Shown here: in pieces, positions 1 to 62,837 of the stretch | How the letters are laid out: every line of letters starts with the position of its first letter | Numbering within the stretch: position 1 is the stretch's first letter | Assembly (NCBI GenBank): GCA_903855135.1 | Contig: CAINYB010000022.1 | Location: 1-62,837 of the forward strand | Source: an uncultured bacterium | GTDB lineage: Bacteria > Patescibacteriota > Patescibacteriia > UBA1558 > GWA2-36-10 | Length of the DNA: 62,837 nt | Reading direction: 5' to 3' | Translations under genes and position numbers: made by a program | The notes under the pieces: generated by a model | What the model saw: the letters and a program-made list of their open reading frames with translations, nothing else | What the model was told of the DNA's origin: nothing | Database searches by the model: none

Positions 1-61
1 GCATTCGCCGGGGGCTTCTTTTCTTTTTGCTTGGCTTTTGTTAAGATAAGCTTATAAAAAT

Positions 62-1348
62 ATGCGTAAGATTATAGACTTACATCTTCATTCTAAATAC
101 TCTCGAGCAACATCGAAGTTTTTTGATTTAGCGGAAATTACTAAATGGTCAAAGATTAAAGGCGTAGATATTGTAGCTTGTCCAGACTTTACACATCCAA
201 AGTGGTTTCAAGAAATAAAAAGTAATTTGCAAGAAACAGAAAAAGATTCTGGTTTGTTTTATTTAAAAAATGACACTAGTGGCGTAAAATTTTTATTAGC
301 TACTGAAGTGGCTTGTATTTATCGACAAAATGATAAAACTAGACGTGTGCATTTATCTATTTTGATGCCGTCACTTGCTAGCGTAGAAAAGTTTAATCAG
401 GCTTTAACCGATAGAGGAGCAAAATTAGCGTCTGATGGTCGACCGATTTTAGGGCTGTCAGCCAAACAAGTGTTAGAAATCATGTTAAGCGTTGATGCTA
501 ATGCCATTATGATCCCGGCTCATATTTGGACACCATGGTTTGCTTTGTTTGGTTCTAAATCTGGCTTTGATACCCTAGAAGAATGTTTTGAAGACTTAAG
601 TCCACACATCAAAGCTTTGGAAACCGGTCTTTCCTCTGATCCTTTGATGAATTGGCACTGGTCAGAGCTAGATAAATATACACTGGTTTCTAATTCTGAC
701 GCACACTCTGGGCCAAATATTGGTCGTGAAGCAAACGTGATGGATTTAAAAGAAGAAACTTATCAGGAGATCATAGATATTTTAAAGTATAAAGATAAAA
801 AGAAATTTTTATACACGATCGAGTTTTTTCCAGAAAATGGTATGTATCATTGGGACGGACATCGAGATTGTGCTTTTAGCTGTAGTCCAGAACAAAGCAA
901 AAAATATCAAAACATTTGTCCAAAATGCCATAAAACTTTGACTTTAGGGGTAGAATACCAAGTAAAAAAGCTTGGCGATCGAAAAACTGCCACCGCAGAG
1001 CGGGGTCCCGCCAAAGGCGAGAAAGAAATTAATAGAAATAATTATATTCCTTATAAAAGTATTGTGCCTTTACCAGAAATTATTGCTGATTATTTGCAAG
1101 TAAATAAAAGTAGTAAAAAAGTAGAAACTTTATTTTTGGATATAATTAGTAAAAGTAAAAATGAATTTGCAGTGTTACTAGACTTAGATTTGCCAGCTTT
1201 AAATAAAATAATGCCAGAGAATTTGGCTAAGGGCATTATAAAAGTGAGAGAAGGTAAAATAAAATTAATTCCTGGTTTTGATGGCCAATATGGCAAAACA
1301 GAAATTTTTTCTTCTGCAGAGCACTATACTACTCAAAAATTGTTTTAA
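62..1348 (+). CDS. PHP-domain nuclease, endonuclease Q-like
   Basis: 428-aa ORF; N-terminal DLHLHSKYSRA PHP metal motif, later PAHIWTPW and NSDAHS His motifs, CPKCHK zinc ribbon; family call from remembered EndoQ/PHP architecture. Confidence 0.6.
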   Translation: MRKIIDLHLHSKYSRATSKFFDLAEITKWSKIKGVDIVACPDFTHPKWFQEIKSNLQETEKDSGLFYLKNDTSGVKFLLATEVACIYRQNDKTRRVHLSILMPSLASVEKFNQALTDRGAKLASDGRPILGLSAKQVLEIMLSVDANAIMIPAHIWTPWFALFGSKSGFDTLEECFEDLSPHIKALETGLSSDPLMNWHWSELDKYTLVSNSDAHSGPNIGREANVMDLKEETYQEIIDILKYKDKKKFLYTIEFFPENGMYHWDGHRDCAFSCSPEQSKKYQNICPKCHKTLTLGVEYQVKKLGDRKTATAERGPAKGEKEINRNNYIPYKSIVPLPEIIADYLQVNKSSKKVETLFLDIISKSKNEFAVLLDLDLPALNKIMPENLAKGIIKVREGKIKLIPGFDGQYGKTEIFSSAEHYTTQKLF

Positions 1349-1415
1349 ATAAAAAACTCCTTTGCCTAAAAACTTTAAGTAAAGGAATTTTTATATTTTT
1401 GTTTTAAAAGAAATA

Positions 1416-1523
1416 CTATTTCTTTTTTTTAGTAGCTTTTTTCTTGGTAACTTTTTTTACCACCTTCTTTTTAGTAACTTTTTTTGCTACTTTCTTTTTT
1501 GTTGCTTTTTTCTTGGCTGCCAT
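1416..1523 (-). CDS. 35-aa lysine-rich basic mini-protein (MAAKKKATKKKVAKKVTKKKVVKKVTKKKATKKKK)
   Basis: Hand-translated, below ORF-track cutoff; ATG at 1523 preceded by AAGGGGGTGA Shine-Dalgarno; TAG stop at 1416-1418. Confidence 0.45.
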   Translation of the reverse strand: MAAKKKATKKKVAKKVTKKKVVKKVTKKKATKKKK

Positions 1524-1601
1524 GTTCATTTCACCCCCTTTCAAAATTTTATTGTTTATTTTATATTTTTATTTTCGCTCTATTTTCCTTAAGAAAATAG
1601 G

Positions 1602-1862
1602 CTATTCGACTTGAATGTTAGTGCTAAAAACTGTGTTAGCAATTGTGGCGATGAGTTTACCAGTCAAATCAGTGGCATAGAGTAGTCCGATGATGATAAT
1701 AAAGATGCCGATTAATTTGTAGCCTAGTCTGGTACCACCACTTAAATATTTTTCTGCTGTTGGTATGCGCCCGAAATTATTTAAGAGCCATTCAGATTTC
1801 CAAGTGATTAAGAAACCAACTCCTGCTATCAATATTCCTAAAATAAATTTTCCGAAAGTCAT
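1602..1862 (-). CDS. small membrane protein (2-3 TM helices)
   Basis: 86-aa ORF, hydrophobic segments ILGILIAGVGFLI and LIGIFIIIIGLLY. Confidence 0.5.
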   Translation of the reverse strand: MTFGKFILGILIAGVGFLITWKSEWLLNNFGRIPTAEKYLSGGTRLGYKLIGIFIIIIGLLYATDLTGKLIATIANTVFSTNIQVE

Positions 1863-2396
1863 AGTAATTATTTTTTGAAAAATATTTTTCTTTTAGCTAT
1901 AAAAATTATAACACATTTTTTTAAAAAAGAAAATACTTTTTATAAAAATTTCTGGAAAAATATTTTTCTTAACTTAATTTTACAATTATTTTTTATTTTA
2001 CGCAAGTGTTTTTGTTAAAAATTTATTTTTTGAAATAAAAAATCATTAAAATATTTGCGTGACGCAAGAGATTAGCTGCATTTTATTTTTTATAATATAC
2101 TTTTACAAATAAAAAAATCGCCTAAAGGCGAATTATTTTTTATAGAGAATGCCCTTCGGCTGCGCTCAGGACATTCGGCGGATGTTTATAAAATTTAGAG
2201 TGGTCGTAGACCACCGTTCGGCCTCGAGCTCACGGCCGAGAGGTGAGCGAAGTTCTGCAAGGCAGGACGTAGCCGAATGGTAGACGGCAAAGGATTTCCT
2301 CACGGACTCTGCGAGTCCTCAGGACAGGCTTCTCATCCCTTTAATTTTATATTTAGTAAACAAAAAAAGATAATTTAGTATCTTTATGTTTTGTGC

Positions 2397-2473
2397 TGGT
2401 AGACGGCAAAGGATTCGAACCTTTGACCCCCTCGGTGTAAACGAGGTGCTCTAACCAGCTGAGCTAGCCGTCC
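2397..2473 (-). tRNA. tRNA-Val (anticodon TAC), CCA encoded
   Basis: Hand-folded cloverleaf: acceptor GGACGGC/GCCGTCT, D arm GCTC..GAGC, anticodon stem CCTCG/CGAGG loop TTTACAC, T arm AAAGG-TTCGAAT-CCTTT. Confidence 0.9.
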
Positions 2474-2539
2474 GTAGTTTTATCTTGTAATGGTCGAAGA
2501 CCACGAGTGAGCTTTTTGCGAAGCAAAAGGCGAATCGAG

Positions 2540-2616
2540 TGGTGGACTGTACAGGAGTCGAACCTGCGACCTCCTGCGTGCAAAGCAGGCGCTCTAGCCA
2601 ACTGAGCTAACAGCCC
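2540..2616 (-). tRNA. tRNA-Ala (anticodon TGC), CCA encoded
   Basis: Acceptor GGGCTGT/ACAGTCC with G3:U70 identity pair, anticodon stem CCTGC/GCAGG loop TTTGCAC, T loop TTCGACT. Confidence 0.9.
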
Positions 2617-2724
2617 GAAATGAAATAAATGGCTAATATTTTTTTGTTTTTTATTTACTAGCCCCACCCACTGGGTGGTCGCCCTGTGGGCGAAACTGAG
2701 CTAACAGCCCTTAAAAAAATAGGG

Positions 2725-2811
2725 TGGTGTCGAAGGCGGGATTTGAACCCGCACACCTTTTCAGGTACAGACACCTCAAGCCTGCGTGTATACCAATTTC
2801 ACCACTTCGAC
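2725..2811 (-). tRNA. tRNA-Leu (anticodon GAG), class II with long variable arm, CCA encoded
   Basis: Acceptor GTCGAAG/CTTCGAC, anticodon loop TTGAGGT, 15-nt variable arm, T arm GCGGG-TTCAAAT-CCCGC. Confidence 0.85.
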
Positions 2812-2831
2812 TTGATTGGCACTTAAGATTT

Positions 2832-3167
2832 TTATAACTTAATTTCTTTAAGTCTTTCTCTACTGGTACGTAAATAGTTTAATTTAGCGCGTCTTACTTT
2901 GGCCATACGGACAACTTCTATTTTAGCGACCACTGGTGAATGCAAAGGATAGATTTTTTCTACACTGATACCATCAGACATTTTACGGACACAAATAGTA
3001 GCGCCAATTTCTTTACCGTGTTTATGAGCAATCACAATACCTTCAAAGATCTGGATTCTTTCTTTTTCTACGCCTTTAGCGTTTTTTTCTTTGATTTTTT
3101 CATGAACCTTTACAGTCATGCCAGGTTTAATACTTGGATTCATTTCGGTTGTTTTTTCGTCAGCCAT
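2832..3167 (-). CDS. rplS: 50S ribosomal protein L19
   Basis: 111 aa; [38 protein letters not shown] are typical bL19 motifs. Confidence 0.9.
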
Positions 3168-3301
3168 ATACTTAAGTAAGCTTACTAAATAAAATGATTA
3201 AATAATACTCGTCTATTTTAGACTAAAACCTTACTTTTGTCAATCCCGTCCGGCACCTGCCGGACGGGATAAAAAAGTTAATAATTTTGTAATTTTTAGC
3301 T

Positions 3302-3859
3302 TTAAAGACCTAATTTTTCCCTTAAAATTTGGCTAATTTTAGCCACTGTTTCGGCTAATTGGCCGTCTATATTAGTTATTTGGTAGTCAAAAGCAGTTTT
3401 TTGGGTCATTTCTTTTTGCGCTGCTTGCCAACGCTTATCTTTTATTTCTTGAGCCAAAGGCCTTGCGTCAATACGATTTTTTAAAATTTCCAGACTATCG
3501 GGTTGGATAAAAAAGCTTAAACTTGCTGGAAATTGTTGTTTAATATTTTTAGCTCCTTGGACATCGATGTTTAGTAAAACAGGTGATTCCTCAAGGATAC
3601 TTAAAAGTTCGGCTTTGCCAGTACCATAAAATTCACCATAAACTTCAGCCCATTCTATCAACTGTTTATTTTTGATTAGTTCTTGAAATTCAGCTTTGGT
3701 GACATGGTGAATAAGCTTGTCTTCTTGGGACCAGGATCTGGCTTCGCGTGTCGTATAAGTGACAGCTGACTTGAGAGCGGGAAATAGTTTGAAAATTTCT
3801 TTGGCCACTGTAGTTTTACCAACTGCTGACGGGCCAGTGATAATAACTAAATTTTTCAT
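3302..3859 (-). CDS. gmk: guanylate kinase
   Basis: 185 aa; P-loop GPSAVGKTT, YTTREAR, EWAEVYGEFYGT. Confidence 0.85.
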   Translation of the reverse strand: MKNLVIITGPSAVGKTTVAKEIFKLFPALKSAVTYTTREARSWSQEDKLIHHVTKAEFQELIKNKQLIEWAEVYGEFYGTGKAELLSILEESPVLLNIDVQGAKNIKQQFPASLSFFIQPDSLEILKNRIDARPLAQEIKDKRWQAAQKEMTQKTAFDYQITNIDGQLAETVAKISQILREKLGL

Positions 3860-4770
3860 TATTTTATCGTGTTTAAAAAATCTTTTAAAATTTTTGGTAA
3901 AGCAGAGCTATATTTTTGTCTAGTATTTTCTAGATCGTTAAATTCTAGATAAGCAGCATGCAAAAATATTCTTAAATTTTCAATTGTCTTTTTCTTTTTG
4001 CGTAAATCTTTGGTGCGATAGAGTGGATCGCCAACTATTGAGTGTCCAATACTATATAAATGAGTGCGGATTTGATGAGTGCGTCCAGTTTTGATCTGCA
4101 ATCTTAATAAAGTATAATTACGAAATTTCTTTTCTACTTTATACAGAGTGACAGCACTTTTGCTTTCTTCTGCCATTTTATTAGCTTTCATCAAGCCAGT
4201 TTCTTTATCTCGCTCTATCGGTGTATTGATCTCACCACTGTCAGCACGCATAGCACCATGAACCAAAGCAAGATATTCTTTTTTTACACTACGATCTTGG
4301 AATTGTTTTTTGATAAAATCAAAAGCAGGATTAGTTAAAGCCACTACCATCAAACCAGATACATCTTTGTCTAGACGGTGGACGATGCCAGGACGCATCG
4401 GTTCGTCGCCAACTTTTTTGACTTGCGGAAAATTATCTCTTAGCCAATCAGCCAAAGTATTAGTTTCATTTCTATCGGTCGGGTGAACTAGTAGGCCAGC
4501 TGGCTTTTCTAAAATCAAATAGTCTTTAGTTTCAGCTAAAATTTTTGGAGCAATTAGTTTTTTTTCTATTCTTTTTTCGGGAGCATTTTTTAAGAGCGTA
4601 ATCACGTCTTTATTTTTGAGCCAGTGATGCACAGTGGCTATCTCGTCATTGACCAAAACTAGCTCACTCAAGATCATTTTCTTGAGCTGACTGCGGGTCA
4701 AATGAGGTAATTCTAAACTTAAAAACTTATCTAAACGCTCTTTATCGTTTTGTTTATATGTTATTTTCAT
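3859..4770 (-). CDS. rluD: RluA-family 23S rRNA pseudouridine synthase (RluD-like) with N-terminal S4 domain
   Basis: 303 aa; catalytic HRLDKDVSGLMV motif, GRTHQIRTHL motif. Confidence 0.85.
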   Translation of the reverse strand: MKITYKQNDKERLDKFLSLELPHLTRSQLKKMILSELVLVNDEIATVHHWLKNKDVITLLKNAPEKRIEKKLIAPKILAETKDYLILEKPAGLLVHPTDRNETNTLADWLRDNFPQVKKVGDEPMRPGIVHRLDKDVSGLMVVALTNPAFDFIKKQFQDRSVKKEYLALVHGAMRADSGEINTPIERDKETGLMKANKMAEESKSAVTLYKVEKKFRNYTLLRLQIKTGRTHQIRTHLYSIGHSIVGDPLYRTKDLRKKKKTIENLRIFLHAAYLEFNDLENTRQKYSSALPKILKDFLNTIK

Positions 4771-4816
4771 AAGGTAAATCTAACAGAAAAACAGCCTAAT
4801 TACAAGCTGTTTGCCA

Positions 4817-4891
4817 TGGTGCCCCCGTCAGGATTCGAACCCGAAATACTTGGTCCGAAGCCAAGCGTGATATCCATTTCACTACAAGGGC
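4817..4891 (-). tRNA. tRNA-Arg (anticodon TCG), CCA encoded
   Basis: Acceptor GCCCTTG/CGGGGGC (two G:U), anticodon stem CTTGG/CCAAG loop CTTCGGA, T loop TTCGAAT. Confidence 0.85.
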
Positions 4892-4925
4892 GTAGATCTC
4901 AAATTAACACAAAATGCTTGATAAA

Positions 4926-5882
4926 TCAAATATTATAAAATGGGTCAATATAGACTTTTTTTAAGTCTTCGCTTGAACTTTGTAAGGCACTAAGACGATG
5001 CTCTTCGATAGCGGGGGCTATCTGAGTGGCAAGTGCGTCTAATAAAATCTGATTGTTGGCACTAAAATCTCGGCCACTTAATTTATCAGCTAAAATAATT
5101 AAGCCCAAAGTTTTTTTGCCTAAATTAATCGGCGTGATCAAAAGCGAATTGCTGATATAAGGTAATGTTAAATATTCTTTTGACCAATCACTTTTATTAA
5201 AAATTTTAGTTTTTTTGTTTTCAATGATTTTAGCTAAAAAAGTATCATTGAGTAAATCAAAATTGGCACCAATATTTATTTTGTAGCCAAGAGCATATTG
5301 AACAGTGGCTTTGTTATTAATATTTGAGACCGTGCAGAATAAAGCTTTTTTAACAGGGATAACTTTTAAGATAATTGCTGTCAAATGTTTGCTGATTTCA
5401 TTCATAGTATCATACAAAGCGATTATTTTACCGCCAGCAAACAAGGTGACTAGTTTATTATTAGAATGATCTAAACGATTTTTTAAATTAATGGCAATAT
5501 TATGATAAATTTTTTGGGCTATCTCGGGATATTTTTTTTGAATAGTAAACCAATGATAAATAGATAGCTCTAAGGTCGTTAAGTTTGGACTCGCGACTAT
5601 CAAGGTATGTTGGTGTAAACTATTTTTTTGCAAAAAAGCCATTTCTCCTAAAAAATCGCCAGTGCGAAACATAGCGATAGTTTCTTGATGATCAGCGATA
5701 TCAGTATTGAGTTTCACTAGGCCATCTTTGATGATGACTAGTTTAGTTCTGGTTTTGCCTTTGATAAATATTTTTTCTTCATTATTATAATTTTTTTCTA
5801 TCAAAAAATCACTGACAATTTTTATTTCTTTATTAGTCAAGTTGTCAAATAAAGACAAATTATTTAGAGAAAAATCATTCAT
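4926..5882 (-). CDS. cyclic-nucleotide-binding domain protein with C-terminal GAF-like domain
   Basis: 318 aa; cNMP-binding signature GDFLGEMAFL in the N-terminal half. Confidence 0.55.
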   Translation of the reverse strand: MNDFSLNNLSLFDNLTNKEIKIVSDFLIEKNYNNEEKIFIKGKTRTKLVIIKDGLVKLNTDIADHQETIAMFRTGDFLGEMAFLQKNSLHQHTLIVASPNLTTLELSIYHWFTIQKKYPEIAQKIYHNIAINLKNRLDHSNNKLVTLFAGGKIIALYDTMNEISKHLTAIILKVIPVKKALFCTVSNINNKATVQYALGYKINIGANFDLLNDTFLAKIIENKKTKIFNKSDWSKEYLTLPYISNSLLITPINLGKKTLGLIILADKLSGRDFSANNQILLDALATQIAPAIEEHRLSALQSSSEDLKKVYIDPFYNI

Positions 5883-5951
5883 TATTTTTCAAGAAAAATA
5901 GAGTTGTAAATTTTAATTTTTGTTAGAAAGATCCCGAGCGTAGTCGAGGGA

Positions 5952-6986
5952 TTATCTTTGAGTAGTGCTTAAATGAGCTAAAGCTGTTGGTTCGTCAATT
6001 AAGTTTTTTTCTAGCAACTCACGAATATTAAAGTCCATGGAGAACATGCCGACATCAGCTGAAGTCTGGATGACAGAGCGCATTTGGGGTATTTTATTTT
6101 CGCGGATAATATTGGCAATGGCTGGTGTGTTGATTAAAATCTCTCGGACAGCCACTCGACCACCACCAACTTTTGGTAATAATTTTTGAGAAATAACCCC
6201 ACTTAATGACATCGAAAGCTGAAGTCTAACTTGAGCTTGTTGGTGTGGAGGAAAAACATCGATGATACGATCAATGGTTTGAGAAGCATTGTGCGTATGC
6301 AAAGTAGCTAAAACTAAATGTCCAGTTTCGGCCAAAGTAATAGTTGCAGCAATAGTTTCCAAGTCACGCATCTCGCCGACCATGATGACATTTGGGTCTT
6401 GTCTTAAGACGTGTTTTAAAGCATCTTGAAAAGTATTCATATCAGTACCCAATTGTCTTTGTTTAATAATACTTTTGACTGGTTTAAAGATATATTCGAT
6501 CGGATCTTCTAGGGTGATGATATTAGCAAAGCGTAGTTCATTGATTCTCTGAATCATAGCTGCTAGTGTAGTTGATTTACCACAACCGGTTGGACCAGTG
6601 ACCAAAATCAAGCCTTGATCTTTCTCGATCAAACGATGGACGATCGGTGGCATGCCAAGATCTTCTAAAACCGGTACATCGGTGGAAATAACACGAGCTA
6701 CTAAACCAACATTATCTTTTTCCCAAAATAAATTGACACGATAGCGAGAAAAACCAGTGATTTCATAAGAGATATCTAGTTCACGATTTTCTAAAAATTC
6801 TTTTTTTTGTTTTTCCGTGATAATACTGAAAACTAATTTTTCCGTTTCCGTGCGACTTAAAGTTTCAGTGTTTGGCATCACTCTTAGCTCACCATCGATA
6901 CGTAAGATAGGAGGTTTGCCGACAATCAAATGCAAGTCAGAAGCCTTGGCTTGAGTCGCAACTTTAAATAAATCATTAATGGTCAT
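5952..6986 (-). CDS. pilT: type IV pilus retraction ATPase PilT
   Basis: 344 aa; Walker A GPTGCGKSTT, GEMRD, ETGHLVLATLHT motifs. Confidence 0.85.
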   Translation of the reverse strand: MTINDLFKVATQAKASDLHLIVGKPPILRIDGELRVMPNTETLSRTETEKLVFSIITEKQKKEFLENRELDISYEITGFSRYRVNLFWEKDNVGLVARVISTDVPVLEDLGMPPIVHRLIEKDQGLILVTGPTGCGKSTTLAAMIQRINELRFANIITLEDPIEYIFKPVKSIIKQRQLGTDMNTFQDALKHVLRQDPNVIMVGEMRDLETIAATITLAETGHLVLATLHTHNASQTIDRIIDVFPPHQQAQVRLQLSMSLSGVISQKLLPKVGGGRVAVREILINTPAIANIIRENKIPQMRSVIQTSADVGMFSMDFNIRELLEKNLIDEPTALAHLSTTQR

Positions 6987-7213
6987 AAAAATATTTATTT
7001 TTGTTTAAAATTTTACGTTTTTATTATACCACAAAAGCTGAGATAAATAAAAACTTTTTGCAAAATAATTCCCCGGCATCTGCCGGGAAATTATTTATGG
7101 TGTAAAAGGTGATTAAAACAAAAGACCTACGGCGAATGTCAAATAATTATTTATAAATAAAGATATTACACAAAAGACACCCCGCATCGCGGGGTGTCTT
7201 TGAAAAGGTAAGT

Positions 7214-7738
7214 TTATTTGACTAAAATATTTTGCGTATTTTTTTGATAGTTTAAATACATTTGATACGCGCCAAAGAAAAAAGTGCTGTACACAAAATT
7301 ACTTAACAAAGTATTTTTAAAAAAAGGAATAGCTAGTAAATAGCTTTGTTGTAAACCAGTAATATCAGCGCTATACCAGGTGCCAAAAAACCAGACTGCC
7401 CAATTGGTCAGCACAAAAAATAAAATAGCCGATAGCAAAGAGTAGCCCAAGGCTAGGCTATAAGAGTAAGATTTTTTTAAATATTGGCCAGCTAGAATAG
7501 TGATAAACAAAGATAAATACACCGTCAGCATCACACCTGACTGATAAAAGCCTAAAAATAAATCAGAAATAAATAAGGCTAGCAGTGGTAAATAGCGTAG
7601 ACGCCAGTCAGTGCTCAAAAAACCAATAAATAGAGCTAAAGCAAAAATAGGAGAAAAATTGGCTGCATGAGGAATCAGTCGACTGACAATGATCAGTAGG
7701 CTAAGAAAAATCATAGTAAATATTTTTTGCTTTGACAT
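7214..7738 (-). CDS. polytopic membrane protein, possibly ECF-type S component (cobalamin uptake suggested by context only)
   Basis: 174 aa, 5-6 TM helices, LIPHAANFSPI motif; immediately downstream of DUF4430 and cobO genes. Confidence 0.4.
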   Translation of the reverse strand: MSKQKIFTMIFLSLLIIVSRLIPHAANFSPIFALALFIGFLSTDWRLRYLPLLALFISDLFLGFYQSGVMLTVYLSLFITILAGQYLKKSYSYSLALGYSLLSAILFFVLTNWAVWFFGTWYSADITGLQQSYLLAIPFFKNTLLSNFVYSTFFFGAYQMYLNYQKNTQNILVK

Positions 7739-7774
7739 ATTGTTTTATCTTGAACCCCGAGCATAGTCGAGGAG

Positions 7775-8206
7775 TTAAAATTCACTTTTTTCAAAACGCC
7801 AGCTTAAGCTATCATTTGCCTGTAAGATATATTTATCAGCCGCGATCATCACTAGCTCATTATTGACGTAATAATGCCAGTAATTATTTTCATCACCATT
7901 AGCTTTGTTTTTTATCTGGGTGATTAAAAATCCCATTTCTCCGTAGTCTTGGCTTTTGAATTCCCAGCCTTGTTGTTTGGCTATTTGCTCACTAAAATTT
8001 AAGACACTGATATCTTTTTGGTAGGGGTATTTTAGCCTTAAGACCTCGTTTTTGTCAAATGAAAATTCTAGACTAATTTCTTGATTAGTAGTATTTATAA
8101 TTTGATTATTTTTGGGGTAAAAATAGTTTTTATTTAAAGACAATATTAGTAAAGCACTGAAAAAAACCAAAGCTGTTAAGAAGATTAATTTATTTTTTTT
8201 AAACAT
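7775..8206 (-). CDS. DUF4430 (transcobalamin-like) exported protein
   Basis: 143 aa with signal anchor; C-terminal W.YYVNNELV..AADKYIL.ANDSLSWRF pattern typical of DUF4430. Confidence 0.6.
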   Translation of the reverse strand: MFKKNKLIFLTALVFFSALLILSLNKNYFYPKNNQIINTTNQEISLEFSFDKNEVLRLKYPYQKDISVLNFSEQIAKQQGWEFKSQDYGEMGFLITQIKNKANGDENNYWHYYVNNELVMIAADKYILQANDSLSWRFEKSEF

Positions 8207-8217
8207 ATTTTTATCGT

Positions 8218-8775
8218 TTAGTAATCAATGCCCGGACGAGCTGGTATACCTTTATTCATATAATGCTTGATATCTTTCATCTCAGTCACAAGATCAGCGA
8301 GCTTGAGAATTTCTGGCTCACAATAACGACCAGTTAAAATTAATTCTAATTTTTCATTTTTATTTTTTACTAAATCAATAATTGGCTTCAAGGTGAGTAA
8401 ACCAGTTTTCACCGTCGTATTTATTTCATCTAAGATTAATAAATCAAGCGTTTTATTTTGGCTTAATTTTTTTGCCTGCTCCAAAGCTAATTTTGCTTCG
8501 GAAAAGTCTTTGTTAATATTTTCAAATCTAAAGCCCTTGCCTTTGACCATGCGAATAGTGCCAAAAGCATAATAATCTAATTTTTTTGGGTAGAGTTTTT
8601 TTAGTTTAGCTAAAACTTTTCTTTCGCTATAAAAATTTCCTCCTTTATCAAAGAAAATAATAGTTACTTTTAAACCCGCACCTAAAGCACGTATTAATAA
8701 ACCTAAACTAGCAGTAGTTTTACCTTTGCCAGCGCCAGTATAGACTTGTATTTGGCCTTTGCTATTTTTTTGCAT
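8218..8775 (-). CDS. cobO: cob(I)yrinic acid a,c-diamide / cob(I)alamin adenosyltransferase
   Basis: 185 aa; IQVYTGAGKGKTTASLG P-loop and LILDEI motif of the CobA/CobO/BtuR family. Confidence 0.8.
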   Translation of the reverse strand: MQKNSKGQIQVYTGAGKGKTTASLGLLIRALGAGLKVTIIFFDKGGNFYSERKVLAKLKKLYPKKLDYYAFGTIRMVKGKGFRFENINKDFSEAKLALEQAKKLSQNKTLDLLILDEINTTVKTGLLTLKPIIDLVKNKNEKLELILTGRYCEPEILKLADLVTEMKDIKHYMNKGIPARPGIDY

Positions 8776-8852
8776 AGCTTTGACTTTAAATTTTTTTTAT
8801 GTTTAAATAAGTAAGTTTCGCAAGGCTCATTGTCAAACAAGGAGGAGAAAAA

Positions 8853-9158
8853 ATGAAAGCGAAAGACGCACTTGATTGTCGATCCTTGGTGATTGACATG
8901 AGGAATCACTTGACTTTGTTGACCTACAGAAGTGATGAAAACATTCTGCACATTGGTCAAGCGTGGCGTATCAAAGGACTTGGCGTTGACCATGACAAGG
9001 AAGAAGATTTTACCATTATTGATTTTTCAGGTGAAGACCTGATTGATAGTACTGGTGAATATCAGACCTCTATTGGCCTGGAAAGTGCGCTCGATCATCG
9101 TCGTGTGAGAATTTCTCTGCTTTCTTTTTTCTTGAAAAATCATGAATTGCTCAAATGA
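8853..9158 (+). CDS. ORFan, GC-enriched island 1
   Basis: 101-aa ORF, AAGGAGGAG SD upstream of ATG; no family recognised. Confidence 0.5.
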   Translation: MKAKDALDCRSLVIDMRNHLTLLTYRSDENILHIGQAWRIKGLGVDHDKEEDFTIIDFSGEDLIDSTGEYQTSIGLESALDHRRVRISLLSFFLKNHELLK

Positions 9159-9171
9159 AATGGAGGACACC

Positions 9172-9414
9172 ATGAACGGCTCGGAATTAATCATAGGTAG
9201 AAACTATGAAATCCATGGTAATGATAGCAAAGGTTTACCGATTAGCAAAATTGTCAGAATTTTAGCGATTGACAATCAGCGTTTATTGGTTGATCGTTTT
9301 GGTTTTCACTATCCTGGAGTCAAGGTTGAAGTTCTGCGTGATGCTGAACAAATTTTTTTGTCCTTGCTGAATTTTATGGCTTTGCAGCCAGTTCTACAAG
9401 AGGAGGAAGAGTGA
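9172..9414 (+). CDS. ORFan, GC-enriched island 1
   Basis: Start moved to ATG 9172 (GGAGGA SD 5 nt upstream); 80 aa; followed by hairpin about 9421-9470. Confidence 0.5.
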   Translation: MNGSELIIGRNYEIHGNDSKGLPISKIVRILAIDNQRLLVDRFGFHYPGVKVEVLRDAEQIFLSLLNFMALQPVLQEEEE

Positions 9415-9609
9415 TCATTGGGGTCGTTTCGTGGAGTAAGCTACGCTTGCTTTGCGAAACGGCCTTTTATATTTGTCTAACTTTAGCCATTTTAGTTTAT
9501 TTTTTACTTTCATGTAGCTGTTTCCGGCAATGATTTCCCGATTCGCGGGAAAATGTGCGTTTCTTTGACTAGATTAACTCGTCTTGTTTTAATCCCGTCG
9601 AAGGCGGGA

Positions 9610-9638
9610 TTGACAAAACATCATCTTTATTGTAATAT
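9610..9638 (+). promoter_or_regulatory. sigma70-like promoter TTGACA-17-TAATAT
   Basis: Read directly: TTGACA 9610-9615, TAATAT 9633-9638, upstream of ORF 9699. Confidence 0.6.
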
Positions 9639-9698
9639 GTTGAATTGTCGGGTTTTGTTCTTTTCACAGCAGCAGTTGTCAGCAGAGGAGCTTCAAGT

Positions 9699-9968
9699 AT
9701 GACAAAATTGATTCAAGTCAAAAACATTGAGATCGGCCTCAGTGTTTTGAAAGAAATGGCTATTGATCTTGAGCTCGAAGCCCAAGGTCTTAGCGGCGAA
9801 ACAGCATCAGAAGCTTGGACTCGACACCATCGTGTCAATGCGGTGGTTTTGAGATGTGAGTCATTACTACGAGCCGGGCAGACAAGCGATGTTCACACTT
9901 TATTGTTTGCTGAAGGCATCAATGTCACTGGACGTATTAAACAACAGCAGAGGAGTCCAAGGCGATGA
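9699..9968 (+). CDS. ORFan, member of small paralogous family (island 1)
   Basis: Start moved to ATG 9699 (AGAGGAG SD); 89 aa; C-terminal AVVLRC..LL....V..LL...GI motif shared with the next two ORFs. Confidence 0.55.
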   Translation: MTKLIQVKNIEIGLSVLKEMAIDLELEAQGLSGETASEAWTRHHRVNAVVLRCESLLRAGQTSDVHTLLFAEGINVTGRIKQQQRSPRR

Positions 9969-10261
9969 AGAGGCTTTTTAGCTTGATAGGTTTGTTCAGG
10001 TCCAAGCCTGAGCTTTTTGTGTCTATGAATAGTCCTTCGCCACAAGAAGCCTTGGATGCTTTACGTGCTAAAGCAAAGATCTTAAGAGCACAAGCTGTGC
10101 ACTTTTGCCCGGGTTCTACCATATACCAGGATTCGCTAAGCAGAGCTACTGCGGCTGAGCAAGCTGTCGTACGGTGTGTGGGCTTGCTTGAGCGTCAAGA
10201 CTATAGCACAGTAAGATCAATTTTACTGAGTCATGGCATTGACACTCCTGTTACACGATAG
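9965..10261 (+). CDS. ORFan, paralog of 9699 ORF
   Basis: 98 aa; ATGA start/stop overlap with previous ORF; AGAGGAG SD; shared C-terminal motif AVVRC..LL; terminator hairpin 10272-10315. Confidence 0.55.
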   Translation: MKRLFSLIGLFRSKPELFVSMNSPSPQEALDALRAKAKILRAQAVHFCPGSTIYQDSLSRATAAEQAVVRCVGLLERQDYSTVRSILLSHGIDTPVTR

Positions 10262-10326
10262 CGGTCGAGCAGTCACTTTTGGTTCATAACAAGAACCCCT
10301 GTGACTGCTTTTTCATTTATTTAAAA

Positions 10327-10355
10327 TTGACAAAGAGCAGGTTTTTATTTAAGCT
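10327..10355 (+). promoter_or_regulatory. sigma70-like promoter TTGACA-17-TAAGCT
   Basis: Read directly upstream of ORF 10403. Confidence 0.5.
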
Positions 10356-10402
10356 AGAGATGGAAAAAAGTTCCTTGCACTATTTAAACGGAGGGTGAGA
10401 AC

Positions 10403-10783
10403 ATGGGTCACAAAAGATTTGTAACAGCGCCAGATGGCATCAATGAAGTGACTGGTGAAGATTGGCCAGATACTGATGGTCAAGTAGTGTCATTTTTTGA
10501 AAAAGGAGAACATGTTATTACCAGACAAATGCTCATAGACAGTGGCGTCAGAGTAGAATCTTTGGCTACTAATCCCAGGGACGCTTGGATCAATGTGGCT
10601 ATACGTATGATCAATGTTCTGAAGACTGACAGCGATGGTCAATTACAGAAATTTGATGTAGCCGAGCTAGATCGTCTGGTCAGCATCATGACTGTTGGTG
10701 TGGATTGTTTACGTGATCGAGATTTCCCTGCTTTGCAGCATGTTTTGCGAGAGAGGGGTTTCTTGCAACGCGTCGGTCAATAG
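10403..10783 (+). CDS. ORFan, distant paralog of the 9699/9965 ORFs
   Basis: 126 aa; GGAGGGTGA SD; C-terminus VGVDCLRDRDFPALQHVLRERGF resembles the family motif. Confidence 0.6.
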   Translation: MGHKRFVTAPDGINEVTGEDWPDTDGQVVSFFEKGEHVITRQMLIDSGVRVESLATNPRDAWINVAIRMINVLKTDSDGQLQKFDVAELDRLVSIMTVGVDCLRDRDFPALQHVLRERGFLQRVGQ

Positions 10784-10795
10784 CCGGACATCAAG

Positions 10796-10822
10796 CCACC
10801 GTCTTCGGACGGTGGTTTTTTT
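10796..10822 (+). terminator. intrinsic terminator CCACCGTC-TTCG-GACGGTGG + T7
   Basis: Perfect 8-bp GC stem with UUCG loop and T-run, read directly. Confidence 0.8.
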
Positions 10823-11258
10823 AATTTTTTACAAATTTAAATCTTGGCATAAGTTTGCCATCAACTCCTAAATTTATTATTTTTTCTTTTATACTTTCAG
10901 GATAAAGTAAAATGTTTTGTAAATTTTTTATTTTTACCCATTGTAAATCATATAGATTGCCAGCTGTTTGCCTTTTTAATTCGGGACCACCAAGCTTAAT
11001 TTTACCACTAAAGCTCTTGGTTAAAAAATAATAGCCATGATGATATTCGTCTTCTATTTCCCACAATAATTTATCTAAAGTAATATCTAAATTCGTTTCT
11101 TCTTTGATTTCCCTAATAGCTGTTTGCTCTGGGCTTTCACCGATTTCAATAGTTCCGCCAGGAATAGAAAAATATTTTTGGCCAAATTTATTACGATGCA
11201 TTAAAAGAATTTCATCTTCTTTTAAAATAATGACCGCTGAACGTTTATGGTAAGGCAT
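10821..11258 (-). CDS. Nudix hydrolase
   Basis: 145 aa; Nudix box GGTIEIGESPEQTAIREIKEETNL. Confidence 0.8.
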   Translation of the reverse strand: MPYHKRSAVIILKEDEILLMHRNKFGQKYFSIPGGTIEIGESPEQTAIREIKEETNLDITLDKLLWEIEDEYHHGYYFLTKSFSGKIKLGGPELKRQTAGNLYDLQWVKIKNLQNILLYPESIKEKIINLGVDGKLMPRFKFVKN

Positions 11259-11313
11259 AATTTGTATTTTATTTTTTACTAAAATCCCTGCCCCGTGAGG
11301 GGCAGGGTATTTC

Positions 11314-14259
11314 TTATTTCATATCACAACTTCCTTTAAATCCACATTGTTTACTGCACTCTGTACAGCCTCCTAATTTGACCATCACGCCTTGTTTGCA
11401 ATTAGGACAGATGTTTCCCGTGCTAGAACCATAGTTGCTGTCTGGGATTACTACAGGCTCTACAGTAGGCTCTTTGGCGGGTTCAAAGTGTTGGTGTGGA
11501 TTTTGCATTTCTGGAATTTCTACTTTATCTTTTTCTGCAAAAACTACAACTTTATCATCTCCACTAGATTTTTTGTAAGACATGTTCTTTTTTTCCGTAT
11601 CAGCAGAAGTAGAGAGTACTTGTTCAGTGCGAGAGTTATCGCGGTAAATTGTCACGCCTTTGCAACCAAGTTCATAAGCTTTTTCATAAAGCTCGGCGGT
11701 TTCTTCAACGCTGAAATTGGCAGGTGCATTAGCAGTTTTAGAAATAGAGGAGTCAGTCCAACGTTGTACAGCTGCTTGTACTCGGATGTGATCCATCGGG
11801 CTTAAGTCCATAGCAGAGACAAAAAATTCTGGTAACTTTTCTGTTTCGTCTTGGTAAGCGACAGCCAGTGGGATAAGCACTTCATGAAAACCTAGACGAC
11901 TTTGTCTAAAAAACTTGAAAGCATAATATGGTTCGATGCCAGTCGAGGTACCGAGCATAGAGCCGACAGTGCCGGTTGGTGCTTGGGTAGTCAAAGTGAC
12001 ATTGCGAATACCTTTTTCGCGGATAGCATTGCGTACATCGTCAGGCATAGTTTTCATAAAGCCAGAGTCAAGGAATTTTTCCGCTTCAAATTTAGGGAAA
12101 GCACCTTTTTCTTGAGCTAGCTCAGCTGACGCTTTGTACATCTCTTGGGTGATGATGTTATAGATTTTATCTATAAACTCCAAAGACTCATCAGAGCCAT
12201 AGCGCATACGTAATTTGATCAACAGTTCACCAAGTCCTAGCGTACCACCACCGACACGACGCTCTGATTTTTGATTGTCTTCATTTTCTTTAAAGTGATA
12301 AGGAGTAAGGTCAATGATATTATCTAAAAAACGAGTGAGGAGGCGGGCAGATTTTTTCAAAGCATCCCAATTCATTTTATAAACTGGACCGACAGTATCT
12401 TCACCGATGCTTTCGGCAAACGAAGCAAGGTATAAATGTCCTAAATTACAGACGCCCCAGCCTGGCAAGCCCTGTTCACCACAAGGATTGGTAGCAATGA
12501 TTTTATTAAAGTAATAAGAGTTGGATAATTTATTGTAGCGCTCCATAAAGACGATGCCAGGTTCAGCAGAAGCGTGAGCAGAAGCGATAATTTTATTCCA
12601 AAGTTCACGCGCTTTGATAGTCTTATATACTTTGGTTGGGTAGCCCATTTTTTTCCAAGCGTGTAAATCACCATTCCAAGTCTGATGATAGATTTCAGAG
12701 TAAGTCGGATTTTCATAATCAGGAAATTCTAAATTCCAATATTGGTCATGCTTGACGGCAGACATAAATTCATCAGACACCATGACAGAAATATTAGCAT
12801 TTTCTATTTGGCCAGCTGTGGTTTTACTTTCAATAAATTCTATCACATCAGGATGCCAGTCCCATTGCATCAGCATCAAAGCACCACGACGAGAACCACC
12901 TTGCTCGATCAAAGCTGTAGTGTAGGAGAAAAGTCCACCCCAAGAAACTGAGCCAGAGGATTTGCCGTGCACACCTTTGACATAAGCGTAGTGTGGGCGA
13001 AGGGCACTCAAAGACATACCAACGCCACCACCACGAGACATGATTTCTACCATCTGATAAAGCGTATCTTGGATAATACCACGACGTGAGTCAGCGGGAT
13101 TTGGGATAACGTAGCAATTAAACAAAGTAAGATTGCCAGTATAGTGATCTTTGCTATCGACATTAGCTCCGGTCATGATACGACCAGCAGGTTGAATATA
13201 TTTTTTATTTAGTTGTTCAAAAAATTCTTCCAAGTATTGAGTTTTTTTCTCGTCAGTTTTTTCTATGCTAGCTACTGCTTTAGCAACTCGGCGATGAGCA
13301 TCGTCGATGGACTCTATGGGCTTATCGCATTTGCGCAATTCTTGGGTGAATTCAAAATTATTTTCTTGATCGGCATAAATACCAGTCACCATATGTAAGA
13401 CCACGCGACCGTCGTCTAATATTTTTTTGATGACACCCAAATCTTTTTTCGGATATTTACGATCTTCTTTGGTGATGACGATCACTAAATCACCAGTTTC
13501 AATATCATCTTTTTTTTGTTTGATCGAATATCTATCTAAGAAAATAATTCTACCCAAAGCATCAAAATTGACGGATTGATTTAAGATGTGTTTAGCTTGT
13601 TTGCTTAAAAAAATATTTTTAGCTTCCAAGTCTTTTACTTCTTGGCAAGTCACTTCTTTGCCGTACTCAAGGCGCGCTTTTTTGCGCTGCTCACGATATA
13701 AAATAAAAGCTTTAGCAGTTTTAGCCCAGTTGTTTTGGATCAAAATAATTTCTATTACATCTTGGATTTCTTCCACAGTCGGAATTATTTTGCCATCAAA
13801 CTTATGTTCTAAAACTCCCAAAACAATGTCAGCTAATTTTTGTGCTTCTTGAGCATCAAACTCTCCAGTAGCAAGGCCAGCTTTTTGGATAGCATTAAAA
13901 ACTTTAGCTTTATCAAAGTCAACGATAGTGCCGTCACGCTTTTTAATTTTTTTCACTTCATCAGCGGTTTGGAAGTTAAGATTTTGGTGGTGGGAGCGGG
14001 ACTTAAAATAAGCACTGGAGGCTGAAGCCAGCTCATTATCTAACAAAATTATGTTCACTGCTGTACGCACATCGTCAGCTGATAAATAATCAGTGTCAAA
14101 ATTTTCCTCTAAGTACCGGATAATATCATCTGTCAGTTTTTCGGCCCTGTTTTCAGCTTCAAGTCCTGCTGACTGTAAAGCAGCCTTCAGGGAGAGGACT
14201 AGTTTGTGCTGGTCAAAGTTTTCTTTTTGACCATTGCGTTTGACAATTTGCTTGAGCAT
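11314..14259 (-). CDS. nrdJ: adenosylcobalamin-dependent (class II) ribonucleotide reductase with N-terminal ATP-cones and C-terminal Cys-rich zinc-ribbon tail
   Basis: 981 aa; ATP-cone VKRNG..E.F...K, catalytic NPCGEQ, TNPCGE region, tail CPNCK..CTECSKQC. Confidence 0.9.
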   Translation of the reverse strand: MLKQIVKRNGQKENFDQHKLVLSLKAALQSAGLEAENRAEKLTDDIIRYLEENFDTDYLSADDVRTAVNIILLDNELASASSAYFKSRSHHQNLNFQTADEVKKIKKRDGTIVDFDKAKVFNAIQKAGLATGEFDAQEAQKLADIVLGVLEHKFDGKIIPTVEEIQDVIEIILIQNNWAKTAKAFILYREQRKKARLEYGKEVTCQEVKDLEAKNIFLSKQAKHILNQSVNFDALGRIIFLDRYSIKQKKDDIETGDLVIVITKEDRKYPKKDLGVIKKILDDGRVVLHMVTGIYADQENNFEFTQELRKCDKPIESIDDAHRRVAKAVASIEKTDEKKTQYLEEFFEQLNKKYIQPAGRIMTGANVDSKDHYTGNLTLFNCYVIPNPADSRRGIIQDTLYQMVEIMSRGGGVGMSLSALRPHYAYVKGVHGKSSGSVSWGGLFSYTTALIEQGGSRRGALMLMQWDWHPDVIEFIESKTTAGQIENANISVMVSDEFMSAVKHDQYWNLEFPDYENPTYSEIYHQTWNGDLHAWKKMGYPTKVYKTIKARELWNKIIASAHASAEPGIVFMERYNKLSNSYYFNKIIATNPCGEQGLPGWGVCNLGHLYLASFAESIGEDTVGPVYKMNWDALKKSARLLTRFLDNIIDLTPYHFKENEDNQKSERRVGGGTLGLGELLIKLRMRYGSDESLEFIDKIYNIITQEMYKASAELAQEKGAFPKFEAEKFLDSGFMKTMPDDVRNAIREKGIRNVTLTTQAPTGTVGSMLGTSTGIEPYYAFKFFRQSRLGFHEVLIPLAVAYQDETEKLPEFFVSAMDLSPMDHIRVQAAVQRWTDSSISKTANAPANFSVEETAELYEKAYELGCKGVTIYRDNSRTEQVLSTSADTEKKNMSYKKSSGDDKVVVFAEKDKVEIPEMQNPHQHFEPAKEPTVEPVVIPDSNYGSSTGNICPNCKQGVMVKLGGCTECSKQCGFKGSCDMK

Positions 14260-14316
14260 AGATTTTTGTTTAATTTTTTATATTTAAAAAAAGAAATTAT
14301 TTAGTAAAATAAAAAG

Positions 14317-14366
14317 CCTTAATATATATTTTGGCTAATTTTGTGGTACAACACTATATATAGTGC
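14317..14366 (-). promoter_or_regulatory. putative tandem NrdR boxes upstream of nrdJ
   Basis: Palindrome ACACTATATATAGTG at 14351-14365 matches the remembered NrdR-box consensus; second AT palindrome AATATATATT centred about 32 bp away. Confidence 0.45.
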
Positions 14367-14547
14367 CAGAAAGAATTATAGCACACAAGATAGAGTTTTA
14401 CCAAATTTTATTTTTATTTTAGTGATTTTTCTTTTCGCTTGTAATTATAGAGTCTTTTTTTGAAAAAGTCTAATCTAGTTTTTAGATTGCCAAATGGCCT
14501 TATTTTTGTTATATTTGAGGAAGTTTTGATTATTAAATGAATTTTAT

Positions 14548-14742
14548 ATGGCTTTCAAAAAGCAGCCAAAACACAATTTTAAACCCAAAGCCAGTTCTAA
14601 AGTGCCAACTGTAGAAGGTCCATTGATGGATCCAGTTTTATATGTGGGAGATTTGGATTTAGAAAAATACCCAAGATTAGAGCAAAAACAGGATGATAGA
14701 AATACTCAAGAAGTAGAAAATCCGCTTAATCAAAGACGTTAA
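14548..14742 (+). CDS. hypothetical small protein
   Basis: 64-aa ORF followed by hairpin AAAATCGTTAGAAATAGCGATTTT; no family recognised. Confidence 0.35.
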   Translation: MAFKKQPKHNFKPKASSKVPTVEGPLMDPVLYVGDLDLEKYPRLEQKQDDRNTQEVENPLNQRR

Positions 14743-14836
14743 GTTTATATAGAAAATCGTTAGAAATAGCGATTTTTTGTTTTGGCTAATATTAGCCATT
14801 TTTATGTGTTTTGAGCTATTTATAGAGGCTTATGAC

Positions 14837-14865
14837 TTGACAAGCATTAGAAAGCATGCTATTAT
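14837..14865 (+). promoter_or_regulatory. sigma70-like promoter TTGACA-17-TATTAT
   Basis: Read directly; about 380 nt upstream of the ATG at 15248. Confidence 0.55.
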
Positions 14866-15247
14866 GTTTCTTTACAGATAAAGAAGCGGATATTTTACAA
14901 GTGAATATTTTTAAAAGGAAGGAGAGAGCCTTTTTAAACAAGTATTAAAGATAATAAGCGTTTTGGCTTTCTACAACCTTTTTTAGGTAGTCAAAACATT
15001 TATTATCTTTTTTGTTTAGGGAAAATAGTGGAGAGGAGAGAGCGATATTTTTCATCTTCACCATTTTCTCTAAAAGATATTTTGGAGATTGCTTGTTCTT
15101 TAAAAAACTTGTTTGTTATTTTGCCACCTCATTCTTCTTGAGAATTTCACTTTTGATTTTTAATTTAGAAATTAGAAGCGAAGTTCTCAAAGGGGGAACT
15201 AAACACATCCATTTGCATTCAATGTGCAGGTGGAAAAGGAGGATATC

Positions 15248-15574
15248 ATGAGAATCAAGGAGACACTTGCCTTGTTTGCGGCCATTTGCGTGGCTGCTGC
15301 GGGTCTGCTCTCCATGCAGACCTTGCATGACCTTGGTGCACTGGCTTACCAGTGGCCACAGGTCATGTGCACGAGCAGGAGACTCACTTATGGCTTTCTG
15401 GCCATGGGTGGCATCTCGCTGCTCTTGGCGGGCGTAGTCTTTGTGTGTCAGTCGGCACATAAGGGCTACAAACTGATCGGCCTAATCGGCAGAAGTTGGC
15501 GTTTTAGCCGGCTTCGCTGGAAGTTTCGCTGTTGGTGCTATAGCATGCATCGCAGTGAGTTTGGCCGCTTGTAA
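15248..15574 (+). CDS. GC-rich ORFan membrane protein (island 2)
   Basis: Start moved to ATG 15248 (AAGGAGG SD); 108 aa; two hydrophobic helices then Arg/Trp/Cys-rich tail. Confidence 0.55.
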   Translation: MRIKETLALFAAICVAAAGLLSMQTLHDLGALAYQWPQVMCTSRRLTYGFLAMGGISLLLAGVVFVCQSAHKGYKLIGLIGRSWRFSRLRWKFRCWCYSMHRSEFGRL

Positions 15575-15694
15575 CTCAGCCGGGGTTTAAGTAGATTTTC
15601 CCTGTAAATAAAAATCTACGTTAAGGTAAGTTAGCTAACCTTAAATAGCTGACAAGGTTTAAAAAAAGGAGAAAGTTCTGGTAAAACTTTCTCC

Positions 15695-15758
15695 CTCTGT
15701 CTCGAGATGTATGTCTCGACTGATGAGCCCTTCGATAAAAACTCAGGGCGAAACAGAG
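15695..15758 (+). ncRNA. hammerhead self-cleaving ribozyme, type III topology
   Basis: CUCUG-UC|UCGAGA(UGUAUG)UCUCGA-CUGAUGA-GCCCU(13 nt)AGGGC-GAAA-CAGAG: all invariant core nucleotides, three Watson-Crick stems, GUC cleavage triplet (cut after C15701). Confidence 0.8.
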
Positions 15759-15967
15759 AAATTGTTCTTTCCCTTCGACTCATCCCGTCAAACGGGATTC
15801 GCTCAGGGTGAAAGATGATTTGTTCTTTGATAAAAATTTTGGCAAATATTTCTTGTTTCGTTTTAGAAGTTAAATTAATTTTTAGAACGAAGCAAGAAAA
15901 AATGTTTTGTACAGACTCAAAGAGAGTTTGTAGAGCATTGCTTGTCCTTGCTTCAAAGGAGGATAAA

Positions 15968-16501
15968 ATGAACGCGAATACCGCCGTCCCTACCCACACC
16001 ATCATTCGCCCTGGGCAAGTGTGGTCTGACTTTGGACCACAAGATGTCCTAGTTCTAGGTCCGCCTCAGCCATTGCCCAATGGACAGTTTGCTGTCACGG
16101 TGGTGTGTCTATCACAGCACAAGGCTGGTCCGCTGGCGCTATGTGAGTTGGTGTTATTCGAACCATTGGCTGGTGGCATGGAAGGCGTGATCCTACAGTT
16201 TCATGCCATAGCCACTGTACTATGTGAAGATTTGGTTCTTCACATGTGGGATGTGGATGACAGTGCGTTCCCTCTTATCAAGGAAACTTGGAAGTATGCG
16301 AGTGGTCTTCGTGGGCGACCGCAGACGGAAGAGTTCCCTGGTGTCCCAGATCTTTCATGGGATATTGGAGAGGAAGTGCCCAGCTTTGAGGAACTTCGAG
16401 CAATCGGAAATCCGATCGGCTGGAATCAGTCTTGGGCATTGTCGCTCATGTCTGATATGATCGCGCGGTTTCATGCCGCCCTTCACGCTGGCGAAGAGTA
16501 A
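15968..16501 (+). CDS. GC-rich ORFan (island 2)
   Basis: Start moved to ATG 15968 (AAAGGAGGA SD); 177 aa; followed by hairpin GGGAGAATT..AATTCTCCC. Confidence 0.55.
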   Translation: MNANTAVPTHTIIRPGQVWSDFGPQDVLVLGPPQPLPNGQFAVTVVCLSQHKAGPLALCELVLFEPLAGGMEGVILQFHAIATVLCEDLVLHMWDVDDSAFPLIKETWKYASGLRGRPQTEEFPGVPDLSWDIGEEVPSFEELRAIGNPIGWNQSWALSLMSDMIARFHAALHAGEE

Positions 16502-16827
16502 GCCAGTAAAGGTTATCGGGAGAATTACCTTTAAAATTCTCCCTCTCTACTCCAGCTTATTATTTATTGAGAGAGTAAATAATAAGTTGAAGTGGCATCG
16601 TAAAATGATTTTATGATGGACAGGAAACAAAATTTGTAGTATAAATAAATATTATTAAATCAGTAAAAGCTCGCAAGGGCAGGAAAAGTATTTCTATTAG
16701 CATCTTTTCAAAATTCTCTCTCCTTTGAAAAAATGTAGGAATTCTTTTCATCACTGCGCTTGCGAACTCTTGCTGATTTTTTGTTTCAAAAAAAGAAGCC
16801 CCGGGTTCATCCCGGGGCGTGTGATGA

Positions 16828-17226
16828 TCATTCAAAGTCAGCATTGAGTTTATCGACTACCAGTTCGAGCGTGGCAGTGAAATTATTCTCATTAAAGGCT
16901 CTGACAAATCGATGCGCTTCGTGTTCTTGGTCTAATCCAGTTAAAGAAAAAACCAAAAGCTCTTCTGATGTTAGCACGCTCGCTAGATACATGATGGCAT
17001 AGCCACCAAACTCTAGACCATTGATCATTGCTTTTAAGCGAGGGATTTGTTCAGAGCAGTCTTTTAAAGCAAGGACAATGGTGATATCTGGATTAGCGTG
17101 TTCATCTACAAAGTAACAGTTGGCATCATTTAATATTTTGTATACCTTATTATGTACGGTATTCTCAAGGTCATGACCAACAAGACAAATTTTGACTGGG
17201 GTTGGGAAGTTAGGTACATCAGGCAT
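16828..17226 (-). CDS. ORFan, second gene of a coupled pair
   Basis: Start moved to ATG 17226 (GGAGG SD inside the upstream ORF); 132 aa; terminator GCCCCGGG-TTCAT-CCCGGGGC downstream. Confidence 0.55.
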   Translation of the reverse strand: MPDVPNFPTPVKICLVGHDLENTVHNKVYKILNDANCYFVDEHANPDITIVLALKDCSEQIPRLKAMINGLEFGGYAIMYLASVLTSEELLVFSLTGLDQEHEAHRFVRAFNENNFTATLELVVDKLNADFE

Positions 17227-17572
17227 GATTGATACCTCCGATTTCTTCAGTGAGGAAGCAGAGCTTCTCAACTGTATTTTTACTTACTAGACGGCGATTA
17301 AAACGGTTGCTACCCAAAATTCGGAAAGAGCCAGTGATAAAAGACACTTCTACTAGGATGAAATGCTTGAGTTTGATATTTTGAATTCTGAAAGTCAGAC
17401 TTTCGAATTCGCCCTTACTAATCGTGACTACTACTTGAGCAGTAGCTACTTCACGAAATACATGATGGCCTAAAGCATTGAGTAGAGCTTTATATTGCTC
17501 TAATAAACAGAACGCTTTGTGGCTCAGTTGTTTTGGTTCTGTGAGGTTGATGATCAATCTTTGCCGTGCCAT
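17219..17572 (-). CDS. ORFan, first gene of a coupled pair
   Basis: 117 aa; AAAGGAGG SD; 8-nt overlap with the next ORF; 30 nt downstream of the beta-CASP gene. Confidence 0.55.
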   Translation of the reverse strand: MARQRLIINLTEPKQLSHKAFCLLEQYKALLNALGHHVFREVATAQVVVTISKGEFESLTFRIQNIKLKHFILVEVSFITGSFRILGSNRFNRRLVSKNTVEKLCFLTEEIGGINHA

Positions 17573-17602
17573 TTTGTGCCTCCTTTAGCTTTTGAATGAT
17601 TT

Positions 17603-18961
17603 TTAATTTAAAAGAACGGTCTCGTTATTCTTCATTATTTCTGCCTTTATGTCAAGGACTTCAGCGATTTTCTTTTGGAAAGCAAGGAGGTTATCAGCAT
17701 CACTGTGGACGAGATAGATTTTGGCTTGATTGCTAATGTTTTTGATCCAAGCCAATAATTCATTTTGATCAGCATGAGCAGAAAAGCCGTCTATTTGATC
17801 CACTGAAGCTTTGAGTGGTATTTTTTTGCCATAATAATCAAAATCAAAAGCACCGTGAGTAATATGGTGTCCTAAAGTACCTGGTACTTGGAAGCCCATA
17901 AATAAAATATAGTTTCTTGGGTCAGAGGCATAGTGAGCTAGATGATGGATGAGTCTGCCGCCTTCAGCCATGCCAGAGCCAGCTAAAACTATTTTTGGTG
18001 GTGGCACACTATTTATTTTTTTTGATTCACGGCTATTAGTAGTGACTTTGAGATGCGGAAAATTAAACAAATCGTTGTCATATTTTAGTTTATCTAAAGC
18101 CGTTTGGTTTAATAAGTTTGAGTGTTGTTTGTAGATTTTGGTAGCAGCAGCTGCTAAGGGACTATCTAGATAGACTGGTACGCGAAAATCTAAATGATTT
18201 TCATAGTAGTCATTTAAAACACTCAAGACATCTTGCGTTCTTTCCATAGCAAAGACAGAAATCACTAAAGTGCCAGCTTTGGTGGTGATACTTTGCACAG
18301 CAGTCAATAATTTTTTTTCCCGATTTTTTTTGTCAGCATGGACACTATTTCCATAGGTACTTTCTAAAATCAAATAATCTGCTTGACCTAAAGTTTCGGC
18401 TGTTTTCATCAATGGCATATCTTGGCCACCTAAGTCTCCAGAAAAGACAATGTTTTTTCCACCAGTATTAAATTTTATAAAGGCCGCACCTAAAATATGG
18501 CCAGCATTATATAAAGTGAAATCAAGCTTGTTGTTTAGTTTAAAATTTTGGTGATAATTTATCGGTAGCAAAGCTTTGATAGTTTTTGCGACATCTTCTT
18601 GGCTATATAAAATTGGTAGATTATGTTCACGTGCTTTGTCAATCAAAATTTCTTGGTTATCGGCTAAAATTATTTCTGCTAATTGGCAAGTCGCTGGCGT
18701 GGCATAGATTTTTCCTTTGTAGCCTTTTTTTAAAAGCAAAGGTAAGCGTCCGCAGTGATCCAAATGAGCGTGACTTAAAATTACAGCTTTGATTTTTTTG
18801 ACATCAAAAGGAAAATCTTCCCAGTTTTTGAGATAAGTTTCCATGCCGCTTTGGAATAAACCGCAGTCCACTAATACTTGATAACCATCGATTTCTAAAA
18901 GATGACAAGAGCCCGTCACTTCACCGGCCGCTCCAAAACTTGTTAATTTTATTTCTGGCAT
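17603..18961 (-). CDS. MBL-fold beta-CASP family hydrolase (RNase J/CPSF-like)
   Basis: 452 aa; HAHLDHCGRLP metallo-beta-lactamase motif, C-terminal GFSAHAD motif. Confidence 0.8.
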   Translation of the reverse strand: MPEIKLTSFGAAGEVTGSCHLLEIDGYQVLVDCGLFQSGMETYLKNWEDFPFDVKKIKAVILSHAHLDHCGRLPLLLKKGYKGKIYATPATCQLAEIILADNQEILIDKAREHNLPILYSQEDVAKTIKALLPINYHQNFKLNNKLDFTLYNAGHILGAAFIKFNTGGKNIVFSGDLGGQDMPLMKTAETLGQADYLILESTYGNSVHADKKNREKKLLTAVQSITTKAGTLVISVFAMERTQDVLSVLNDYYENHLDFRVPVYLDSPLAAAATKIYKQHSNLLNQTALDKLKYDNDLFNFPHLKVTTNSRESKKINSVPPPKIVLAGSGMAEGGRLIHHLAHYASDPRNYILFMGFQVPGTLGHHITHGAFDFDYYGKKIPLKASVDQIDGFSAHADQNELLAWIKNISNQAKIYLVHSDADNLLAFQKKIAEVLDIKAEIMKNNETVLLN

Positions 18962-19100
18962 TTTGTTTTGTTTACTCCGGCGTATGCCGGATATTTTTTA
19001 ATTTAGTTTGTTTTCCCGGTCCCCGCGTACGCGGGGAAGGCGGGAAATGCAAGATGTATTTATTATATCTTAAATTAGATTTTAAATAAATAAGAAAAAC

Positions 19101-19146
19101 CAGCCCCGGTGTCATCCTCGCGTATGCGGGGACCGGGGCTGGCTGA
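19101..19146 (-). terminator. GC hairpin terminator carrying a conserved 22-nt loop insert
   Basis: CAGCCCCGGT...ACCGGGGCTG stem; loop GTCATCCTCGCGTATGCGGGGA is identical to 57470-57491. Confidence 0.6.
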
Positions 19147-19156
19147 AAAAAACTTT

Positions 19157-19810
19157 TTATATTTTTCCGACTAAATCTAAACCTGGTTTCAAAGTGTCTT
19201 TGCCTGGTTCCCAGTTTGCTGGGCAAACTTGGTCACCATATTTATGGACAAATTGGGTGGCTTGAAGTTTACGCAAAAGTTCTTTACTAGAACGACCAAT
19301 TCCATTGTAGTGAACTTCGATAGTTTTTAAATTACCCTCTGGATCGATGATAAATGTGCCGCGTAAAGCCAAGCCTTCTTCTTCAATCATTACGCCATAA
19401 GAGCGAGTGATTTTACCAGTTGGATCAGCTAGCATAGGGAATTTTATTTTTTTGATCGTGTCTGATTCTTCGTGCCAAGCTTTATGGACAAAGACAGTGT
19501 CAGTGCTGACAGATAAAACTTCCGCATTAAGATTTTTTATTTCTTCATAATGATCAGCTAAGTCGCCAAGCTCGGTGGGACACACAAAGGTAAAGTCAGC
19601 TGGGTAGAAAAATAAAATCACCCACTTGCCTTTGTAGTCAGCAAGCTTAATTTTTTTTATTTGTTCTTCGTGATAAATTTCAGCGCTAAATTTTGGTGCT
19701 GGTTTACCAATTTTAGGGTTGCAAGCACCACAACAACAATTATTTTGCTCTTCATTTTCGTTGCAGCCACAAGAGCCACCACAACATTCATCCATATATT
19801 CTTTATTCAT
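19157..19810 (-). CDS. typical 2-Cys peroxiredoxin with Cys-rich N-terminal extension
   Basis: 217 aa; FYPADFTFVCPTE and VCPANW motifs; first about 30 residues contain 9 Cys (DECCGGSCGC..NNCCCGAC). Confidence 0.85.
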   Translation of the reverse strand: MNKEYMDECCGGSCGCNENEEQNNCCCGACNPKIGKPAPKFSAEIYHEEQIKKIKLADYKGKWVILFFYPADFTFVCPTELGDLADHYEEIKNLNAEVLSVSTDTVFVHKAWHEESDTIKKIKFPMLADPTGKITRSYGVMIEEEGLALRGTFIIDPEGNLKTIEVHYNGIGRSSKELLRKLQATQFVHKYGDQVCPANWEPGKDTLKPGLDLVGKI

Positions 19811-19887
19811 ATTTTTTTATTTAAATTATTAATTATATCTTTTAAGTATCCCCGCTACGCGGGGATAGCTTTGGGGATGTTTTAATG

Positions 19888-20502
19888 TTATTTGTTTTTT
19901 AAATAAATTTCTTCGACATAGGCCCAGTTGATAATCGGCCAGAAGTTTGCGATGTATTCGACACGGCGATTTTGGTATTTTAAGTAATAAGCATGTTCCC
20001 AAACATCGATGCCTAAAATAGGAATTTGTTTTAAAGAAAGGGGGCTATCTTGATTGGCAGTTTTGGTGATTTTTAATTCGCCTTGATCTAAAACTAGCCA
20101 GGCCCAGCCAGAGCCAAAGACAGTGGTGGCAGCAGCATTGAATTCTTCTTGAAATTTTTCCCAAGAAGCAAAAGTTTTTTCTATTGTTTCTAATAACCCA
20201 CCAGTAGCTTTATTATTTTCTTGAGGTGCTCTCAACATTTGCCAAAATAAATTGTGATGTAAATGTCCGCCGCCATGATTTTTGACAGCTAGACGAATAT
20301 CTTCGGGGATAGTGTTTAAGTTTTGTAAAAGTTCTTCGATTGATTTAGCAAATAGCTCTGGATGCTTTTCTACTGCTTCATTGAGTTTAGCACAATAAAT
20401 GACATGATGTTTGTCGTGATGGATTTCCATAGTGAGCTTATCGATGTATGGCTCTAAAGCATCGTAAGTATATGTTAAATCAACAACTTTATATTTTTCC
20501 AT
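19888..20502 (-). CDS. sodA: Fe/Mn superoxide dismutase
   Basis: 204 aa; [22 protein letters not shown] motifs. Confidence 0.9.
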
Positions 20503-20533
20503 ATATTTGTTTGTTTAATATTTAACTAGCTTT

Positions 20534-20676
20534 AGCTGACACGAGATTTCTCCACTCCTTTTCGCTTCGCTTCAAGTCGGTCGAAATGACGAGGCTTTGG
20601 TTTAAGATTATTTCGACCGAAGACGAGCAAAGCTCGTCGTAGTGGAGAAATCTTTAGAAGAAGGCTCGTGTCAGCT
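20534..20676. repeat. 143-bp multi-branch palindrome between sodA and ferredoxin
   Basis: Nested inverted repeats AGCTGACACGAG/CTCGTGTCAGCT, ATTTCTCCACT/AGTGGAGAAAT, TCGGTCGAAAT/ATTTCGACCGA, GACGAGC/GCTCGTC. Confidence 0.6.
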
Positions 20677-20691
20677 ATCGTTAATCAACTA

Positions 20692-20904
20692 TTATTTTGG
20701 CCAAAGCTGAGTACCATCATCATCGGTTAAGATAATAGCATTGACCGGACAACTTTGAGCGGCGCGTAAAATTGCTTCTTTATCATCTCCAGTGGGATTT
20801 TTAATCACCGCAATACCCTCATCATCAAGCTCAAAGGTATTTGGAGCAGCCTGTAAGCAAGCAGCTACGCTAATACATAATTCTCTGTCTACTTCAATTT
20901 TCAT
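20692..20904 (-). CDS. small single-cluster ferredoxin
   Basis: 70 aa; C..AAC...P and SCPVNAI cluster-binding motifs. Confidence 0.75.
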   Translation of the reverse strand: MKIEVDRELCISVAACLQAAPNTFELDDEGIAVIKNPTGDDKEAILRAAQSCPVNAIILTDDDGTQLWPK

Positions 20905-20960
20905 AAATATAATAAGTTTTACTTGTTAATTCCCTAGCGTTAGCGGGGATTAAAATTAGT

Positions 20961-21254
20961 TTAGTGAACTTTATCTTCCATTCTTTTTAAGGCTAGTTTG
21001 TAGCCACCAGCGCCTTTTTTGAAATCATGTGAGATTTTGGCTATGGTCGCTGATGATAAGCCGGTTTCAGCCTCTATTTTACAATAGGGAACTTTGGCTT
21101 TTAGCATTTTGGCTACTTGATAGCGATAGGCTATTTCTTTGATTTCATGAGCACTTAATAGATCATGACAAAAGCGAGATAGCTCTTGACTGTTTTTTAA
21201 GCTCAAGATAGCTTGAAAAAATTCTTTAATGGCTTCGTTTTTTTCGGTGGACAT
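20961..21254 (-). CDS. YerC/YecD (TrpR-like) DNA-binding protein
   Basis: 97 aa; LL...E......R..V...L......Y..I...TG.S.ATI..IS pattern of the family. Confidence 0.7.
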   Translation of the reverse strand: MSTEKNEAIKEFFQAILSLKNSQELSRFCHDLLSAHEIKEIAYRYQVAKMLKAKVPYCKIEAETGLSSATIAKISHDFKKGAGGYKLALKRMEDKVH

Positions 21255-21408
21255 ATATCACTTTAGTTTGCTAAAGTATAATTTTAATTAGCTTTTTTGT
21301 CAATTTTGTCTTTTTCTGCTAAAATAAAATAAATTATTTCTTCCACCGATGGCGGTGGATTATACTAATTTGTATTAAACATCCAGCGTTTGCTGGGCAA
21401 GAAATTTT

Positions 21409-21750
21409 ATGAACATAGAAAAAATGCAAATAAATAGAGAAATAAATCAAGCCAGTGATTTTAGGCCTTTGAATACCATCAAACAAATAAAAGAAGTCTT
21501 AGAAGATGGTGTTGTTTTATCTGAAAAAGAAGCCATTAAGTTATTTGCTGGTAGCGATGGCGACAAGCTTTTTCTTGTCCAGCATATTAATCAATTCAAA
21601 GGTTTAGATCAAAATAGCATTGTTTTAAAAATGTTGCATGAGGGCAGAGGACAGTGGGTTTGGGATAATTTTGATAAATTTGATAATTTAGATGAGGATG
21701 TCAAAGAATTGGTTTATAAAAAATTTAACGAACAAGATAGGGCCGCTTAA
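21409..21750 (+). CDS. hypothetical protein
   Basis: 113-aa ORF, no family recognised. Confidence 0.45.
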   Translation: MNIEKMQINREINQASDFRPLNTIKQIKEVLEDGVVLSEKEAIKLFAGSDGDKLFLVQHINQFKGLDQNSIVLKMLHEGRGQWVWDNFDKFDNLDEDVKELVYKKFNEQDRAA

Positions 21751-21882
21751 AAAGCTTAATAAAATTGATTATTTTGGTAATACTTTAGTTAACTAAAGTA
21801 TTATTTTTTTAGTTTTTTTGTAGTTTTTAGAGAATTTTTTTATATTATTCTCTAATATTAGCCAAAATAAATCAAATTAGCG

Positions 21883-21911
21883 TTGACTTTTGCCTAAATT
21901 TTTGCTATAGT
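21883..21911 (+). promoter_or_regulatory. sigma70-like promoter TTGACT-17-TATAGT
   Basis: Read directly, upstream of the small-peptide cluster. Confidence 0.5.
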
Positions 21912-21995
21912 TAATACATAAAATAAAGTTGGCAAGATTATCGATATTTTTTTATCGTGATTTTCCCAGCTTTATTTTTTATTAAGTAGAAACAT

Positions 21996-22196
21996 ATGGA
22001 AAATAAAATTCAATCATTTCGTTTAAGTGCCAGCGTTGATCCTTGGTCATTGCCTTTAAGCAATACACAGGCTAATTCTTTTAAATTAATCAAATCACAA
22101 AAAGGCTTTTTATTAAATAGTGATTATTGGTTGATTTTGAGCTTTGTCTCGGCTGGTAGTTTTTTACTCTTTTGGGTGATGAGTAAAAACATTTAA
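21996..22196 (+). CDS. tail-anchored small peptide, family member 1
   Basis: 66 aa; ..SFRL..SDYWLILSFVSAGSFLLFWVM C-terminal TM helix. Confidence 0.45.
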   Translation: MENKIQSFRLSASVDPWSLPLSNTQANSFKLIKSQKGFLLNSDYWLILSFVSAGSFLLFWVMSKNI

Positions 22197-22265
22197 TTTA
22201 TCCACGAACTTTTCCCCAGCATGCGCCGGGGTCAAGATTAAATATTAATTATTAAGAAAACAATT

Positions 22266-22391
22266 ATGTCGAAAGTAGCATCTTTCAAAATGTGCTCATC
22301 TAAAGGAGAAACAAAATTGATGAGCGGAGACTATTGGGCAATCGTCGTTTTGTGTTCGACTTTGTCTTTCATTGTCTTAACGATGATGTAG
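22266..22391 (+). CDS. tail-anchored small peptide, family member 2 (41 aa)
   Basis: Hand-translated MSKVASFKMCSSKGETKLMSGDYWAIVVLCSTLSFIVLTMM; shares the SF.. and DYW+TM pattern. Confidence 0.35.
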   Translation: MSKVASFKMCSSKGETKLMSGDYWAIVVLCSTLSFIVLTMM

Positions 22392-22430
22392 TCTATAAAT
22401 TTGTTAATTAATTAAAATAAAAACAAAAAT

Positions 22431-22610
22431 ATGGAAAATGCAGAAAATGCGAGTTTAAATGTTTGCCCAAAATGTGGCACTGAAACTTGCCAATGTGTAA
22501 AATCTTTTCACTTAGTGAAAAGACGGGATCATCCCCAATTTGAAACGCATGAAAGCTGGCTATTATTAGCACTTTTCTTACTAGAAACAATGGTTTTTAC
22601 GGCGACGTGA
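22431..22610 (+). CDS. tail-anchored small peptide, family member 3 (59 aa) with CPKC..C.C motif
   Basis: Hand-translated MENAENASLNVCPKCGTETCQCVKSFHLVKRRDHPQFETHESWLLLALFLLETMVFTAT. Confidence 0.4.
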   Translation: MENAENASLNVCPKCGTETCQCVKSFHLVKRRDHPQFETHESWLLLALFLLETMVFTAT

Positions 22611-22633
22611 ATAGTTTAAATAATAAAAATATA

Positions 22634-22729
22634 TGAAATTAAATAATAATAATTTGTATCTTCTTCCCACTTTAATCCTTTTATTGGTTAATTGGGCTAA
22701 CTATACATTATTTGTATAACAATTATTAG
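22634..22729 (+). CDS. possible fourth small hydrophobic peptide (31 aa)
   Basis: Hand-translated MKLNNNNLYLLPTLILYWLIGLTIHYLYNNY; YWLI motif as in members 1-2. Confidence 0.25.
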
Positions 22730-22878
22730 GTATATAATCCGGGACTGTACTTTAAAAACTTAATAGCGCGTGATATTTCTCTACAATTGAATATAGAAAA
22801 ATCTTTTCTTTTTTAAAAAATCCCTTAGCAGACAACTGTTTGTTTAAGGGGTTTTTTATTTTGTGCTATAATTACTTT

Positions 22879-23679
22879 ATGAAAGATGGTTTCACTATTG
22901 TTAACTTAATCATTAGCATAGCAATTTTTGCTGTTTTAAGCGTTATTGTTTTAGTTTCGGTTAACCCAGCCGAAAGGCTTCAAAGAGCTAAAGATACGCG
23001 CAGACAGCAAGATGTAGTGATGATAGCCAAGGCCTTAAAAGATTATAGCCTAGATCATCAAGGGGAGCTACCATTTACTGGTGATATTAGTAATCGCAAA
23101 AGAGTCTTATGTAGTGATGCTACTCGTTTGACCTGTGGGGCTGATGCCGATGCTTGCTTAGAGATTACTAATACCGATTTTTTAAATTCTTATTTGCCAA
23201 CTTTGCCGATTGATCCAGAAAAAACTAATGCGGCTGATTCTGGCTATTATATCCAAGGTGATGTCAGTACTGGTCAGCTGACCATTGGCGCTTGTGACTA
23301 TGAACAAGCAGCGGTGACGCAAGCAGCGAGAATAAAAGCTACGGTCTTAAATTGTGGCACTCAAGGTATCGCTTATAATGGCTCGTGCTGGTACCTTGCT
23401 GGCGTAGCCGGCAGCTTTAATTGTTCATATGTTTGTGGTGCTGGTTTTGGCTTAACTTGTGATAATACTGTGTTGCCAACTGCAAATGCTTGTGAGCTCA
23501 ATCGTTTTTTTGGCACGCATACTTGCACTAGCTGTACAGATACTACTACTTATGGAGACTATGCTTATTCTCCTGGTGTTTTAGCTAGTAATTCAACTAC
23601 CTGCGTAGAAGATAGGGACTCTAATATTTGTGGCGGTACAACATCAGCTTCTTATAAATTGATTTGCCCTTGTTATTAA
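22879..23679 (+). CDS. type IV pilin-like protein with Cys-rich C-terminal domain
   Basis: Start moved to ATG 22879: MKDG|FTIVNLIISIAIFAVLS prepilin-like leader and hydrophobic helix (Asn instead of Glu at +5); 14+ Cys in the C-terminal half. Confidence 0.6.
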   Translation: MKDGFTIVNLIISIAIFAVLSVIVLVSVNPAERLQRAKDTRRQQDVVMIAKALKDYSLDHQGELPFTGDISNRKRVLCSDATRLTCGADADACLEITNTDFLNSYLPTLPIDPEKTNAADSGYYIQGDVSTGQLTIGACDYEQAAVTQAARIKATVLNCGTQGIAYNGSCWYLAGVAGSFNCSYVCGAGFGLTCDNTVLPTANACELNRFFGTHTCTSCTDTTTYGDYAYSPGVLASNSTTCVEDRDSNICGGTTSASYKLICPCY

Positions 23680-23816
23680 ATAAAATTTTTAAAATACTCC
23701 CCCTGACGGGGGAGTATTTTGTGTAAATAAGGGAAGAATGCTAATCGTTAAAAACGGTATTTTTTATTTTAGAGCATCTGTGTTATAATTTAGTAGAAAT
23801 AATTTATTTTTACCCC

Positions 23817-26231
23817 ATGAAAATTGCTAATTTTAACTATTCTTTAGGCAAAATATTTTTGCTTTTATTGATTCTTAGTCAGGCGGCTATTTTTGTCAGT
23901 CTTAAAGCAGCAGCGCCAAATAAAAATGAAGTTTTGCCGGCTAATTTTTTCTTAAGTCAAACAGATTTTAAACCAGGGGATAAAGCAGTTTGGCTAGTTG
24001 GTTTAGATAAAAATAGTAGTTGGCAAGTGGTGAATTTTTTACTCGAAAATAAAGAACAAAATATTAGTTTATATTTTCAGACTTTTAAAAATGACGAAGG
24101 TTTATATCAAGCGGATAGTTTTTGGGATACGAGTGACTATCCAGGAGGAAATTACGCCTTAAGTGTTGTTGCTCAAAACTTTGATGAGCAAGGAAAGATT
24201 ATTACTCAAGAGCAATCAGATTTACAAACATTATATTTAGCTAATCCAGTGAATTTGGCGATTAGCACCAATGATGATAGCGCAGATAAAAACAGTACTT
24301 CTACTCCAGATGATAGCAATGCCACTAGTACGCCAGTTGCGGTTGAGGAGTTTTTATTACCGCCTGCTAGTGCAGAAGTAAGTGGTCAAAATATTGGTTT
24401 TTCTCTTAAATTAAATCAAGTGATAGCTAGTGAGCAGATAGTTGGGGGAGCGATTTTTGCTTTAGATGGAAAATTAGCCACTACTTTGACCTTGACTAAA
24501 GAAAATAACAGCAGCGCGATTTATAACGGTGTCTTAGCTGATTCTAGCTTGTATGCTAACGGAGATTATTATTTAGTGATTTGGCTCAACAATGATCAGA
24601 ACTATATTTCTGAACCTTTAGTTTTTAAAATCAATAATATTGCCGAAGAAGAAGTGACTACTGATCCAAATAATTATCAAATCACTTTAGTTAGTCCGCA
24701 AAACAATAGTCAGATTACAGAGCAAGAGTTTTTGGTGAGCTTAACTACAAATTTTGCTGCTAATTCTTTAGGTTTTTTACTATTCAAAGAAGATGATCCG
24801 TCTATAGGTAGTGAATTTACTATTGAAAAAAATGATGGTTTTACTTGGAATAAATTAGTAGACTTGGACAATAGTTTTGCGACAGGAAAATATGTTTTGT
24901 CGAGTATTAGCGTAGATGTAAATGGAGTGATTTACGAGCAGGTTTTTAATTTAAATATTGATTTAGGTGAAACATTTATTAATGCAACTAGCTCAAATCC
25001 TTTGTTGCCAGCTTTACCAGGCGATGAAAATAGTAGCTCAACCAATGCTACTTCAACTGATGAGGAATTTGCTACTTCAACAGTAGAAGTTATTTTAAAT
25101 CCCTATCTAGATGATTTGTGTTTAGCCGAAAACATCAGCGAGGCTAAAGCTTGTGAAGAATATTTGAGTCGCGTTTATGTCGAGAAAGAGTGTGAGCAAG
25201 CAAATATTTTTAATCTCAATGATTGTAAAAATTATACGGCGGAAAAATATTTACCAAAAATTCAGTGTTTATTAAGTGATCAAAATCAATGTCAAACCTT
25301 ATTACAAACAGATTATCTAAATCGTTTAGCCGTCAAAGAACAAGCCAGAACAAAAACAGCTGATATTTTGCAAAATAATTTACAAAAAAATATTTCGGTT
25401 AAAGATTTGCAAGCTAGCTTGGTGAGTGGTGGTTTAAATAATTTTTTACCTTTAAGTGAAGAGGCGACGAAGTCAGTATTTTTAGCAGCTGCTGAAAGTA
25501 AGACTGTGCTCAATACTAGCGGTGAGTTAGCTTTTTCTACTAATGCAGTTTTAGTTTTTGATGCTGACGCTGACGCTTTGAGTGATGATTTAGAGCTTTA
25601 TTATGGCACTGATTTAAACAATCCTGACTCTGATAGCGATGGCTATTTAGACGGTCAAGAAGTGGCCAATAATTATAGTCCTTTAGGCGCCGGAGCTTTA
25701 AATAAAGAAAGTAATGATTTGGCAAAAATTTTGAGCCAAAAATTAGCTTTAGCTCAACCAAAAGTCAATGCTAGTAGTACGGTTGAATTAAGTGTTGATC
25801 AATTTTCTAAAGTTGAAAATAGTTTGATTTTGACAGGTAAGGCACCGGCCAATACTTGGCTTAATTTATATTTTTATAGTCAGGTGCCATTATTAGTTAG
25901 CACCAAAAGTAATGATCAAGGAAATTGGTCTTATCAACTAGAGCAAGCTTTAGCGGCTGGTGATCATCAAGTTTATTTAGCGATCAATGACAGTGAGGGA
26001 AAAATCATAAAACAATCAGCACCTCTGGCTTTAAAAATTGATCAAAATCAAGTAGTGGAACCAACGGTAAATAATGTTAATGATGCTCAAAACATAGTTA
26101 CTAATAATACAAATAAGAATAATTTTTGGCTAACTTATCGCTGGTATATTTTAGCTTTAGGTATTTTAATCATGTTTTTGTTATCAGCTTACTTATTTTT
26201 CAAATTTCGTAAAGAGAAAAATACACTGTAG
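23817..26231 (+). CDS. large surface protein, signal peptide, Asp-rich calcium-binding-type repeat, C-terminal TM anchor
   Basis: 804 aa; DADADALSDDLELYYGTDLNNPDSDSDGYLDGQE (thrombospondin type 3-like), C-terminal ILALGILIMFLLSAYLFF. Confidence 0.6.
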   Translation: MKIANFNYSLGKIFLLLLILSQAAIFVSLKAAAPNKNEVLPANFFLSQTDFKPGDKAVWLVGLDKNSSWQVVNFLLENKEQNISLYFQTFKNDEGLYQADSFWDTSDYPGGNYALSVVAQNFDEQGKIITQEQSDLQTLYLANPVNLAISTNDDSADKNSTSTPDDSNATSTPVAVEEFLLPPASAEVSGQNIGFSLKLNQVIASEQIVGGAIFALDGKLATTLTLTKENNSSAIYNGVLADSSLYANGDYYLVIWLNNDQNYISEPLVFKINNIAEEEVTTDPNNYQITLVSPQNNSQITEQEFLVSLTTNFAANSLGFLLFKEDDPSIGSEFTIEKNDGFTWNKLVDLDNSFATGKYVLSSISVDVNGVIYEQVFNLNIDLGETFINATSSNPLLPALPGDENSSSTNATSTDEEFATSTVEVILNPYLDDLCLAENISEAKACEEYLSRVYVEKECEQANIFNLNDCKNYTAEKYLPKIQCLLSDQNQCQTLLQTDYLNRLAVKEQARTKTADILQNNLQKNISVKDLQASLVSGGLNNFLPLSEEATKSVFLAAAESKTVLNTSGELAFSTNAVLVFDADADALSDDLELYYGTDLNNPDSDSDGYLDGQEVANNYSPLGAGALNKESNDLAKILSQKLALAQPKVNASSTVELSVDQFSKVENSLILTGKAPANTWLNLYFYSQVPLLVSTKSNDQGNWSYQLEQALAAGDHQVYLAINDSEGKIIKQSAPLALKIDQNQVVEPTVNNVNDAQNIVTNNTNKNNFWLTYRWYILALGILIMFLLSAYLFFKFRKEKNTL

Positions 26232-26240
26232 AATTTTTTA

Positions 26241-29200
26241 ATGAAAAAATATTATTTTATCGCCGATACTTTTAAAAATCGCATGATAGTTAGTTTTTTA
26301 GCTATTGCTATTTTATCAGTATTTAATATTTGGTTTATCTATAAAGATCAAAATAACTCAAAAGCGGCTCAACTGCCACTGACTTTTTTTATCGATAACA
26401 GCTTGAGCACTGATTGTCTCACTGGCACTGGTAATTATGATCCAGTTATTAGGGCTTGTATTGGCTCAGCTACTGGTTATAAAGCCTGGCGTAATCCAAT
26501 TACAGCTTTGTCTTGGATTCAAGATGCTCAAACTGCAGGCACTATTGATACTGGTGGACATACTATTTATTTTCGAGCCGGCATTTATCGTGATTATTTA
26601 AATAGTTATGTTTTACCATCTGGCCAAGAAAATGCTTATAATAAAATAGAAGGGTATCAAGAAGAGGATGTGATTTTATCAGCTACTAATCTTAAAACTA
26701 ACTGGGAAGATGTTAGTAATGGCCTTTATCGGACAACTTTAACGGGCTCTGAAGATGCTAATAAGGGTGTTTTTGAAGATTATCAAGCTTTATATAGTGC
26801 TCGTTATCCAGAAGATTATCAAGATTTGTTGCAGGCTGATGGCGCATCTGGAGATTTTAGTAGAGAATATTTAGTTGATTGTCAATTAAATGAGTTAACT
26901 AGTGAAAAAATTATTGGCTCTTGGGCACAAGTTATGGTGGAATATTTTTGGAGCAGGAAAGCTAAAATAGTAAGTTATGACAGCGAAACTTGCCGAGCCA
27001 CTTTTTCTACTAGCACCTCTACTCCTAGTGAAAATAATTTTTTAGAAACTAATGCAGATGGTAGTTATAAATATGGAGATACTGCGAGTGGCCCCTCAGA
27101 TGATAGTAAGTATCGTTTAATTGATAATATTAATCTTTTAGATACGCCCGGAGAATATTTATATCAGTTAGGGGCGACTGTTCAAGACCCTGATTATGTT
27201 TATATGAGGCCAATCTCTGGTGAAAATCCAAGCTCACATATCTGGGAAGTTTCTTCTCGCTCTGTGGGAATATTATTTAATAAAGATAGAGCAAGTGGGG
27301 ATAATGTAGAATATATAGAGTTTAGAAATTTTGATATTAGGTTTTCTGGTGGCCATGGTTTATATGTTTCGAATAATAGTTATTTTAATAATTTAGGTGC
27401 CATGCCTAATAATTTAGTTTTTGATAATTTACATATTTATAACAATGCTAGTAATGGAGTTTATTTTTATTCTTTCAATAATAATATAATTTTTAAAAAT
27501 TCTTTAGTAGAAAATAATGGCGCTGTTGGTTTATATTATATTGGACCATATAGCTATTATGGTTATGACGAAAGTGGAAGTAATTATTATACAGTTAATT
27601 CTGAAATTTATAATAATGAATTTAAAAATAATGTTTCTTGTGGCACTTATTCTGAACATGTAAAAAATGTAAGTTATCACGATAATTATTATGAGGGAAA
27701 TGGTTTATTTAATTTAAATTCTGTTTTTTCTATTCATGGTTCTTCAGATATAGAAGTTTATGGTAATCATATGTTTCAAAATGGTGGTAATGGTATTTTA
27801 CTAGAAGGAACACCAATTTACAGAGTTCATCATATAAATATCCATGATAATTTGATAGAAGAAGCAGCCTATTTATCACCTGGGTGGGTAACTGGTGTAT
27901 GGTTTTCTGATGCAGATGATAATACTTTGCATAATAATACTATTTATTCGCCAAATGGCGTGGCTTTACACATTGATTCTGGCCAAGGCAATAAAGCAAC
28001 CTATAATAAATTTTTAGATATTTTTAATAATATTCCTACCACTAGTTATGGAGCAATATTATTAGAAAATGCAGATGGCACAGATCCTGACACTACTTGG
28101 CGCTATGCTATAAACAATACCATAGCTCATAACCTTTTTGTTGGGGATTTTAAATATGGTTTAAAAGTTTATATGGATATAGATGATGCTGATGGTGCTA
28201 GTGTACAAGGAAATGTGGTGGCTAATAACATTTTTTATTCTACTAGTAATTCAAAGGTGGTTCCTGTCAGCTTATTATATGATGTAGATCATTCTTTAAA
28301 TACTTATAATAATAATATTTATTATGCGCCTTCAGCGTCTGAGCTCAAGTTTATTTATCAGGCTCTGCATAATCCAGCGACAGCTGAGCATACTTTTGCT
28401 AATTATCAAACACAATCTAACCAAGAATCAAACTCTCTCAACACTAACCCATTATTTACTAATTTTGTCAGCAATATTTTTACGCTCCAATCTAACTCTC
28501 CAGCCAGAGATAGCGCTATGCTTCTTGCAGATATCAATGACTCTAACTATCAAGGTTCAGGCCCAGATATTGGTCCATTAGAATATGCAACAGGTCCAGT
28601 TTGTGGTAATCATCTCCTAGAGAGTGGAGAGCAATGTGATGATGGTAACACTACAAATAACGATGGATGTTCTTCATCGTGTCAGACAGAAGTAGAGGAA
28701 GAACCAGGTAACGGAGGAGGCAACAACAATGGAGGTGGAGGAACTCCACCACCAGAAGAACCAGAGATAGCTTGTGGTAACTCTATCATAGAACAAGGAG
28801 AACAATGTGATGATGGTAATACTAACAATAACGATGGATGCTCTTATCTATGTCAAATAGAAGAAGATAATACTCCTACTACTACCCCTAATATCTTAGA
28901 TATCTCTAAACTCCAAGGAACAATAGTAAAAACTTCTTTAGACCCTAAAGTCTATTATATTAATACTAATAACCAAAGATACCTTATCCCTAACCTTAAT
29001 ACCTTTAAATCATGGTTTAAGAACTTTAATAATCTTACTATTATAACTCCTCAAACTCTAGCTTCTTTTGAATACAAAGGAAGACTGACAGTTAAACCAG
29101 GTAAGCTAGTCCAATTTAAAAACTCTAATAAAGTCTATGCAGTCGAACCAGAAAAAACCTTAAGATGGATAACTACAGGAGCTACCTTTAAAGACTTTGG

Positions 29201-29483
29201 TTATGACTTTAAAAAAGTAATAAGCTTACCAGAAGAAGACTTCCAATATTATACTCTAGGAGAAGACTTAAATAACTCTACTGTACATCCTACAGGACAA
29301 TTATTAAAACATGGTAACTTTGCTCCCATCTTCTACATTAAAGATAATATTGAATACTGGATTAAAGATGAAACTACTTTCTTATCTCTAGGCTTTAAAT
29401 GGCAAGATATTATTACTATCCCTGTAAGGTATTGGTATACAAGAGTATTAGATAACTTTAGCTTTAGATTAAAAGATAGATGA
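26241..29483 (+). CDS. giant surface protein: right-handed beta-helix repeats plus two Cys-rich CGN..GE.CDDGN..N.DGCS..C repeats
   Basis: 1080 aa; N-terminal TM anchor; periodic N.I..N repeats; duplicated myxococcus-type cysteine-rich repeat at about 28590-28860. Confidence 0.65.
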   Translation: MKKYYFIADTFKNRMIVSFLAIAILSVFNIWFIYKDQNNSKAAQLPLTFFIDNSLSTDCLTGTGNYDPVIRACIGSATGYKAWRNPITALSWIQDAQTAGTIDTGGHTIYFRAGIYRDYLNSYVLPSGQENAYNKIEGYQEEDVILSATNLKTNWEDVSNGLYRTTLTGSEDANKGVFEDYQALYSARYPEDYQDLLQADGASGDFSREYLVDCQLNELTSEKIIGSWAQVMVEYFWSRKAKIVSYDSETCRATFSTSTSTPSENNFLETNADGSYKYGDTASGPSDDSKYRLIDNINLLDTPGEYLYQLGATVQDPDYVYMRPISGENPSSHIWEVSSRSVGILFNKDRASGDNVEYIEFRNFDIRFSGGHGLYVSNNSYFNNLGAMPNNLVFDNLHIYNNASNGVYFYSFNNNIIFKNSLVENNGAVGLYYIGPYSYYGYDESGSNYYTVNSEIYNNEFKNNVSCGTYSEHVKNVSYHDNYYEGNGLFNLNSVFSIHGSSDIEVYGNHMFQNGGNGILLEGTPIYRVHHINIHDNLIEEAAYLSPGWVTGVWFSDADDNTLHNNTIYSPNGVALHIDSGQGNKATYNKFLDIFNNIPTTSYGAILLENADGTDPDTTWRYAINNTIAHNLFVGDFKYGLKVYMDIDDADGASVQGNVVANNIFYSTSNSKVVPVSLLYDVDHSLNTYNNNIYYAPSASELKFIYQALHNPATAEHTFANYQTQSNQESNSLNTNPLFTNFVSNIFTLQSNSPARDSAMLLADINDSNYQGSGPDIGPLEYATGPVCGNHLLESGEQCDDGNTTNNDGCSSSCQTEVEEEPGNGGGNNNGGGGTPPPEEPEIACGNSIIEQGEQCDDGNTNNNDGCSYLCQIEEDNTPTTTPNILDISKLQGTIVKTSLDPKVYYINTNNQRYLIPNLNTFKSWFKNFNNLTIITPQTLASFEYKGRLTVKPGKLVQFKNSNKVYAVEPEKTLRWITTGATFKDFGYDFKKVISLPEEDFQYYTLGEDLNNSTVHPTGQLLKHGNFAPIFYIKDNIEYWIKDETTFLSLGFKWQDIITIPVRYWYTRVLDNFSFRLKDR

Positions 29484-29485
29484 TA

Positions 29486-29522
29486 CCCCCTCTAAATCTC
29501 CCCCTTCGTAAAGGGGAGACTA
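29486..29522 (+). terminator. terminator hairpin, member of a 37-nt repeat pair
   Basis: CCCCCTCTAAATCTCCCCCTTCGTAAAGGGGAGACTA, near-identical to 45455-45491; both start 1-3 nt after a stop codon. Confidence 0.6.
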
Positions 29523-29574
29523 TAAAAAATAAACAAAAAATACCCCCGCTTCCGCGGGGGTATTTTAGGAAAGT

Positions 29575-30219
29575 TTATTTTAAATGTTTTAAGTCTAATT
29601 TTATATTTTTACTTTTCTGTAAATAATTACCGATGACTAGCAAATTGGCACCAGAGTTTTTTATTTTTTGGAAGTTTTCGGCATTTACTCCACCATCGAT
29701 TTCAATATTTATTTTAGGATATAGACGACGGAGATTTTTTATTTTGCTTAAAACTTTTTCTTCAAATTTTTGGCCTTGTTTACCGGGATAAACTCCCATG
29801 AGCATCACAGTATTTATTTTGCTGATGTTATTTTTTAGTACTGATAGTGGAGTATCAAGATTTAAAGCGAGTCCAGTTTGAATTTTTTGTTGTTTTAAAA
29901 AGTCAGCCAGACAGGCAATAGCTTTATTATCACTTTCTGCTTCATAATGCCAAATAATTTTTTTGACTTGGGTGAGCTTAGTCCATTCCGCTAAATGTTT
30001 GGCGACATTTTTGACCATTAAGTGTATTTCTAGCTCATGATTTTTGACAAATTGACTGATATGTTCTGGCTTAAAAGGTGTGGCAGTTTTGACAAATTGT
30101 CCATCAGTGACATCGATTTGGATATAAGAAAAAAAGGGGGCTACTTTATTCCATTGGCTGACAAATTCACTTTTATTTCTTGCTAAAACTGCGGGGATAA
30201 TTTTAGTTTGTTTGTTCAT
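29575..30219 (-). CDS. rpe: ribulose-phosphate 3-epimerase-like
   Basis: 214 aa; IQIDVTDGQFV and HLMV motifs; overlaps rpiB by 4 nt. Confidence 0.6.
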   Translation of the reverse strand: MNKQTKIIPAVLARNKSEFVSQWNKVAPFFSYIQIDVTDGQFVKTATPFKPEHISQFVKNHELEIHLMVKNVAKHLAEWTKLTQVKKIIWHYEAESDNKAIACLADFLKQQKIQTGLALNLDTPLSVLKNNISKINTVMLMGVYPGKQGQKFEEKVLSKIKNLRRLYPKINIEIDGGVNAENFQKIKNSGANLLVIGNYLQKSKNIKLDLKHLK

Positions 30220-30656
30220 CCTAGTTTATTTAGTTTTTGTATTCTTCTTTTATAGCGAGGAATAGCCTTGAAAGGGCTATTTAAAAAAAGTTTAATAAAA
30301 TTTTCAGCTTGTTTTAAGCTTAAACCTCTAGTCATTAAGCATAAGACATTGATATCTTCATCTTGGCGTGCTTGTTTGATGCTCGTTTCATCGTGACCAA
30401 AAGCGGCACGTAAATGTTTAAAGCGATTAGCCGCCATGACCATGCCTTGGCCACTGTCACAGCACAAAATACCACGGCTGTCTTTATTTTTTTTCATCAT
30501 CAAAGCCACTCGTTTAGCATAATCAGGATAATCATCAGCTTCTTCGTGTTTTAAATTTCCTTGATCACTGACTTTGTGGCCTTGGGCTTGTAAACTGGCT
30601 TTAATTTTTTCTTTTAATGCCCAGCCATCATGATCAGCTCCTAAATAAATAGTCAT
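30216..30656 (-). CDS. rpiB: ribose-5-phosphate isomerase B
   Basis: 146 aa; YLGADHDG, GILCCDSGQGMVMAANR motifs. Confidence 0.85.
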   Translation of the reverse strand: MTIYLGADHDGWALKEKIKASLQAQGHKVSDQGNLKHEEADDYPDYAKRVALMMKKNKDSRGILCCDSGQGMVMAANRFKHLRAAFGHDETSIKQARQDEDINVLCLMTRGLSLKQAENFIKLFLNSPFKAIPRYKRRIQKLNKLG

Positions 30657-30725
30657 AAAATTTTATAATAATATAGATAATTTAGCATATTTTGAGGAAA
30701 TAGTGAAGTGTGCTAAGATGATTTT

Positions 30726-31226
30726 ATGCGTGTACCGATCAGAAAAGTAGGAGCTTATCAAAATCTAAAAACAGACTCTTATCTAACTCAGGATAAGTTT
30801 TTAGAATTACAAAATAAATTAAAAAAACTCAAAGAAACAACAAGACCTAAATGGATAAAAGAAATGCGTTTGGCTGCCAGTGACGGAGATTTTTCTGAAA
30901 ATGCTTCTTACCAGATAGCCAAAGCAAAGCTCAGAGGCACAAATCAAAAAATTGATGAGCTAGAATATTTGCTTAGCCGAGCACAAATTATTCCAGACAA
31001 ACTTGACAATAATATAGTGAGATTAGGCCACAAAGTAGTTTTATTAAAAGGCCAAGAAAAATTTGTTTTTCACATTTTAGGTGCTACAGAGACTAATCCT
31101 GATCAAGGCATCATTTCTTTTAGCTCGCCCCTAGGCCAAGCCTTGATGGGCAAAAAAGTAGGGGATACAATAAAAGTGAAATTAGCAGACAGAGAGATTG
31201 AGTATAAACTAGTAGAAATAAAATAA
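30726..31226 (+). CDS. greA: transcription elongation factor GreA
   Basis: 166 aa; DGDFSENASY coiled-coil tip motif, C-terminal FKBP-like domain. Confidence 0.85.
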   Translation: MRVPIRKVGAYQNLKTDSYLTQDKFLELQNKLKKLKETTRPKWIKEMRLAASDGDFSENASYQIAKAKLRGTNQKIDELEYLLSRAQIIPDKLDNNIVRLGHKVVLLKGQEKFVFHILGATETNPDQGIISFSSPLGQALMGKKVGDTIKVKLADREIEYKLVEIK

Positions 31227-31248
31227 TCCCGCCATCGGCGGGATTATT

Positions 31249-31374
31249 TTAAGCTTTAGTGTGTTTTTTCTTGGCCTTTTCCTCTAGCATCACTTTCTTT
31301 GCTTCCAGTCTTTTCTTAGTTTTTTTGGAGCTAGATTTTTGTGGTCGGCCATGAGCATGTTGTCTTTTTGACAT
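31249..31374 (-). CDS. possible 41-aa basic mini-protein
   Basis: Hand-translated MSKRQHAHGRPQKSSSKKTKKRLEAKKVMLEEKAKKKHTKA; no SD seen. Confidence 0.3.
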   Translation of the reverse strand: MSKRQHAHGRPQKSSSKKTKKRLEAKKVMLEEKAKKKHTKA

Positions 31375-31485
31375 ATCAATTTAAGATTATTTTAATAAAT
31401 ATAAGCTATTCTAGCGTTTTATGGGAATAAAAGCAAGGGCTAGAAGTGGGTTTTGTTTTTTTAAGATTTTTGTTATGATAAAGCC

Positions 31486-32631
31486 ATGAAAAAAATCTTC
31501 TTAATTTTAGTCTATGCTTTTGCTGGTTTTGGCTTTATTATGGCCCTTGGTTTTTTCGCAGTGAAATTTGAGTGGACCAATGTCCGAGGTAAAGCAGATC
31601 AAAATAGTAATGTATATAACAATTTTGAACTCAAAGAAAAATTACTTTTAGCACAAAATAAAGACGTAAACTCTACTGCTAGCAGTACGGATAATTTACT
31701 TAATGATTTAGAAAAACAAATTCAGGCTTTAGAGCAAATCAAAAGTACAGAAAAAGAAAATTTATGTAAGATTTTTGTAGTCTCACAATATTCAGATTTA
31801 AACGCCAAGACTATTTTTAATGTTTATCAAAAATATAGTGACCAAAAAATATTAGACAGAATGGTGTTTGCTTTTAGTTTGAAAAAAAATATGCCGGATT
31901 TTTTGGAGCAAATAAAAGTCTGCACTAGCACGGGCTTAGATGAAGATACTTTGTCTACGCAATTACAAAATCCTAAAGATCAAAATGTTTTTGTCTGGCA
32001 AAATAGTGAGCATTGGAATATCATCAAGCAAGCCTTAACTAGAGATGCTAGTCAGATAAACGAAGTAGCGCTGAGTACTGATATCGATCCCAGAGAAATA
32101 GTCTCAGTCACCATCGTCGAGCAGTTAAGACTTTATTACACCCAAAGAGAATTATTTGAAACCTTTTTTAAACCCTTAAAGATTTTAGCGAGTGCCAATA
32201 AAATGGCTTGGGGCATCATGGCTATCAAAGAAAAGACAGCGATACAGATAGAAAATAATTTGAAAGACAAAAACTCACCTTATTATCTAGGTGAGAAATA
32301 CGAAAAGCTTTTAGATTTTAAAACTAATAATCCTGCTCAAGAAAGATATGCTAGATTAACTGATGATAAAAATCATTTTTATTCTTATCTTTATGGCGCT
32401 CTATATTTGAAGCAAGTCGAGCAACAGTGGCAAGCTCAAGGCTTTGATATCAGCCATCGTCCAGAGATCTTAGCTACTTTATTTAATATTGGTTTTAAAA
32501 ATTCTGTACCGAAGGCTAATCCGGCTGTCGGTGGCTCGACGATGAACATTTTGGGACAGACTTATAGCTTCGGTTCTTTAGCGCACGAGTTTTATTATTC
32601 TGGAGTGATGGAAGAAGAGTTTCCTTTTTAA
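31486..32631 (+). CDS. hypothetical membrane-anchored protein
   Basis: 381-aa ORF with N-terminal TM helix. Confidence 0.5.
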   Translation: MKKIFLILVYAFAGFGFIMALGFFAVKFEWTNVRGKADQNSNVYNNFELKEKLLLAQNKDVNSTASSTDNLLNDLEKQIQALEQIKSTEKENLCKIFVVSQYSDLNAKTIFNVYQKYSDQKILDRMVFAFSLKKNMPDFLEQIKVCTSTGLDEDTLSTQLQNPKDQNVFVWQNSEHWNIIKQALTRDASQINEVALSTDIDPREIVSVTIVEQLRLYYTQRELFETFFKPLKILASANKMAWGIMAIKEKTAIQIENNLKDKNSPYYLGEKYEKLLDFKTNNPAQERYARLTDDKNHFYSYLYGALYLKQVEQQWQAQGFDISHRPEILATLFNIGFKNSVPKANPAVGGSTMNILGQTYSFGSLAHEFYYSGVMEEEFPF

Positions 32632-32698
32632 AATTTAGCTTATTTTTTAAAAAAGTCCTAGCGTTTGCTAGAACTTTTTATTTTTAATGATTTTATTT

Positions 32699-33712
32699 TT
32701 AAATTTTCATTATCAAATCCTCACCAAACCATTTTTTGTAGAGCAAATCGTATTGGCCAGATTCTTTAAGATTTAAAATTGCTTGATTGATTTTCTCCTC
32801 TAATTGGCTAGGTTGTTGCAAAGCAATTCCATATTGTTGTTTGTCAAACATCTCGCCAACAATTTCTATGTAATTATCCTTATCATTTTTTTCGTAATAA
32901 AGCACAGCAGGTGCATCAAAGACAACTGCGTCAACCTCTTCGTTTTTAAGTTTGATATAGGCTTCTTCAATTTTTAAAACAGCAACGATTTTTGCACCTA
33001 CCTTTTTAAGAATGCTTTCACTGGTAGATTCTCCAACTGTAGCTACTCTCTTATTTGACAAATCCCCACTATTATTGATTTCGCCTTTAATTTTCTTAGC
33101 CGCAAGAAATGCAGTAAATTGAGCAACTGCTAAACTAATCATTATTACGCCACCAAAAATAAGGGCTATAACAATAATTCTTCCGAGCCATGAATGCGGG
33201 ACATAATCTCCATAACCAACTGTAGTTATAGACACGACTGTAAGCCAGAAAGATTCAAAAATGCCAGGGAAATAAGTTGCGCTAAAAGTATGAGTATCTT
33301 TTTCTGCAAACCATATTAGATTGCCAAAAACAAAAATATAGATAGCCATAAAAAGAATCATCGATGCGATGGTTTTGTACTCTCCAATAATAATATTTTT
33401 AAGAGTTTTAAAAAAGTTTAATTTACTACTGTTTTTATTAACAGAAATTAATATTCCAGAATCCAATGTTGCATGAGAAAAATTTATAATTTTTTCCCGA
33501 CTTTCATTGATAGTTATTCCAGTCAATCCCACATCAACTTTTTTTTCTACCAATAAGGGAATAATTTTTTTAAAATTATGTTTTTCATACTCAAAATCTA
33601 TACCAGTTATTTTGGCAATAGCTTCCCATAAATCTATTTCAAACCCCTTATACTTTTTATCTTGTTTAAAGACTAGGGGAGGAAATTCAGCAATAGCGAC
33701 TTTTATTTTCAT
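32699..33712 (-). CDS. GluR0-like ligand-gated potassium channel (solute-binding domain interrupted by a K+ pore)
   Basis: 337 aa; selectivity filter TTVGYGD between two TM helices, flanked by periplasmic-binding-protein type 3 segments. Confidence 0.75.
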   Translation of the reverse strand: MKIKVAIAEFPPLVFKQDKKYKGFEIDLWEAIAKITGIDFEYEKHNFKKIIPLLVEKKVDVGLTGITINESREKIINFSHATLDSGILISVNKNSSKLNFFKTLKNIIIGEYKTIASMILFMAIYIFVFGNLIWFAEKDTHTFSATYFPGIFESFWLTVVSITTVGYGDYVPHSWLGRIIVIALIFGGVIMISLAVAQFTAFLAAKKIKGEINNSGDLSNKRVATVGESTSESILKKVGAKIVAVLKIEEAYIKLKNEEVDAVVFDAPAVLYYEKNDKDNYIEIVGEMFDKQQYGIALQQPSQLEEKINQAILNLKESGQYDLLYKKWFGEDLIMKI

Positions 33713-33788
33713 ATTGTTATTTTAGCAGATTATCAATGTTTATATCAAGGGCTTTCGCAATTTTTAACATGCAAAGGTTTGGTTTATT

Positions 33789-34220
33789 TTATTCAGTGAA
33801 GCTACTTTGAATTACACAGTTTTCAGTATTTCCTGTAGTTTCACCATTCCAATAAAATTCATTTTTAAAGTTTATATATGCAGTAGAATCTTTAACGTCT
33901 GTTACAATTAAATAATTAAAGGCATGGTCCCCATCTCCCCAGTATATATTATCCCTATTGGCTACGGTAAATTTAGTTCCATACTCGAAGGAGTCTGTTG
34001 TTCCAAATTTTGTTTTTCGACCAATTACTTGAAAGCTACCATTAGGAGTAAACTCTATGTCTATGGCATTATTGTTTACAGTAATAGATTTAACATTTGT
34101 TAAATTATCACAAATTTTTTCTTTTGTTTCTGTTTTGATGTTTTTGTTTTGTTTTGTTGTTTGCGTGCAACCAACGCCTACTAATAAAATAACAGTTAAG
34201 ATTAAAAATAATTTTTTCAT
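33789..34220 (-). CDS. lipoprotein
   Basis: 143 aa; lipobox LLVGVGC. Confidence 0.5.
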   Translation of the reverse strand: MKKLFLILTVILLVGVGCTQTTKQNKNIKTETKEKICDNLTNVKSITVNNNAIDIEFTPNGSFQVIGRKTKFGTTDSFEYGTKFTVANRDNIYWGDGDHAFNYLIVTDVKDSTAYINFKNEFYWNGETTGNTENCVIQSSFTE

Positions 34221-34229
34221 AATTATAGT

Positions 34230-34493
34230 TTAATGATTTTGATAATATAATTTTTTTTCTTTTTCTATTTCTTCTTCTATGAATTTAATCTTGTCATGCC
34301 ATTCTGCTGGTATGATTTCACCTATTTCTTTGGCTGTTATCATCTTTGCTTCGAGTTTACCGTAGGTACTTTTGAGCCACTGTAAATAAGAATCATCCGG
34401 CGGATAATTGAGCTTTTTCTTTTCTAAAAACTCTTTGTTAATTTCAGCAAAATTGCTCGTACCGCTAATAAATAAGGTTTTAAAAAAATTCAT
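34230..34493 (-). CDS. hypothetical protein
   Basis: 87-aa ORF. Confidence 0.4.
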   Translation of the reverse strand: MNFFKTLFISGTSNFAEINKEFLEKKKLNYPPDDSYLQWLKSTYGKLEAKMITAKEIGEIIPAEWHDKIKFIEEEIEKEKKLYYQNH

Positions 34494-34591
34494 AGTTATA
34501 TTTTATATAATCTTATTTAAGTATATCAAAAAACTACTCTTTGAGGGAGTAGTTTGCTGATGGGGTGGCTTATCAAGATGCTTGGAAAACT

Positions 34592-35491
34592 TCATTGTTT
34601 CTTAGCATCTGATACACCTTTTAGACAATGAGATGTATTCATATTCCATTTATCTTTTACATTTTCAGCAATAAGAGCACATATAGCTTCGTTTTTGGTA
34701 TTCATGGCTATGGCATATAAACAAGTATATCTTTCCGTTTCTCTAGGGTCACCACTGACAGAGTCAGGGATTTGCAGGCATAGTTGCGGATCGTTATGTC
34801 TTATTCCTAATTCTCTGTTACAGATTATGTCACTATTAACTGTTAGACAAGTGTTTAAATCCTTATTTTTGATTGCTATTTCAAATATATTTTGTTTTTT
34901 AATATGTTGATATTTTTTTATTTGTTTTGGTGTGTATATAAATATATTAAAAATACTAACCAAAACTATTATAATTGTTGTAAAAACTGCTAATTTACGG
35001 CTAATATTTTTTTCATTTTTTGCTAAAATGTAATGAGCTATATTTAATAAAAGCATCACAGTTAATATGCCTATATTTATCATTAGCTCCTCTTGGGTAT
35101 TAATAGCCTGTTTATTTTCATCAGTAAATTTTGATAGAAGTAAGAAAATATAAACAAGTATAGAAATATAGATGATATATATTGTTGAGTAAACTAAACT
35201 GATTCTTTTTTGTAATTTAAAATTTATTTCATTATTTTTATTTTTTTTGCTAGCAACTATAAGTTCGTAAATTAAGATAATAATAATATCAATTATAAAT
35301 ATTAATATCCAAAGATATATAAAAACTATGGCACCTAATTCCCAAGCGGCTAAATTACCAAAAATAGACACCCAGGCAAATGGAGTGGCTCCAACTATAA
35401 AAGAAACTATTATTAACCAAAAATAAAAAATAAATCTTTTGTTAAATAAGTGTTTTCTTTCTGGAGTTTGTAACATATCAAAATTTTGCAT
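34592..35491 (-). CDS. polytopic membrane protein with Cys-rich C-terminal domain
   Basis: 299-aa ORF, 5-6 TM helices. Confidence 0.5.
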   Translation of the reverse strand: MQNFDMLQTPERKHLFNKRFIFYFWLIIVSFIVGATPFAWVSIFGNLAAWELGAIVFIYLWILIFIIDIIIILIYELIVASKKNKNNEINFKLQKRISLVYSTIYIIYISILVYIFLLLSKFTDENKQAINTQEELMINIGILTVMLLLNIAHYILAKNEKNISRKLAVFTTIIIVLVSIFNIFIYTPKQIKKYQHIKKQNIFEIAIKNKDLNTCLTVNSDIICNRELGIRHNDPQLCLQIPDSVSGDPRETERYTCLYAIAMNTKNEAICALIAENVKDKWNMNTSHCLKGVSDAKKQ

Positions 35492-35610
35492 ACTTTATAT
35501 TTAATAATCCTATTTAAGTATATCAAAAAACTACTCTTTTAGGGAGTAGCTTATTGATGGGGTCAGTTATGTGAGTTTTTTAGAACTTTTGAGTGGAATA
35601 ACCCAGATAA

Positions 35611-35901
35611 TTATACCTTAACGACAGGTTTGTCATTGGGGTCAAAATAATTAATTTTATATTCATACAGGCCAGGAAATCTCCCAGGAGAATAATCTAA
35701 GGGTATGTTATTATTTTTAGCAGTAATATACTCAATGATTTCTTTCTTATAATCTACTACCTGTTTATTATTAATAACGGATGCGGTGGCTCCAGTTAAA
35801 AGATCAGCTAGCTGTAAGCAGCCCAAAACTTGGGATGCACCTTGATTGCAGAATTCTAAACTATGAGAAAACTTGCTGTCACGTGCTACTATTTTTATCA
35901 T
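35611..35901 (-). pseudogene. possible C-terminal fragment of a DUF3800-type protein
   Basis: 96 aa with CLQLADLLTGA motif typical of the DUF3800 C-terminal half; no N-terminal DESG-type half upstream. Confidence 0.35.
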
Positions 35902-36120
35902 TTTGACTCATAATAATACTTTAATTGCTACTAGAATAAGCATAGCAAAAACTTATTATTTTAGCTATCCTGGTTCTAAAAGCACCCCGAGTCAGGGTGC
36001 TTTTATTATTGTAAAACAGTAAAGCTAATTGGAAAAATTTTGTTTAATCTAAATGCTCAAATTCCTATTTTAATAAAATAAAGGCGTCGTCCCCGAAGGA
36101 ACGACGCATATCGTTACACA

Positions 36121-37470
36121 TCATTGCGCATCAAGTAGTTTACGTAACTCCTTTTGCGTTAGATGTGGTTGTTCAACAACAAGGCTCTGTAGGCGCTGAA
36201 TGCCCCCAACGTAGGCACTAACCTGATAAAACATGTGGTCACTGAAGAAAACGACTCCAGGATGCACATAGGTGGTATCCTGAGTGAATCCATGGAAGTA
36301 GAAATCTCCAAAAGGAACACCAGAGTAGTAGACTAGGTAAGCATCAGGTGTTATGGGAGCTCCTGATTCTGCTTGTGTCACCGGTGACCAACTCAAATGT
36401 ACGTCCATGTTGTTTGAGTCAATCAACAAACTATCAACTGGCAATGGCGTTTCTCCACCATATCTACGATAATGCCAATCACTTAAACCAACGTAACCAT
36501 TATCATTAGTCTGGATGACTTGTTTCGTATAATCACCTTCAATACGCCATATTTCATTGCCTCCCTCGTCCGTTTTCATCAAACCTATCGGGCCCTCTCC
36601 AGCTATTGTAATGATGTACCCGCCATCAGATGTCTGTTGAAAATTGTTTGGAGAGTTAGAATATAACCATGAATAAGTTTTTGTCCATAAACTATCTCCA
36701 TTTTGATCAGTTTTTATGAACCAGATATCAATAAAGTCCACTGGAATTGGATCATCTATATATCTCGCTCCAATTATGGCGTAACCACCATCTAATGTTT
36801 GTCTGACGCCACGTCCAGATGCAAATCTATGAGGACCAAAAGTATTAGTCCAGATTAAAGACCCCTCATTATCTATTTTTGAAAGAAATGCAAAACCATT
36901 TTCATAATCTCCCATTGTGCCAGTTACAATATAACATCCATCATGTGTCTGCTGTACTGAACTGCTATTTCTATCCAATCCAGTAAATGATTGTGTCCAT
37001 AGAGTATCACCGATATCGGTTGTTTTAACAATATAATTAATTCTATACCAATCAATATCTACAGTTGCTGTCATTATATAACCGCCATCGAATGTCTCTT
37101 GAATAAAGTGGCCATAAGACTCTGCACCAATATACAAATCTCTCGTCCAGAGCGTATCTCCATTTTGAGTAATCTTCATAAGGAAGATATTATTTAATCT
37201 ACCACCCGTAATAATATAACCCCCGTCGGCGGTTTTGTTTAAACAGCGACAGTCTCCACCGTATGTTCCTTTAGACCATAAGGTGTTTCCTTGCGAATCT
37301 GTTTTCATCAACCAATCTGCTCCGAGAAGCAGATACCCGCCATCAGATGTTTGTTGAACATCTCTGCCATTTTCAATGTCCTTAACCCAAAGCAAATTTG
37401 GACCTTGAGCCAAAGTCTGTGTTGCAAAGCTGATCAGCAACACAATGATGAGTGAATAGAGGTGCTTCAT
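36121..37470 (-). CDS. secreted beta-propeller-type repeat protein, GC-enriched
   Basis: 449 aa; signal peptide; about 8 repeats of Q.T.DGGYI..G....TD..G..LW; GGAGA SD; terminator GCGTCGTTCC-TTCG-GGGACGACGC. Confidence 0.6.
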   Translation of the reverse strand: MKHLYSLIIVLLISFATQTLAQGPNLLWVKDIENGRDVQQTSDGGYLLLGADWLMKTDSQGNTLWSKGTYGGDCRCLNKTADGGYIITGGRLNNIFLMKITQNGDTLWTRDLYIGAESYGHFIQETFDGGYIMTATVDIDWYRINYIVKTTDIGDTLWTQSFTGLDRNSSSVQQTHDGCYIVTGTMGDYENGFAFLSKIDNEGSLIWTNTFGPHRFASGRGVRQTLDGGYAIIGARYIDDPIPVDFIDIWFIKTDQNGDSLWTKTYSWLYSNSPNNFQQTSDGGYIITIAGEGPIGLMKTDEGGNEIWRIEGDYTKQVIQTNDNGYVGLSDWHYRRYGGETPLPVDSLLIDSNNMDVHLSWSPVTQAESGAPITPDAYLVYYSGVPFGDFYFHGFTQDTTYVHPGVVFFSDHMFYQVSAYVGGIQRLQSLVVEQPHLTQKELRKLLDAQ

Positions 37471-37518
37471 CGATCTTCTCCATTTGTTGTTGAATTGTGA
37501 GGTACGAAATCAATAATA

Positions 37519-37547
37519 AAACTAACGTAAATTATGTTTATTGTCAA
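37519..37547 (-). promoter_or_regulatory. sigma70-like promoter TTGACA-17-TAGTTT (minus strand)
   Basis: Read directly upstream of ORF 36121..37470. Confidence 0.5.
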
Positions 37548-37612
37548 TCTAAATCATTTCTATTCCCATTTGGGATTAAATAAAAAAACCGCTAAGATTA
37601 GCGACTTTTTTA

Positions 37613-37688
37613 TGGGGTGTCTAGAGGGAATCGAACCCTCATTAGCGGTACCACAAACCGCTGTGTTAACCGTTACACCATAGACACC
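37613..37688 (-). tRNA. tRNA-His (anticodon GTG) with G-1, CCA encoded
   Basis: G-1 + acceptor GTGTCTA/TAGACAC, anticodon stem GCGGT/ACCGC loop TTGTGGT, T loop TTCGATT. Confidence 0.9.
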
Positions 37689-37733
37689 ATGTAAAAAAAT
37701 TATGGCCTGCCAAGCCGAAGCTTGAACGAAGGC

Positions 37734-37809
37734 TGGTGCCCCCACCAGGACTCGAACCTGGGACCGTTTGCTTAAGAGGCAACTGCTCTACCAACTGAGC
37801 TATAAGGGC
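37734..37809 (-). tRNA. tRNA-Lys (anticodon CTT), CCA encoded
   Basis: Acceptor GCCCTTA/TGGGGGC, D arm GCTC..GAGC, anticodon loop CTCTTAA, T arm CCAGG-TTCGAGT-CCTGG. Confidence 0.9.
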
Positions 37810-37979
37810 AAGATAAAACTATTTTTTCCTAACTGCTTGTCCCGAGCGAAGTCGAGGGAAGCTATAAGGGCAAGATAAAACTATTTTTTCCTAACTGCTT
37901 GTCCTGTCTTCGACTCTGAGGTCTAGCGACATCGTCGCTCAGACTCGAAGAGAGCGAAGTCGAGGGAAGCTATAAGGGC
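37798..37979. repeat. tandem repeat seeded by the 5' end of tRNA-Lys (2 full units + partial)
   Basis: 45-nt AGCTATAAGGGCAAGATAAAACTATTTTTTCCTAACTGCTTGTCC at 37798 and 37860 (identical), 12-nt AGCTATAAGGGC again at 37968; second unit carries a 47-nt hairpin insert 37905-37951. Confidence 0.8.
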
Positions 37980-38008
37980 TAATAGATAATATATTTTTAA
38001 TGAAATGA

Positions 38009-38083
38009 TGGTGCCCCCAGCAGGAATCGAACCTGCATCTACAGCTTAGAAGGCTGCTGTTCTATCCGTTGAACTATAGGGAC
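38009..38083 (-). tRNA. tRNA-Arg (anticodon TCT), CCA encoded
   Basis: Acceptor GTCCCTA/TGGGGGC, anticodon stem GCAGC/GCTGT loop CTTCTAA, T loop TTCGATT. Confidence 0.9.
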
Positions 38084-38185
38084 ATAAAATACGGTTTAAA
38101 CACGGACTAGTATAACAATAAAGTCTATTTTGGTCAATGTCAACGCCTCTTTACCAAAATAGGCCTTTTTGATTATAATAGCCTT

Positions 38186-39868
38186 ATGTTAAGTCTCGCT
38201 ACTATCACTATCTTAGCTTGGGCAAAAATCATTGGTTTTGCCTTTGTTTTTCTAGGTCTTTATTTTATTTGGACTAAAAAGTCAGTTAATTATTGGGTAT
38301 ATAGCACAGCTTTGGTTATTATCTTGTTTTTTTGGGTTTTTTCTAAGCCCTTGCAAACTATGTTTTGGGGCAATGTCGGTGATGAGCTTTTGATTTTGGC
38401 TTATTTGTCTAAGACTTTATTAGGTAATTTAAGCCATGATTTTTACTATGACTGGTTGCCACAGTTTTATCCGCCACTATATTTTTGGCTAGCTGGTATT
38501 TTTGCTAAGCCATTTGCTGTGAATGCTATTGGTGCTGCTAAAGTAGGTGTGCTCGGTACTTTACTAGTTTGGCTACTAGGCGCTTATTATTACCAAAAGC
38601 TTTGGTGGCAAAAAATTTATCAAAATAAATTTGAATTTAAACAAATTATAGAAAATAATTGGTTTTGGTTTTTATTTCCAGCACTTTATTTTCTTAGTTT
38701 AGATTTTGCTAACATTATTTTTAAACCTTACGAAGCAATCTCGGCTTTATTCGGTGTGATGTTGCTATCTTTTTTTGCTCGCGCACTTTGGCAAAAAAAT
38801 TGGCCAAATAAATATTATTTATTTTTTGGTATCAGTGCTGGTTTGGTATTTTTAACTTTTTATTTTTGGTTTGCAATTTTGATTCCGGCTGTCTTATTGA
38901 TAATTATTTTGAATAACTATTCCGCCTTCGGCGGAATAAGACTCGGGGTAAATTTAAAAAGAATATTTAAAATATTTTTAGTATTTTTGCCACTCGCTTT
39001 AGTTTTTGTTGGTCCATTGGTTTGGTCATATTTTAAATACGGGATAGAAAACGGGCAGGCGACTCATTTTGTAGCAGAAGATTTCTTTAGTTTTTTGCCT
39101 TGGCAAAATTTTAGCTTGCAAAGCTTATTATTTTTACTAGGCCTCGCTAGTTTATTTTTATTTTATAAAAAATCAGCTATTAAAAGCATGGCTTGGGTGC
39201 TGATTTTCAGCTTTGCTTATCAGATTTTTAACTTAATTTTATTTATTAGTGGTTTTAAGCCCATACAAGCTTCTAAGCCATTTTATTTTTTAGCCACAGC
39301 AGCTTTGAGTTTTTCCGCTACTTATTTATTAGTTCATTTTTATCAAAAATATAAAGCTATAAAATATAGCAAAGCTATTTTAAGTCTAGTATTTATTTTG
39401 TTGAGTGGACTTTTGCCACATTTTAGCTTTATCGAAAAGCCAGAAGTTTTAAGGCAAATAGAAGCTGATTTAGTCAGGCCAAAAATCGCTAGTTTAGCTA
39501 AAGATTTAAAAGAGGTGGTGCCAGATTATCAAAATTACACTTGGCTATCTTCTGGCTCGTCAGAGCTAAATGCTTATTTGCCTTTATCTTATTATCTAGC
39601 AAACTCTATACATTTTAGTCATCATGCTGCTTTGTTTAGTGAGCGTTTGACTAAGCTAAAAAATCAAGAATTAAACCCAGAAATAAATGCTTTATTATTG
39701 TATGATGATGGTCTAAATAAAGATAATTATATTTTAAATTTTTGGGTAGATAATTATCCAAATGGTGGTAAAGATGAACAAGTTTATTTAGCGAAAAGTT
39801 TGATTATTGATTCAGAGTGGAGTTTGGTGTATATTAAAAATAAGTGGTTAATTTTTTTAAGAAAATAA
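38186..39868 (+). CDS. large polytopic membrane protein, possibly a GT-C type glycosyltransferase
   Basis: 560 aa, more than 10 TM helices plus C-terminal soluble domain; family not recognised with confidence. Confidence 0.45.
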   Translation: MLSLATITILAWAKIIGFAFVFLGLYFIWTKKSVNYWVYSTALVIILFFWVFSKPLQTMFWGNVGDELLILAYLSKTLLGNLSHDFYYDWLPQFYPPLYFWLAGIFAKPFAVNAIGAAKVGVLGTLLVWLLGAYYYQKLWWQKIYQNKFEFKQIIENNWFWFLFPALYFLSLDFANIIFKPYEAISALFGVMLLSFFARALWQKNWPNKYYLFFGISAGLVFLTFYFWFAILIPAVLLIIILNNYSAFGGIRLGVNLKRIFKIFLVFLPLALVFVGPLVWSYFKYGIENGQATHFVAEDFFSFLPWQNFSLQSLLFLLGLASLFLFYKKSAIKSMAWVLIFSFAYQIFNLILFISGFKPIQASKPFYFLATAALSFSATYLLVHFYQKYKAIKYSKAILSLVFILLSGLLPHFSFIEKPEVLRQIEADLVRPKIASLAKDLKEVVPDYQNYTWLSSGSSELNAYLPLSYYLANSIHFSHHAALFSERLTKLKNQELNPEINALLLYDDGLNKDNYILNFWVDNYPNGGKDEQVYLAKSLIIDSEWSLVYIKNKWLIFLRK

Positions 39869-39875
39869 AAATTTT

Positions 39876-40637
39876 ATGTTAGTTAATATCATTTTAGCGA
39901 CGGTTTTAGTTAGTTTAGTTTCTTTGCTTGGTATTTTGTTAATTTTTAATCGCCCAGTAAAAGAAAAATTTTTACGAATTTTAATCAGTATTTCAGCCGG
40001 TAGTTTATTAAGTGTAGTTTTTTTGGATTTATTACCAGAGGCGATAGAGGCCGAGCTTTATGAACCACATTTAATTTTTGGTGTGGTCTTGGCGAGTATT
40101 CTTTTTTTCTTTTTATTTGAAAAAGTTCTACACTGGCATCATTGTCGTTGTGAATATCATCACGAAGAATCAAATCCTAAAAAACATTTGGCTTATATTA
40201 ATTTAATAGGGGATTTAGTTCATAATATTGTTGATGGTTTCTTGATTGCCGCTTCTTTTATGTTAGATTTTCAGACTGGTTTAGTAGTGACGACAGCTGT
40301 TATTTTGCATGAAATTCCTCAAGAGGTTTCTGATTTTGGTGTTTTACTTTATGCGGGCTTGAGTAAAACCAAGGCATTGCTAGCAAATTTATCAGTGGCT
40401 TTAAGTGCAGTTTTGGGAGCAGTGGTTTTTTATTTTTTTGGGCAAAGTTTTGAAACAGCTGTGCCTTTGATGGTAGCTTTTGCGGCTGGTAATTTTATCT
40501 ACTTGTCAATGTCTGATTTAATACCAGAATTACATCATGAAAAAAATCCCAAAGAGATTTTCAAAAATTCTTTATGGCTTCTAGTTGGTGTCTTATTGGT
40601 TTATAGCTTGATTCAAATTTTACCACACGCTCACTAA
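39876..40637 (+). CDS. zupT: ZIP family divalent metal transporter
   Basis: 253 aa; HNIVDGF and HEIPQEVSDFGVL signatures. Confidence 0.8.
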   Translation: MLVNIILATVLVSLVSLLGILLIFNRPVKEKFLRILISISAGSLLSVVFLDLLPEAIEAELYEPHLIFGVVLASILFFFLFEKVLHWHHCRCEYHHEESNPKKHLAYINLIGDLVHNIVDGFLIAASFMLDFQTGLVVTTAVILHEIPQEVSDFGVLLYAGLSKTKALLANLSVALSAVLGAVVFYFFGQSFETAVPLMVAFAAGNFIYLSMSDLIPELHHEKNPKEIFKNSLWLLVGVLLVYSLIQILPHAH

Positions 40638-40709
40638 GATAAAAAAGATCGCCAAGTAGGCGATTTTTTGTTATACTAAATTTAGTAAAATATAATTAAA
40701 GAAAAATTT

Positions 40710-41018
40710 ATGAAATTTAAAAAAATGCCTTTGCCACTAGTCGCTTTTTTTCAGGCGCTATTGATTTCTCTATATTGTTTTGCGGTGGTAAACTTTATTA
40801 ACTGGGTAGATAAAACAAATTTTGGTGAAAATCTTTATGGTCCTTTAGTGATGTTGTCTTTATTAGTTTTTTCAGCAGCTTTGTGTGGTTTCTTGTTTTT
40901 TGGCTATGCTATTTATTTATTATTAGAAAAAGAAATAAAAAAAGCCTTAGTATTATTAGGCTACACTTTTTTATTTTTACTTTTATTTATTTTACTAGCT
41001 TTTTTAATGATCGTATAA
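40710..41018 (+). CDS. small membrane protein
   Basis: 102 aa, 3 TM helices. Confidence 0.4.
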   Translation: MKFKKMPLPLVAFFQALLISLYCFAVVNFINWVDKTNFGENLYGPLVMLSLLVFSAALCGFLFFGYAIYLLLEKEIKKALVLLGYTFLFLLLFILLAFLMIV

Positions 41019-41022
41019 TTTT

Positions 41023-41505
41023 ATGAAATGCAAAATTAAATCTTGGCCAAAACTATTATTCAGTTTATTTATTACCCAGGCAGCTGGTGGTATAGGCTCT
41101 ATTTTTACCACCCCTAAAATTGATACTTGGTATGAAACTTTAAACAAGCCTTTTTTTCAGCCACCAAATTGGCTTTTTGGTCCAGTTTGGACATTATTAT
41201 TTTTATTGATGGGAATTAGCTTGTACCTTATTTGGACTGGCAGCTGGCATCATAAGCTTAAAGAAGAAGCTTTATTAATTTTTATTGCTCAGCTAGTCTT
41301 AAATGTTTTTTGGTCAATTATTTTTTTTGGTTTTCAAAATCCAAGCCTAGCCTTTTTAGAGATTTTAGTCTTGTGGACCAGTATTTTGTTTACGATTTTA
41401 TATTTTGTTAAGCTGAATAAAACAGCGGCTTATTTATTGGTGCCTTATATTTTCTGGGTGTCATTTGCTAGTGTGCTAAACTTTGCGATTTGGTATTTAA
41501 ACTAG
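41023..41505 (+). CDS. tspO: TspO/MBR tryptophan-rich sensory protein
   Basis: 160 aa; FQPPNWLFGPVWTLLF signature, 5 TM helices. Confidence 0.8.
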   Translation: MKCKIKSWPKLLFSLFITQAAGGIGSIFTTPKIDTWYETLNKPFFQPPNWLFGPVWTLLFLLMGISLYLIWTGSWHHKLKEEALLIFIAQLVLNVFWSIIFFGFQNPSLAFLEILVLWTSILFTILYFVKLNKTAAYLLVPYIFWVSFASVLNFAIWYLN

Positions 41506-41540
41506 AGGAGAGTTTTACTTTTTTAATTTAATATGTTAGT

Positions 41541-41565
41541 ATACCTATACCTATGGTATAGGTAT
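41541..41565. promoter_or_regulatory. perfect 11-3-11 palindrome, candidate CsoR operator
   Basis: ATACCTATACC-TAT-GGTATAGGTAT, 20 nt upstream of the csoR-like start. Confidence 0.5.
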
Positions 41566-41584
41566 TTAATTTTAATTTAATTTT

Positions 41585-41854
41585 ATGGATAAACAAAACA
41601 AAAGTTTGAGTGCTTTAAAAAAAGCCCAGAGTTTACTTGCTAAAATTATTGAGATGAAAGAGGATAATAAATATTGTATAGATATTATGCAACAAAATCT
41701 GGCGGTGATTGGACTTTTAAAGTCAGCTAACCAAGAATTATTAGCTGATCATTTGAATAGCTGTTTTAAAGCGGTGATGAATTCAAATAATACTGCTAAA
41801 CAAAAACAAATGATTGAAGAAATTTTGCAATTAAATAAATTATCTTTAAAATAA
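41585..41854 (+). CDS. csoR: CsoR/RcnR family metal-sensing repressor
   Basis: 89 aa; C..(x)..H...C pattern (YCIDI...DHLNSC) of DUF156 repressors. Confidence 0.75.
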   Translation: MDKQNKSLSALKKAQSLLAKIIEMKEDNKYCIDIMQQNLAVIGLLKSANQELLADHLNSCFKAVMNSNNTAKQKQMIEEILQLNKLSLK

Positions 41855-41855
41855 A

Positions 41856-43187
41856 ATGTCAGAAGTAAAAAATAAAAAAATATATTTATCAGGACTTACT
41901 TGCGTGGCTTGTGAAAATATCATCAAAGAAGAAACAGAAACTGTGCCTGGTATTATCAGCGTCCAAGCTTCTGCGAAAACACAAACAGCAGAGATCATGT
42001 ATGAAGGCGACTTAGCTTGGCCAGAGATTAAACAAACTATTGAAAAATTAGGCTATCAGGCTACTTTAAAAACAGAGGATTTAAAGCCAAAAAAGAAAGC
42101 TAGCCCAGAGCAATGGCTTTATGCGTTTTTAATAGTACTTGGTTTATATTTAGTTTATCGTTATTTACGGTGGATCGGCTTATTAGACGGGCTCAAAATA
42201 GACGCCAATACGATAAATCAAGGCTCGGCTTTTTTTATCGGCGTCGTTGCTTCTATGTCTAGCTGTTTAGTAGTGGTGGGAGCAGTAGTTTTATCTTTTG
42301 GAGCTAAATATAAAAGTCAAAATAGTAGCTTTTTAGCTCAAAGCAAACCGCACCTGCTATTTCATCTCGGTCGACTAATTACTTTTGCTTTAGGGGGCGG
42401 AATTTTAGGTCTAGTAGGCTCTTGGTTTAGCTTGTCTGGCTCTTGGTTTACTTATCTTACTATTATCGTTGCTTTGATTTTGTTGAGCTTAGCTTTAAAT
42501 ATTTTAGACCTGATGCCGTCTTTGACAAAATTTGGTTTTCATTTACCAAAATCGAGTTTAAAGTTTTGGGAAAAACTAAAAAATTCTAATCATCAACTAG
42601 CACCTTTGCTTTTAGGTTTTGTGACTTTCTTTTTACCTTGTGGTTTTACGCAGAGTATGCAAATTTTTGCTTTAGCACAAGCAAATTTTAGCTTAGGAGC
42701 TATGACTTTATTTTTATTTGCCCTAGGCACGATGCCGGTTTTATTTATCTTAGGTTTGTCTAGTACGAAGATAAAAAATTTGAAAAATATAGTGCTAGAA
42801 AAAGCTTTGGGCTTAATAATTTTGCTTTTTGCTCTTTATACACTCTTAGCCGGGCTTTCACATTATGGTTTAGGCTTGCCATTTTTTTATAAAAATCGAA
42901 ATCAAGCTATAGTCTATCAAGATAATATACAGACTATCAGCATGGCTGTAACTTATCAGGGTTTTGAACCAAATGTTTTTAGGCTAAAAAAAGATGTGCC
43001 TGTTAAGTGGCTTATTGATGGCCAGAAAATTTCTGGTTGCACCAATCAAATCATTGTGCCGGATTTAAATATTAAAAAAGATTTAGTAGCTGGCGAAAAT
43101 ATAATTGAATTTACTCCGACTAAAGCTGGTAAAATAAATTTTTCTTGCTGGATGGGTATGGTAAGGGGACAATTTATTGTTGAATAA
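41856..43187 (+). CDS. HMA domain + TauE/SafE-like membrane domain + C-terminal cupredoxin-like domain protein
   Basis: 443 aa; GLTCVACE metal-binding motif, 6-7 TM helices, C-terminal SGCTNQI...FSCWMGM. Confidence 0.65.
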   Translation: MSEVKNKKIYLSGLTCVACENIIKEETETVPGIISVQASAKTQTAEIMYEGDLAWPEIKQTIEKLGYQATLKTEDLKPKKKASPEQWLYAFLIVLGLYLVYRYLRWIGLLDGLKIDANTINQGSAFFIGVVASMSSCLVVVGAVVLSFGAKYKSQNSSFLAQSKPHLLFHLGRLITFALGGGILGLVGSWFSLSGSWFTYLTIIVALILLSLALNILDLMPSLTKFGFHLPKSSLKFWEKLKNSNHQLAPLLLGFVTFFLPCGFTQSMQIFALAQANFSLGAMTLFLFALGTMPVLFILGLSSTKIKNLKNIVLEKALGLIILLFALYTLLAGLSHYGLGLPFFYKNRNQAIVYQDNIQTISMAVTYQGFEPNVFRLKKDVPVKWLIDGQKISGCTNQIIVPDLNIKKDLVAGENIIEFTPTKAGKINFSCWMGMVRGQFIVE

Positions 43188-43207
43188 AGTGTATTTAAGT
43201 AAATTAT

Positions 43208-45454
43208 ATGCAAGAAGTAAATATAAAAATTGCTGGCATGCACTGTGCCTCATGTGCACATACTATTGAAAAAAAATTTCAAAAAACAGCTGGCGTTCAG
43301 AAAGTAGCTGTTAATTATGCTACGGAAAAAGCCAAAATTGTTTTTGATGAAAATAAAACTAATCTAGAATTTTTATCAGCGCAAATCAAGCCTTTAGGCT
43401 ATAGTTTATTAATAGATAAAAAGTCAGAGAATAAAACTCAAGATAAATACGCAGCTATTTCAGCTATGAAAATAAAATTATTAACAGCTCTGCCTTTGGC
43501 AGCTTTTAGTATTTTTGTCATGACTTGGGATATTTTAGCAGAGTGGCAAAAAGTGCCAGAGATGTCTGAGTTTTGGTTTGAATTTTTTCATCACTTGCTG
43601 CCAATTTTTGCTACTTATGTTTTATTTATCGTTGGCCAGCCATACTTATTGGGTGTCTATCGTTTCTTACGTTTTGGCAAGGCCAATATGGATACTTTGA
43701 TTGGCTTGGGCACACTATCTGCTTTTTTATATAGCTTTGTAGTGACGGCTTTTGAAACATCTCTAGCTCCATATTTAAATGTGAACCAAACTTATTACGA
43801 CATCACTATCGTAGTCATTACTTTTATTGCTTTAGGTAAATATTTAGAAGCCAGATCAAAAATAAAAACTGGCGATGCTGTTGCCAAGCTTTTAAATCTA
43901 CAAGCTAAAACTGCTTTAGTATTGCGAGACAACAAAGAAATAGAAATAGCCATTGACCAAGTATTGCATGACGAAATAATCATCATTAAGCCAGGAACAA
44001 AAATACCAGTCGATGGCCTGATTATAGAAGGATCTTCATATTTAGATGAATCAATGGTGACTGGGGAGCCAATGCCAGTCAAAAAATCTAGTGGAGATTT
44101 AGTGATCGCTGGTACGTTGAATACAACTAGCGCCTTTACTTTTAAAGCTACTAAAATTGGCGCAGAAACCTTACTTGCACAAATCATCCAAATGGTAGAA
44201 GAGGCTCAAGGAAGCAAAGCACCGATTCAAACAATGGCTGATAAAATTTCTGCTGTTTTTGTGCCAATAGTTTTAGTTTTAGCTTTTGTGACTTTAGGCG
44301 CTTGGCTTTTGATAGGAGTTAATTATTTTAGCTTTGCCCAAAGTTTATCTTATGGCTTAGTTTCTTTTGTCAGTATTTTAGTGATTGCTTGCCCTTGTGC
44401 TTTGGGCTTGGCTACGCCAACTGCTATTATCGTGGGAGTAGGTAAAGGTGCACGTGAAGGTATTTTAGTCAAAGATGCAGCCACGCTAGAAAAACTACAT
44501 AAAGTAAATACAGTCGTGGTAGATAAAACTGGAACATTGACTTATGGCAAGCCAGCTTTAGTAAATTTTAAAAATTTTTCTAGCCAAAGTGATGATGAAC
44601 TATTAAGCATTTTAGCGAGCTTAGAAAATAAATCAGAGCATCCATTAGCTCAAGCTATTCTCACAGCGACTAAAGAAAAAAATATTAGTTTTGAGTTAGT
44701 TGAGGATTTCGAAACTATAAAAGGTCAGGGTTTAAGAGGTCTAATTAATAAAATAGAATATTTTGCGGGTAATGTGAAATTAATTCAAGATTTAAAAATA
44801 TTTTTTGACATAGCTTTAATTGAAGCAGAAACATTGCAAGGTAAAACACCGATTATACTAGCTACTAAAGAAAAAGTTTTGGCGATTTTTATGGTCGCCG
44901 ATCAGATTAAACCAGAAGCAATGGAGGCTATCAAAAATTTACATAAATTAGGCATCAAAGTTGTAATGCTCACAGGGGATAATAAAAACACCGCTAATTT
45001 TATAGCTCAACAATTAAATATTGACGAAGTAGTAGCAGAAGTTTTACCACAAGACAAGCTAGCTAAAATAAAAGTTTTGCAAGCAGAAGAAAAAATAGTG
45101 GCGATGGCTGGTGATGGTGTCAATGATGCGCCAGCTTTAGCTCAAGCAGAAGTGGGAATAGCGATGGCGACTGGCACTGATGTGGCGATTGCTTCAGCTG
45201 GTATTACTTTATTACATGGCGATATTTCTAAACTAGTCAAAGCTATCAAGCTTTCTAAAATCACTATGCGAGGCATTAAACAAAATTTATTCTGGGCTTT
45301 TATTTATAACATTATTGGCATTCCTTTAGCGAGCGGTATATTTTTTCCATTTTTTGGTTGGCTTTTATCGCCAGTATTTGCTGGGCTGGCTATGGCCATG
45401 TCTAGTGTTTCAGTGATCAGTAATTCTTTAAGGTTAAAGTTAAAAAAACTGTAA
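43208..45454 (+). CDS. copA: copper-translocating P1B-type ATPase
   Basis: 748 aa; GMHCASC HMA motif, CPC in TM6, DKTGTLT, GDGVNDAP. Confidence 0.9.
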   Translation: MQEVNIKIAGMHCASCAHTIEKKFQKTAGVQKVAVNYATEKAKIVFDENKTNLEFLSAQIKPLGYSLLIDKKSENKTQDKYAAISAMKIKLLTALPLAAFSIFVMTWDILAEWQKVPEMSEFWFEFFHHLLPIFATYVLFIVGQPYLLGVYRFLRFGKANMDTLIGLGTLSAFLYSFVVTAFETSLAPYLNVNQTYYDITIVVITFIALGKYLEARSKIKTGDAVAKLLNLQAKTALVLRDNKEIEIAIDQVLHDEIIIIKPGTKIPVDGLIIEGSSYLDESMVTGEPMPVKKSSGDLVIAGTLNTTSAFTFKATKIGAETLLAQIIQMVEEAQGSKAPIQTMADKISAVFVPIVLVLAFVTLGAWLLIGVNYFSFAQSLSYGLVSFVSILVIACPCALGLATPTAIIVGVGKGAREGILVKDAATLEKLHKVNTVVVDKTGTLTYGKPALVNFKNFSSQSDDELLSILASLENKSEHPLAQAILTATKEKNISFELVEDFETIKGQGLRGLINKIEYFAGNVKLIQDLKIFFDIALIEAETLQGKTPIILATKEKVLAIFMVADQIKPEAMEAIKNLHKLGIKVVMLTGDNKNTANFIAQQLNIDEVVAEVLPQDKLAKIKVLQAEEKIVAMAGDGVNDAPALAQAEVGIAMATGTDVAIASAGITLLHGDISKLVKAIKLSKITMRGIKQNLFWAFIYNIIGIPLASGIFFPFFGWLLSPVFAGLAMAMSSVSVISNSLRLKLKKL

Positions 45455-45491
45455 CCCCCTCTAAATCTCTCCCTTCGTAAGGGGGAGACTA
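45455..45491 (+). terminator. terminator hairpin, second copy of the 37-nt repeat
   Basis: CCCCCTCTAAATCTCTCCCTTCGTAAGGGGGAGACTA directly after the copA stop. Confidence 0.6.
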
Positions 45492-45597
45492 CTCAAAACA
45501 ACTCCTCCTCGAATCCCCGCGAAAGCGGAGAAGGGGAGGACGGGAGGTTAATTATACTAAAACACCCCCGCAACGCGGGGGTGTTTTAAAAAAAACT

Positions 45598-46320
45598 TTA
45601 TTGCTCTAAAGCGAATTTAAATAAATCTTCAGCTGGTCGGTGTGGTAAGTGGCCGATATTATTTATATAGTTTATTTTGACATAGCCATTTTTGTCTATG
45701 ACAATTTTGGAAATAGAGGACTGATAAAGCTCAATAGATAAAAAGCCAATCACATCAGTATTTAAAATACTAGTCAGCATAGAGCGAATGACATTGCCAT
45801 GACAGAAAATCATGATATTTTTGCCTTTGTTTTGTTTCCAGATATCAGCTAAAATACGACGATAGCGTGCTTGCAGAACGTTAAGACGTTTATCCATTTC
45901 TTGATAGGCTTTGATTTTTTTGATGCGAGTTTTTTCTGACATGTTGAAGTATTTCATTTTATACCATTCAGTCCAGTCAACTTCATTAAATCTTTTATCA
46001 ATGATTGGTTCTAATTTTCTTTTTTTTAAAAATATTTCAGCTGTTTGTCGAGCACGAAGAAGTTCGCTAGTGTAGACTATTTGAATGTCTTTGAGAGAAA
46101 ACAATTTTTTATGTAGTAGTCTTCTTTGTTTTAAACCGATTTTATCAAGAGGCATATTGTGATCTCCGACTAAATGTTGCTGATCATAGTCTGGTTTGCA
46201 ATGTCTGATTAAATAAATTTGAGTATAAGGTCCGGAGCTTTCGGGGCGCGATCGGCCGTAAGCAGTAGCTTGCATCAACTTACCATAATCAATAATAGTG
46301 GTAGTTTTTTTCTTTAGCAT
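45598..46320 (-). CDS. histidine phosphatase (phosphoglycerate mutase-like) family protein
   Basis: 240 aa; YLIRHC and CHGNVIRS motifs. Confidence 0.7.
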   Translation of the reverse strand: MLKKKTTTIIDYGKLMQATAYGRSRPESSGPYTQIYLIRHCKPDYDQQHLVGDHNMPLDKIGLKQRRLLHKKLFSLKDIQIVYTSELLRARQTAEIFLKKRKLEPIIDKRFNEVDWTEWYKMKYFNMSEKTRIKKIKAYQEMDKRLNVLQARYRRILADIWKQNKGKNIMIFCHGNVIRSMLTSILNTDVIGFLSIELYQSSISKIVIDKNGYVKINYINNIGHLPHRPAEDLFKFALEQ

Positions 46321-46460
46321 TTTTATTTTCTTTATTTTTTAATAGCTTAATTTTAATTTTTTTTGGCCAAAAAAGCAAATGGGTATATTTTAGAAAATAT
46401 GCTATAATTTTTATGTAAAATTTTTTAGTTTTATACTTTAATTTATTAAATACAAAATAT

Positions 46461-46919
46461 ATGTTCAAAAGGATATTGGTTAGTTTATTTTTAATTAATT
46501 TAGTTTTTACTTTTAGTGCTTGCACTAAAAAAGGCTCTGAACAGCCTAATGGTACTAATGTTGTTAGCCCAGAAAAAATTGATGAAGTTAATGGCCAAGG
46601 AGCCATTTTTACAGAAGAAGAAAAGAAGATTTTAGATGAGCAAGAGTATCGCCAACAAGCAGAGGCTTATAATTGGATCAAGTCTTCAGAAGTGGCAAAA
46701 CACAATACTAAAAATGATTGTTGGATGATTGTTAACGATCGTGTGTATGATGTCACCAAGTATATTAATACTCATCCTGGTGGGCCAGCTATTTTAGCCG
46801 GTTGTGGTAAAAATGCTACAGAGATGTTTTTTAAACAATCGGATGGTACAGCTCATTCAGAAAAAGCACAAAGCATGTTGGAGAAATATTACATTGGTGA
46901 TAGAGATATGGAAGAATAA
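46461..46919 (+). CDS. lipoprotein with cytochrome b5-like heme-binding domain
   Basis: 152 aa; lipobox FTFSAC; CWMIVNDRVYDVTKYINTHPGG. Confidence 0.7.
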   Translation: MFKRILVSLFLINLVFTFSACTKKGSEQPNGTNVVSPEKIDEVNGQGAIFTEEEKKILDEQEYRQQAEAYNWIKSSEVAKHNTKNDCWMIVNDRVYDVTKYINTHPGGPAILAGCGKNATEMFFKQSDGTAHSEKAQSMLEKYYIGDRDMEE

Positions 46920-46956
46920 AAAAATATCAAAATATAAACCTTGAGCACTTGGTGTT

Positions 46957-46985
46957 TTGACAATTTATTTTTATTGAGTTAGATT
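46957..46985 (+). promoter_or_regulatory. sigma70-like promoter TTGACA-17-TAGATT
   Basis: Read directly upstream of ORF 47037. Confidence 0.5.
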
Positions 46986-47036
46986 GAAAGCAACAAAAAG
47001 CTCATTGACAGTCAAATCACAAGCAGCAGAGGAGAT

Positions 47037-47246
47037 ATGAAGATGTCGAAAGCCTTGCCTATTCCCATGCCACACATTATTCGCCACGTTGGTTACGAGT
47101 GTCCGTATTGTGAAGGTGAGCTCATTGCTCATCGTGGTGCTACAACATGGTATTTGCTTTGTAATAGTCACCCGTGTCCCAGTGCACATATGTTTTATTT
47201 GTCAGAAGAAGAGGAGAAGCTCATCTGTGAAAAAAATCTTGTTTGA
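47037..47246 (+). CDS. GC-enriched Cys/His-rich mini-protein (island 3)
   Basis: 69 aa (or 67 from ATG 47043); CPYC...C..HPC zinc-ribbon-like pattern; CAGCAGAGGAG SD context; terminator 47256-47286. Confidence 0.5.
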   Translation: MKMSKALPIPMPHIIRHVGYECPYCEGELIAHRGATTWYLLCNSHPCPSAHMFYLSEEEEKLICEKNLV

Positions 47247-47315
47247 TTCGTCTTTGCTCATCTCGCGTGCGGGGTGAGCTTTTTTCTTTGTCTAAATTTT
47301 GTTATACTAAAGCTA

Positions 47316-48029
47316 ATGAAAAAAATAAACACAAAAAATTTTGTTCATCATCAAGACTCTAAATTATCCTCTAATATTCGAGAGATAATTTTTGGAGCAG
47401 AAGACGGCATGGTATCAACTTTAGGTGCGATCACTGGTATTGCTGCTGGTACCGCAAGTAGCAAGATAGTTTTGTTATCTGGCTTAGTGATTATTGCGGT
47501 AGAAAGTATTTCTATGGGCATTGGCTCTTATTTGTCTAATAAATCAGTGATTGATTTAAGCAAAAGAAAACTATACGAAGAAAAATTAGAAATAGAGCAT
47601 TTTCCTAAAACAGAAAAGAAAGAATTATTAAATATTTATTTAAATAATGGTTGGCCTTTTAAAACCGCCAAATTGATGGTAGCCGCAGCTAGCAGAAATA
47701 AGAAATTAATGTTGCAAGAAATGGCTTATCGGGAATTATCTTTACCACCAAAAATTGAAGATAATTCTTTGACTGGTGGTTTATTTATGTTTGCTTTTTA
47801 TATCATTGGCGGGACCATCCCATTGTTAAGTTACGTTTTTTTATCTATTCCCCAAGCTATTTATTTTTCGGTTGTAACTACTTTATTTAGTTTGTTTATT
47901 TTAGGAGTTTTTAGTACCAATTTTACTAGATTAATTTGGTGGAAAGCTGGATTGCAAATGTTTATTTTAGCTTCAATTGCTGCAGCTGTGGGTTTTATTG
48001 TCGGAAAAATAGCAGAAAATATTTTTTAA
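47316..48029 (+). CDS. VIT1/CCC1 family iron/manganese transporter
   Basis: Start moved to ATG 47316; IFGAEDGMVSTLGAITG signature. Confidence 0.8.
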   Translation: MKKINTKNFVHHQDSKLSSNIREIIFGAEDGMVSTLGAITGIAAGTASSKIVLLSGLVIIAVESISMGIGSYLSNKSVIDLSKRKLYEEKLEIEHFPKTEKKELLNIYLNNGWPFKTAKLMVAAASRNKKLMLQEMAYRELSLPPKIEDNSLTGGLFMFAFYIIGGTIPLLSYVFLSIPQAIYFSVVTTLFSLFILGVFSTNFTRLIWWKAGLQMFILASIAAAVGFIVGKIAENIF

Positions 48030-48038
48030 ATTTAGATT

Positions 48039-48962
48039 ATGATAAAAAGTTATAAAAATTCAGTTCAACAAAAAAAATTACGTCAGACTACAGAGTTTTC
48101 TGATCACTCTTGGCTTTCAGTGATTGAACCAAGTAAAGAAGAAATAAACAAGTTAACCAAAAATTTGAATTTATCGGCAGACATTTTGGATGATAGTTTG
48201 GACAAATATGAAATGCCTCGTATCGAGATAGAGGGTGAAAATGTTTTAGTAATTTTGCGTACAATAGTTGAAGAAAAAGGCTCATACACTACTTATCCTT
48301 TGACGATAATTTTTCGTCCAAAATTATTAGTGACTATTAGTCCGGTGAAAAATATTTTATTTGAAGATTTTGTCAATCAGAAAGTAAATTTCTTTACTAC
48401 CCAGCATTCTAATTTATTAATCAATATTTGTCTACGTGTGATTTATTATTATCAGAAGTATATTGTCATTTTAAATCGCAAAGTGCAAAAAGAAAAGTCA
48501 CAAATTCATGGTATTGGTAAAAAAGATATTTATGAGTTAGTAGAAATTGAAGAAAGTTTAAATAAAGTCATCGCTGCTTTGACGCCGACTATCAGTACGA
48601 TTAAAAAACTATTACAATATAATTACATTCATCTTTATAAAGAAGACAAAGAATTAATCGACGATGTCTTAGTCGATGGTGAGCAGGTTTTAGAATTAGC
48701 TAATACGAATTTAAAAACAGTCAGAAATATTCGTGACGCTTATACGACCGTGATGTCGATTGAGCTAAATCAGACAATGAAACTTTTGACCTATATGACT
48801 GCTTTGTTCACTATCCCAATGTTGATTTCTAGCATGTATGGCATGAATATCAAGCTACCTTTAGCTGATTGGCCGCATGCTTTTTTGGCAGTTTCCGGCA
48901 TAGCATTATCTTTGGTGATAGTAGCTGTAGTCATTTTTATTTCTTTTAAGAGAAAGATTTAG
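48039..48962 (+). CDS. corA: CorA family magnesium/cobalt transporter
   Basis: 307 aa; YGMN signature before the last TM helix. Confidence 0.8.
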   Translation: MIKSYKNSVQQKKLRQTTEFSDHSWLSVIEPSKEEINKLTKNLNLSADILDDSLDKYEMPRIEIEGENVLVILRTIVEEKGSYTTYPLTIIFRPKLLVTISPVKNILFEDFVNQKVNFFTTQHSNLLINICLRVIYYYQKYIVILNRKVQKEKSQIHGIGKKDIYELVEIEESLNKVIAALTPTISTIKKLLQYNYIHLYKEDKELIDDVLVDGEQVLELANTNLKTVRNIRDAYTTVMSIELNQTMKLLTYMTALFTIPMLISSMYGMNIKLPLADWPHAFLAVSGIALSLVIVAVVIFISFKRKI

Positions 48963-49017
48963 ATTTTAATTAATTTAAGAAAAAAGTAAGCTCTTTTATA
49001 GGGGCTTATTTTAGCTA

Positions 49018-49046
49018 TTGACAAATTTTATGATTAGTTGTAGGTT
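49018..49046 (+). promoter_or_regulatory. sigma70-like promoter TTGACA-17-TAGGTT
   Basis: Read directly upstream of island 4. Confidence 0.5.
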
Positions 49047-49184
49047 ATTATATTATGATCTTTCACAATTTCACATAGATTCCAATGAGAGTATATCTCT
49101 ATTGGAGGAAACGAAAAGCAGGGATCATGCACGTGGTTGCTTTGATTGGCGCTGTGTGTCTCATAAAGGGAAAGGAGAAGCCCC

Positions 49185-49988
49185 ATGAAACGCTTGGATT
49201 CGTTGAAAGCCTGGCTTCAGGGCCCTGAGCCAGGCAGCCCAGGACCAGTAGGACATCTCAAGTCCGTGCTGATCATGGTGCTCTTGTGCATCGCTGCCGC
49301 CATTTTCAACGGTGGTTGTGGCAATCAGGGGCCGTTGGACAGCAACCAGCAGGAGAGCCTCAGTTCATTCGGTCAGTCCAACTTTGACGGAGGAATGTCC
49401 TCCGATCTGGCGCTCGGTTTGCCGACCGAGGTTTACCAGCACGACCAGATCTGCCGGGAGTTTCTGCCGGTGATGATCGCTTACCTGGAGAAGCCGGCCA
49501 GCACAAGAGAGGAGGTGTGGTCCGACTTGGCTGGTTTGTTCGAGGAACGTTATGGTGTGGGCACCTGGCCCAGCCAACTGCTCATCGAGCAACTCTCGGA
49601 GGATGGTTCATCGGTACATTTGCCGGGCGTGCCCAGCAATCTTCGGGACATCATTGGTCGCATCAATGGGCTAGAGCAGCCTTTCAATCAGGTGCTTTCC
49701 CGAGGTGAACCGATGGCGTTGCTCGAGAAGGAGATCAACAAGTACGTCAAGGTAAATCGAGGTCAAGACCTCGGTTATCTATATGTATTGTTGAGTTCCA
49801 TGTCCCTCTACCGCAACAACCCTGACTACGCCTGGTTCGTTGACGAGTTCAGCGAACCTGTGGCGATAACCGGGATACCCGACTGGGCTCTGTGCGACAC
49901 CGCCGGTGCAGCCATTGGTGGTGGTGCTGGTGCGGCAGCATGTACTCTCGGGTACTTCATCGGCCGTTGGTGGGACGAGCATTATTGA
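49185..49988 (+). CDS. high-GC ORFan, probable lipoprotein with Gly-zipper C-terminus (island 4)
   Basis: 267 aa; AAGGAG SD; hydrophobic segment ending FNGGC; C-terminus GAAIGGGAGAAACTLGYFIG. Confidence 0.55.
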   Translation: MKRLDSLKAWLQGPEPGSPGPVGHLKSVLIMVLLCIAAAIFNGGCGNQGPLDSNQQESLSSFGQSNFDGGMSSDLALGLPTEVYQHDQICREFLPVMIAYLEKPASTREEVWSDLAGLFEERYGVGTWPSQLLIEQLSEDGSSVHLPGVPSNLRDIIGRINGLEQPFNQVLSRGEPMALLEKEINKYVKVNRGQDLGYLYVLLSSMSLYRNNPDYAWFVDEFSEPVAITGIPDWALCDTAGAAIGGGAGAAACTLGYFIGRWWDEHY

Positions 49989-50048
49989 TATTGCTCGTTA
50001 GCTCAGGCAATACGTTCATTCACTGACACAGATTTTTAGGAGGATCTC

Positions 50049-50408
50049 ATGCGACGCAACACGATCGTCACCTGTCTGGCCAGCATTTTTTTGTTGGTCA
50101 ACCTGGCCATGGCCCAGACCACTGGTCTGTCCTTCGACACGAACAAGCCGACCATGACTTCGACGGAGGTCTTCAATCACGTCTACAACGACATGGTCAC
50201 CGAATACGGTCCGACCTTCAAGGACGACTTGAGGGCAGACTGCCTGATCGGAGCCGGGCCGATGCTCGATGAGATGTCGAATCGTCTCGATGCCTACAAC
50301 ATCGAGGGCATCATCCAGGCCGAGGGTCTCCGCGTGACCTGGGGGCAGGTTGGCAAATGCGCACGGGTGGCATGTGCACTCATCATCGGCATGATCGTCG
50401 GTTGTTGA
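50049..50408 (+). CDS. high-GC ORFan, secreted (island 4)
   Basis: 119 aa; AGGAGGA SD; signal peptide ..LVNLAMA|QT; hydrophobic C-terminus CALIIGMIVGC. Confidence 0.55.
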   Translation: MRRNTIVTCLASIFLLVNLAMAQTTGLSFDTNKPTMTSTEVFNHVYNDMVTEYGPTFKDDLRADCLIGAGPMLDEMSNRLDAYNIEGIIQAEGLRVTWGQVGKCARVACALIIGMIVGC

Positions 50409-50445
50409 ACCACAAGGTCTACAACGGCATGAACGCTGAATACAG

Positions 50446-50486
50446 GCCCCGGCTTCTCACGAGAGAAGTCGGGGCTCAATTTTTTA
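50446..50486 (+). terminator. intrinsic terminator GCCCCGGCTTCTC-ACGA-GAGAAGTCGGGGC + T-run
   Basis: Read directly after island 4. Confidence 0.75.
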
Positions 50487-50563
50487 TAAATTTAAAAACA
50501 GCCAAATAAATTTTATTAAACGCCCTACGGGCTGAAAGCATAAAATTTATTTGGCTGTTTTGA

Positions 50564-50860
50564 TTAAAGCAAATCCACCACTAAAACGCCTTCACCACCT
50601 TGGGCAAATTTTCCTAAAGATACTTTAGCTATACTAGGATCTTGACTCAAATATTTTTGTAAGAGTGGTTTAATGACAGCGCCATTTTTTGAATGCTTGC
50701 CTTGGCCGACAATAAAAGCTATTTTAGTATAATTATTTTTTTGTGCATCTTTGATAAAATCATCAGCTAAACTATAAATTTTTTGTGGACTTAAAATACC
50801 CAAATCATGAAAATCAAGTTCAGCTTGGATTTTATTTAAATTTTCGTATTTATTAGCCAT
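50564..50860 (-). CDS. Smr domain protein
   Basis: 98 aa; LDFHDLG...GQGKHS pattern of Smr/MutS2 C-terminal nucleases. Confidence 0.7.
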   Translation of the reverse strand: MANKYENLNKIQAELDFHDLGILSPQKIYSLADDFIKDAQKNNYTKIAFIVGQGKHSKNGAVIKPLLQKYLSQDPSIAKVSLGKFAQGGEGVLVVDLL

Positions 50861-51651
50861 TATAATTTTTGATAATAAAATTCTGCTGCTAAATCACTTT
50901 GGAAATGCAAAGCTTTTTTTATTTGTGCGACTTGTGCGCCATTTTGTTTTAAGTAATAGGCTAAAGTATGGCGTAAAACTTGAGGATTAAGGCGTAAAAC
51001 ATCAGACATCTGATGACTGTATTTTTCAATGATACGTTCAACTGATCTAACAGACAAAGCTTGGTTTTTATTTTTGCCAGCGTGGTCAAAATTGATAAAT
51101 AAATATGGTGATTCGTCTTTTCTTTTTTGTAAATATTTTAGTAAATAAAATTTAGTAGTATTATTTAATTTGGCTTCTTGTTTTTGGTAAGAAATTATAT
51201 TTTTATTTAAATTTAGATCTTTTTTTTCTAGAGAGACGATAGTTTTAGCTTTAAAACCACTGTAGTATAAAATTTCTAATAAAATTTTATCACGCAAGCT
51301 GAGCAAATCACTGGGGTGGGGGAGAAGATTGAGATATTCGCTTAATTGTTTTTTAGTGAGGACATGAATGTTTTGTTTTTCGATAGACAAGAGCGTGATT
51401 TGCTGTTTTTGTTTGCTAAATTTTAAGTAGTCGTTGATGACGCTCAAACGTAAATTAATAGTAGCGATTTTTTTGTATTTATGTAGCAAAAATTCACGAT
51501 ATTTTTCACAATTTTTTGGCGTTATTTTTTCTTTATCTAAATAAGCTAAAAAATGTTTCAAGTGCCAGAGATAAGTGACTTGACTACTTAAAGATATTTT
51601 TTTAGTGTGTAAATATTTTTGGTATTTTTTTATATTTTCTGCTTGTGTCAT
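50860..51651 (-). CDS. tyrosine recombinase (Xer/phage-integrase family)
   Basis: 263 aa; box II VLRHTLAYYL, ..LHF......EFYY catalytic Tyr region; first catalytic Arg position apparently Lys (SGFKAKT) by hand alignment. Confidence 0.75.
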   Translation of the reverse strand: MTQAENIKKYQKYLHTKKISLSSQVTYLWHLKHFLAYLDKEKITPKNCEKYREFLLHKYKKIATINLRLSVINDYLKFSKQKQQITLLSIEKQNIHVLTKKQLSEYLNLLPHPSDLLSLRDKILLEILYYSGFKAKTIVSLEKKDLNLNKNIISYQKQEAKLNNTTKFYLLKYLQKRKDESPYLFINFDHAGKNKNQALSVRSVERIIEKYSHQMSDVLRLNPQVLRHTLAYYLKQNGAQVAQIKKALHFQSDLAAEFYYQKL

Positions 51652-51758
51652 CTAATATATTTTAGCACATAAAATTCCTCCCCCCAAGGGGGAGGAATTT
51701 TAAGGGCAAGGTTTAGTTTAGAAAAAATATACTCCAAGGGGGAGGAGTTTGACTAGGG

Positions 51759-51787
51759 TTGACTTTTACTAGCAAAAATGCTAATAT
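51759..51787 (+). promoter_or_regulatory. sigma70-like promoter TTGACT-17-TAATAT for rpsO
   Basis: Read directly; followed by a structured about 120-nt leader (GTTTAAGC/GCTTAAAC long-range pairing around a hairpin). Confidence 0.55.
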
Positions 51788-51911
51788 GGCCTTACTTATT
51801 ATTAATTCCCCCAAGCTTGGTTTAAGCCTTATTTCGTCTAACTTGTCTTGCCGTAGCTTTAGCGAAGGCAGAAAATTAGCTTAAACTCGGTGGGTGGAGC
51901 AAAGGAAAATT

Positions 51912-52256
51912 ATGTTAGACAAGAAAAAGAAATTGAAGCTGGTAGAACAGTTTCGCACTCACAAAAGTGACACTGGTTCTTGTGAGGTGCAGGTCGCTAT
52001 TTTGACTGAAGAAATCAAAGAGTTGACCAAACATTTAAAGAGCCACAAAAAAGACGTTTCCTCTCGCCGTGGACTACTTGCTAAAGTCGCTTTAAGACAC
52101 AAGCTTTTACGCTACTTGGAGAGAGAGGATGAAAAACGCTTTTTGAAACTCGTCAAAGCTTTGAAATTAAAGATTGCTAAAAAGGAATTAAAGAATTTTG
52201 AAGATTACTTTGAAGCAGAGGCAGAAGAAAAAGAAGAGTTAGAAGACGAAAAATAA
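51912..52256 (+). CDS. rpsO: 30S ribosomal protein S15 with acidic C-terminal extension
   Basis: Start moved to ATG 51912; F..H..DTGS.EVQVA.LT..I..L..H...HKKD..SRRGL. Confidence 0.85.
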   Translation: MLDKKKKLKLVEQFRTHKSDTGSCEVQVAILTEEIKELTKHLKSHKKDVSSRRGLLAKVALRHKLLRYLEREDEKRFLKLVKALKLKIAKKELKNFEDYFEAEAEEKEELEDEK

Positions 52257-52448
52257 AATTATATCCGCCTCCGCCTTCCCTCGGGATCCGAGTCTCTCGG
52301 GATCGAGGATCGGCGGAGGCGGTTTAATTAAGATTATTAAGAGTTGTTTTTTGACCGACAGACGATAGGCTATTAGTAAAAACTGTTTTTACGACTAAGA
52401 GTCTAAGGCTTGTTGGTGCAAAAACGCTCAAAAAAGAAAGGACATTTT

Positions 52449-54680
52449 ATGTCAATCAAAAATTTTAGCCTTGAGTTGGCGGGCAGGACTTTGTCAGTGG
52501 AAATTGGCAAGCTAGCCAAACAGGCTCATGGCTCCTGTACTGTCACTTATGGTGAGACAGTAGTTTTAGCAACTGCTGTGAGCTCATCTGCTCCTCGCGA
52601 AGGTGTAGATTTTTTCCCTTTGATGGTAGATTATGAAGAGCGTTTATACGCAGCTGGTAAAATCAAAGGTTCACGTTTTATCAAGCGTGAAGGCCGAGCC
52701 ACTGATGACGCTATTTTGACCGCTCGTTTAATAGATCGCTCTATCAGGCCACTATTTAAAGAGTCAGATAGAAACGATGTGCAAGTCGTTGTCACGGTAT
52801 TATCTTATGATGGTATCAACAATCCAGAATTCCCTAGCGTTATCGCAGCTAGCATTGCTTTAGGTATTTCACCAATTGTTTGGGACGGACCACTAGCTGG
52901 TTTGAGTGTCGGTTGTATCAATGGTGAGTGGGTGATCAATCCGACAGTGGAAGCAAGTGCTAAAAGTGATTTAGAATTATTTGTGGCTGGCTCTGCCGAT
53001 GAAGTGATCATGATCGAAGCTGGCGCCCAACAAGTGACGGAAAAAGAGATGTATGAAGGCATTGTCTTTGCTGGTAAACATATCCGTAAGTTAGTTGAAT
53101 TTGTCAAAGATATTATCAAAGAAGTTGGGGTCAAAAAAAATGAATCTAAAGTAGAAGACCCAGAAATTTTAGCTTTAAAAGATAAAGTCAAAGCCAAGGT
53201 CCAAACTTTTTTGGATACTAAAGATTTAAGTATTTGTTTTAATCCTGATAAATCAAAGATGAAAGCCGCCATTGAGGCTATCAAAGAAGAATTAAATCAG
53301 ATCTTAAAAGCTGACAATGAAGTTTCCAAAGACATGCGTGCTTCTGGTGTGGCTTCAGTAGATATCGCTTTAGAAGAGGCTTTTAAAAAATTAGTTTTAG
53401 AAAAAAATCAGCGTCCAGATGGTAGAGCCTTTGATGAGATTAGATCATTGTCTGCGGAAGTAGCACTTTTGCCACGCACCCATGGCTCTGGTTTATTTTC
53501 TCGTGGTGAAACACAAGTTTTATCTATCGTCACTTTAGGCGCACCTGGCGATGAGCAAACTTTGGATAGCATGGAAGAAGCTGGTACCAAAAAATATATG
53601 CACCATTATAACTTCCCTGGCTTTTCTGTCGGCGAAGTAAAGCCTTTGCGTGGCCCAGGTAGACGTGAGATTGGTCACGGCGCGCTCGCTGAAAAAGCAC
53701 TTGTGCCAGTCTTGCCAGATAATGAAGATTTTCCTTATACCATTCGGGTGGTGTCTGAGGTATTAGGCTCAAATGGTTCATCTTCACAAGCTTCTATTTG
53801 TGGTTCTACTTTATCTTTGATGGATGCTGGTGTGCCGATCAAGGCTCCAGTAGCCGGTATTGCTATGGGTTTGGTGATAGATGATAATGACAAGAAAAAA
53901 TATAAAATTTTGACTGACATCCAAGGTATTGAAGATCATTCTGGACATATGGATTTCAAAATTGCCGGTACAGCTCAAGGTATCACCGCTATTCAGCTAG
54001 ACATCAAATCAACTGGTATCAGCTATGAGATAGTAGAGGAGACTTTGCTGGCTGCCAAAGTAGCGCGCGAGAAGATTTTAGCGATCATGGCTCAAGCGAT
54101 TGCTGAAGTTAGACCAGAGTTATCTGTTTATGCACCTCGTATCACTACTTTACGTATTGATCCAGAAAAAATTAGAGAAGTTATTGGCTCTGGTGGAAAA
54201 ATTATCAATGAAATTATTGACAAATGTAATGTCGCTATTGATATCGAACAAGATGGCTTGGTGATGATCACTTCTCATGATTCTGAAGGCGCTAAACGCG
54301 CTGAAGAGTGGATTCGTGGCATCGTCAAAGAGATTGAAGTGGGAGAAATTTACGAAGGCAAAGTTTTACAAATTATTACTGACCGCAATCGTGGTACGGA
54401 GCTAGGCGCTATCGTGGAACTCGCTCCTGGTAAAGATGGTATGGTACATATTTCTCAGATTTCTCATGAACGCCTTGCTAAAGTTTCAGATAAAATCAAG
54501 CTTGGTGATGTAGTCAAAGTAAAAGTCATGGAAGTAGACAAAGAAAAAAATCGTATTTCTTTATCGATGAAAGAGCTTTTAGAAAGACCAGCTTTTAGTT
54601 CAGAAGAAAAGTCAGATAGAGCACCAAGAAAACCATTTTTTGGTAAAACATCTCGAGTAGAATCGAGAGATAAAAAATAA
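52449..54680 (+). CDS. pnp: polynucleotide phosphorylase
   Basis: Start moved to ATG 52449; two RNase PH domains, KH (GSGGKII) and S1 domains. Confidence 0.9.
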   Translation: MSIKNFSLELAGRTLSVEIGKLAKQAHGSCTVTYGETVVLATAVSSSAPREGVDFFPLMVDYEERLYAAGKIKGSRFIKREGRATDDAILTARLIDRSIRPLFKESDRNDVQVVVTVLSYDGINNPEFPSVIAASIALGISPIVWDGPLAGLSVGCINGEWVINPTVEASAKSDLELFVAGSADEVIMIEAGAQQVTEKEMYEGIVFAGKHIRKLVEFVKDIIKEVGVKKNESKVEDPEILALKDKVKAKVQTFLDTKDLSICFNPDKSKMKAAIEAIKEELNQILKADNEVSKDMRASGVASVDIALEEAFKKLVLEKNQRPDGRAFDEIRSLSAEVALLPRTHGSGLFSRGETQVLSIVTLGAPGDEQTLDSMEEAGTKKYMHHYNFPGFSVGEVKPLRGPGRREIGHGALAEKALVPVLPDNEDFPYTIRVVSEVLGSNGSSSQASICGSTLSLMDAGVPIKAPVAGIAMGLVIDDNDKKKYKILTDIQGIEDHSGHMDFKIAGTAQGITAIQLDIKSTGISYEIVEETLLAAKVAREKILAIMAQAIAEVRPELSVYAPRITTLRIDPEKIREVIGSGGKIINEIIDKCNVAIDIEQDGLVMITSHDSEGAKRAEEWIRGIVKEIEVGEIYEGKVLQIITDRNRGTELGAIVELAPGKDGMVHISQISHERLAKVSDKIKLGDVVKVKVMEVDKEKNRISLSMKELLERPAFSSEEKSDRAPRKPFFGKTSRVESRDKK

Positions 54681-54689
54681 TTATTTAGC

Positions 54690-56036
54690 GTGAATTTTTT
54701 AGAGTATTTTATTCAAAAGAGCAAACGTTCGCAGATGCTAATCTATGCGTTTGCTCTTTTGTTAGTTGTAGCTTTTGGGATGATTTGGTTTTCTTCTAAA
54801 GCTGAGCAAAGTTTACTGAATTTTTTGCCAGCAGAAACTAGTTTTTATTATCAATGGTCAGTGGAAGCAAAATCTGAACAGCCAATAGTAGCTTTTTTAC
54901 AAAATAATTTGCAAACAGCAGCCAAGACAGACTTAGATATTTTAGGGGCAGACTTTTTAAAGCAAAGCAAAGATATTGTTTGGTTTAAATTAGCGAACAG
55001 TGAAGTAAATTATTATTTATTTAAAGCTAAAACAAGTTTTAATAAAAAAGAAATAAAAAATTTACTAGCTGATAAAAATTTTAGCTGGCATTTAGTAGCT
55101 AAAAATATTTTAGTCGTAGCTAATCAAGCTGATTCAAAATTGGACTTTGTTAGTCAGGATAATGTAAGTATTGTGCCTCACTTTTTTAATCCTAGTGGGG
55201 AAAATATTTTTTTTCAAGCCGAAAAACCTAAATTTTTGACAGATATTTTAGCTCAAGTGGGAGACGATGCTTTGTTTTCGGGGGAAAAACTTTGGTGGCA
55301 AATAGATGCCAAACATAATCTAAAACAAATAAATATCTATCAACTAAACACTAAACAAGAAAATGTTGATTCAGTTCAAGGCTTAGCGTGGCAAGATTTA
55401 AAAATAATTTCTAAACCTAGACTATTATTGTTTGGACAAAATTTTAGCCATGACAATATCAAATTTTTGCAAGAAAATATTTTAAGTCTCGTAAATACTC
55501 AAGCACCACACTTAAATTTTGGAGCTAATTTTTGGCAAAATTATGCCAGCAACAGTTTTTACTTTTTTGATCAAGACGGTGACTGGTATTTGAGTAAAAC
55601 AGAGGATTGGTATCCAGCTTTAAGTTCGCTAAACTCTGAATTTGAGCCGGTGACTAAAGTCAGAAGCTTACCAGATGGCACTTTGTATACCGAGCTATTA
55701 AAAAATAAAGAAGTTAAAGTAGAAAATTTAAGCTGGCAAACTAAAGCCTATTGGAAAATGAGAGATTTTTATGGTGTAGATATAGCGGAGCAACATTATT
55801 TAAGTAATTCAGAGGTTTTAGTCAAAGATTTATTAGCTGATAGCGCAGATTTTTCTGATCAGTTACAAAATTGTGCGATCAATGAAGATGAAAAACTTAC
55901 TAATCTGATATTTTTGGATAAAATAGTAGCTAAACAGTTAAGGCTGACTAATTTTTTAGGCGAAGTTGATAAATTTGTCTTATTATTTGAATATCAAAGC
56001 CCCCAAACCCAAGGTTTACGTCTTTGCTGGCAATAG
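54690..56036 (+). CDS. hypothetical membrane-anchored protein
   Basis: 448-aa ORF, N-terminal TM helix. Confidence 0.5.
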   Translation: MNFLEYFIQKSKRSQMLIYAFALLLVVAFGMIWFSSKAEQSLLNFLPAETSFYYQWSVEAKSEQPIVAFLQNNLQTAAKTDLDILGADFLKQSKDIVWFKLANSEVNYYLFKAKTSFNKKEIKNLLADKNFSWHLVAKNILVVANQADSKLDFVSQDNVSIVPHFFNPSGENIFFQAEKPKFLTDILAQVGDDALFSGEKLWWQIDAKHNLKQINIYQLNTKQENVDSVQGLAWQDLKIISKPRLLLFGQNFSHDNIKFLQENILSLVNTQAPHLNFGANFWQNYASNSFYFFDQDGDWYLSKTEDWYPALSSLNSEFEPVTKVRSLPDGTLYTELLKNKEVKVENLSWQTKAYWKMRDFYGVDIAEQHYLSNSEVLVKDLLADSADFSDQLQNCAINEDEKLTNLIFLDKIVAKQLRLTNFLGEVDKFVLLFEYQSPQTQGLRLCWQ

Positions 56037-56198
56037 TGTGGATATTTTTCAGTGCCTGCGGCGAGTTTATTTCGTGCTTGCACCGAGTGTAGTCGAGTTG
56101 TGGATAACTTGTGCACAAGGTGGAAAACTTTTTGGTGATTTTGTCAAAACATGTTTTAAGATAAATTTTTTTTCGCTTACTTTAGCCAAGATTTAGAG

Positions 56199-56227
56199 TT
56201 GACAGAGAGCGATTTATATGATATACT
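56199..56227 (+). promoter_or_regulatory. orphan sigma70-like promoter TTGACA-17-TATACT
   Basis: Read directly; no ORF of 60 aa or more before the terminator at 56585-56604. Confidence 0.5.
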
Positions 56228-56584
56228 TAGATTATTAATAAATAAGTTCTTTGGCAAAGATAAAGAAGTGTTCAATAATTTAGTTAGTGAATATTTCTTT
56301 CCATTCTACTGTAGGTAATTATTATTAAGGTGCGCTGACCACCTTAAACATCGCAAAACAAAAATAAAAATATAAAAAGGATCATCCTCATTTGATGAAA
56401 ATGGAGATCGATACCACGATATGGTAGAGTGGCTCAAGCTTTCGAGTCAGAAGAAAGCGTCATAACGTGTTTGCAAATCAAAATCTTGCCAAATTTTTCG
56501 CCTGACATACAAGGCGGAGAACAAGTGATTTGTAGAGACGGAAGGCGCATATTCCCTAAACAATATCATTATGATTTTATGTAG

Positions 56585-56604
56585 GGCGCTTATGCGCCTC
56601 TTTT
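56585..56604 (+). terminator. terminator GGCGC-TTAT-GCGCC + TCTTTT
   Basis: Read directly. Confidence 0.55.
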
Positions 56605-56692
56605 AGTTGCCAAAATTTTGGCTTTTACTTGATTTTTCTGGTTATTTTTGCTAAACTTGACTCTGTTAAACAAAACTATTAAAGACAAACAT

Positions 56693-57055
56693 ATGAAATT
56701 AGATGCTGCTTTTATCGCTAAAATGAAAGAGGAATTAAGTGCTCGTAAATTAGACTTAATCAAAGAGCTGAATATTGATGCTGTCAAAGTGACTGATGAA
56801 GACTATGATGCTAAGTTTCCTAACTATGGTGAAAAAGAGGATGAAAATGCTGCTGAAGTAGCTACTTTTGAAAAAAACTTATCCATGGAGAAAACTTTGG
56901 AAGTGTCTTTGTTTAATGTCAACAAAGCTTTGAAGAAAATCGAAGAAGGTAAATATGGTACCTGTGAAAAGTGTGGTATGCCGATAGATCCGAAGCGTTT
57001 AGAAGCTTTTCCTTCAGCTACCACTTGCATGGAATGTAAGAAAAAATCTCTCTAA
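56693..57055 (+). CDS. DksA/TraR C4-type zinc-finger protein
   Basis: Start moved to ATG 56693; C-terminal CEKCG....CMEC. Confidence 0.75.
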   Translation: MKLDAAFIAKMKEELSARKLDLIKELNIDAVKVTDEDYDAKFPNYGEKEDENAAEVATFEKNLSMEKTLEVSLFNVNKALKKIEEGKYGTCEKCGMPIDPKRLEAFPSATTCMECKKKSL

Positions 57056-57444
57056 TGTCTAAGAAGCTTTTTGTTTTATTAAGTTTATTTTTATTAGATC
57101 GTGTTTTAAAAATATATTTTTGGCAACACACTAATTTCGCTTATTTAAATAAAAATATTTCTTTTTCTCTACCGATTGGCCAATATTTTCTTTGGCCAAT
57201 TTTGTTTTTGTTGATTATCTTTGTGTATTTCCAAGCTTACCAGGCTTATCAAAAAAATACTAAGCATTTTTATGCTTGGAGCTTGATCTTAATCGGTGCA
57301 ATTAGCAATATTTTGGATAGATTGAATTATGGAGGAGTGATAGATTTTATTAATTTACCTTATTTTACTGTTTTTAATCTTTCCGATGTTTTTATTTTTT
57401 GTGGGGTAGTTTATTTGCTGGTAGATAAGATAAAGACTAAATAA
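57055..57444 (+). CDS. lspA: lipoprotein signal peptidase II
   Basis: 129 aa; ISNILDRL..GGVIDF and FNLSD motifs. Confidence 0.8.
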   Translation: MSKKLFVLLSLFLLDRVLKIYFWQHTNFAYLNKNISFSLPIGQYFLWPILFLLIIFVYFQAYQAYQKNTKHFYAWSLILIGAISNILDRLNYGGVIDFINLPYFTVFNLSDVFIFCGVVYLLVDKIKTK

Positions 57445-57460
57445 AATTTAATCATAAAAC

Positions 57461-57504
57461 ACCCCCGCTGTCATCCTCGCGTATGCGGGGAGCGGGGGTG
57501 TTTT
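57461..57504 (+). terminator. GC hairpin terminator carrying the conserved 22-nt loop insert
   Basis: CACCCCCGCT...AGCGGGGGTG + TTTT; loop 57470-57491 identical to 19111-19132. Confidence 0.65.
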
Positions 57505-57515
57505 AAAGATGTTTT

Positions 57516-58124
57516 TTAAGCTATTATCGGTAAGCCATTAATCTCTTCTTTTTGAATACTTTTATAGAGAGGATTTCTTTTTAAAGCTGGTCTGCCTTCG
57601 TGCTCGACAACGTAATAAGCAAAGCCCTGCATTTGTTTGACTGATTCATAGTTAGCATGACCTGGTAAACTAGTCGGATCTTTTTCTTCGAAATCTACTG
57701 GACTATCATCAGCGGTAACTAGATAGGTATCGCCAGTATTGACTGCCAGGTGTCCATAGCCAGCAGGAATAAATAAAGTGTCTCCTTGTTTGATAGGTAT
57801 AGCCTTGAATTCTACTACCTCATCTGCAATCATTTCGCCTTTGTCATCAGTGGCTAATTTTTGTAGTAAGACAATACCTTGCCCATAGATAAACCAGTAG
57901 TTTTCGTCTAGTTTGCCTATATGATAGTGACCATAAGTTTTGATATATTCGCCACTCACTGTACCTGGCTCCCAGATAGTGATATTTTTTTGCTCGACGC
58001 CACCGCGGATCATGTAATAATGAAAAGCCGGACCAATGCCTTGTGGGTCCATCAAGACTTCTTGCATTTTTTCATGGGTTCTTGGGGCGTAGTGTTTTGG
58101 GACATTTGTAAAATCAATATTCAT
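57516..58124 (-). CDS. pgi: cupin-type glucose-6-phosphate isomerase
   Basis: Start moved to ATG 58124 (MNIDFTN..); TYGHYH and GYGH cupin metal motifs. Confidence 0.75.
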   Translation of the reverse strand: MNIDFTNVPKHYAPRTHEKMQEVLMDPQGIGPAFHYYMIRGGVEQKNITIWEPGTVSGEYIKTYGHYHIGKLDENYWFIYGQGIVLLQKLATDDKGEMIADEVVEFKAIPIKQGDTLFIPAGYGHLAVNTGDTYLVTADDSPVDFEEKDPTSLPGHANYESVKQMQGFAYYVVEHEGRPALKRNPLYKSIQKEEINGLPIIA

Positions 58125-58276
58125 AGTATTTTTCTTATTTTTTAATATTTTAAGGGTAGCTGTAATTTTAAAAAATGGCAAGTCATTTTTATTTAAACCA
58201 TTTTTTTGCACTTGGTCGACGATGAGTCATTTTTAAATCAGTGGGTATTTTGTGAGGTGTATTAGTAACTATTTTT

Positions 58277-58888
58277 TTACTTAGATTTTTTAAGACCTTT
58301 TTTTATTATTTTCGTCATTAATTCATTCTTGCCAGACATTCCTAAAATGCAAGCCTTGAAATAATCAGAGTCTTTGGTTTTGCTCCAGTCGATAGGATCA
58401 TAACCCAAGTTAACTACCAGCAGGTCTAAGAATAAACGAATAGTTCTACCATTACCCTCACGAAAAGGATGAATAGCATTATATTCATTATGGATTAAAG
58501 TAAGTTTTTTAGATATTGTATCTTTATTATCTTTACTATTTGGTAGTTTCTTTTTTAACAAAAGTTCAAATTTTTGCAAAGTTTGATCAATGTATTTTAC
58601 AGAAGCAAACAACATGCCATCTTTCGAAATATCTACATTTCTTACTTTCCCAGCCCAAGAGTATAGAGTGTGAAAAAAATATTTATGAATAGAAAATAAT
58701 AAAGAAAGGTCAAATTTGACCTCATCGTCTTTTAGTAATTCAAAAAAATGTGTGTAAGTATCTGCTAGTAATAAAGTTTCAGCTTCTTCTAATTTTTTCT
58801 TATCCTTGATGCCCAGTTTATTTTCTAAAACACCATTGTCAATACCAGCTTTCTTATTACTAACTTGATACCGAGAATGCCCGATCAT
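58277..58888 (-). CDS. Fic family protein (class I toxin-like)
   Basis: 203 aa; canonical Fic motif HPFREGNGRTIR. Confidence 0.85.
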   Translation of the reverse strand: MIGHSRYQVSNKKAGIDNGVLENKLGIKDKKKLEEAETLLLADTYTHFFELLKDDEVKFDLSLLFSIHKYFFHTLYSWAGKVRNVDISKDGMLFASVKYIDQTLQKFELLLKKKLPNSKDNKDTISKKLTLIHNEYNAIHPFREGNGRTIRLFLDLLVVNLGYDPIDWSKTKDSDYFKACILGMSGKNELMTKIIKKGLKKSK

Positions 58889-59015
58889 AGTTTTTTAAAG
58901 TTTGAATAAGTTGTTTATTTTTTTTAGCCTTACTAAAACTTAAACCTTCCATTTTGGAAGACTGTGAAATAGCTTTATTTATCTTATTTGTAGTTATTTT
59001 AAGCTTATTTTTCAT
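58860..59015 (-). CDS. VbhA-like Fic antitoxin (51 aa)
   Basis: Hand-translated MKNKLKITTNKINKAISQSSKMEGLSFSKAKKNKQLIQTLKNYDRAFSVSS; contains the inhibitory (S/T)xxxE(G/N) motif SSKMEG; overlaps the fic start by 29 nt. Confidence 0.55.
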   Translation of the reverse strand: MKNKLKITTNKINKAISQSSKMEGLSFSKAKKNKQLIQTLKNYDRAFSVSS

Positions 59016-59081
59016 AAGTTAATATTTTTAATATATCTATATATTAACACATTTTTTTGACTTTTTCAATGCACTAAAATA

Positions 59082-59239
59082 GCCAAATATTTCACCTAAC
59101 AGACCAGCGTATGAGAAGTTGACCGTGAAGTAGCTATGATAAAATTATATCATCATAGCTACGAACGGGCAATTTGCGAAAAACAGCTCCTTTTAGAGCT
59201 GTTTTTTCTCATACGCGGTGTTGTGTGATGTATTTTGGC
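59082..59239 (+). repeat. long imperfect palindrome, element A (158 bp)
   Basis: Arms GCCAAATATTTCACCTAACAGACCAGCGTATGAGAA / TTCTCATACGCGGTGTTGTGTGATGTATTTTGGC; inner hairpins 59130-59162 and 59184-59201. Confidence 0.7.
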
Positions 59240-59257
59240 AGTTGTATTATGAAATAA

Positions 59258-59902
59258 TTATTTTGAATCATTAAATATTTTAGCGACCAATTCTTTACGA
59301 GCATAGAATGCACGTGTGATTGGTCTTCTTTTGCCAGTTTTAGGATTTATTCCACCTTGTCCTTTTGTTCTAGCTTGGATCCACTTACCATCTTTGCCGG
59401 TTAAACTACTAAAGCCTTTCTTAATTAGTTTTGCTCTAATAAAATCATAGTCAGCTTTTATCTCTTTTATTAAATCATCAGTTTCAGAAAAATCTAAGCT
59501 AGTAACCTTTAGTAATTCGGCATTATCAGAATTTTTTCCATGCCACATGACCGCGCAAAAAACAATGGATTTCAATTTTTCCCACACATGACTTTTAAAG
59601 AATTCCTGTTCTTTCAATTCTTTTTGGTTAATCATTGTGATGGCCATTGTTTCCTTTGGTATTAGCTTATCTTTCACATGATAAAAACTTACAGATTTTA
59701 ATTCATAAGACAGACCATTCGGAGCCTTTGAAACATTGTTTTCCAAGCCAGCTAAAAGTTCCAAAATTAAACCTTTCCAACCCTTATTTTGTTTGCCAGT
59801 TTCATAGGTTGTTATTTTTAGCTTTTTAGCCAGCTGTCTTAAATCTTGGCCAATGTATTTTTTTAAATTTTTGATAGCTGTTGCTCTAGTAACGATTTTC
59901 AT
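59258..59902 (-). CDS. MutH/Sau3AI-family type II restriction endonuclease
   Basis: 214 aa; NKGWKGLILELLAG....YELKS, WIQARTKG and RAFYARK align by eye with the E. coli MutH blocks DKGW.G.LLE..LG, ELKT, YLQIRPK, RGFYLKK. Confidence 0.7.
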   Translation of the reverse strand: MKIVTRATAIKNLKKYIGQDLRQLAKKLKITTYETGKQNKGWKGLILELLAGLENNVSKAPNGLSYELKSVSFYHVKDKLIPKETMAITMINQKELKEQEFFKSHVWEKLKSIVFCAVMWHGKNSDNAELLKVTSLDFSETDDLIKEIKADYDFIRAKLIKKGFSSLTGKDGKWIQARTKGQGGINPKTGKRRPITRAFYARKELVAKIFNDSK

Positions 59903-59911
59903 AAATTTATT

Positions 59912-60700
59912 TTAAGATTTTGGTAAATCATTTAATCTTTTTATGGATAAGTCTAAATATTTTTTTTCTAAATCAATACCAATAAATTTTCTATCATTTA
60001 AGACAGCTGCTAAACCAGTAGTGGAGGAGCCTGTAAATGGATCCAGTATCAAATCACCCTTGTCTGTGCTGGCTAAAATTATTCTCACTAATAAATCCAT
60101 TGGTTTTTGCGTGGGATGCTTACCAAATTTTTTTTCATCTTTCTTGGGCGGATATATTGCCCAGACACTTCTCATTTGAGTGTTTGGTTTTTTCAAGAAA
60201 TCACTTTGCCAGTCACCATCTTTCATCGCTTTATAGTTGAATTTATGTTTTCCTTTTTTATCTTTTCTTGCCCAGATTAAAGTCTCGTGACTGGCAGTAA
60301 AAAAACGACAACTTAAGTTTGGTGAAGCGTTTGGTTTGAACCAAGCAACATCATTTAGAATATGAAAGTGATTAATTTGTAGGGCAAATCCGCATTGGTA
60401 AATAGAGTGGTATGTGCCACTAATCCAAATAGTTCCACCAGGCTTTAAAACTCTATGGCATTCTTTAATCCAAGAAAGATGAAATTCAAAGTCTTTTTTA
60501 CAACCATTACTAACATCCCATTCACCTTTGTTAACACTTACCATTTTGCCGGCGTGCACAGTAAAGCCACCATTTGAGAGTAAGTATGGTGGATCAGCAA
60601 AAATCATGTCAACGGAGTTTTCTTTTGAATTAGCTAAAAACTCTAAAGAATTGGCATTATATAAGGCAAATTTCCCTTTTTTGTAGTATGGTTTTATCAT
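59912..60700 (-). CDS. beta-class N6-adenine/N4-cytosine DNA methyltransferase
   Basis: 262 aa; IFADPPY near the N-terminus, ILDPFTGSSTTG SAM motif near the C-terminus. Confidence 0.85.
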   Translation of the reverse strand: MIKPYYKKGKFALYNANSLEFLANSKENSVDMIFADPPYLLSNGGFTVHAGKMVSVNKGEWDVSNGCKKDFEFHLSWIKECHRVLKPGGTIWISGTYHSIYQCGFALQINHFHILNDVAWFKPNASPNLSCRFFTASHETLIWARKDKKGKHKFNYKAMKDGDWQSDFLKKPNTQMRSVWAIYPPKKDEKKFGKHPTQKPMDLLVRIILASTDKGDLILDPFTGSSTTGLAAVLNDRKFIGIDLEKKYLDLSIKRLNDLPKS

Positions 60701-60778
60701 GATTCAAAATAATTATTTAATAGAAAATAGAGGTATTTTCCACCTCTATTATATCATAAAGTAATTATACAACAAACT

Positions 60779-61012
60779 GCCAAAATATTTCATACAACAG
60801 ACAAGCGTATGCGACGTCCCGAAACGAGCTTTGCGGTAAAATTGTGCGGAGCACACCGCAAGGGCGAGTGAGGGGTGTAGGCGCAAGCTTACACTTCTTA
60901 TAGGATAAAATTAAAAGTGCCTAAGCTAATTTAAGCACCTTTAACTTTAAAATTCAACTAAACATTAAGTGTAAGCTAAGCCGCATACGCGGTGTTATGC
61001 GTTGTTTTGCCA
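60779..61012 (+). repeat. long imperfect palindrome, element B (234 bp)
   Basis: Arms GCCAAAATATTTCATACAACAGACAAGCGTATGCG / CGCATACGCGGTGTTATGCGTTGTTTTGCC; second stem 60881-60896 with 60967-60981; inner hairpin 60831-60861. Confidence 0.7.
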
Positions 61013-61063
61013 AATAAATAATTACATTATTAGAGCACTTTTGAAATTTTTCGGCCACGGGCC

Positions 61064-61092
61064 TTGACTTTTTGGCTATGGTATGATAATAT
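61064..61092 (+). promoter_or_regulatory. sigma70-like promoter TTGACT-17-TAATAT
   Basis: Read directly upstream of ORF 61149. Confidence 0.55.
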
Positions 61093-61148
61093 CTAAAGTC
61101 ATGATATTTACTCGTGGCGAAGACGAACCTTAAAAGGAGAAGCAAACC

Positions 61149-61538
61149 ATGGCAACCGACGGACCCACTCCACCCCCCTGTGATCAGGAAATTTTTCAGA
61201 AAGGCCAGCCCGTGGCCGCTCTCGATGCCTCGTCCAACGCGGCCGAGAACTGGGTGCAGGCAGTGGCCAAGAAGGCCCGCGCCCGCGTTGACTGGCACTA
61301 CAGTGGCGGCATCGCGCAGGTGCTCCATCTAGGTGACGACGAGAGCCGAGCCCGTGTGGAAGTGGCGATGGACGAGCTCGAGCCTACCCTCAAGGGTACG
61401 GTCATGCGACGCTACAGGTCCGGCGAGTCCGGCCTGTACAGGCAGGGTGTCACTCAGACCCCTCCCGGAGCCGTCGCTTCGTTCATGGACCCGTTCACGG
61501 GCGAGGCGACTTACATGGTCAAACCCGATCAGAAGTAG
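61149..61538 (+). CDS. high-GC ORFan (island 5)
   Basis: 129 aa; AAGGAGAAG SD; G/C-rich third codon positions; terminator GGCCCG..(ATGTTC-TTCG-GAACAT)..CGGGCC at 61558-61597. Confidence 0.55.
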   Translation: MATDGPTPPPCDQEIFQKGQPVAALDASSNAAENWVQAVAKKARARVDWHYSGGIAQVLHLGDDESRARVEVAMDELEPTLKGTVMRRYRSGESGLYRQGVTQTPPGAVASFMDPFTGEATYMVKPDQK

Positions 61539-61655
61539 GCGCGTTGCCCAACCCCAAGGCCCGTACTGGATGTTCTTCGGAACATTACAGGCGGGCCTTC
61601 TTCATTTAAAAAATTTAAAAAGGTCTCAATTGAAAATATTTTCAATTATTTGTTT

Positions 61656-62267
61656 GGCAAAATTGCGTATAACAGACCACAGTATGCGAAGTCACGAATG
61701 AACGTGGCGGTAAAATTTTGCGAAGCAAACCGCCTAAGTGAATGAGTGATTTGGGTGAAGTTAAAAAATAAATTTTACTTTGCTAAAGCCTTATCTTTCC
61801 CAAATTGCATACAATGTTCTAAGTAGTCTTCAGCTTCTGATGAATCTATAAGTTCAACGGCAAAAACCTCATTATTATCTTTTATTATTTGTAGGTTTTC
61901 TTTTACTAATTCTTTTTTGAGCTTATCAGCTAGGTCGGGTTCTTGCAATTTAGTAATTATATAAGAACCAAGCATCACATCTTCTCCAATCTTTAATATA
62001 AACATCGTTGAGTCGGTTGCAAGGTAAGTTAGATAATCATAAAAAGAACGATAAGCTTCACTAGCCATATTTGTTTCGTCCTCATCTGAAATATCTTTGA
62101 AGTCAGCGTTAAAAGATTGGTTTCTGTCACCAAGACTATTAAAATGTGCTGGCATTGGTCTATTTGCCGACATCACTATTTCTTTTACCCGTTCTATTAT
62201 TTCTCTAGACATATATAAAATTTATTTTTTTAACTGAACCGCATACTGGGTGTTGGTCGCTGTTTCC
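61656..62267 (+). mobile_element. long imperfect palindrome, element C (612 bp), enclosing a 145-aa ORF at its tip
   Basis: Arms GGCAAAATTGCGTATAACAGACCACAGTATGCG / CGCATACTGGGTGTTGGTCGCTGTTTCC; second stem GAAGTTAAAAAATAAATTTTA / TAAAATTTATTTTTTTAACTGAA flanks the ORF. Confidence 0.65.
61775..62212 (-). CDS. ORFan, acidic 145-aa protein inside element C
   Basis: ORF track; no family recognised; no SD. Confidence 0.5.
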   Translation of the reverse strand: MSREIIERVKEIVMSANRPMPAHFNSLGDRNQSFNADFKDISDEDETNMASEAYRSFYDYLTYLATDSTMFILKIGEDVMLGSYIITKLQEPDLADKLKKELVKENLQIIKDNNEVFAVELIDSSEAEDYLEHCMQFGKDKALAK

Positions 62268-62276
62268 TAAATTATT

Positions 62277-62804
62277 TTATAAAAGTTTTTTTGGCAGATA
62301 TTTTTTAAAGATTTTTTTAAATTTTTCCTGATTTCCATGACTTGGAAATGGGATAAATTCCTTATTCAAAACTTTAATTTTTTCTTTTTTTAATTTAGGT
62401 TGAAAAATTGTAAAAACATTCTTTTTTATAATTATTATTGGAGTGTTTTTAGAAATTAAAGTTTTTATTTCATTAGTTTTATTTTCTAAATTATCACAAA
62501 TTTGTTCATTTTTGTTTTTGTTACTTTTTTTATTTATTGGTTTGTCTGTTGCGTCAATTAAGTAAAAACCTTTGTTTTGAAATTTTTTAAGATATTTTTC
62601 TTTATCTCCTTTTTTGTATTCTTTTTTGAAATCAGGAAAAATTGCATCCATAATTGCTTTAAAAAGAAAATCATACCTTTCTTCTTTTGGGTTATAAAAA
62701 AATCTTAAAGATCCATTTTTGGATAGAGGAGGAGATTCTGCTAAGAAGAGACATTTTCTGACGGTAGGTTTATATGTTGCTCTTAATTTTTTTATTGTAT
62801 CCAT
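62277..62804 (-). CDS. hypothetical protein, possibly uracil-DNA-glycosylase-superfamily-like
   Basis: 175 aa; LFLAESPP near the N-terminus and PFPSHGN near the C-terminus loosely resemble UDG motifs A and B; weak. Confidence 0.35.
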   Translation of the reverse strand: MDTIKKLRATYKPTVRKCLFLAESPPLSKNGSLRFFYNPKEERYDFLFKAIMDAIFPDFKKEYKKGDKEKYLKKFQNKGFYLIDATDKPINKKSNKNKNEQICDNLENKTNEIKTLISKNTPIIIIKKNVFTIFQPKLKKEKIKVLNKEFIPFPSHGNQEKFKKIFKKYLPKKLL

Positions 62805-62817
62805 AAGTGTAAAAAAT

Positions 62818-62837
62818 TTAGGAAATGGCGTCTAACA
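62818..62837 (+). repeat. start of a fourth palindromic element (D), cut by the window end
   Basis: TTTAGGAAATGGCGTCTAACA resembles the left arms of A-C up to the AAC box. Confidence 0.35.

Follow-up and report, generated by a model that had tools for sequence, protein, structure and literature searches.

Genomic islands account for up to 13% of the genome in Patescibacteria, and 83% of the transfers detected into these organisms were intra-phylum (PMC12455944). The window analyzed here, a Parcubacteria/Nomurabacteria-like contig stretch of 62,837 nucleotides with a GC content of 35.2%, contains island units that make up 13.2% of its length (Table 1). The initial annotation had described them as GC-rich units led by Shine-Dalgarno (SD) sites among SD-poor native genes, an observation confirmed by GC3 and SD counts. 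As the native comparison set we used the 50 window ORFs with unambiguous starts (GC, 0.33 ± 0.04; GC3, 0.27 ± 0.04, range 0.14 to 0.36). The 14 island ORFs ranged from 0.38 to 0.64 in GC and from 0.33 to 0.78 in GC3 (mean, 0.48; Mann-Whitney P = 2e-8), with higher GC at every one of the three codon positions. Their proteins contained more G+A+R+P (0.24 versus 0.17) and less F+Y+M+I+N+K (0.24 versus 0.36; P = 1e-7), so that both codon and amino acid composition bear out the foreign look attributed to them. The contrast was strong for 15248-16501, 49185-50408, and 61149-61538, and moderate for 8853-10783 and 47037-47246. It was marginal for 16828-17572 and 36121-37470, since island 3 (GC3 of 0.35 for i3a) and i4 hardly differ in composition from native genes and the GC3 of i4 falls within the native range. 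The remaining GC peaks (2400-2800 and 37600-38100) are tRNA genes.

An anti-SD duplex energy of ≤ -6 kcal/mol was found at 12 of 14 island starts versus 2 of 50 native ones, in agreement with the claim that native genes mostly lack an SD. Three ORF starts of the initial annotation had to be moved, to 9172, 9699, and 15968; with the first of these corrections i1b gains an SD (GGAGGAcaccATG), and start 47037 (i5) carries GAGGAG with a duplex score of -5.8. Overall, 13 to 14 of the 14 island ORFs have a strong SD. The SD context reported as common to three of them does recur: AGCAGAGGAG was found three times (9681, 9946, and 47025) versus 0.12 expected. The strict promoter pattern TTGAC[AT]-N16-18-TAnnnT lies upstream of seven units (9610, 10327, 14837, 37547 on the minus strand, 46957, 49018, and 61064). 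Scanning located hairpin plus T-run terminators downstream of five units, beyond which that of i7 was read directly, so that a promoter and a terminator per unit, as proposed, applies to most of them. Island 3, initially excepted from this architecture, has both elements. Native genes and tRNAs are also fronted by TTGACA-type promoters.

Table 1 Coordinates of features of the island units in the window
Feature	Coordinates	Strand	Remarks
i1a, 101-aa ORF	8853-9158	+	Opens unit 1 of island 1; SD AAGGAGGAG
i1b, 80-aa ORF	9172-9414	+	True start 9172, preceded by GGAGGAcacc
Intrinsic-terminator-like hairpin	9420-9466	+	20-bp stem and T-run; end of island 1 unit 1
Promoter-like site, island 1 unit 2	9610-9638	+	TTGACA-17-TAATAT
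i1c, 89-aa ORF	9699-9968	+	SD context AGCAGAGGAG
i1d, 98-aa ORF	9965-10261	+	SD context AGCAGAGGAG; 4-nt overlap with i1c
Promoter-like site, i1e	10327-10355	+	TTGACA-17-TAAGCT
i1e, 126-aa ORF	10403-10783	+	SD GGAGGGTGA
Terminator-like hairpin, end of island 1	10793-10818	+	
Promoter-like site, island 2	14837-14865	+	TTGACA-17-TATTAT, upstream TG, 11/12 matches
Long AT-rich leader, island 2	14866-15247	+	Conserved element ca. 14908-15046 with 25-bp imperfect hairpin
i2a, 108-aa protein	15248-15574	+	Two hydrophobic segments; SD AAGGAGGA
Type III hammerhead ribozyme, supported by covariation	15694-15759	+	Between i2a and i2b
Near-perfect 23-bp AT-rich hairpin	15849-15899	+	5' UTR of i2b, part of conserved joint
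i2b, 177-aa protein	15968-16501	+	SD AAGGAGGA; corrected start
Terminator-like hairpin, end of island 3	16798-16818	-	
i3a, 132-aa ORF	16828-17226	-	SD GGAGGT
i3b, 117-aa ORF	17219-17572	-	SD AAGGAGG
Promoter-like site, island 3	17627-17655	-	TTGACA-17-AAGAAT
i4 terminator	36107-36084	-	
i4, 449-aa secreted repeat (propeller-like) protein	36121-37470	-	SD GGAGAAG; GC3 0.33, weak contrast
i4 promoter	37547-37519	-	
Island 5 unit	46957-47279	+	Promoter, i5, terminator
Island 5 promoter	46957-46985	+	
i5, 69-aa Cys-rich zinc-ribbon-like protein	47037-47246	+	SD AGCAGAGGAG
Island 5 terminator	47256-47279	+	
Island 6 promoter and 138-nt leader	49018-49184	+	TTGACA-17-TAGGTT
i6a, 267-aa membrane- or lipoprotein-like protein	49185-49988	+	GC3 0.66
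i6b, 119-aa protein	50049-50408	+	SD TAGGAGGA; GC3 0.78
Terminator-like hairpin, end of island 6	50445-50476	+	14-bp stem
Island 7 promoter	61064-61092	+	TTGACT-17-TAATAT, extended -10 region
i7, 129-aa protein	61149-61538	+	N-terminus MATDGPTPPPCD; invariant E33, W35, D48, W49, H50
GC-rich hairpin then T-rich tract, terminator-like	61556-61607	+	3' of i7

The association between SD and GC extends to a set of 522 genes drawn from low-GC Patescibacteria (38 loci, chosen via nrdJ and the i7 family and hence not a random genome sample). There, 55 to 58% of the GC3-outlier genes had an SD versus 7% of the rest (odds ratio, 17 to 18; P < 1e-16), with 13% in an internal-ATG control. In the same data set SD use climbs with genome GC, from 8% below 38% GC to 43% above 55% GC, and the SD therefore plausibly travels together with the gene.

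Comparison with loci fetched from relatives (L numbers) documented three of the hotspots in which units lie: between a cob(I)alamin-adenosyltransferase-like gene and NUDIX/nrdJ, between nrdJ and an RNase-J-like gene, and along the Cyt-b5/VIT1/CorA/Smr-Xer stretch. Different GC-rich, SD-led ORFs occupy them in L026, L007, L008, L034, L044, L046, and L133 to L136, so that the insertion polymorphism anticipated among relatives does exist. Thus, L008 has 645 nt at the site of 3 kb in the window, L046 carries an additional 3.4-kb cassette of two genes under a TTGACA promoter of its own, and the Cyt-b5 to VIT1 interval of L044 holds DUF4349 and a GC-rich, SD-led PRPP-synthetase-like gene in place of i5. 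Because relatives possess orthologues of i3a, i6a/i6b, and i1b/i1c in synteny, not every unit is recent. Non-coding joints are 85 to 95% identical among relatives versus 72 to 80% for core genes. Units could have been imported wholesale as cassettes from a high-GC donor; however, such import does not predict that GC-richness ends at ORF borders, and here high GC is limited to the ORF bodies, with conserved, AT-rich sequence in promoters, leaders, and joints. Given these joints and the syntenic orthologues, the loci behave as long-lived hotspots with swapped cargo, and the repeated acquisition initially proposed is too simple.

The L026 counterpart of island 1 includes orthologues of i1b (71% amino acid identity; dN/dS, 0.14) and i1c (51 to 53%) and matches 9609-9679 at 83% identity, and it lacks i1d, a paralogue of i1c (26% identity; E = 0.008), save for the 3' end and joint (10227-10318, 93.5% identity). 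For i1a (GC3, 0.39; SD dG, -10.9) we found no family in Pfam, PHROGs, or PADLOC and no homologue among the fetched loci, and i1e had no relative in IMG/VR. The homologues of i3a, in L008 (syntenic, 38% amino acid identity) and L023, point to an older, largely vertical gene; its neighbor i3b had none among the fetched loci. A signal-like segment (residues 3 to 22) is present in i4, which has no Pfam family, and i5 gave weak zinc-ribbon hints in Pfam and nothing further. In island 6, the first 95 nt of the promoter/leader are 85% identical to L046. Only three homologous clusters were found for i6a, two of which come from the corresponding locus of L044 and L046; i6b, whose N-terminus is signal-like and whose C-terminus is hydrophobic, has orthologues in L046 (67%) and L044 (40%) and a dN/dS of 0.26. 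Both genes are syntenic in relatives whose core genes are ca. 72% identical, with GC3 still at 0.50 to 0.78, a persistence that calls for slow amelioration, recurrent replacement of alleles, or selection.

The leader of island 2 is 86 to 97% identical to that of L034 (78% for nrdJ); in L034, an insertion of 8 nt falls precisely within the loop of the hairpin. The position of i2a (GC3, 0.65; hydrophobic segments at 3 to 27 and 46 to 70) is taken by unrelated ORFs in L034 and L133, both of which retain homologues of the hammerhead. This element matched Rfam RF00008 over its full length with 42.3 bits (gathering cutoff, 48.5; E = 7e-6), showed compensatory changes in 8 of 15 pairs, with 95.6% of cells paired, and has its predicted cleavage site 3' of the C in GUC (15701); this covariation-supported ribozyme would separate the i2b mRNA from the upstream cistron. 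The following joint (15847-15985) is 87 to 95% identical across L133 to L136, and L134 has an additional 222-aa ORF immediately upstream of it. The hairpin within this joint gave spurious "mir" matches in the Rfam search. The i2b ORF is conserved at its ends (87 to 95% nucleotide identity) versus just 41 to 45% amino acid identity in the center. Its model (AF2 pLDDT, 81.6) has a MazF/CcdB-like barrel (ca. residues 15 to 115) followed by a C-terminal helical tail, and all of the top 50 PDB matches were MazF toxins (E, ca. 1e-4); i2b is a MazF-fold, toxin-like protein.

The initial statement that no product has a recognizable family holds in Pfam, PHROGs, and PADLOC and fails for the fold of i2b and for i7, with at least 155 homologous clusters; some products have homologues and are not ORFans. 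That several are secreted or membrane bound is supported by hydrophobic segments in i2a, i4, i6a, and i6b.

The widespread, uncharacterized i7 family is the one that can be traced. The gene (GC, 0.64; GC3, 0.75) encodes a predicted ferredoxin-like alpha/beta fold (AF2 pLDDT, 91.8) with no significant match in the PDB. Its cassette recurs in L037 at 90% nucleotide identity in an unrelated low-GC context, the shared segment (61148-61664) including the terminator-like hairpin; both promoter boxes (-35 and -10) and the SD are kept despite diverged surroundings, and dN/dS is 0.08. Members come from genomes of 33 to 69% GC and from huge-phage contigs; gene GC follows genome GC with a slope of 0.49, equals that of the flanks only in genomes of ≥60% GC, and exceeds it by 0.05 to 0.27 in low-GC genomes, which supports a high-GC donor for this family. 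On a rough NJ tree, members from 33 to 60% GC genomes are interleaved. For 13 of the 14 island genes, most of them singletons or in tiny families, no donor was identified.

Distant i7 homologues occur in a 595-kb "uncultured phage" record as well as on IMG/VR contigs, which lends support to a phage, one of two donors initially suggested; against it, no island is situated in a prophage and island proteins gave 0 PHROGs matches. The islands contain no recombinase, transposase, or conjugation gene. The sole tyrosine recombinase of the window (50860-51651) looks like a housekeeping Xer-like gene, being AT-rich and conserved in position among relatives. For the other proposed donor, the host of an episymbiont, we found no evidence: every named i7 homologue belongs to Patescibacteria, in agreement with the predominance of intra-phylum transfers (PMC12455944). 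An assembly chimera is ruled out, as the junctions of islands 2, 3, 5, 6, and 7 recur in independent ENA and Logan assemblies.

The dN/dS values of island genes (0.08 to 0.26) identify them as real genes under purifying selection. Their dN is 0.19 to 0.40, compared with 0.057 for the native genes next to them when the same pairs of genomes are used; secreted/membrane and small cytosolic cargo evolves three to seven times faster than its neighbors. The GC-rich units are thus real, horizontally exchanged accessory genes, and the initial interpretation is partly supported. They are best read as a flexible pool of cassettes that is exchanged chiefly between Patescibacteria differing in GC and has some large-phage link; that accessory cassettes have higher-GC, SD-led cargo swapped at hotspots is the explanation we favor, with moderate confidence.

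Under this explanation, the units are small autonomous expression cassettes (sigma-70-type promoter, AT-rich leader, strong SD, one or two ORFs, and intrinsic terminator) forming the flexible, accessory part of the Parcubacteria genome and occupying a few intergenic hotspots amid conserved core genes. The ORF bodies would derive from a pool evolved at higher GC with SD-led initiation, mainly other Patescibacteria with 45 to 65% GC genomes and, for at least one family, large phages. DNA would probably be taken up via the type IV pilus/competence apparatus, and the horizontally exchanged cargo would be replaced through homologous recombination at the conserved joints outside the coding regions (promoters with leaders, spacers between ORFs, and terminators). 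Translation of native mRNAs may begin from AU-rich leaders that lack both structure and an SD, and a GC-rich newcomer would be expressed and retained only when it carries a strong SD of its own or inserts downstream of one. The cargo, apparently mostly small cytosolic proteins without assigned function together with secreted or membrane proteins, would probably serve in conflict or host interaction.

Against a window GC content of 35.2%, the GC3 of the 14 ORFs in the seven GC-rich units (islands 1 to 7, ORFs i1a to i7) was 0.33 to 0.78 (mean, 0.48), compared with 0.27 ± 0.04 (range, 0.14 to 0.36) in the 50 native, i.e., non-island, ORFs (P = 2e-8). A predicted anti-SD duplex of ≤ -6 kcal/mol was found at 12 of the 14 island starts and at 2 of the 50 native starts, and the island proteins were richer in G, A, R, and P and poorer in F, Y, M, I, N, and K than the native ones (P = 1e-7). 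These contrasts bear out the initial annotation, which had described dispersed GC-rich, SD-led units among SD-poor native genes. The difference held for most of the segments listed there and was weak for i4 (36121-37470) and island 3: i4 was not a compositional outlier and island 3 was a marginal one. Two GC peaks absent from that list correspond to tRNA genes. Three island starts were corrected after ORF calling, namely, 9172 (backed by an SD and by the orthologue in the related locus L026), 9699 (the ATG after an SD), and 15968 (backed by a 177-amino-acid [aa] homologous representative); a GGAGGA SD was present at i1b once its start had been corrected. The SD context said to be common to three island ORFs was also recovered, as the 10-mer AGCAGAGGAG, which stands upstream of all three with 0.12 occurrences expected.

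The units add up to 8.3 kb, or 13.2% of the window. Their GC-richness ends at the ORF borders, and the noncoding joints around the ORF bodies (promoter/leader, inter-ORF spacer, and terminator) have 29 to 42% GC. A strict search of the window for TTGAC[AT]-N16-18-TAnnnT returned 19 sites, compared with 8 ± 3 in shuffled sequences, 7 of the 19 in front of island units; since the remaining sites front native genes and tRNAs, this promoter type is not peculiar to the islands. Terminator hairpins were detected by a scan after five units, and one more, after i7, was read off the sequence. That the GC-rich segments are structured RNA genes was ruled out, as Rfam recognized tRNAs and a hammerhead only, while protein homologues and dN/dS ratios of 0.08 (i7), 0.14 (i1b), and 0.26 (i6b) indicate coding sequence.

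The island ORFs are genuine, fast-evolving genes, with a dN of 0.19 to 0.40 whereas the native genes beside them had 0.057 when the same genomes were paired. Each exact island protein was present on 13 to 14 contigs. Misassembly, which the initial annotation had asked to exclude, is contradicted for islands 2, 3, 5, 6, and 7, which lay between the same native flanks in at least six independent assemblies from different samples (ENA ERZ273133xx, ERZ18643896, and ERZ1426664; Logan ERR4194106, ERR4194153, and ERR4194174). Searches against Pfam, PHROGs, and PADLOC assigned no family to any island protein. The initial view that the products belong to no recognizable family therefore stands for these databases, but not for i7, with at least 155 homologous clusters, nor for i2b, with its predicted MazF-like fold.

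The two-class SD/GC3 pattern extends to the lineage. Among 522 ORFs from 38 other Patescibacteria loci with ≤42% GC (a non-random sample, reached via nrdJ and the i7 family), an SD was present in 55 to 58% of GC3 outliers (≥0.12 above the locus median) and in 7% of the remaining genes (odds ratio, 17 to 18; P < 1e-16); ATGs inside these GC-rich genes, used as a control, had one in 13% of cases. SD use climbed with genome GC, from 8% through 14% and 32% to 43% across four GC bins.

The nearest relatives of the nrdJ-like gene were Patescibacteria MAGs: Parcubacteria GW2011_GWA2_36_10 (L026; 95% identity in the best segment), a La Plata bin (L007; 80%), Gw_Eff_bin_26 (L034; 80%), and an 842-kb contig of Candidatus Nomurabacteria HK-STAS-PATE-4 (L008; 79%). 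Three hotspots were compared across these and further related loci (L044, L046, and L133 to L136), and their cargo was patchy or replaced. Repeated acquisition, as initially suggested, is too simple a description: i3a, i6a/b, and i1b/c were common to some of these relatives and syntenic. Pfam identified only a PQQ-type propeller among 10 cargo proteins from the relatives. The islands adjoin housekeeping genes (NUDIX, nrdJ, RNase J-like, Prx, CorA, VIT1, S15, and PNPase); no integrase or transposase was found within them and no duplications at their borders. Directly downstream of island 6 lie a Smr-domain gene and a short tyrosine recombinase gene, both of native composition and at the same place in L044, the latter convergent with island 6; these are probably housekeeping Xer-like genes. 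No tyrosine recombinase gene lies close to any other island.

Coordinates of the features discussed (window positions unless a related locus is named; strand where reported)
Feature	Coordinates	Observation
GC peaks	2400-2800; 37600-38100	tRNA genes
Hotspot 1	8776-10820	L026: orthologues of i1b (71%) and i1c (51 to 53%), other GC-rich ORFs in place of i1a, i1d, and i1e; L007 and L008: about 2 to 3 kb of unrelated GC-rich, SD-led ORFs
i1a to i1e	8853-10783	
Joint in hotspot 1	10227-10318	93.5% identical in L026
nrdJ-like gene	11314-14259 (-)	
Hotspot 2/3	14750-17600	L008: 645 nt, i3a homologue only; L034, L133, and L134 to L136: variable ORFs in island 2 architecture
Leader element	14908-15046	
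i2a	15248-15574	
Hammerhead	15694-15759 (+)	
AT-rich hairpin	15849-15899	near-perfect, 23 bp
i2b	15968-16501	
i3a/b	16828-17572 (-)	
Intergenic repeat pair	19097-19159/57456-57518	GC-rich hairpins, terminator-like placement after native genes
Intergenic repeat pair	29485-29532/45454-45501	GC-rich hairpins, terminator-like placement after native genes
Intergenic repeat pair	34499-34573/35496-35570	brackets a 299-aa gene (34592-35491)
i4	36121-37470 (-)	
Exact 45-nt direct repeat	37798-37842/37860-37904	tRNA cluster beside island 4; takes in the first 12 nt of tRNA-Lys and upstream sequence; third copy (83%) at 37952-37997
Hotspot 5/6	46920-50560	L044 and L046: i6a/i6b orthologues at the same place (53 to 61% and 40 to 69% aa identity); L044: GC-rich, SD-led PRPP-synthetase-like gene in place of i5
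i5	47037-47246	
i6a; i6b	49185-49988; 50049-50408	
Smr-domain gene	50564-50860 (-)	
Tyrosine recombinase gene	50860-51651 (-)	263 aa
Fic-domain gene, then MutH/Sau3AI-like endonuclease and N6/N4 DNA methyltransferase	58277-60700 (-)	AT-rich, without SD, native-like; endonuclease and methyltransferase resemble a type II restriction-modification pair
Structured repeat, about 240 nt	60778-61015	full copy, upstream of island 7
Partial copies of this repeat	59086-59235; 61650-61760	the second immediately downstream of island 7
i7	61149-61538	
Cassette in L046	731-4206	two genes, 3.4 kb, GC-rich, inserted at window position ~49020
Hammerhead in L034	1169-1223 (-)	syntenic position
Hammerhead in L133	671-733 (+)	

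In the extra cassette of L046, the two genes code for proteins of 724 aa and 342 aa, the latter a PQQ-type beta-propeller, and the unit has a TTGACA-17-TATGGT promoter to itself, followed by a leader of 150 nt, as well as a terminator. The three intergenic repeat pairs of the window are 76 to 88% identical.

Island 2 shows an order of leader, ORF A, hammerhead, AT-rich hairpin, SD, ORF B, and 3' region, in which the ORFs vary by genome. The product of ORF A has 108 aa and two transmembrane (TM) segments in the window; its L034 counterpart is a Cys-rich protein of 84 aa, and that of L133 is a TM peptide of 47 aa. ORF B of L034 has a DxE motif and appears DEDD-exonuclease-like by eye, without a Pfam match. 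The noncoding joints were 86 to 97% identical, compared with 72 to 78% for core genes in the same genome pairs. The leader element, without a match in Rfam, is 86 to 97% identical to L034, above the nrdJ coding sequence, and contains two GGAGAGAGC boxes and a 25-bp imperfect hairpin, with the sole L034 indel within the hairpin loop. The AT-rich hairpin just upstream of the i2b SD is conserved in L133 to L136, and in L134 an extra GC-rich ORF of 222 aa is inserted directly 5' of it. Among i2b alleles, high nucleotide identity ends near codon 7 to 9 and returns near codon 165, the center having only 41 to 45% protein identity.

The hammerhead, of type III, lies between the two island 2 ORFs, ca. 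200 nt upstream of i2b. It matches Rfam RF00008 over its full length (42.3 bits; E value, 7e-6), and the L034 copy matches with 44.6 bits (2e-6); both score below the gathering cutoff of 48.5 bits and were found with an E-value threshold instead, so that standard annotation would miss the hammerhead. Another copy is present in L133, and the L134 contig begins inside one. The core (GUC, CUGAUGA, and GAAA) is complete in the window and kept in L034 and L133, the cleavage triplet of the latter being AUU. Compensatory changes affect 8 of 15 pairs and all three helices among only three full copies, and 95.6% of cells in these three sequences are paired, compared with 29 to 49% when the partners are slid. 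In ca. 1 Mb of Patescibacteria loci, a covariance-model search found hammerheads at the island 2 hotspot only (window, L034, L133, and the start of L134), which rules out a general island feature, and an exact-pattern scan of IMG/VR gave no match. The complete core, three helices, and open helix III are those of bacterial type III hammerheads, and the position between co-oriented ORFs of an accessory element recalls the phage-associated ones. The differences are the scores (42 to 45 versus 48.5 bits) and the location of the predicted ribozyme, which precedes a MazF-fold gene within a chromosomal hotspot of Parcubacteria; the literature searched held no paper tying hammerheads to Parcubacteria.

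The AF2 model of i2b (pLDDT, 81.6) predicts a MazF/CcdB-like SH3-like barrel followed by a helical tail, and all of the top 50 Foldseek matches of this model in the PDB were MazF (E value, ~1e-4; target TM-score, 0.61 to 0.75). The likeness to MazF/PemK toxins (CcdB/MazF superfamily) thus lies in the predicted N-terminal barrel. However, there is no sequence-level similarity, with no Pfam match at an E value of ≤0.1 and an empty profile search of PDB sequences, and the helical tail of ca. 60 aa is extra. No MazE/PemI-like antitoxin gene adjoins i2b, which is preceded by the variable membrane ORF and then the ribozyme and followed by the terminator, and, across an eight-sequence alignment, neither Arg nor Thr is invariant within the N-terminal barrel, including at the positions expected to be catalytic. 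The predicted C-terminal tail might act in cis.

The family of i7 is the only one that could be traced. Its named homologues are all Patescibacteria (Parcubacteria and Kuenen-, Sung-, and Magasanikbacteria), and distant ones were found on five IMG/VR contigs, in a 595-kb “uncultured phage” record, and on some contigs of 60 to 69% GC without taxonomy. Across 46 loci, the GC content of the gene followed that of its flanks with a slope of 0.49, equaling them in genomes of ≥60% GC and exceeding them by 0.05 to 0.27 in low-GC genomes. Two low-GC copies (L075 and L118) are fully AT-rich at third positions (GC3, 0.22 to 0.26), so that selection for GC is not needed for i7 function. In a rough NJ tree, high-GC and viral-contig copies were basal, and hosts of 33 to 60% GC were interleaved within the window's clade. 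The cassette recurs in the unrelated low-GC context of L037 with 90% nucleotide identity that sets in at the start codon and continues for at least 126 nt beyond the stop, conservation upstream being limited to the -35 and -10 boxes and the SD. In L121, the neighbors of i7, judged from translations alone, are exonuclease/annealing-protein-like genes and a thymidylate-kinase-like gene. Donor-like homologues and gene-tree incongruence (from the rough NJ tree) pertain to i7 only, the other cargo families being too small. An AF2 model with a pLDDT of 91.8 predicts a ferredoxin-like alpha/beta fold for i7, for which the PDB gave generic ferredoxin-like matches only, none significant (E value, ≥0.014), BFVD one weak unnamed match, and a profile search of PDB sequences nothing. 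The ca. 240-nt repeat near island 7 has inverted-repeat ends and an internal hairpin with compensatory changes between copies (folding z-score, -3.6), and a MITE-like element and a small RNA are possible identities. Considered as candidate cassette borders or a MITE, its copies were confined to 59086, 60784, and 61659 of the window, and every other locus compared lacked them.

These results fit a flexible pool of cassettes exchanged mostly within Patescibacteria across differing GC contents, with some phage traffic, at long-lived hotspots. Such a pool agrees with a survey of 125 aquifer Patescibacteria in which islands accounted for as much as 13% of genome length and intra-phylum events for 83% of the detected transfers (PMC12455944). 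Genes that come from SD-using genomes of higher GC would be expected to have a strong SD with them, and GC-rich mRNAs plausibly need one where the cell's own mRNAs start from AU-rich leaders. A pure recent import would be too simple, since the GC-richness does not reach past the ORF borders, the joints show conservation, and part of the cargo keeps its synteny in rather distant relatives. All three would be explained if ORF bodies were replaced via recombination at the joints; no recombinase for it was found. From the initial proposal of acquisition from high-GC donors, host or phage, the foreign higher-GC gene pool is retained, the phage link concerns the i7 family only, and the host has no support as a donor.

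The cassettes might instead be morons delivered by temperate Patescibacteria phages whose prophages then decayed. Like morons, the units are independently transcribed small ORFans of atypical GC with their own promoter, SD, and terminator, and the viral i7 homologues, the putative recombination-type genes typical of phages beside the L121 copy, and weak structural matches to phage proteins in BFVD point the same way, as do hammerheads, which in bacteria are reportedly often phage associated. We nevertheless regard this origin as quite unlikely. The island proteins match none of 38,880 PHROGs families, the units do not lie between prophage genes, no structural, replication, or lysis gene occurs near them, and no integrase lies inside any. 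Relatives in IMG/VR are absent for i6a and i1e and amount to a single 28% match for i2b, the hammerhead sequence is not found there, and the chromosomal hotspots are common to relatives, without att-like duplications.

Quite improbable, too, is that these are native, vertically inherited, fast-evolving, lineage-specific genes in which selection, e.g., for a separate SD-dependent translation regime or mRNA stability, keeps GC-rich coding and the SD. The synteny of i3a, i6a/i6b, and i1b/i1c, the confinement of GC-richness to ORF bodies framed by conserved, native-like regulatory DNA, and the lineage-wide SD/GC3 association would all suit native genes. However, the amino acids are also shifted toward GC-rich codons, as expected after long residence in GC-rich genomes; i7 is at compositional equilibrium in high-GC genomes only, its tree interleaves very different GC contents, one of its cassettes recurs in unrelated contexts, and the L075 and L118 copies do without GC-rich third positions. 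Presence, absence, and replacement also differ between close relatives.

We consider it highly unlikely that the genes were taken from the high-GC host of a presumed episymbiont. The argument for this is compositional, together with the distant i7 homologues on 60 to 69% GC contigs, but every named homologue is from Patescibacteria, homologues of the other cargo were confined to low-GC Patescibacteria contigs, where they occupy syntenic or similar loci, and the published share of intra-phylum transfer (PMC12455944) speaks for exchange within the phylum. An assembly chimera, in which GC-rich reads of other organisms were joined into an AT-rich contig, could account for the abrupt GC steps at unit borders and is effectively refuted by the identical junctions in independent assemblies, the recurrence of the island proteins across contigs, the homologous joints and cargo at the same loci in relatives, and the native-like promoter, SD, and terminator that frame every GC-rich ORF.

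The general phenomenon of the preferred reading, a horizontally exchanged cassette pool, is not new, since horizontal islands are already documented in Patescibacteria, where their cargo is enriched in unknown and membrane proteins (PMC12455944). The units resemble these islands as atypical accessory DNA making up ca. 13% of the sequence, exchanged mostly within the phylum and likewise rich in unknown and membrane proteins. They differ in being very small (0.3 to 2 kb), autonomous promoter-SD-ORF-terminator cassettes, with GC-richness within the ORF body only, a strong SD against an SD-less core, and joints more conserved than core genes. None of size, cassette form, GC-richness confined to the ORF body, SD mark, or conserved joints was found described for such units in the literature searched, nor did any paper there treat SD usage together with GC-rich islands in this phylum. 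The two-class SD/GC3 architecture, the conserved AT-rich joints, and the sub-threshold hammerhead by a MazF-fold gene thus appear undescribed there.

Integron cassettes are likewise compact, mostly single-gene, mostly ORFan units with boundaries near the ORF ends, in variable arrays at a fixed locus. However, they are promoterless, whereas each unit here carries its own promoter; no IntI-type integrase adjoins the arrays (the sole nearby tyrosine recombinase is short, convergent, and conserved), and no attC-type sites were recognized, the hairpins being terminators or UTR hairpins. An integron was ruled out on these grounds. Defence hotspots of P2/P4-like elements and genomic “defence islands” combine conserved flanks with diverse, fast-turnover cargo that includes toxin-like proteins. 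The hotspots of the window share the fixed position, the conserved flanks, and highly diverse, fast-turnover cargo with a toxin-like protein, but have neither a mobile-element backbone nor a PADLOC match.

A bolder and unlikely extension of the cassette pool is that low-GC Parcubacteria run a recombinase-free cassette-exchange platform with two translation regimes. Fixed chromosomal expression sites would be built of conserved AT-rich joints acting at the RNA level (promoter/leader hairpins, the hammerhead ribozyme, UTR hairpins, and terminators), which would double as homology arms when GC-rich ORF bodies are exchanged with a pool spanning the phylum (and phages). Core genes would be SD-less and exchangeable cargo SD-dependent, and the ribozyme would uncouple the cistrons of one site, the MazF-fold toxin-like protein among them.

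With their tiny genomes, Patescibacteria are believed to rely on other cells, and their strain-variable genes likely mediate attachment, conflict, and defence. Here, this variable part is recognizable from the sequence alone by a GC-rich ORF body, a strong SD, and a promoter and terminator belonging to the unit. It is grouped at a few hotspots, evolves under purifying selection, and consists mostly of protein “dark matter.” The sub-threshold hammerhead before a MazF-fold gene is a concrete, testable lead, as is the i7 family, with its many clusters and a fold predicted with high confidence. Since the SD/GC3 rule held in the 38 further low-GC loci, it could become a cheap marker of accessory genes and could guide the choice of start codons in the annotation of CPR genomes.

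What the first reader, a model, noticed from the sequence alone, without database searches (positions are those of the whole stretch)
15695..15758. Canonical type III hammerhead ribozyme between two GC-rich ORFan genes
The plus strand reads CUCUG-U-C / UCGAGA-UGUAUG-UCUCGA / CUGAUGA / GCCCU-(13-nt loop)-AGGGC / GAAA / CAGAG. Every invariant hammerhead core position is present in the correct order: C3-A9 = CUGAUGA, G12A13A14, A15.1:U16.1 and C17. Stem I is 6 bp and loop-closed, stem II is 5 bp and loop-closed, and stem III is 6 bp and open, which is type III topology. The predicted cut is 3' of C15701 in a GUC triplet. The motif lies in a 393-nt, hairpin-dense spacer between ORF 15248-15574 and ORF 15968-16501. 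The nearest recognisable upstream promoter is at 14837, so cleavage would split a bicistronic mRNA. A partial echo of stem II plus GAAA (CCCTTCGA...CTCAGGG-T-GAAAG, 15771-15814) follows directly. I cannot tell whether such ribozymes have been catalogued in this lineage.
Basis: partly seen in the sequence, partly recalled or inferred. Interest (0 to 1): 0.85.

Follow-up and report, generated by a model that had tools for sequence, protein, structure and literature searches.

The report
Hammerhead ribozyme between cassette genes
A genuine type III hammerhead self-cleaving RNA lies between two foreign-looking genes in an ultra-small (Patescibacteria) bacterium. It is a recurring spacer part of a small, swappable gene-cassette island, so it is a new example of a known kind of ribozyme in a lineage and setting where I found none described.

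Summary
Window 15695-15758 (+) carries every invariant hammerhead core position, three stems in type III topology, and a GUC cleavage triplet (cut after C15701). Rfam Hammerhead_3 scores 42.3 bits, E = 5e-8 to 2.5e-7.

Five further variants of the same element sit in equivalent spacers of related metagenomic islands. Their core is identical apart from the free position N7 and one inserted U in L136, and all three stems covary: 97.8% of cells paired, 12 of 15 pairs changed on both sides, 0 of 500 shuffles as good.

The host is a roughly 35% GC Patescibacteria chromosome. The ribozyme lies in a roughly 2 kb island of 53-55% GC ORFan genes that is missing from the closest relatives. The island has AT-rich spacer modules that are better conserved than the proteins, and no integrase next to it.

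The most likely function is co-transcriptional cleavage of the island's polycistronic mRNA into single-gene mRNAs. That is inferred, not shown. The "echo" is a relic of a second ribozyme. Verdict: real, a new member of a known kind, moderate interest.

The parts
14771..14782 (+). Left copy of the 12-nt direct repeat GATTTTTTGTTT at the island boundary. It is also the T-tail of the terminator of the 64-aa gene.
   Evidence: Read. Homology to relatives without the island breaks at about 14747. The sequence is T-rich, so the repeat could be chance.
14837..14865 (+). Promoter-like site TTGACA-17-TATTAT with an upstream TG; the presumed island promoter.
   Evidence: 11 of 12 matches. The region just downstream (14894-15048) is 88% identical to the start of the L129 island.
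14866..15247 (+). Long AT-rich (31% GC) non-coding leader. It contains a TTGTTCTTT junction box at 15093-15101 and a leader hairpin (about 15135-15193) upstream of the ORF1 Shine-Dalgarno sequence.
   Evidence: (15135-15193 is 95% identical to the leader downstream of L129 ribozyme 1).
15248..15574 (+). ORF1: 108 aa, 54.7% GC. By eye it is a small membrane protein with two hydrophobic segments. Strong Shine-Dalgarno sequence. No family hit.
   Evidence: The gene was called on this strand in L008.
15591..15645 (+). Two 3'-UTR hairpins of the ORF1 cassette: GTAGATTT..AAATCTAC and TTAAGG..CCTTAA.
   Evidence: 15575-15697 is 89% identical to L005 559-679.
15668..15694 (+). 10-bp hairpin GGAGAAAGTT-(7 nt)-AACTTTCTCC, preceded by A7 and directly abutting the ribozyme. 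After cleavage it would lie 7 nt from the new 3' end. Read on the minus strand it looks like an intrinsic terminator (hairpin followed by T7).
   Evidence: Present next to the ribozyme in the window, L004, L005, L129 and L135, and in degenerate form (GGGGATAAGTG..CACTTTCTCC) in L134. Compensated variants (GGGAGAATT/AATTCTCCC, GAGAAAATG/CATTTTCTC) occur in the ribozyme-less spacers.
15695..15758 (+). Type III hammerhead ribozyme. Predicted self-cleavage between C15701 and U15702.
15762..15770 (+). TTGTTCTTT box immediately 3' of the ribozyme; the apparent cassette junction.
   Evidence: 3 of the 6 window occurrences lie inside the island. The same left flank is joined to different right flanks in different islands.
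15771..15814 (+). The "echo": an extended stem II hairpin plus GAAA plus GAUGA. It is a relic of a second hammerhead that lacks stem I, CUGAUGA and the 5' strand of stem III.
   Evidence: The same element is in L001 at 95% identity, with a substitution that breaks a pair.
15820..15828 (+). Second TTGTTCTTT box, which starts the ORF2-type leader.
   Evidence: L005 and L004 carry the same leader.
15849..15899 (+). 51-nt AT-rich imperfect palindrome (hairpin) in the ORF2 leader, conserved upstream of the ORF2 homologues in every locus where that region was read.
   Evidence: The microRNA-family matches there are only generic hairpin hits.
15955..15962 (+). Shine-Dalgarno sequence AAAGGAGG of ORF2, 5 nt before the ATG.
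   Evidence: Read.
15968..16501 (+). ORF2: 177 aa, 52.6% GC, an ORFan. The first and last ~12-13 codons are conserved at the DNA level with relatives, while the body shows only 35-38% amino-acid identity.
16502..16797 (+). Conserved non-coding tail of the island (the aligned block 16464-16794, which also covers the last 38 nt of ORF2, is 87-93% identical to L001-L004). It holds a ribozyme-less spacer type (hairpin 16518-16543, then a long hairpin, then a third hairpin) and the right copy of the direct repeat at 16775-16786.
   Evidence: No Rfam family hit.

Best explanation
This is a bona fide type III hammerhead self-cleaving ribozyme. It is encoded on the sense strand of the intercistronic spacer of a two-gene cassette island in a Patescibacteria (CPR) chromosome.

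Proposed mechanism:
1. The island is transcribed as one RNA from the promoter at 14837.
2. As the spacer emerges, the 64-nt motif folds locally and cuts itself between C15701 and U15702.
3. The ORF1 mRNA then ends in a 2',3'-cyclic phosphate, 7 nt downstream of a conserved 10-bp hairpin.
4. The ORF2 mRNA then begins with a 5'-hydroxyl, followed by the two closed ribozyme stems, the relic hairpin, an AT-rich hairpin and the Shine-Dalgarno sequence.
5. The net effect is to turn a polycistronic transcript into separate single-gene mRNAs with defined, hairpin-protected ends. Each cassette's expression then becomes independent of its neighbours, like a natural counterpart of the synthetic RiboJ insulator.

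The ribozyme is one module of a repeated spacer: 3'-UTR hairpins, then the ribozyme, then a TTGTTCTTT box, then a gene-specific leader. This spacer separates cassettes in related islands.

Shown: the motif, its statistical significance, conservation of the core with compensatory changes in the stems, and the modular island context.
Inferred: co-transcription, cleavage in vivo, and the effect on mRNA fate.
For: Motif and significance:
- Complete core and type III topology.
- RF00008: 42.3 bits, E = 4.9e-8 and 2.5e-7.
- One descriptor hit in the window against 0.043 per shuffle.
- The minimum-free-energy fold of the isolated RNA is the three-way junction, here and in 4 of 5 relatives.

Comparative evidence:
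- Six distinct variants occupy the equivalent spacer position: window; L129 (45.1 bits); L004 (40.2 bits); L005, which is identical to L135; L134; and L136.
- The core is identical apart from the free position N7 and one inserted U in L136. 97.8% of stem cells are paired, and 12 of 15 pairs changed on both sides.
- 0 of 500 column shuffles were as good, and slid-partner controls paired only 30-41%.

Orientation and transcription:
- The ribozyme is on the same strand as both ORFs.
- No + strand terminator-like site was found in the spacer.
- The only promoter-like site near ORF2 overlaps its ATG.

Reproducibility:
- The identical locus was recovered in at least 8 contigs from independent assemblies.

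Literature:
- Multiple hammerheads flanking single genes of varying identity are known in bacterial prophage regions. They cleave in vitro and in E. coli, and processing into single-gene mRNAs has been proposed (PMC3088659).
- A ribozyme followed by a hairpin upstream of a ribosome-binding site standardises and raises expression in E. coli (RiboJ, PMC6206723).
Against: - The score is below Rfam's gathering cut-off (42.3 against 48.5).
- No loop-loop tertiary contact could be identified with confidence. By eye there are at most 3 possible base pairs between loop 1 (GUAU) and loop 2, so the rate at physiological Mg2+ is unknown.
- In the 396-nt spacer fold, stems I and II persist but stem III is replaced by other pairings. 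Cleavage would therefore depend on co-transcriptional folding.
- The islands also contain decayed copies: the echo, a GAAACAGAG stub after the 224-aa genes, and a C.U mismatch in stem I of L004. Individual copies are evidently dispensable.
- There are no transcript data. All relatives are metagenomic contigs.
Confidence: 0.75

Rival explanations
1. Cassette-junction element that acts at the DNA level. The conserved spacer module, ribozyme-like part included, would be mainly a recombination site (attC-like or homology-driven) for shuffling cassettes. RNA cleavage would be secondary or irrelevant.
For: - Spacers are 87-95% identical between organisms whose flanking beta-CASP proteins are only 62-65% identical and whose ORF2 proteins are 35-38% identical.
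- The same left flank (ribozyme plus TTGTTCTTT) is joined to different leaders, and the same leader to different left flanks.
- Relic half-ribozymes sit at junctions.
- The island is missing from the closest relatives and is flanked by a 12-nt direct repeat.
- An attC-like idea has been raised for the DUF1874 motif, which occurs in consecutive intergenic regions without an integrase (PMC5737381).
Against: - A DNA recombination site has no reason to keep the hammerhead core positions, G10.1:C11.1 and a non-G at position 17 essentially unchanged (only the free position N7 differs, plus one inserted U in L136) while all stems vary.
- The apparent junction is the TTGTTCTTT box 3' of the ribozyme, not the ribozyme itself.
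- No integrase is adjacent. The only tyrosine recombinase in the window is 34 kb away.
- The two roles are not mutually exclusive.
Confidence: 0.1
2. Inactive or decaying relic. The motif descends from a ribozyme but no longer cleaves at a useful rate in this genome.
For: - Decayed copies are common in these islands: the echo at 15771-15814, GAAACAGAG stubs, the stem I mismatch in L004, and an A.A mismatch in L134.
- The 13-nt loop 2 looks like a deletion derivative of the longer echo stem.
- No tertiary contact was identified.
Against: - Core and all three stems are intact here, and the sequence is identical in the three independent contigs in which it was read (L006-L008), out of at least 8 contigs carrying the locus.
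- The compensatory pattern across variants indicates purifying selection on the fold.
Confidence: 0.1
3. Chance resemblance to the hammerhead consensus in an AT-rich, hairpin-dense spacer.
For: The score is below Rfam's gathering threshold. The hammerhead core is short.
Against: - E = 2.5e-7 or better.
- 0 of 300 shuffled windows reach comparable stems.
- Five independent sister variants covary.
Confidence: 0.01

Closest known systems
Hammerhead ribozyme, type III (Rfam RF00008, clan CL00010)
   Same: Full catalytic core, three-way junction with stems I and II closed and stem III open, GUC cleavage triplet, G10.1:C11.1, and covarying stems.
   Different: Scores 42.3 bits, below the 48.5 gathering cut-off. 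The cost comes from a 5-nt insertion in loop 1, a 13-nt loop 2 and an unpaired outermost model pair. It is chromosomal, in a CPR bacterium, rather than in a viroid, satellite RNA or eukaryotic repeat.
Tandem hammerheads flanking single genes in bacterial prophage-like regions (Perreault et al. 2011, PMC3088659; for example the A. tumefaciens triple hammerhead around ardA)
   Same: Sense-strand ribozymes sit in intergenic regions of short ORFan-rich gene blocks, and gene identities vary between loci. In the related island formed by L129 and L004, one gene is flanked by two copies. Related islands carry a mobile-element-type gene (STIV_B116-like/DUF1874).
   Different: No prophage genes or integrase are next to the island. 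The host is Patescibacteria. The cargo is GC-rich in an AT-rich genome. The ribozyme is one part of a fixed, reusable spacer module with a junction box.
DUF1874 RNA motif arrays (Weinberg et al. 2017, PMC5737381)
   Same: A structured element recurs in consecutive intergenic regions between short ORFs, with no integrase at the array. A cassette/attC-like reading has been proposed. DUF1874 genes occur in the related islands.
   Different: No Rfam family other than Hammerhead_3 matched the island or its relatives at E <= 1. The recurring element here is a ribozyme with a known RNA activity. Membership of that motif was not demonstrated.
RiboJ synthetic insulator (sTRSV hammerhead plus 23-nt hairpin; PMC6206723)
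   Same: A hammerhead followed by hairpin(s) upstream of a ribosome-binding site. Cleavage removes the upstream context and leaves a structured 5' end.
   Different: RiboJ is engineered and sits between a promoter and a gene. This element is natural and intercistronic, with about 210 nt between the ribozyme and the start codon.
Integron gene-cassette arrays
   Same: A single upstream promoter, apparently promoterless short ORFs, hairpin-forming spacers, and variable cassette content at a fixed chromosomal site.
   Different: No IntI integrase is adjacent. The junction box TTGTTCTTT does not fit the GTTRRRY / RYYYAAC core sites (read by eye).

Membership tests
Hammerhead ribozyme (type III) | Invariant core C3 U4 G5 A6 N7 G8 A9 ... 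G12 A13 A14 | tested here: met
   CTGATGA at 15720-15726 and GAA at 15750-15752. Aligned to the RF00008 core without mismatch.
Hammerhead ribozyme (type III) | A15.1:U16.1 pair and H17 (not G) at the cleavage site | tested here: met
   A15753:U15700 and C15701. The L005 variant has U17.
Hammerhead ribozyme (type III) | Three helices around the core; I and II closed by loops, III open | tested here: met
   Stems of 7, 5 and 6 bp. The minimum-free-energy and centroid folds give the junction, as does the descriptor.
Hammerhead ribozyme (type III) | Helices supported by covariation among homologues while the core is conserved | tested here: met
   Six variants: 97.8% of cells paired, 12 of 15 pairs with two-sided changes, 0 of 500 shuffles as good, slid controls 30-41%. 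The alignment was built by me with loops trimmed, so it leans towards the structure.
Hammerhead ribozyme (type III) | Score at or above Rfam RF00008 gathering threshold (48.5 bits) | tested here: not met
   42.3 bits for the window, 45.1 for L129, 40.2 for L004. E-values of 1e-5 to 5e-8 are still significant. This is a curation cut-off, not a biochemical criterion.
Hammerhead ribozyme (type III) | Tertiary contact between stems I and II for fast cleavage at low Mg2+ | tested here: inconclusive
   Only a 3-bp loop-loop complementarity is seen by eye in the window copy. L129/L004 have an internal loop in stem I facing a CAAA loop. L005 has GUGU and GAAA loops.
Hammerhead ribozyme (type III) | Site-specific self-cleavage giving a 2',3'-cyclic phosphate and a 5'-OH | not testable with these tools
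   Needs in-vitro transcription or RNA-end sequencing.
Prophage-type tandem hammerhead gene blocks (Perreault 2011) | Ribozymes flank single genes or short gene blocks on the coding strand | tested here: met
   The window has one intact copy plus one relic between ORF1 and ORF2. In L129 plus L004 (99% identical over a 215-nt overlap), two copies flank the 227-aa gene.
Prophage-type tandem hammerhead gene blocks (Perreault 2011) | Located in a prophage or near an integrase | tested here: not met
   No phage or integrase domains in or next to the island. There is no megablast match to 50,697 phage records. The only recombinase is at 50860-51651.
Integron | IntI tyrosine recombinase and attC sites with RYYYAAC/GTTRRRY cores | tested here: not met
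   No adjacent integrase. The junction box TTGTTCTTT does not fit the core consensus (sequence read).
DUF1874 RNA motif | Match to the Rfam covariance model of that motif | tested here: not met
   No such hit at E <= 1 in the island or in L129, L005 or L001. I could not confirm that the family is in the library copy.

The most novel reading that the evidence does not exclude
The hammerhead may be an integral part of a previously undescribed, integrase-less gene-cassette system of Patescibacteria.

- GC-rich foreign ORFs would be captured and shuffled at TTGTTCTTT junction boxes within a horizontally exchanged AT-rich scaffold.
- Paired ribozymes would release single-gene RNAs with 5'-OH and 2',3'-cyclic-phosphate ends.
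- Beyond simple mRNA processing, such RNAs could be circularised (for example by an RtcB-type ligase) or serve as intermediates in cassette mobility, as in eukaryotic retrozymes.
Probability: 0.1. Interest if true: 0.8.

Novelty: new member of a known kind. Interest (0 to 1): 0.45.

Why it matters
The biological role of the hundreds of hammerheads in bacterial genomes is still unsettled.

- This locus is unusually clean: one promoter, two genes, one intact ribozyme and one relic.
- Natural "mutants" exist in sister islands: intact copies, mismatched copies, half-deleted copies, and spacers without a ribozyme.
- This makes the mRNA-processing or insulator hypothesis directly testable with short constructs.
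- It extends hammerheads to Patescibacteria; a library search found no paper connecting the two.
- It links the ribozyme to a small, horizontally exchanged cassette island that may be a route of gene gain in these reduced genomes.

Tried and rejected
1. Rfam at gathering threshold over the whole window found only 7 tRNAs. The hammerhead appears only at a permissive threshold.
2. Megablast of 14000-18000 against phage records found no match.
3. My pattern scan of genome contigs was too loose. I underestimated the chance hits (about 260 expected).
4. A tighter pattern in metagenome contigs gave 2 loci (L128, which is the same contig as L004, and L129). In viral contigs it gave none.
5. Pfam and PHROGs on ORF1, ORF2 and eight neighbouring or related cassette proteins gave one hit only, STIV_B116-like/DUF1874 in L129.
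6. The AlphaFold2 model of ORF2 from a 4-sequence alignment had pLDDT 41.8, which is unusable, so I ran no fold search.
7. DUF1874 homologues in 20 viral contigs carry no hammerhead and no other ribozyme at Rfam gathering. The link is therefore to the Patescibacteria islands, not to DUF1874 genes in general.
8. I rejected the echo as a second active ribozyme or an alternative 3' half. It has no CUGAUGA, no stem I, and its GAUGA strand does not pair with CUCUGU. It folds as one long hairpin.
9. The ribozyme-less spacer (16518-16625) as another ribozyme class: no Rfam hit, and by eye it is only a series of hairpins.
10. MAFFT alignments of the full ribozymes (A1, A2) put stem I out of register. 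I used a loop-trimmed alignment instead (A5).
11. MicroRNA-family matches at 15849-15899 and 15133-15195 are generic hairpin hits far below threshold.

Full report
**1. The observation**

Window 15695-15758 (+) reads CTCTGT-C-TCGAGAT-GTAT-GTCTCGA-CTGATGA-GCCCT-(13 nt)-AGGGC-GAA-ACAGAG.
- CUGAUGA (C3-A9), G12A13A14, A15.1:U16.1, G10.1:C11.1 and C17 in a GUC triplet at 15699-15701.
- Stems I (6 bp plus a U.G pair) and II (5 bp) are loop-closed, and stem III (6 bp) is open. That is type III.

The isolated 64-mer folds into exactly this junction (-19.4 kcal/mol, z = -2.66).

Rfam Hammerhead_3 (RF00008) aligns it end to end at 42.3 bits, with E = 4.9e-8 in a 421-nt scan and 2.5e-7 in a 2.1-kb scan. 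That is below the curated gathering score of 48.5, so the match is absent from the default scan. The lost bits come from insertions in both loops and an unpaired outermost model pair (alignment).

A simple descriptor finds one hit on both strands of the 62.8-kb window. The descriptor requires the core, stems of at least 4, 3 and 4 bp, and H17. It finds 0.043 hits per dinucleotide-shuffled window. None of 300 shuffles reached stems as long as the real ones.

- The spacer is 393 nt and extremely structured (z = -9.1).
- ORF1 and ORF2 are 54.7% and 52.6% GC in a 35.2% GC window.
- There is a near-consensus extended -10 promoter at 14837.

**2. Comparative evidence**

ORF2 (177 aa) has only four 90%-identity clusters among 5.8 billion proteins. 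I fetched their contigs, and later contigs carrying a neighbouring cassette gene. This gave five further versions of the element in the same kind of spacer:
- L129 (-) 930-864 (45.1 bits).
- L004 246-312 (40.2 bits).
- L005 678-728, identical to L135 986-1036.
- L134 1542-1609.
- L136 7246-7302, which has CUGACGA (N7 = C) and one extra U before stem II.

The core is identical in all six, apart from the free position N7 and the inserted U in L136. All three stems differ by compensatory changes (table).

On a loop-trimmed alignment (A5), 97.8% of 90 cells form standard pairs and 12 of 15 pairs show changes on both sides. No column shuffle out of 500 does as well. Sliding the partner by 1-3 columns drops pairing to 30-41%. 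Only two cells are unpaired: a C.U in stem I of L004 and an A.A in stem II of L134.

Four of the five relatives also fold as the junction in their minimum-free-energy structure. I built the alignment myself and the sequences are few, so the numbers are indicative. The pattern is still the classic signature of a functional hammerhead, and it outweighs the sub-threshold Rfam score.

**3. What surrounds it**

The window is a bacterial chromosome. It encodes ribonucleotide reductase, an RNase J-like beta-CASP protein, AhpC, Fe-SOD, PNPase, metal transporters, GreA and 7 tRNAs. The closest named homologues of the beta-CASP protein are from Candidatus Nomurabacteria, Parcubacteria and Patescibacteria, at 55-65% identity.

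The ribozyme lies in an island of about 2 kb (about 14747-16778). That island is absent from the closest relatives: L131 (95% beta-CASP identity), L130 (87%), L132 and L133 (Ca. Nomurabacteria). In those genomes the flanking 64-aa gene and the convergent operon are separated by about 80 nt. A 12-nt direct repeat, GATTTTTTGTTT, sits at both island ends (14771-14782 and 16775-16786). It is T-rich, so it may be chance.

The island has this order:
1. Promoter at 14837.
2. A 380-nt AT-rich leader.
3. ORF1, a 108-aa small membrane protein.
4. Three hairpins.
5. The ribozyme.
6. A TTGTTCTTT box.
7. The "echo".
8. A second box.
9. An AT-rich 51-nt hairpin.
10. Shine-Dalgarno sequence and ORF2.
11. A conserved non-coding tail of about 300 nt.

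Related islands occupy the same chromosomal site or lie on short contigs. They carry different and more numerous GC-rich ORFans:
- L129 plus L004 overlap by 215 nt at 99% identity. Together they read: 152 aa, 147 aa, 255 aa, an STIV_B116-like/DUF1874 protein (Pfam 2.4e-12), ribozyme 1, 227 aa, ribozyme 2, 224 aa, a GAAACAGAG stub, and the ORF2 homologue.
- L134, L135 and L005 show other orders.

The AT-rich spacers are 87-95% identical between islands whose ORF2 proteins are 35-38% identical and whose flanking beta-CASP proteins (window versus L004, P0013) are 62% identical. The same left flank (ribozyme plus box) is joined to different gene-specific leaders, and the same leader to different left flanks. 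The box therefore behaves as a cassette junction. No integrase is adjacent; the only tyrosine recombinase in the window is at 50860-51651.

The island is thus a horizontally exchanged, modular cassette array, and the ribozyme is one of its reusable spacer parts.

**4. The echo**

15771-15814 shares the outer stem II sequence (CCCTTCGA...CTCAGGG) and GAAA with the ribozyme. It lacks CUGAUGA, stem I and a matching stem III strand. It is bracketed by two junction boxes and folds as one long hairpin.

The same element occurs in L001 at 95% identity, with a G-to-T change that breaks a pair. I read it as the 3' half of a second ribozyme, left behind when most of a cassette was lost. The GAAACAGAG stubs after the 222-224-aa genes (a variant, GAAACGAG, in L134) and after the 154-aa gene of L135 (variant GAGACAGAG) look like similar relics.

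**5. How it most likely works**

Shown:
- The ribozyme is on the coding strand.
- No + strand terminator-like site lies between ORF1 and ORF2.
- The only promoter-like site near ORF2 ends inside its ATG.
- A conserved 10-bp hairpin (15668-15694) abuts the ribozyme in the window and in most sister islands (a degenerate form in L134), and compensated variants of it occur in the ribozyme-less spacers.

Inferred:
- The island is one transcript from the 14837 promoter, and the ribozyme cuts it after C15701 during transcription.
- ORF1 mRNA then ends in a 2',3'-cyclic phosphate just after a stable hairpin.
- ORF2 mRNA then starts with a 5'-OH and a series of hairpins ahead of its Shine-Dalgarno sequence.
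- This would uncouple the fates of neighbouring cassettes and give each a context-independent 5' end.

This matches the proposal of Perreault et al. for multiple hammerheads flanking single genes in prophage regions, which were shown to cleave in vitro and in E. coli (PMC3088659). [quoted passage not shown]

Caveats:
- No clear loop-loop tertiary contact was identified.
- In the full-spacer fold, stem III competes with other pairings.
- The presence of relic copies shows that individual ribozymes can be lost.

**6. Rivals**

- A DNA-level role as a recombination site fits the shuffling pattern. It also echoes the attC-like idea raised for the DUF1874 motif arrays (PMC5737381). It does not explain strict conservation of the catalytic core while the stems vary, and the junction is the box, not the ribozyme. 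The two roles could coexist.
- An inactive relic is possible but unlikely, given the intact core and stems and identical copies in three independent contigs (L006-L008) out of at least 8 carrying the locus.
- Chance is excluded.

**7. Comparison and novelty**

The element meets every sequence and structure criterion of the type III hammerhead family except Rfam's curated score cut-off. Cleavage itself cannot be tested here.

Hammerheads are known to be common in bacteria, often in mobile ORFan-rich blocks, so this is a new member of a known kind. What is new:
- The host lineage. A full-text search for "hammerhead" with "Patescibacteria" returned only two irrelevant papers.
- The absence of any prophage or integrase context.
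- The ribozyme's place in a fixed spacer module of a compact GC-rich cassette island, whose non-coding parts are better conserved than its proteins.

**8. Dead ends**

- Viral collections gave no related ribozyme.
- The ORF2 structure model was unusable.
- No family was found for ORF1, ORF2 or most cassette proteins.

Noticed in passing
window 14747-16797 (island); empty site in L131 11980-12058: The whole ORF1-ribozyme-ORF2 unit is an insertion of about 2 kb that is absent from the closest relatives. It is flanked by a 12-nt direct repeat GATTTTTTGTTT (14771-14782 and 16775-16786). Its AT-rich non-coding parts are 87-95% identical to islands in organisms whose flanking proteins are only 62-65% identical.
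   Followed up: partly
window 15093-15101, 15762-15770, 15820-15828; also L004, L129, L134, L135, L001: A TTGTTCTTT box marks every junction between a spacer or ribozyme and a gene-specific leader. Three of the six occurrences in the window lie inside the island. Left and right flanks recombine independently across islands, as at a cassette recombination site.
   Followed up: partly
window 16518-16625; L129 (-) about 2960-2870; L135 about 2115-2200: A second conserved spacer type without a ribozyme. It starts with the same kind of hairpin (GGGAGAATT..AATTCTCCC). Next comes CTACTCCAGCT-hairpin-AGTTGAAGTGG, which pairs into one long stem with compensated changes. A third hairpin follows. No Rfam hit; function unknown.
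   Followed up: partly
L129 (-) 1106-990; L005 259-370; L134 1366-1475; L135 391-500: A multi-stem RNA candidate of about 110 nt lies immediately 3' of the DUF1874/STIV_B116-like gene. It is 91% conserved, with a closing stem plus five hairpins and three pairs that covary. No Rfam match at E <= 1. It may relate to the published "DUF1874 motif", but this was not shown.
   Followed up: partly
window 15968-16005 and 16464-16501: The first and last ~12-13 codons of ORF2 are conserved at the DNA level with L001-L005 (82-95%). The body of the protein is only 35-38% identical. This points to a mosaic gene or to recombination breakpoints just inside the ORF.
   Followed up: no
window 15668-15694: The hairpin abutting the ribozyme is preceded by A7. 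On the minus strand it therefore reads as a canonical intrinsic terminator (hairpin plus T7) that would block antisense transcription into ORF1. The tool's terminator scan did not list it.
   Followed up: no
window 16611-16844 (-): A 77-aa ORF was called as a gene in some contigs (L006, L007) but not in L004. It lies in the conserved non-coding tail of the island and may not be a real gene.
   Followed up: no
L136 7246-7302: A more distant Patescibacteria-like contig has a hammerhead variant with N7 = C and an extra U between A9 and G10.1. It again sits between short ORFs downstream of a DUF1874 gene. The preceding spacers start with the same CTCCACTCTCGCC but lack the core, so they are probable relics.
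   Followed up: partly
window 59258-60700 (-), 58277-58888 (-), 50860-51651 (-): A MutH/Sau3AI-like endonuclease next to an N6/N4 DNA methylase (a likely restriction-modification pair), a Fic/DOC protein, and a Xer-like tyrosine recombinase. These are the only mobile or defence-type genes seen in the window, all more than 34 kb from the island.
   Followed up: no
window 32699-33712 (-): A GluR0-like protein that combines a solute-binding domain with a potassium-channel pore (SBP_bac_3, Lig_chan, Ion_trans_2). This is unusual cargo for a reduced genome.
   Followed up: no
L024 3369-3417; L012 about 763-799: The loose pattern scan picked up two other well-formed type III hammerheads in unrelated bacteria. 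The L024 copy (stem I CATAACT-GTGT-AGTTATG) follows a small membrane-protein gene and precedes a strong promoter-like site.
   Followed up: partly

Follow-up and report, generated by a model that had tools for sequence, protein, structure and literature searches.

Covarying palindromes of a Patescibacteria bacterium are probable recombination sites of an integron-like gene-cassette array

The imperfect palindromes near the end of the 62,837-nucleotide stretch of DNA analysed here (the window) are probably the recombination sites of an integron-like gene-cassette array in a Patescibacteria (candidate phyla radiation) bacterium. Elements A, B and C and the start of a fourth, D, form one family of palindromes with covarying stems that is restricted to the array, and we think it likely that they are the sites of a chromosomal gene-cassette platform that is integron-like in its working and built from different parts. 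The analysis is entirely computational and is drawn from metagenome contigs. The literature that we searched yielded no description of such a system.

Each cassette would have two parts, a hairpin unit called U1 (AAC…GTT) and a body called U2 (GTT…AAC). Element A (59098..59222, + strand), a U1 without an ORF, was assigned from its arms, its fold and a copy in contig L092, which is 92 % identical, has a compensated core (GCGTGTGAG/CTCACACGC) and lies between other flanks. It begins with AAC (59098-59100), followed by the spacer AGACCA, the L core GCGTATGAG (59107-59115), a loop and the partner core CTCATACGC (59208-59216), and ends with GGT and GTT (59220-59222). Element B (60796..60996, +), assigned from its arms, also lacks an ORF and runs from AAC (60796) and the spacer AGACAA through the L core GCGTATGCG (60805-60813) to CGCATACGC (60982-60990), GGT and GTT (60994-60996). 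Element C (61671..62254, +), likewise defined by its arms, carries cargo: AAC (61671), the spacer AGACCA and the L core CAGTATGCG (61680-61688) are followed by a structured module and by a loop that, as a first-pass annotation had stated, holds a 145-aa ORF (61775..62212, - strand), before CGCATACTG (62240-62248), GGT and GTT (62252-62254). Only the start of element D (AACA…, 62834..62837, +) lies within the window; in overlapping contigs (L001 9085-9971) its core is GCGGATGTGAG and it surrounds a 244-aa ORF. One public contig, L002, is 100 % identical to the window over 6,690 nt. ORFs inside U1 also occur in D, H, L090, L092, L099 and L109, and the U1 elements range from 69 to 1,022 nt. The distal end of the array is marked by a chromosome-side R arm (…AATAGCCAAATATTTCACCT; 59075..59097, +) before the first AAC. 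An identical R arm, ATTTCACCT-AAC, stands before attI in L001, L090 and L097, and arm-profile and covariance-model searches to the left of the chromosome-side arm gave neither a short arm nor a module; this arm probably represents the half that originally partnered the attI-like site.

The stems of these elements are conserved in pairing while their sequences vary. The 9-nt cores of A, B and C differ from one another and yet are perfectly complementary to their partners, and the left arm carries three extra bases (AAC-AG-ACC-A-core versus core'-GGT-GTT); both features had been recognized in the first-pass annotation. Across 36 elements in 10 arrays there are 13 distinct cores, with 124 of 126 L-stem cells paired (98 %), as compared to 59 % Watson-Crick pairs, or 67 % with G·T counted, in a swapped-partner control. 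The conserved inner hairpin that had been described for A to C does exist, as part of a larger conserved module of 75 nt with 17 pairs, 13 of which show compensatory changes. Of its cells, 93.8 % are paired; shuffling gave 73.8 % (0/500) and sliding gave 30-43 %. A covariance model of the module, R1, places it at 59113..59183 in A (46.3 bits, E = 6e-7), at 60811..60886 in B (73.8 bits, E = 1e-12) and at 61686..61760 in C (91.4 bits, E = 2e-16), on the + strand in each case. The module features a GRA triloop, tandem GA loops and one invariant G·T pair; in A it reads GAAGT…stem…TAAAAT bulge…stem…ATTTG, and in C the fold contains tandem GA/GA internal loops. For element A, the + strand fold has an energy of -35.7 kcal/mol (z = -10.5) and the - strand fold one of -33.0, and the + strand gave the better fold in five of five comparisons.

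The outermost palindrome ends (GCCAAA.../...TTTTGGC) had been taken to pair within each element. Instead, they pair with the neighbouring palindrome across the gene: the right end of B, TTTTGCC, is complementary to the left end of C, and the right end of A to the left end of B. Ends of the same cassette are paired at 10.6 of 12 positions, as opposed to 8.1 for ends of the same element and 8.0 for swapped partners, and the resulting R stems reach ∼20 nt. A triplet variant, GAT/ATC, is concordant in 31/31 cassettes and discordant in 10/34 elements. Pairing of the outer ends across the gene is a signature of integron cassettes. Mismatches in the R stems appear on the + strand as G·T 62 times and as A·C 5 times, a bias that points to folding of a single strand. 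This bias also speaks to a shufflon-like multiple-inversion system, in which expression would be switched as the recombinase reverses gene segments lying between inverted repeats. Inversion would flip the wobble, and the same wobble direction is seen in 31/31 cassettes, those with reversed ORFs included, with 5 A·C cells only. Thus, although a recombinase adjoins a series of segments bounded by inverted repeats and some ORFs are reversed, we give such a system very little credence: site polarity is uniform, the segments are unrelated complete genes and natural variants differ in cassette content, not in orientation.

Natural variation places the crossover at the invariant AAC of the conserved AAC/GTT triplet. 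On one side of the triplet, contigs L001 and L004 match without a difference for 2,464 nt, and immediately beyond it their identity is ∼40 %; each of the two variants was found in at least two independent samples. Insertions of a non-coding mini-cassette of 155-165 nt at flank'-AA|C number at least four in L099, with one at attI, and recur in L102. In addition, different genomes combine their U1 and U2 units independently of each other, which implies that exchange also takes place at the short-arm triplet, an outcome that is not predicted by a single-crossover model and that counts against the integron-like reading. These breakpoints and repeated insertions, as well as the constant association with a recombinase and attI, would be left unexplained if the elements were structured RNAs between genes (cis-regulatory RNAs, small RNAs, terminators or insulators) and the pairing reflected RNA folding. 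The strong covariation, the G·U-type pairs on one strand and the triloop and GA loops of the 75-nt module would suit such RNAs. However, neither the window nor six arrays gave a match to any Rfam family, most ORFs run antisense to the folding strand and the R-stem partners are separated by up to 4.8 kb, and we regard this explanation as quite improbable. The 75-nt module alone could act as RNA.

The palindrome array as first described was confirmed, arm positions included, and in the window both arm motifs (0-1 mismatch) occur solely at the A-D sites. All long-arm hits with E < 0.01 and all short-arm hits but one lie upstream of the recombinase and on its strand. The covariance-model search for the module across 262 kb returned 33 matches, all 33 within arrays, on a single strand and upstream of the recombinase, and neither the arm profiles nor the covariance model found matches in the rest of the window or in the 10-kb downstream flanks. 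The exception, a lone short arm in L101 on the opposite side of the recombinase, counts against the integron-like reading. A plain MITE, REP or ERIC-type repeat family dispersed in intergenic DNA, close to the more conservative suggestion of the first-pass annotation (an ERIC/Correia-type MITE family), fits imperfect palindromes of 120-230 nt that are intergenic, one non-coding copy of which (155-165 nt) has multiplied. Set against it, the covariance model found no copies outside arrays in the 262 kb covered, and arm profiles there gave just the L101 arm and partial matches at E > 0.3. All copies share a single orientation, target-site duplications are absent, insertions occur solely at the AAC of other elements or at attI, and the palindrome ends pair across the gene. 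We consider that a dispersed repeat family is barely credible.

The array had been thought to have no recombinase nearby, which proved to be an effect of the window edge. In the overlapping public contig L001 the array goes on with elements D and F, after which come an attI-like site and a divergent tyrosine recombinase of 289 aa (PF00589/PF13495), the latter located ∼2.4 kb beyond the window end. In 11 loci the recombinase ATG is preceded, at a distance of exactly 81 nt, by the attI-like site, which is double-stranded and ends in G|TT; conservation between loci ends at the triplet. A candidate outward promoter, TTTACA-17-TAAAAT, is found beside the recombinase; the promoter-like sites that face into the array in L001 and L113 are consensus matches only. 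The same architecture adjoins recombinases of 56-89 % identity in other Patescibacteria, which links the recombinase to the arrays across the phylum. The best family and structure matches of the recombinase are XerA (NF040815, 250 bits, above cut-off; 4a8e, 172 bits), and it aligns end to end with Pyrococcus abyssi XerA without large gaps. It lacks the IntI-specific insert (I2/additional domain, roughly 41 aa), which canonical integrases use for reading extrahelical bases, and fails the IntI model (197 bits, cut-off 265). The C-terminal …SPL tail aligns with IntI4 and not with XerA. Membership of integrons proper was not supported, and the R-stem length, the element sizes and the ORFs within hairpins also speak against it.

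These matches raise the alternative that the recombinase is the chromosome-dimer resolvase (Xer type) of the cell, that the attI-like site is dif and that the cassettes exploit Xer, either as IMEX-like elements or, in the manner of Acinetobacter pdif modules, as modules between double-stranded Xer sites of opposite orientation. XerCD recombines a folded single-stranded site in the case of CTXphi, inverted sites flank every ORF here, and U1 and U2 reassort at both triplets as in pdif modules. Further, a 'Cand' Xer-related subgroup of candidate phyla is assumed to provide Xer function (PMC8138268). However, positive GC skew is seen to either side of the array (before it, +0.09 to +0.17; after it, +0.09 to +0.18), indicating that the locus is not at a skew switch or terminus, and a second tyrosine recombinase in the genome (window 50860..51651) could be the Xer. 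Recognition of a double-stranded sequence would explain neither the 13 covarying cores nor the 62:5 mismatch bias, and the arms differ systematically by 3-4 nt, making neighbouring sites non-equivalent inverted copies. On balance this alternative appears unlikely. It overlaps with an integron-like platform if Xer acts on folded DNA, and the difference then lies in the dif identity and the double-stranded sites.

Our working model of the integron-like platform is as follows. In gene-strand order, the locus comprises the divergent recombinase, the candidate outward promoter, the attI-like site and cassettes that mostly read away from it. The + strand of the window, which is opposite to most ORFs, would fold when single-stranded; the ends of U2 would then form an R stem of ∼20 bp closing on AAC:GTT, next to an internal loop that is asymmetric, with 5-6 nt in the AAC arm and 1-3 nt opposite, and the ends of U1 would form the L stem of 9-11 bp. 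R stem, loop and L stem would add up to a duplex of roughly 30 bp, which is the Xer/attC size, and an excised circle would be a dumbbell with genes possible in either loop. We infer that the recombinase binds the R and L stems, cuts the folded strand at AA|C and exchanges it with attI or another element; replication may then resolve the junction, as it does for integrons and for XerCD-mediated integration of CTXphi. The 75-nt module beside the L stem could be an accessory-protein site or a signal for single-strand priming or a promoter. Because the recombinase has no I2/additional domain, its proposed activity on folded DNA rests on the XerCD/CTXphi analogy. Poor folding is to be expected of hairpin loops that reach 1 kb, which counts against the integron-like reading.

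The resemblance to integrons, sedentary chromosomal ones especially, is extensive. Shared features are a divergent tyrosine recombinase beside which lie an attI-like site and a candidate outward promoter; cassettes arrayed in one direction and mostly without an apparent promoter, with strain-variable ones proximal to attI and defence, toxin-antitoxin (TA) and restriction-modification (R-M) cargo; imperfect-palindrome sites conserved in structure and variable in sequence; an AAC/GTT triplet with crossover at AA|C; G·T pairs that are commoner on the strand opposite the ORFs; and a cassette start complementary to the beginning of its own site. The boxes had been called non-canonical since the wobble-paired partner side had been read; on the ORF strand, the long-arm side, GTTAGAC or GTTAGGT, fits GTTRRRY, as it does in most cassettes here. 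The attC-like reading thus holds for cassette boundaries tied to a recombinase and attI-like site, for the AAC/GTT crossover, for strand-specific folding and for cargo, and not for assignment to integrons proper. In contrast to integrons, the recombinase is closest to XerA and lacks the IntI insert, the R stem is ∼20 bp (7 in attC), the internal loop is asymmetric, whereas attC has a symmetric unpaired spacer and extrahelical bases, the hairpin unit measures 69-1,022 nt and often bears an ORF (attC, 57-141), the 75-nt module has no attC counterpart and the host belongs to the Patescibacteria. The extra bases also lie on the AAC arm, whereas in integrons they lie on the opposite arm; on the wobble-rich strand this geometry is disfavoured for canonical attC (PMC5027507).

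Likeness to CTXphi-type IMEX lies in a Xer-family recombinase without the IntI insert that would act on a folded single-stranded site with an imperfect central region, and in the one-strand exchange resolved by replication that we propose. In CTXphi, the folded single-stranded attP is recombined with dif by XerCD. Here, by contrast, single-gene cassettes rather than phage genomes stand in a long ordered array, the target adjoins the recombinase gene rather than the replication terminus and a phage replication module is absent. The pdif modules of Acinetobacter are similar in that inverted sites bound each gene module, neighbours share one site, modules reassort independently and the cargo includes TA and resistance or defence genes. 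However, pdif sites are conserved 28-bp double-stranded plasmid sequences (XerC/XerD, opposite orientations), while the arms here are variable, covary pairwise, have an orientation-dependent length and a strand-biased wobble, and the array is chromosomal and tied to one recombinase and attI. Finally, archaeal XerA and the 'Cand' Xer-related recombinases of candidate phyla (Smyshlyaev et al. 2021) are a close known group, in that the recombinase here passes the NCBIfam XerA model. Unlike the system here, XerA acts at one dif site to resolve chromosome dimers. To our knowledge, no cassette array or hairpin sites accompany XerA.

Three cassette bodies lie in the window. The first (59223..60795, -) carries a type II R-M pair with Pfam and PADLOC matches, a MutH-like endonuclease (59258..59902) and an N6/N4 methyltransferase (59912..60700), and is bounded by inverted ends of ∼21 nt, GTGTGATGTATTTTGGCAGTT and AACTGCCAAAATATTTCATAC (inverted repeat I6, 88 % complementary; end pairing ||:|||.:||||). 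The second (60997..61670, +; inverted repeat I2, 84 % complementary) has ends, ATGCGTTGTTTTGCCAAATAAATAATT and AATTATTTGTTTGGCAAAATTGCGTAT, paired over ∼27 nt and holds the 129-aa ORF of 62 % GC (61149..61538) in reverse orientation with its own promoter-like site, TTGACT-17-TAATAT. This ORF had been considered an ORFan and in fact has 155 homologues, all source-named ones from Patescibacteria. The ends of the third (62255..62833, -; inverted repeat I7), GGTCGCTGTTTCCTAAATT and AATTTAGGAAATGGCGTCT, pair mutually and not with the ends of C; its 175-aa ORF (62277..62804) gave no family or PDB match, and nothing supported the UDG-like identity that had been suggested for it. Directly outside the last element is a Fic toxin (58277..58888) with an overlapping 51-aa ORF (58277..59015 together, -), and left of the pair arm-profile and covariance-model searches gave no element. 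The proposed Fic/VbhA-like TA pair is borne out for Fic (Pfam; PADLOC PDC-S04, E = 1e-54), while the 51-aa partner has no match. Overall, the array cargo is largely anti-phage defence and includes type II and III R-M systems, PDC-S06, a Ppl-like protein and a DGR reverse transcriptase.

Sequence reading, a repeat search and motif searches all place three complete palindromic elements and the start of a fourth, in one orientation, within positions 58000-62837, as the first-pass annotation had described. The left, long arm consists of AAC, 6 nt, a 9-nt core and AAGT, and the right, short arm of the complementary core followed by GGT and GTT. The AAC and GTT triplets lie at 59098 and 59220 in element A, at 60796 and 60994 in B, and at 61671 and 62252 in C; the AAC of D is at 62834 and its GTT beyond the window end. 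The core sequence varies among A, B and C, and in each it is perfectly complementary to its partner, so the pairing noticed at first reading holds, as does the 145-aa ORF enclosed by C. Compared with shuffled sequences, element A folds with z = -10.5. The extra bases were again found on the left strand, with 3-4 extra nt on the AAC arm of the G·T-rich strand (spacer of 5-6 nt vs 1-3 nt). The consensus GTTRRRY fits A, D, the further elements F, G and H and the attI-like site described below (GTTAGGT, GTTAGAC), but not B and C (GTTGTAT, GTTATAC). The hairpin units from AAC to GTT, termed U1, span 69-1,022 nt and contain an ORF in about half of cases, including C, D, H and elements in three related public loci (L090, L092, L109). 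A detector of AAC/GTT-anchored 8-mer palindromes was swamped by AT-rich noise and was replaced by nhmmer arm profiles and a covariance model. The arm motifs, at 0-1 mismatch, are absent from the rest of the 62.8-kb window. A shufflon was rejected because site polarity is uniform.

The outermost ends of an element had been thought to pair with each other. The outer ends of B, however, are direct rather than inverted repeats (GCCAAA twice on the + strand), and the three strongest relevant inverted repeats connect the right flank of A with the left flank of B (repeat I6), B with C (repeat I2) and C with D (repeat I7), so that ends pair across the gene. Pairing was scored over 12 positions in a set of 31 distinct cassettes from 10 arrays, with means taken from the first 22 cassettes. 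The two ends of the same cassette paired at 10.6 of the 12 positions, those of the same palindrome at 8.1 and swapped partners at 8.0. The resulting R stems, formed by the ends of the cassette body that runs from GTT to AAC (U2), are mostly ~20 nt long. This is the classic signature of an integron cassette, in which the stretch past the crossover belongs to the next cassette.

An exact-protein look-up of the 175-aa and 145-aa ORFs returned 14 contigs. Over 6,690 nt, contig L002 matches the window at 100% identity, and L001, which comes from a different sample, runs ~10 kb past the window end. L001 carries, in order, element D enclosing a 244-aa ORF, a 119-aa cassette, element F, a 193-aa cassette, a site …CAGT-GTT-AGGTGAAAT, and a divergent 289-aa tyrosine recombinase ~2.4 kb past window position 62837; the earlier statement that no recombinase lies nearby was thus overturned by searching beyond the window. 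A distance of exactly 81 nt separates the attI-like site from the ATG downstream of it in 11 loci, whose recombinases are 64-100% identical. The half of the site that faces the recombinase is conserved (A[CGA]TGT.T.T..G.ACCT.-TTGAC), the similarity ends at the triplet, and beyond the triplet each of the 11 loci has a different cassette end. By arm profiles and covariance model, every element is on the attI side of the recombinase, bar a lone short arm in L101, a 67%-identity relative. This arm (2620-2651, …CGCATACGCGGTGATAGTTGAAGT) is on the "wrong" side of the recombinase, 1.3 kb downstream of it, and L101 also has an insertion of ~140 nt (352-490) that separates the attI/promoter region from the start of the recombinase. 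In L001, the cassette strand has a sigma-70-like TTTACA-17-TAAAAT directed across the attI-like site into the array, and in L113 TTTACT-17-TAAAAT is likewise oriented into the array, both being consensus matches only. Several contigs stop at the attI-like site, ~100 nt before the recombinase gene (the contig starts of L114 and L115), and P0059 comprises 24 contigs, mostly <5 kb. Array heterogeneity within populations would produce such breaks, and the system would thereby account for assembly breaks at the array locus.

Natural variants locate the crossover. Upstream of the 119-aa cassette, L001 and L007 have element F, and L002, L003 and L004 have in its place element H (core GGATTGCCG), with a 203-aa ORF inside it and more cassettes after it. 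The two variants have 0 mismatches in the 2,464 nt distal of the triplet and ~40% identity directly on the other side; the strain comparison at AAC/GTT junctions proposed at first reading therefore finds a sharp change of cassette content at the triplet. In L099, a GC-rich non-coding mini-cassette of 155-165 nt with its own L stem (GGGTAATCC/GGATACCC) and R stem is inserted at least four times (~823-980, ~2597-2754, ~7490-7647 and a cut copy at 1-10). Every copy sits between flank'-AA and C-spacer-core, giving junctions AAC|…AT|C. The mini-cassette recurs in L102 (~2064-2221, ~9765-9922), and four loci (L098, L099, L100, L102) have it at the attI-like site. In it and in some other cassettes ATC/GAT replaces AAC/GTT, and this variant is concordant between cassette ends in 31 of 31 cases but discordant between palindrome arms in 10 of 34. 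No duplications were found at the variant or mini-cassette junctions. Taken together, the sharp breakpoint, the mini-cassette junctions and the triplet concordance set the exchange point after the second base of the long-arm AAC, the resolution being "after the second base of the triplet". The canonical integron crossover is alike, at A|C of AAC (PMC5027507), and here too the cassettes are discrete and mobile. Hairpin units and cassette bodies are, in addition, combined differently among genomes: L090 and L092 have a common U2 start (96% identity, 120 nt) after unrelated U1s, and L099 and L092 have a whole U1 in common (85% identity, 681 nt) before unrelated U2s. Exchange at the short-arm triplet must therefore also happen over evolutionary time, one possible cause being occasional recombination of the other strand.

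The arms are also marked by strand. On the + strand of the window, the non-Watson-Crick cells of R stems comprise 62 G·T and 5 A·C, an A·C cell on this strand being a G·T pair on the opposite one. Imperfections in the R stems are fixed in position from the triplet, at 1 (G·T), 7 (mismatch) and 8 (G·T), and the L stems are 98% paired over 13 different 9-nt cores. Folding both strands, as had been suggested, gave the more stable structure on the + strand in 5 of 5 comparisons. Because this strand is opposite most cassette ORFs, it is the "bottom" strand in integron terms, on which canonical attC sites are likewise enriched in G·T (PMC5027507). The G·T bias and the lower folding energy of this strand point indirectly to recombination of the bottom strand in folded form, which replication would resolve as in integrons. 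The long arm alone would suffice for a plain double-stranded site, yet a complementary, shorter partner arm is always present, which argues that the hairpin itself may be the recombination substrate. In an excised single-stranded circle, R and L stems would abut to form a ~30-bp duplex with an asymmetric internal loop, and the remaining DNA would lie in two loops, which would account for ORFs both between and inside palindromes.

A ~75-nt module follows the L core immediately in 20 of 24 distinct elements. Its parts, in order, are GAAGT, a stem containing tandem GA/GA loops, another stem, the bulge TAWAAT, a further, short stem, a GRA triloop and …ATTTGG. Thirteen of its 17 pairs show compensatory changes (RNAalifold), one is an invariant G·T pair, and 93.8% of cells are paired vs 73.8% when shuffled (0/500) and 30-43% when slid. 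A covariance model of the module gave 33 matches in 262 kb, all on the recombinase strand, seven of them in loci outside the training set (L109, L111, L113). MITE, REP and ERIC repeats occur as many dispersed intergenic copies, often with target-site duplications, and an ERIC/Correia-type MITE had been the conservative alternative of the first-pass annotation. That explanation fails on several counts: the covariance search found zero module matches outside arrays in the 262 kb, the arm profiles add only the lone short arm of L101, and the junctions are free of duplications. An RNA motif likewise fails on several counts. Rfam 15 at gathering score returns tRNAs only in the window and nothing in six arrays; an E-value scan of 56-62.8 kb gave no family beyond chance matches. 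In viral contigs, a 17-mer of the module had one chance match, in a GC-rich coding region. Promoter-like sites in the window array are not above chance (16 vs 14.1 expected), so the TAWAAT bulge is unsupported as an ordinary double-stranded promoter. As speculation, the module may be a single-strand priming or promoter element.

The recombinase passes the NCBIfam XerA model NF040815 recomb_XerA_Arch (250.1 bits, cut-off 220) and fails both the IntI model TIGR02249 (196.9 bits, cut-off 265, with the match split in two) and PRK15417 (130 vs cut-off 435). Its best PDB match is XerA 4a8e (172 bits); IntI4 2a3v scores 140 bits and XerD 88 bits. When it is aligned to VchIntIA 2a3v, residues 191-209 (18 aa) stand opposite IntI 179-238 (59 aa), which indicates that the IntI-specific insert, the additional domain with helix I2 around patch III, is absent. 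The alignment to XerA is continuous, and the C-terminal …SPL tail aligns with IntI4 only. The best 120 homologues listed are 53-100% identical, and those named by their sources are Patescibacteria; a contig search with the recombinase alignment, which used over-general peptide patterns, found only relatives of ≤44% identity from other phyla.

Membership in the Xer family favours a dif/IMEX or pdif-like system. We disfavour it, as GC skew does not change sign from one side of the array to the other (72.8 kb, one genome), with no skew switch to mark a replication terminus there, and the sites show pairwise covariation and strand bias. A terminus had been considered from a plateau of the cumulative skew at the array start and was abandoned, since positive skew resumes after the array in the 10-kb extension. 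The sites of pdif modules are conserved 28-bp double-stranded XerC-spacer-XerD sequences in alternating orientation. Site orientation alternates here too, but arm sequence varies (13 cores), the two arms differ in length, and they covary pairwise.

The sequence signatures instead suggest a system that works like an integron, and we infer the mechanistic steps past those signatures. The attC-like reading of the first-pass annotation stands in part: an attI-like site next to the recombinase gene with a one-sided array, the triplet crossover and discrete cassettes were all found. An attC is an imperfect palindrome with an R box (RYYYAAC/GTTRRRY) and an L box whose structure, not sequence, is conserved; R and L stems and an AAC/GTT triplet are present here with strong covariation, and the GTTRRRY consensus fits only part of the elements. 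The integrase domain, the extrahelical-base geometry and the attC size do not agree with an integron. Canonical attC sites are 57-141 bp long with no gene inside, unlike the U1 units with their wider size range and internal ORFs. In the canonical case, the arm without the AAC of the recombined bottom strand carries the extrahelical bases, and each arm has an unpaired spacer of 5-6 nt (PMC5027507); the extra bases here, on the AAC arm, have the opposite placement, and only one arm has a spacer of that length. An integron in the sense of IntegronFinder and of Messier & Roy also requires an integrase with the IntI-specific additional domain (PMC9668308). Because these defining features are lacking, we do not file the system as an integron. 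For a Xer-type enzyme that lacks the domain and works on folded DNA, CTXphi integration is the closest precedent in mechanism.

Related loci are widespread. Upstream of homologues with 82, 73, 64, 61, 60 and 56% identity there are always elements and accessory genes reading away from the recombinase, and housekeeping genes lie on the other side. The loci include those of a Nomurabacteria MAG, 0.8-Mb "Patescibacteria group" contigs, and contigs with a recombinase source-named Komeilibacteria. From array to array only the elements are similar; the cargo differs. It includes type II and type III R-M systems, a type I/IIG-like methyltransferase, PDC-S06, a Ppl-like ATPase, a DGR reverse transcriptase and small enzymes, and a Fic toxin is at the distal edge of the window array. 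The Nomurabacteria array L090 (GCA_020632415.1), at 8455-9839, and L091 have a diversity-generating retroelement (reverse transcriptase and bAvd accessory gene) in the attI-proximal slot. The 129-aa, 62%-GC ORF at 61149-61538 (+), first taken for an ORFan, belongs to a family of 155 proteins (48-94% identity) whose named members are all Patescibacteria. High-GC, reverse-oriented small ORFs with long leaders also occur in L001 (193 aa), L099 (142 aa), L090 (195 aa) and L092 (192 aa). The 175-aa ORF that had been called possibly UDG-like has no family or PDB match, nor do the 145-, 244-, 119-, 193-, 203- and 103-aa cassette proteins. Two further GC-rich conserved non-coding motifs without an Rfam match, …GGGCGAAGGGCAGAGGGGATTAAGGGGTGAATGCCCGAGCCC… and …CCGAAGCGTAGCGGAGGAAACATC.ACTCCTGCCGACAGGCAGGTTCCCC…, recur at both ends of large defence cassettes, in L090 (~3610-3660, ~6670-6725), L092 (~965-1040, ~3340-3400, ~5240-5290), L094 (~2790-2850, ~5515-5570, ~6320-6370) and L099 (~5665-5720). 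Integron-like arrays or attC-like sites in CPR/Patescibacteria are not described in the literature searched, of which coverage was incomplete, and a term search of key integron papers gave no mention of CPR/Patescibacteria.

We give roughly even chances to the reading that this is a phylum-wide, hitherto unrecognised sister system to integrons in Patescibacteria, in which a XerA/IntI-related recombinase without the I2 domain captures folded single-stranded "dumbbell" cassettes, with cargo in either loop, its own site geometry and a module that may prime second-strand synthesis or transcription. If so, it would either stand as a living intermediate between the Xer and IntI systems or have invented structure-specific cassette capture independently, and it would be the main route for defence islands in tiny Patescibacteria genomes. 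The extra domain of IntI is thought to be the innovation that enabled recombination of folded single-stranded sites. The array has all the genetic signatures of the integron lifestyle, yet its recombinase is Xer-like and without that domain, which makes the Xer-to-IntI evolutionary step directly testable. Structure-specific cassette capture is possibly broader than detectors see, since IntegronFinder requires the IntI domain. The system would offer reduced CPR genomes a mechanism for the acquisition and exchange of defence systems, and engineering a second, differently shaped structure-specific recombination site.

Elsewhere in the window, a 1.4-kb segment of 53% GC (49030-50490), in a 34%-GC genome, contains ORFs 49185..49988 and 50049..50408, which have hydrophobic N-termini and no Pfam match. 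A second tyrosine recombinase of 263 aa (50860..51651, - strand) is ~450 nt from this segment. At the right edge of the segment, a perfect 20-bp palindrome (50497-50562, AACAGCCAAATAAATTTTAT…ATAAAATTTATTTGGCTGTT) ends in AAC…GTT and includes GCCAAATAAAT, which resembles the B/C cassette ends; it is not matched by the arm profiles and may represent either a relic R stem or a bidirectional terminator. Positions 51830-51843, in the region from the 263-aa recombinase to rpsO, are a weak match (E = 3.4) to the R-arm plus AAC motif, TATTTCGTCTAACT, probably by chance. A promoter-like TTGCCC-17-TATAAT with a TG upstream of it lies inside element A (59144-59172, - strand) and points toward the Fic/51-aa pair.
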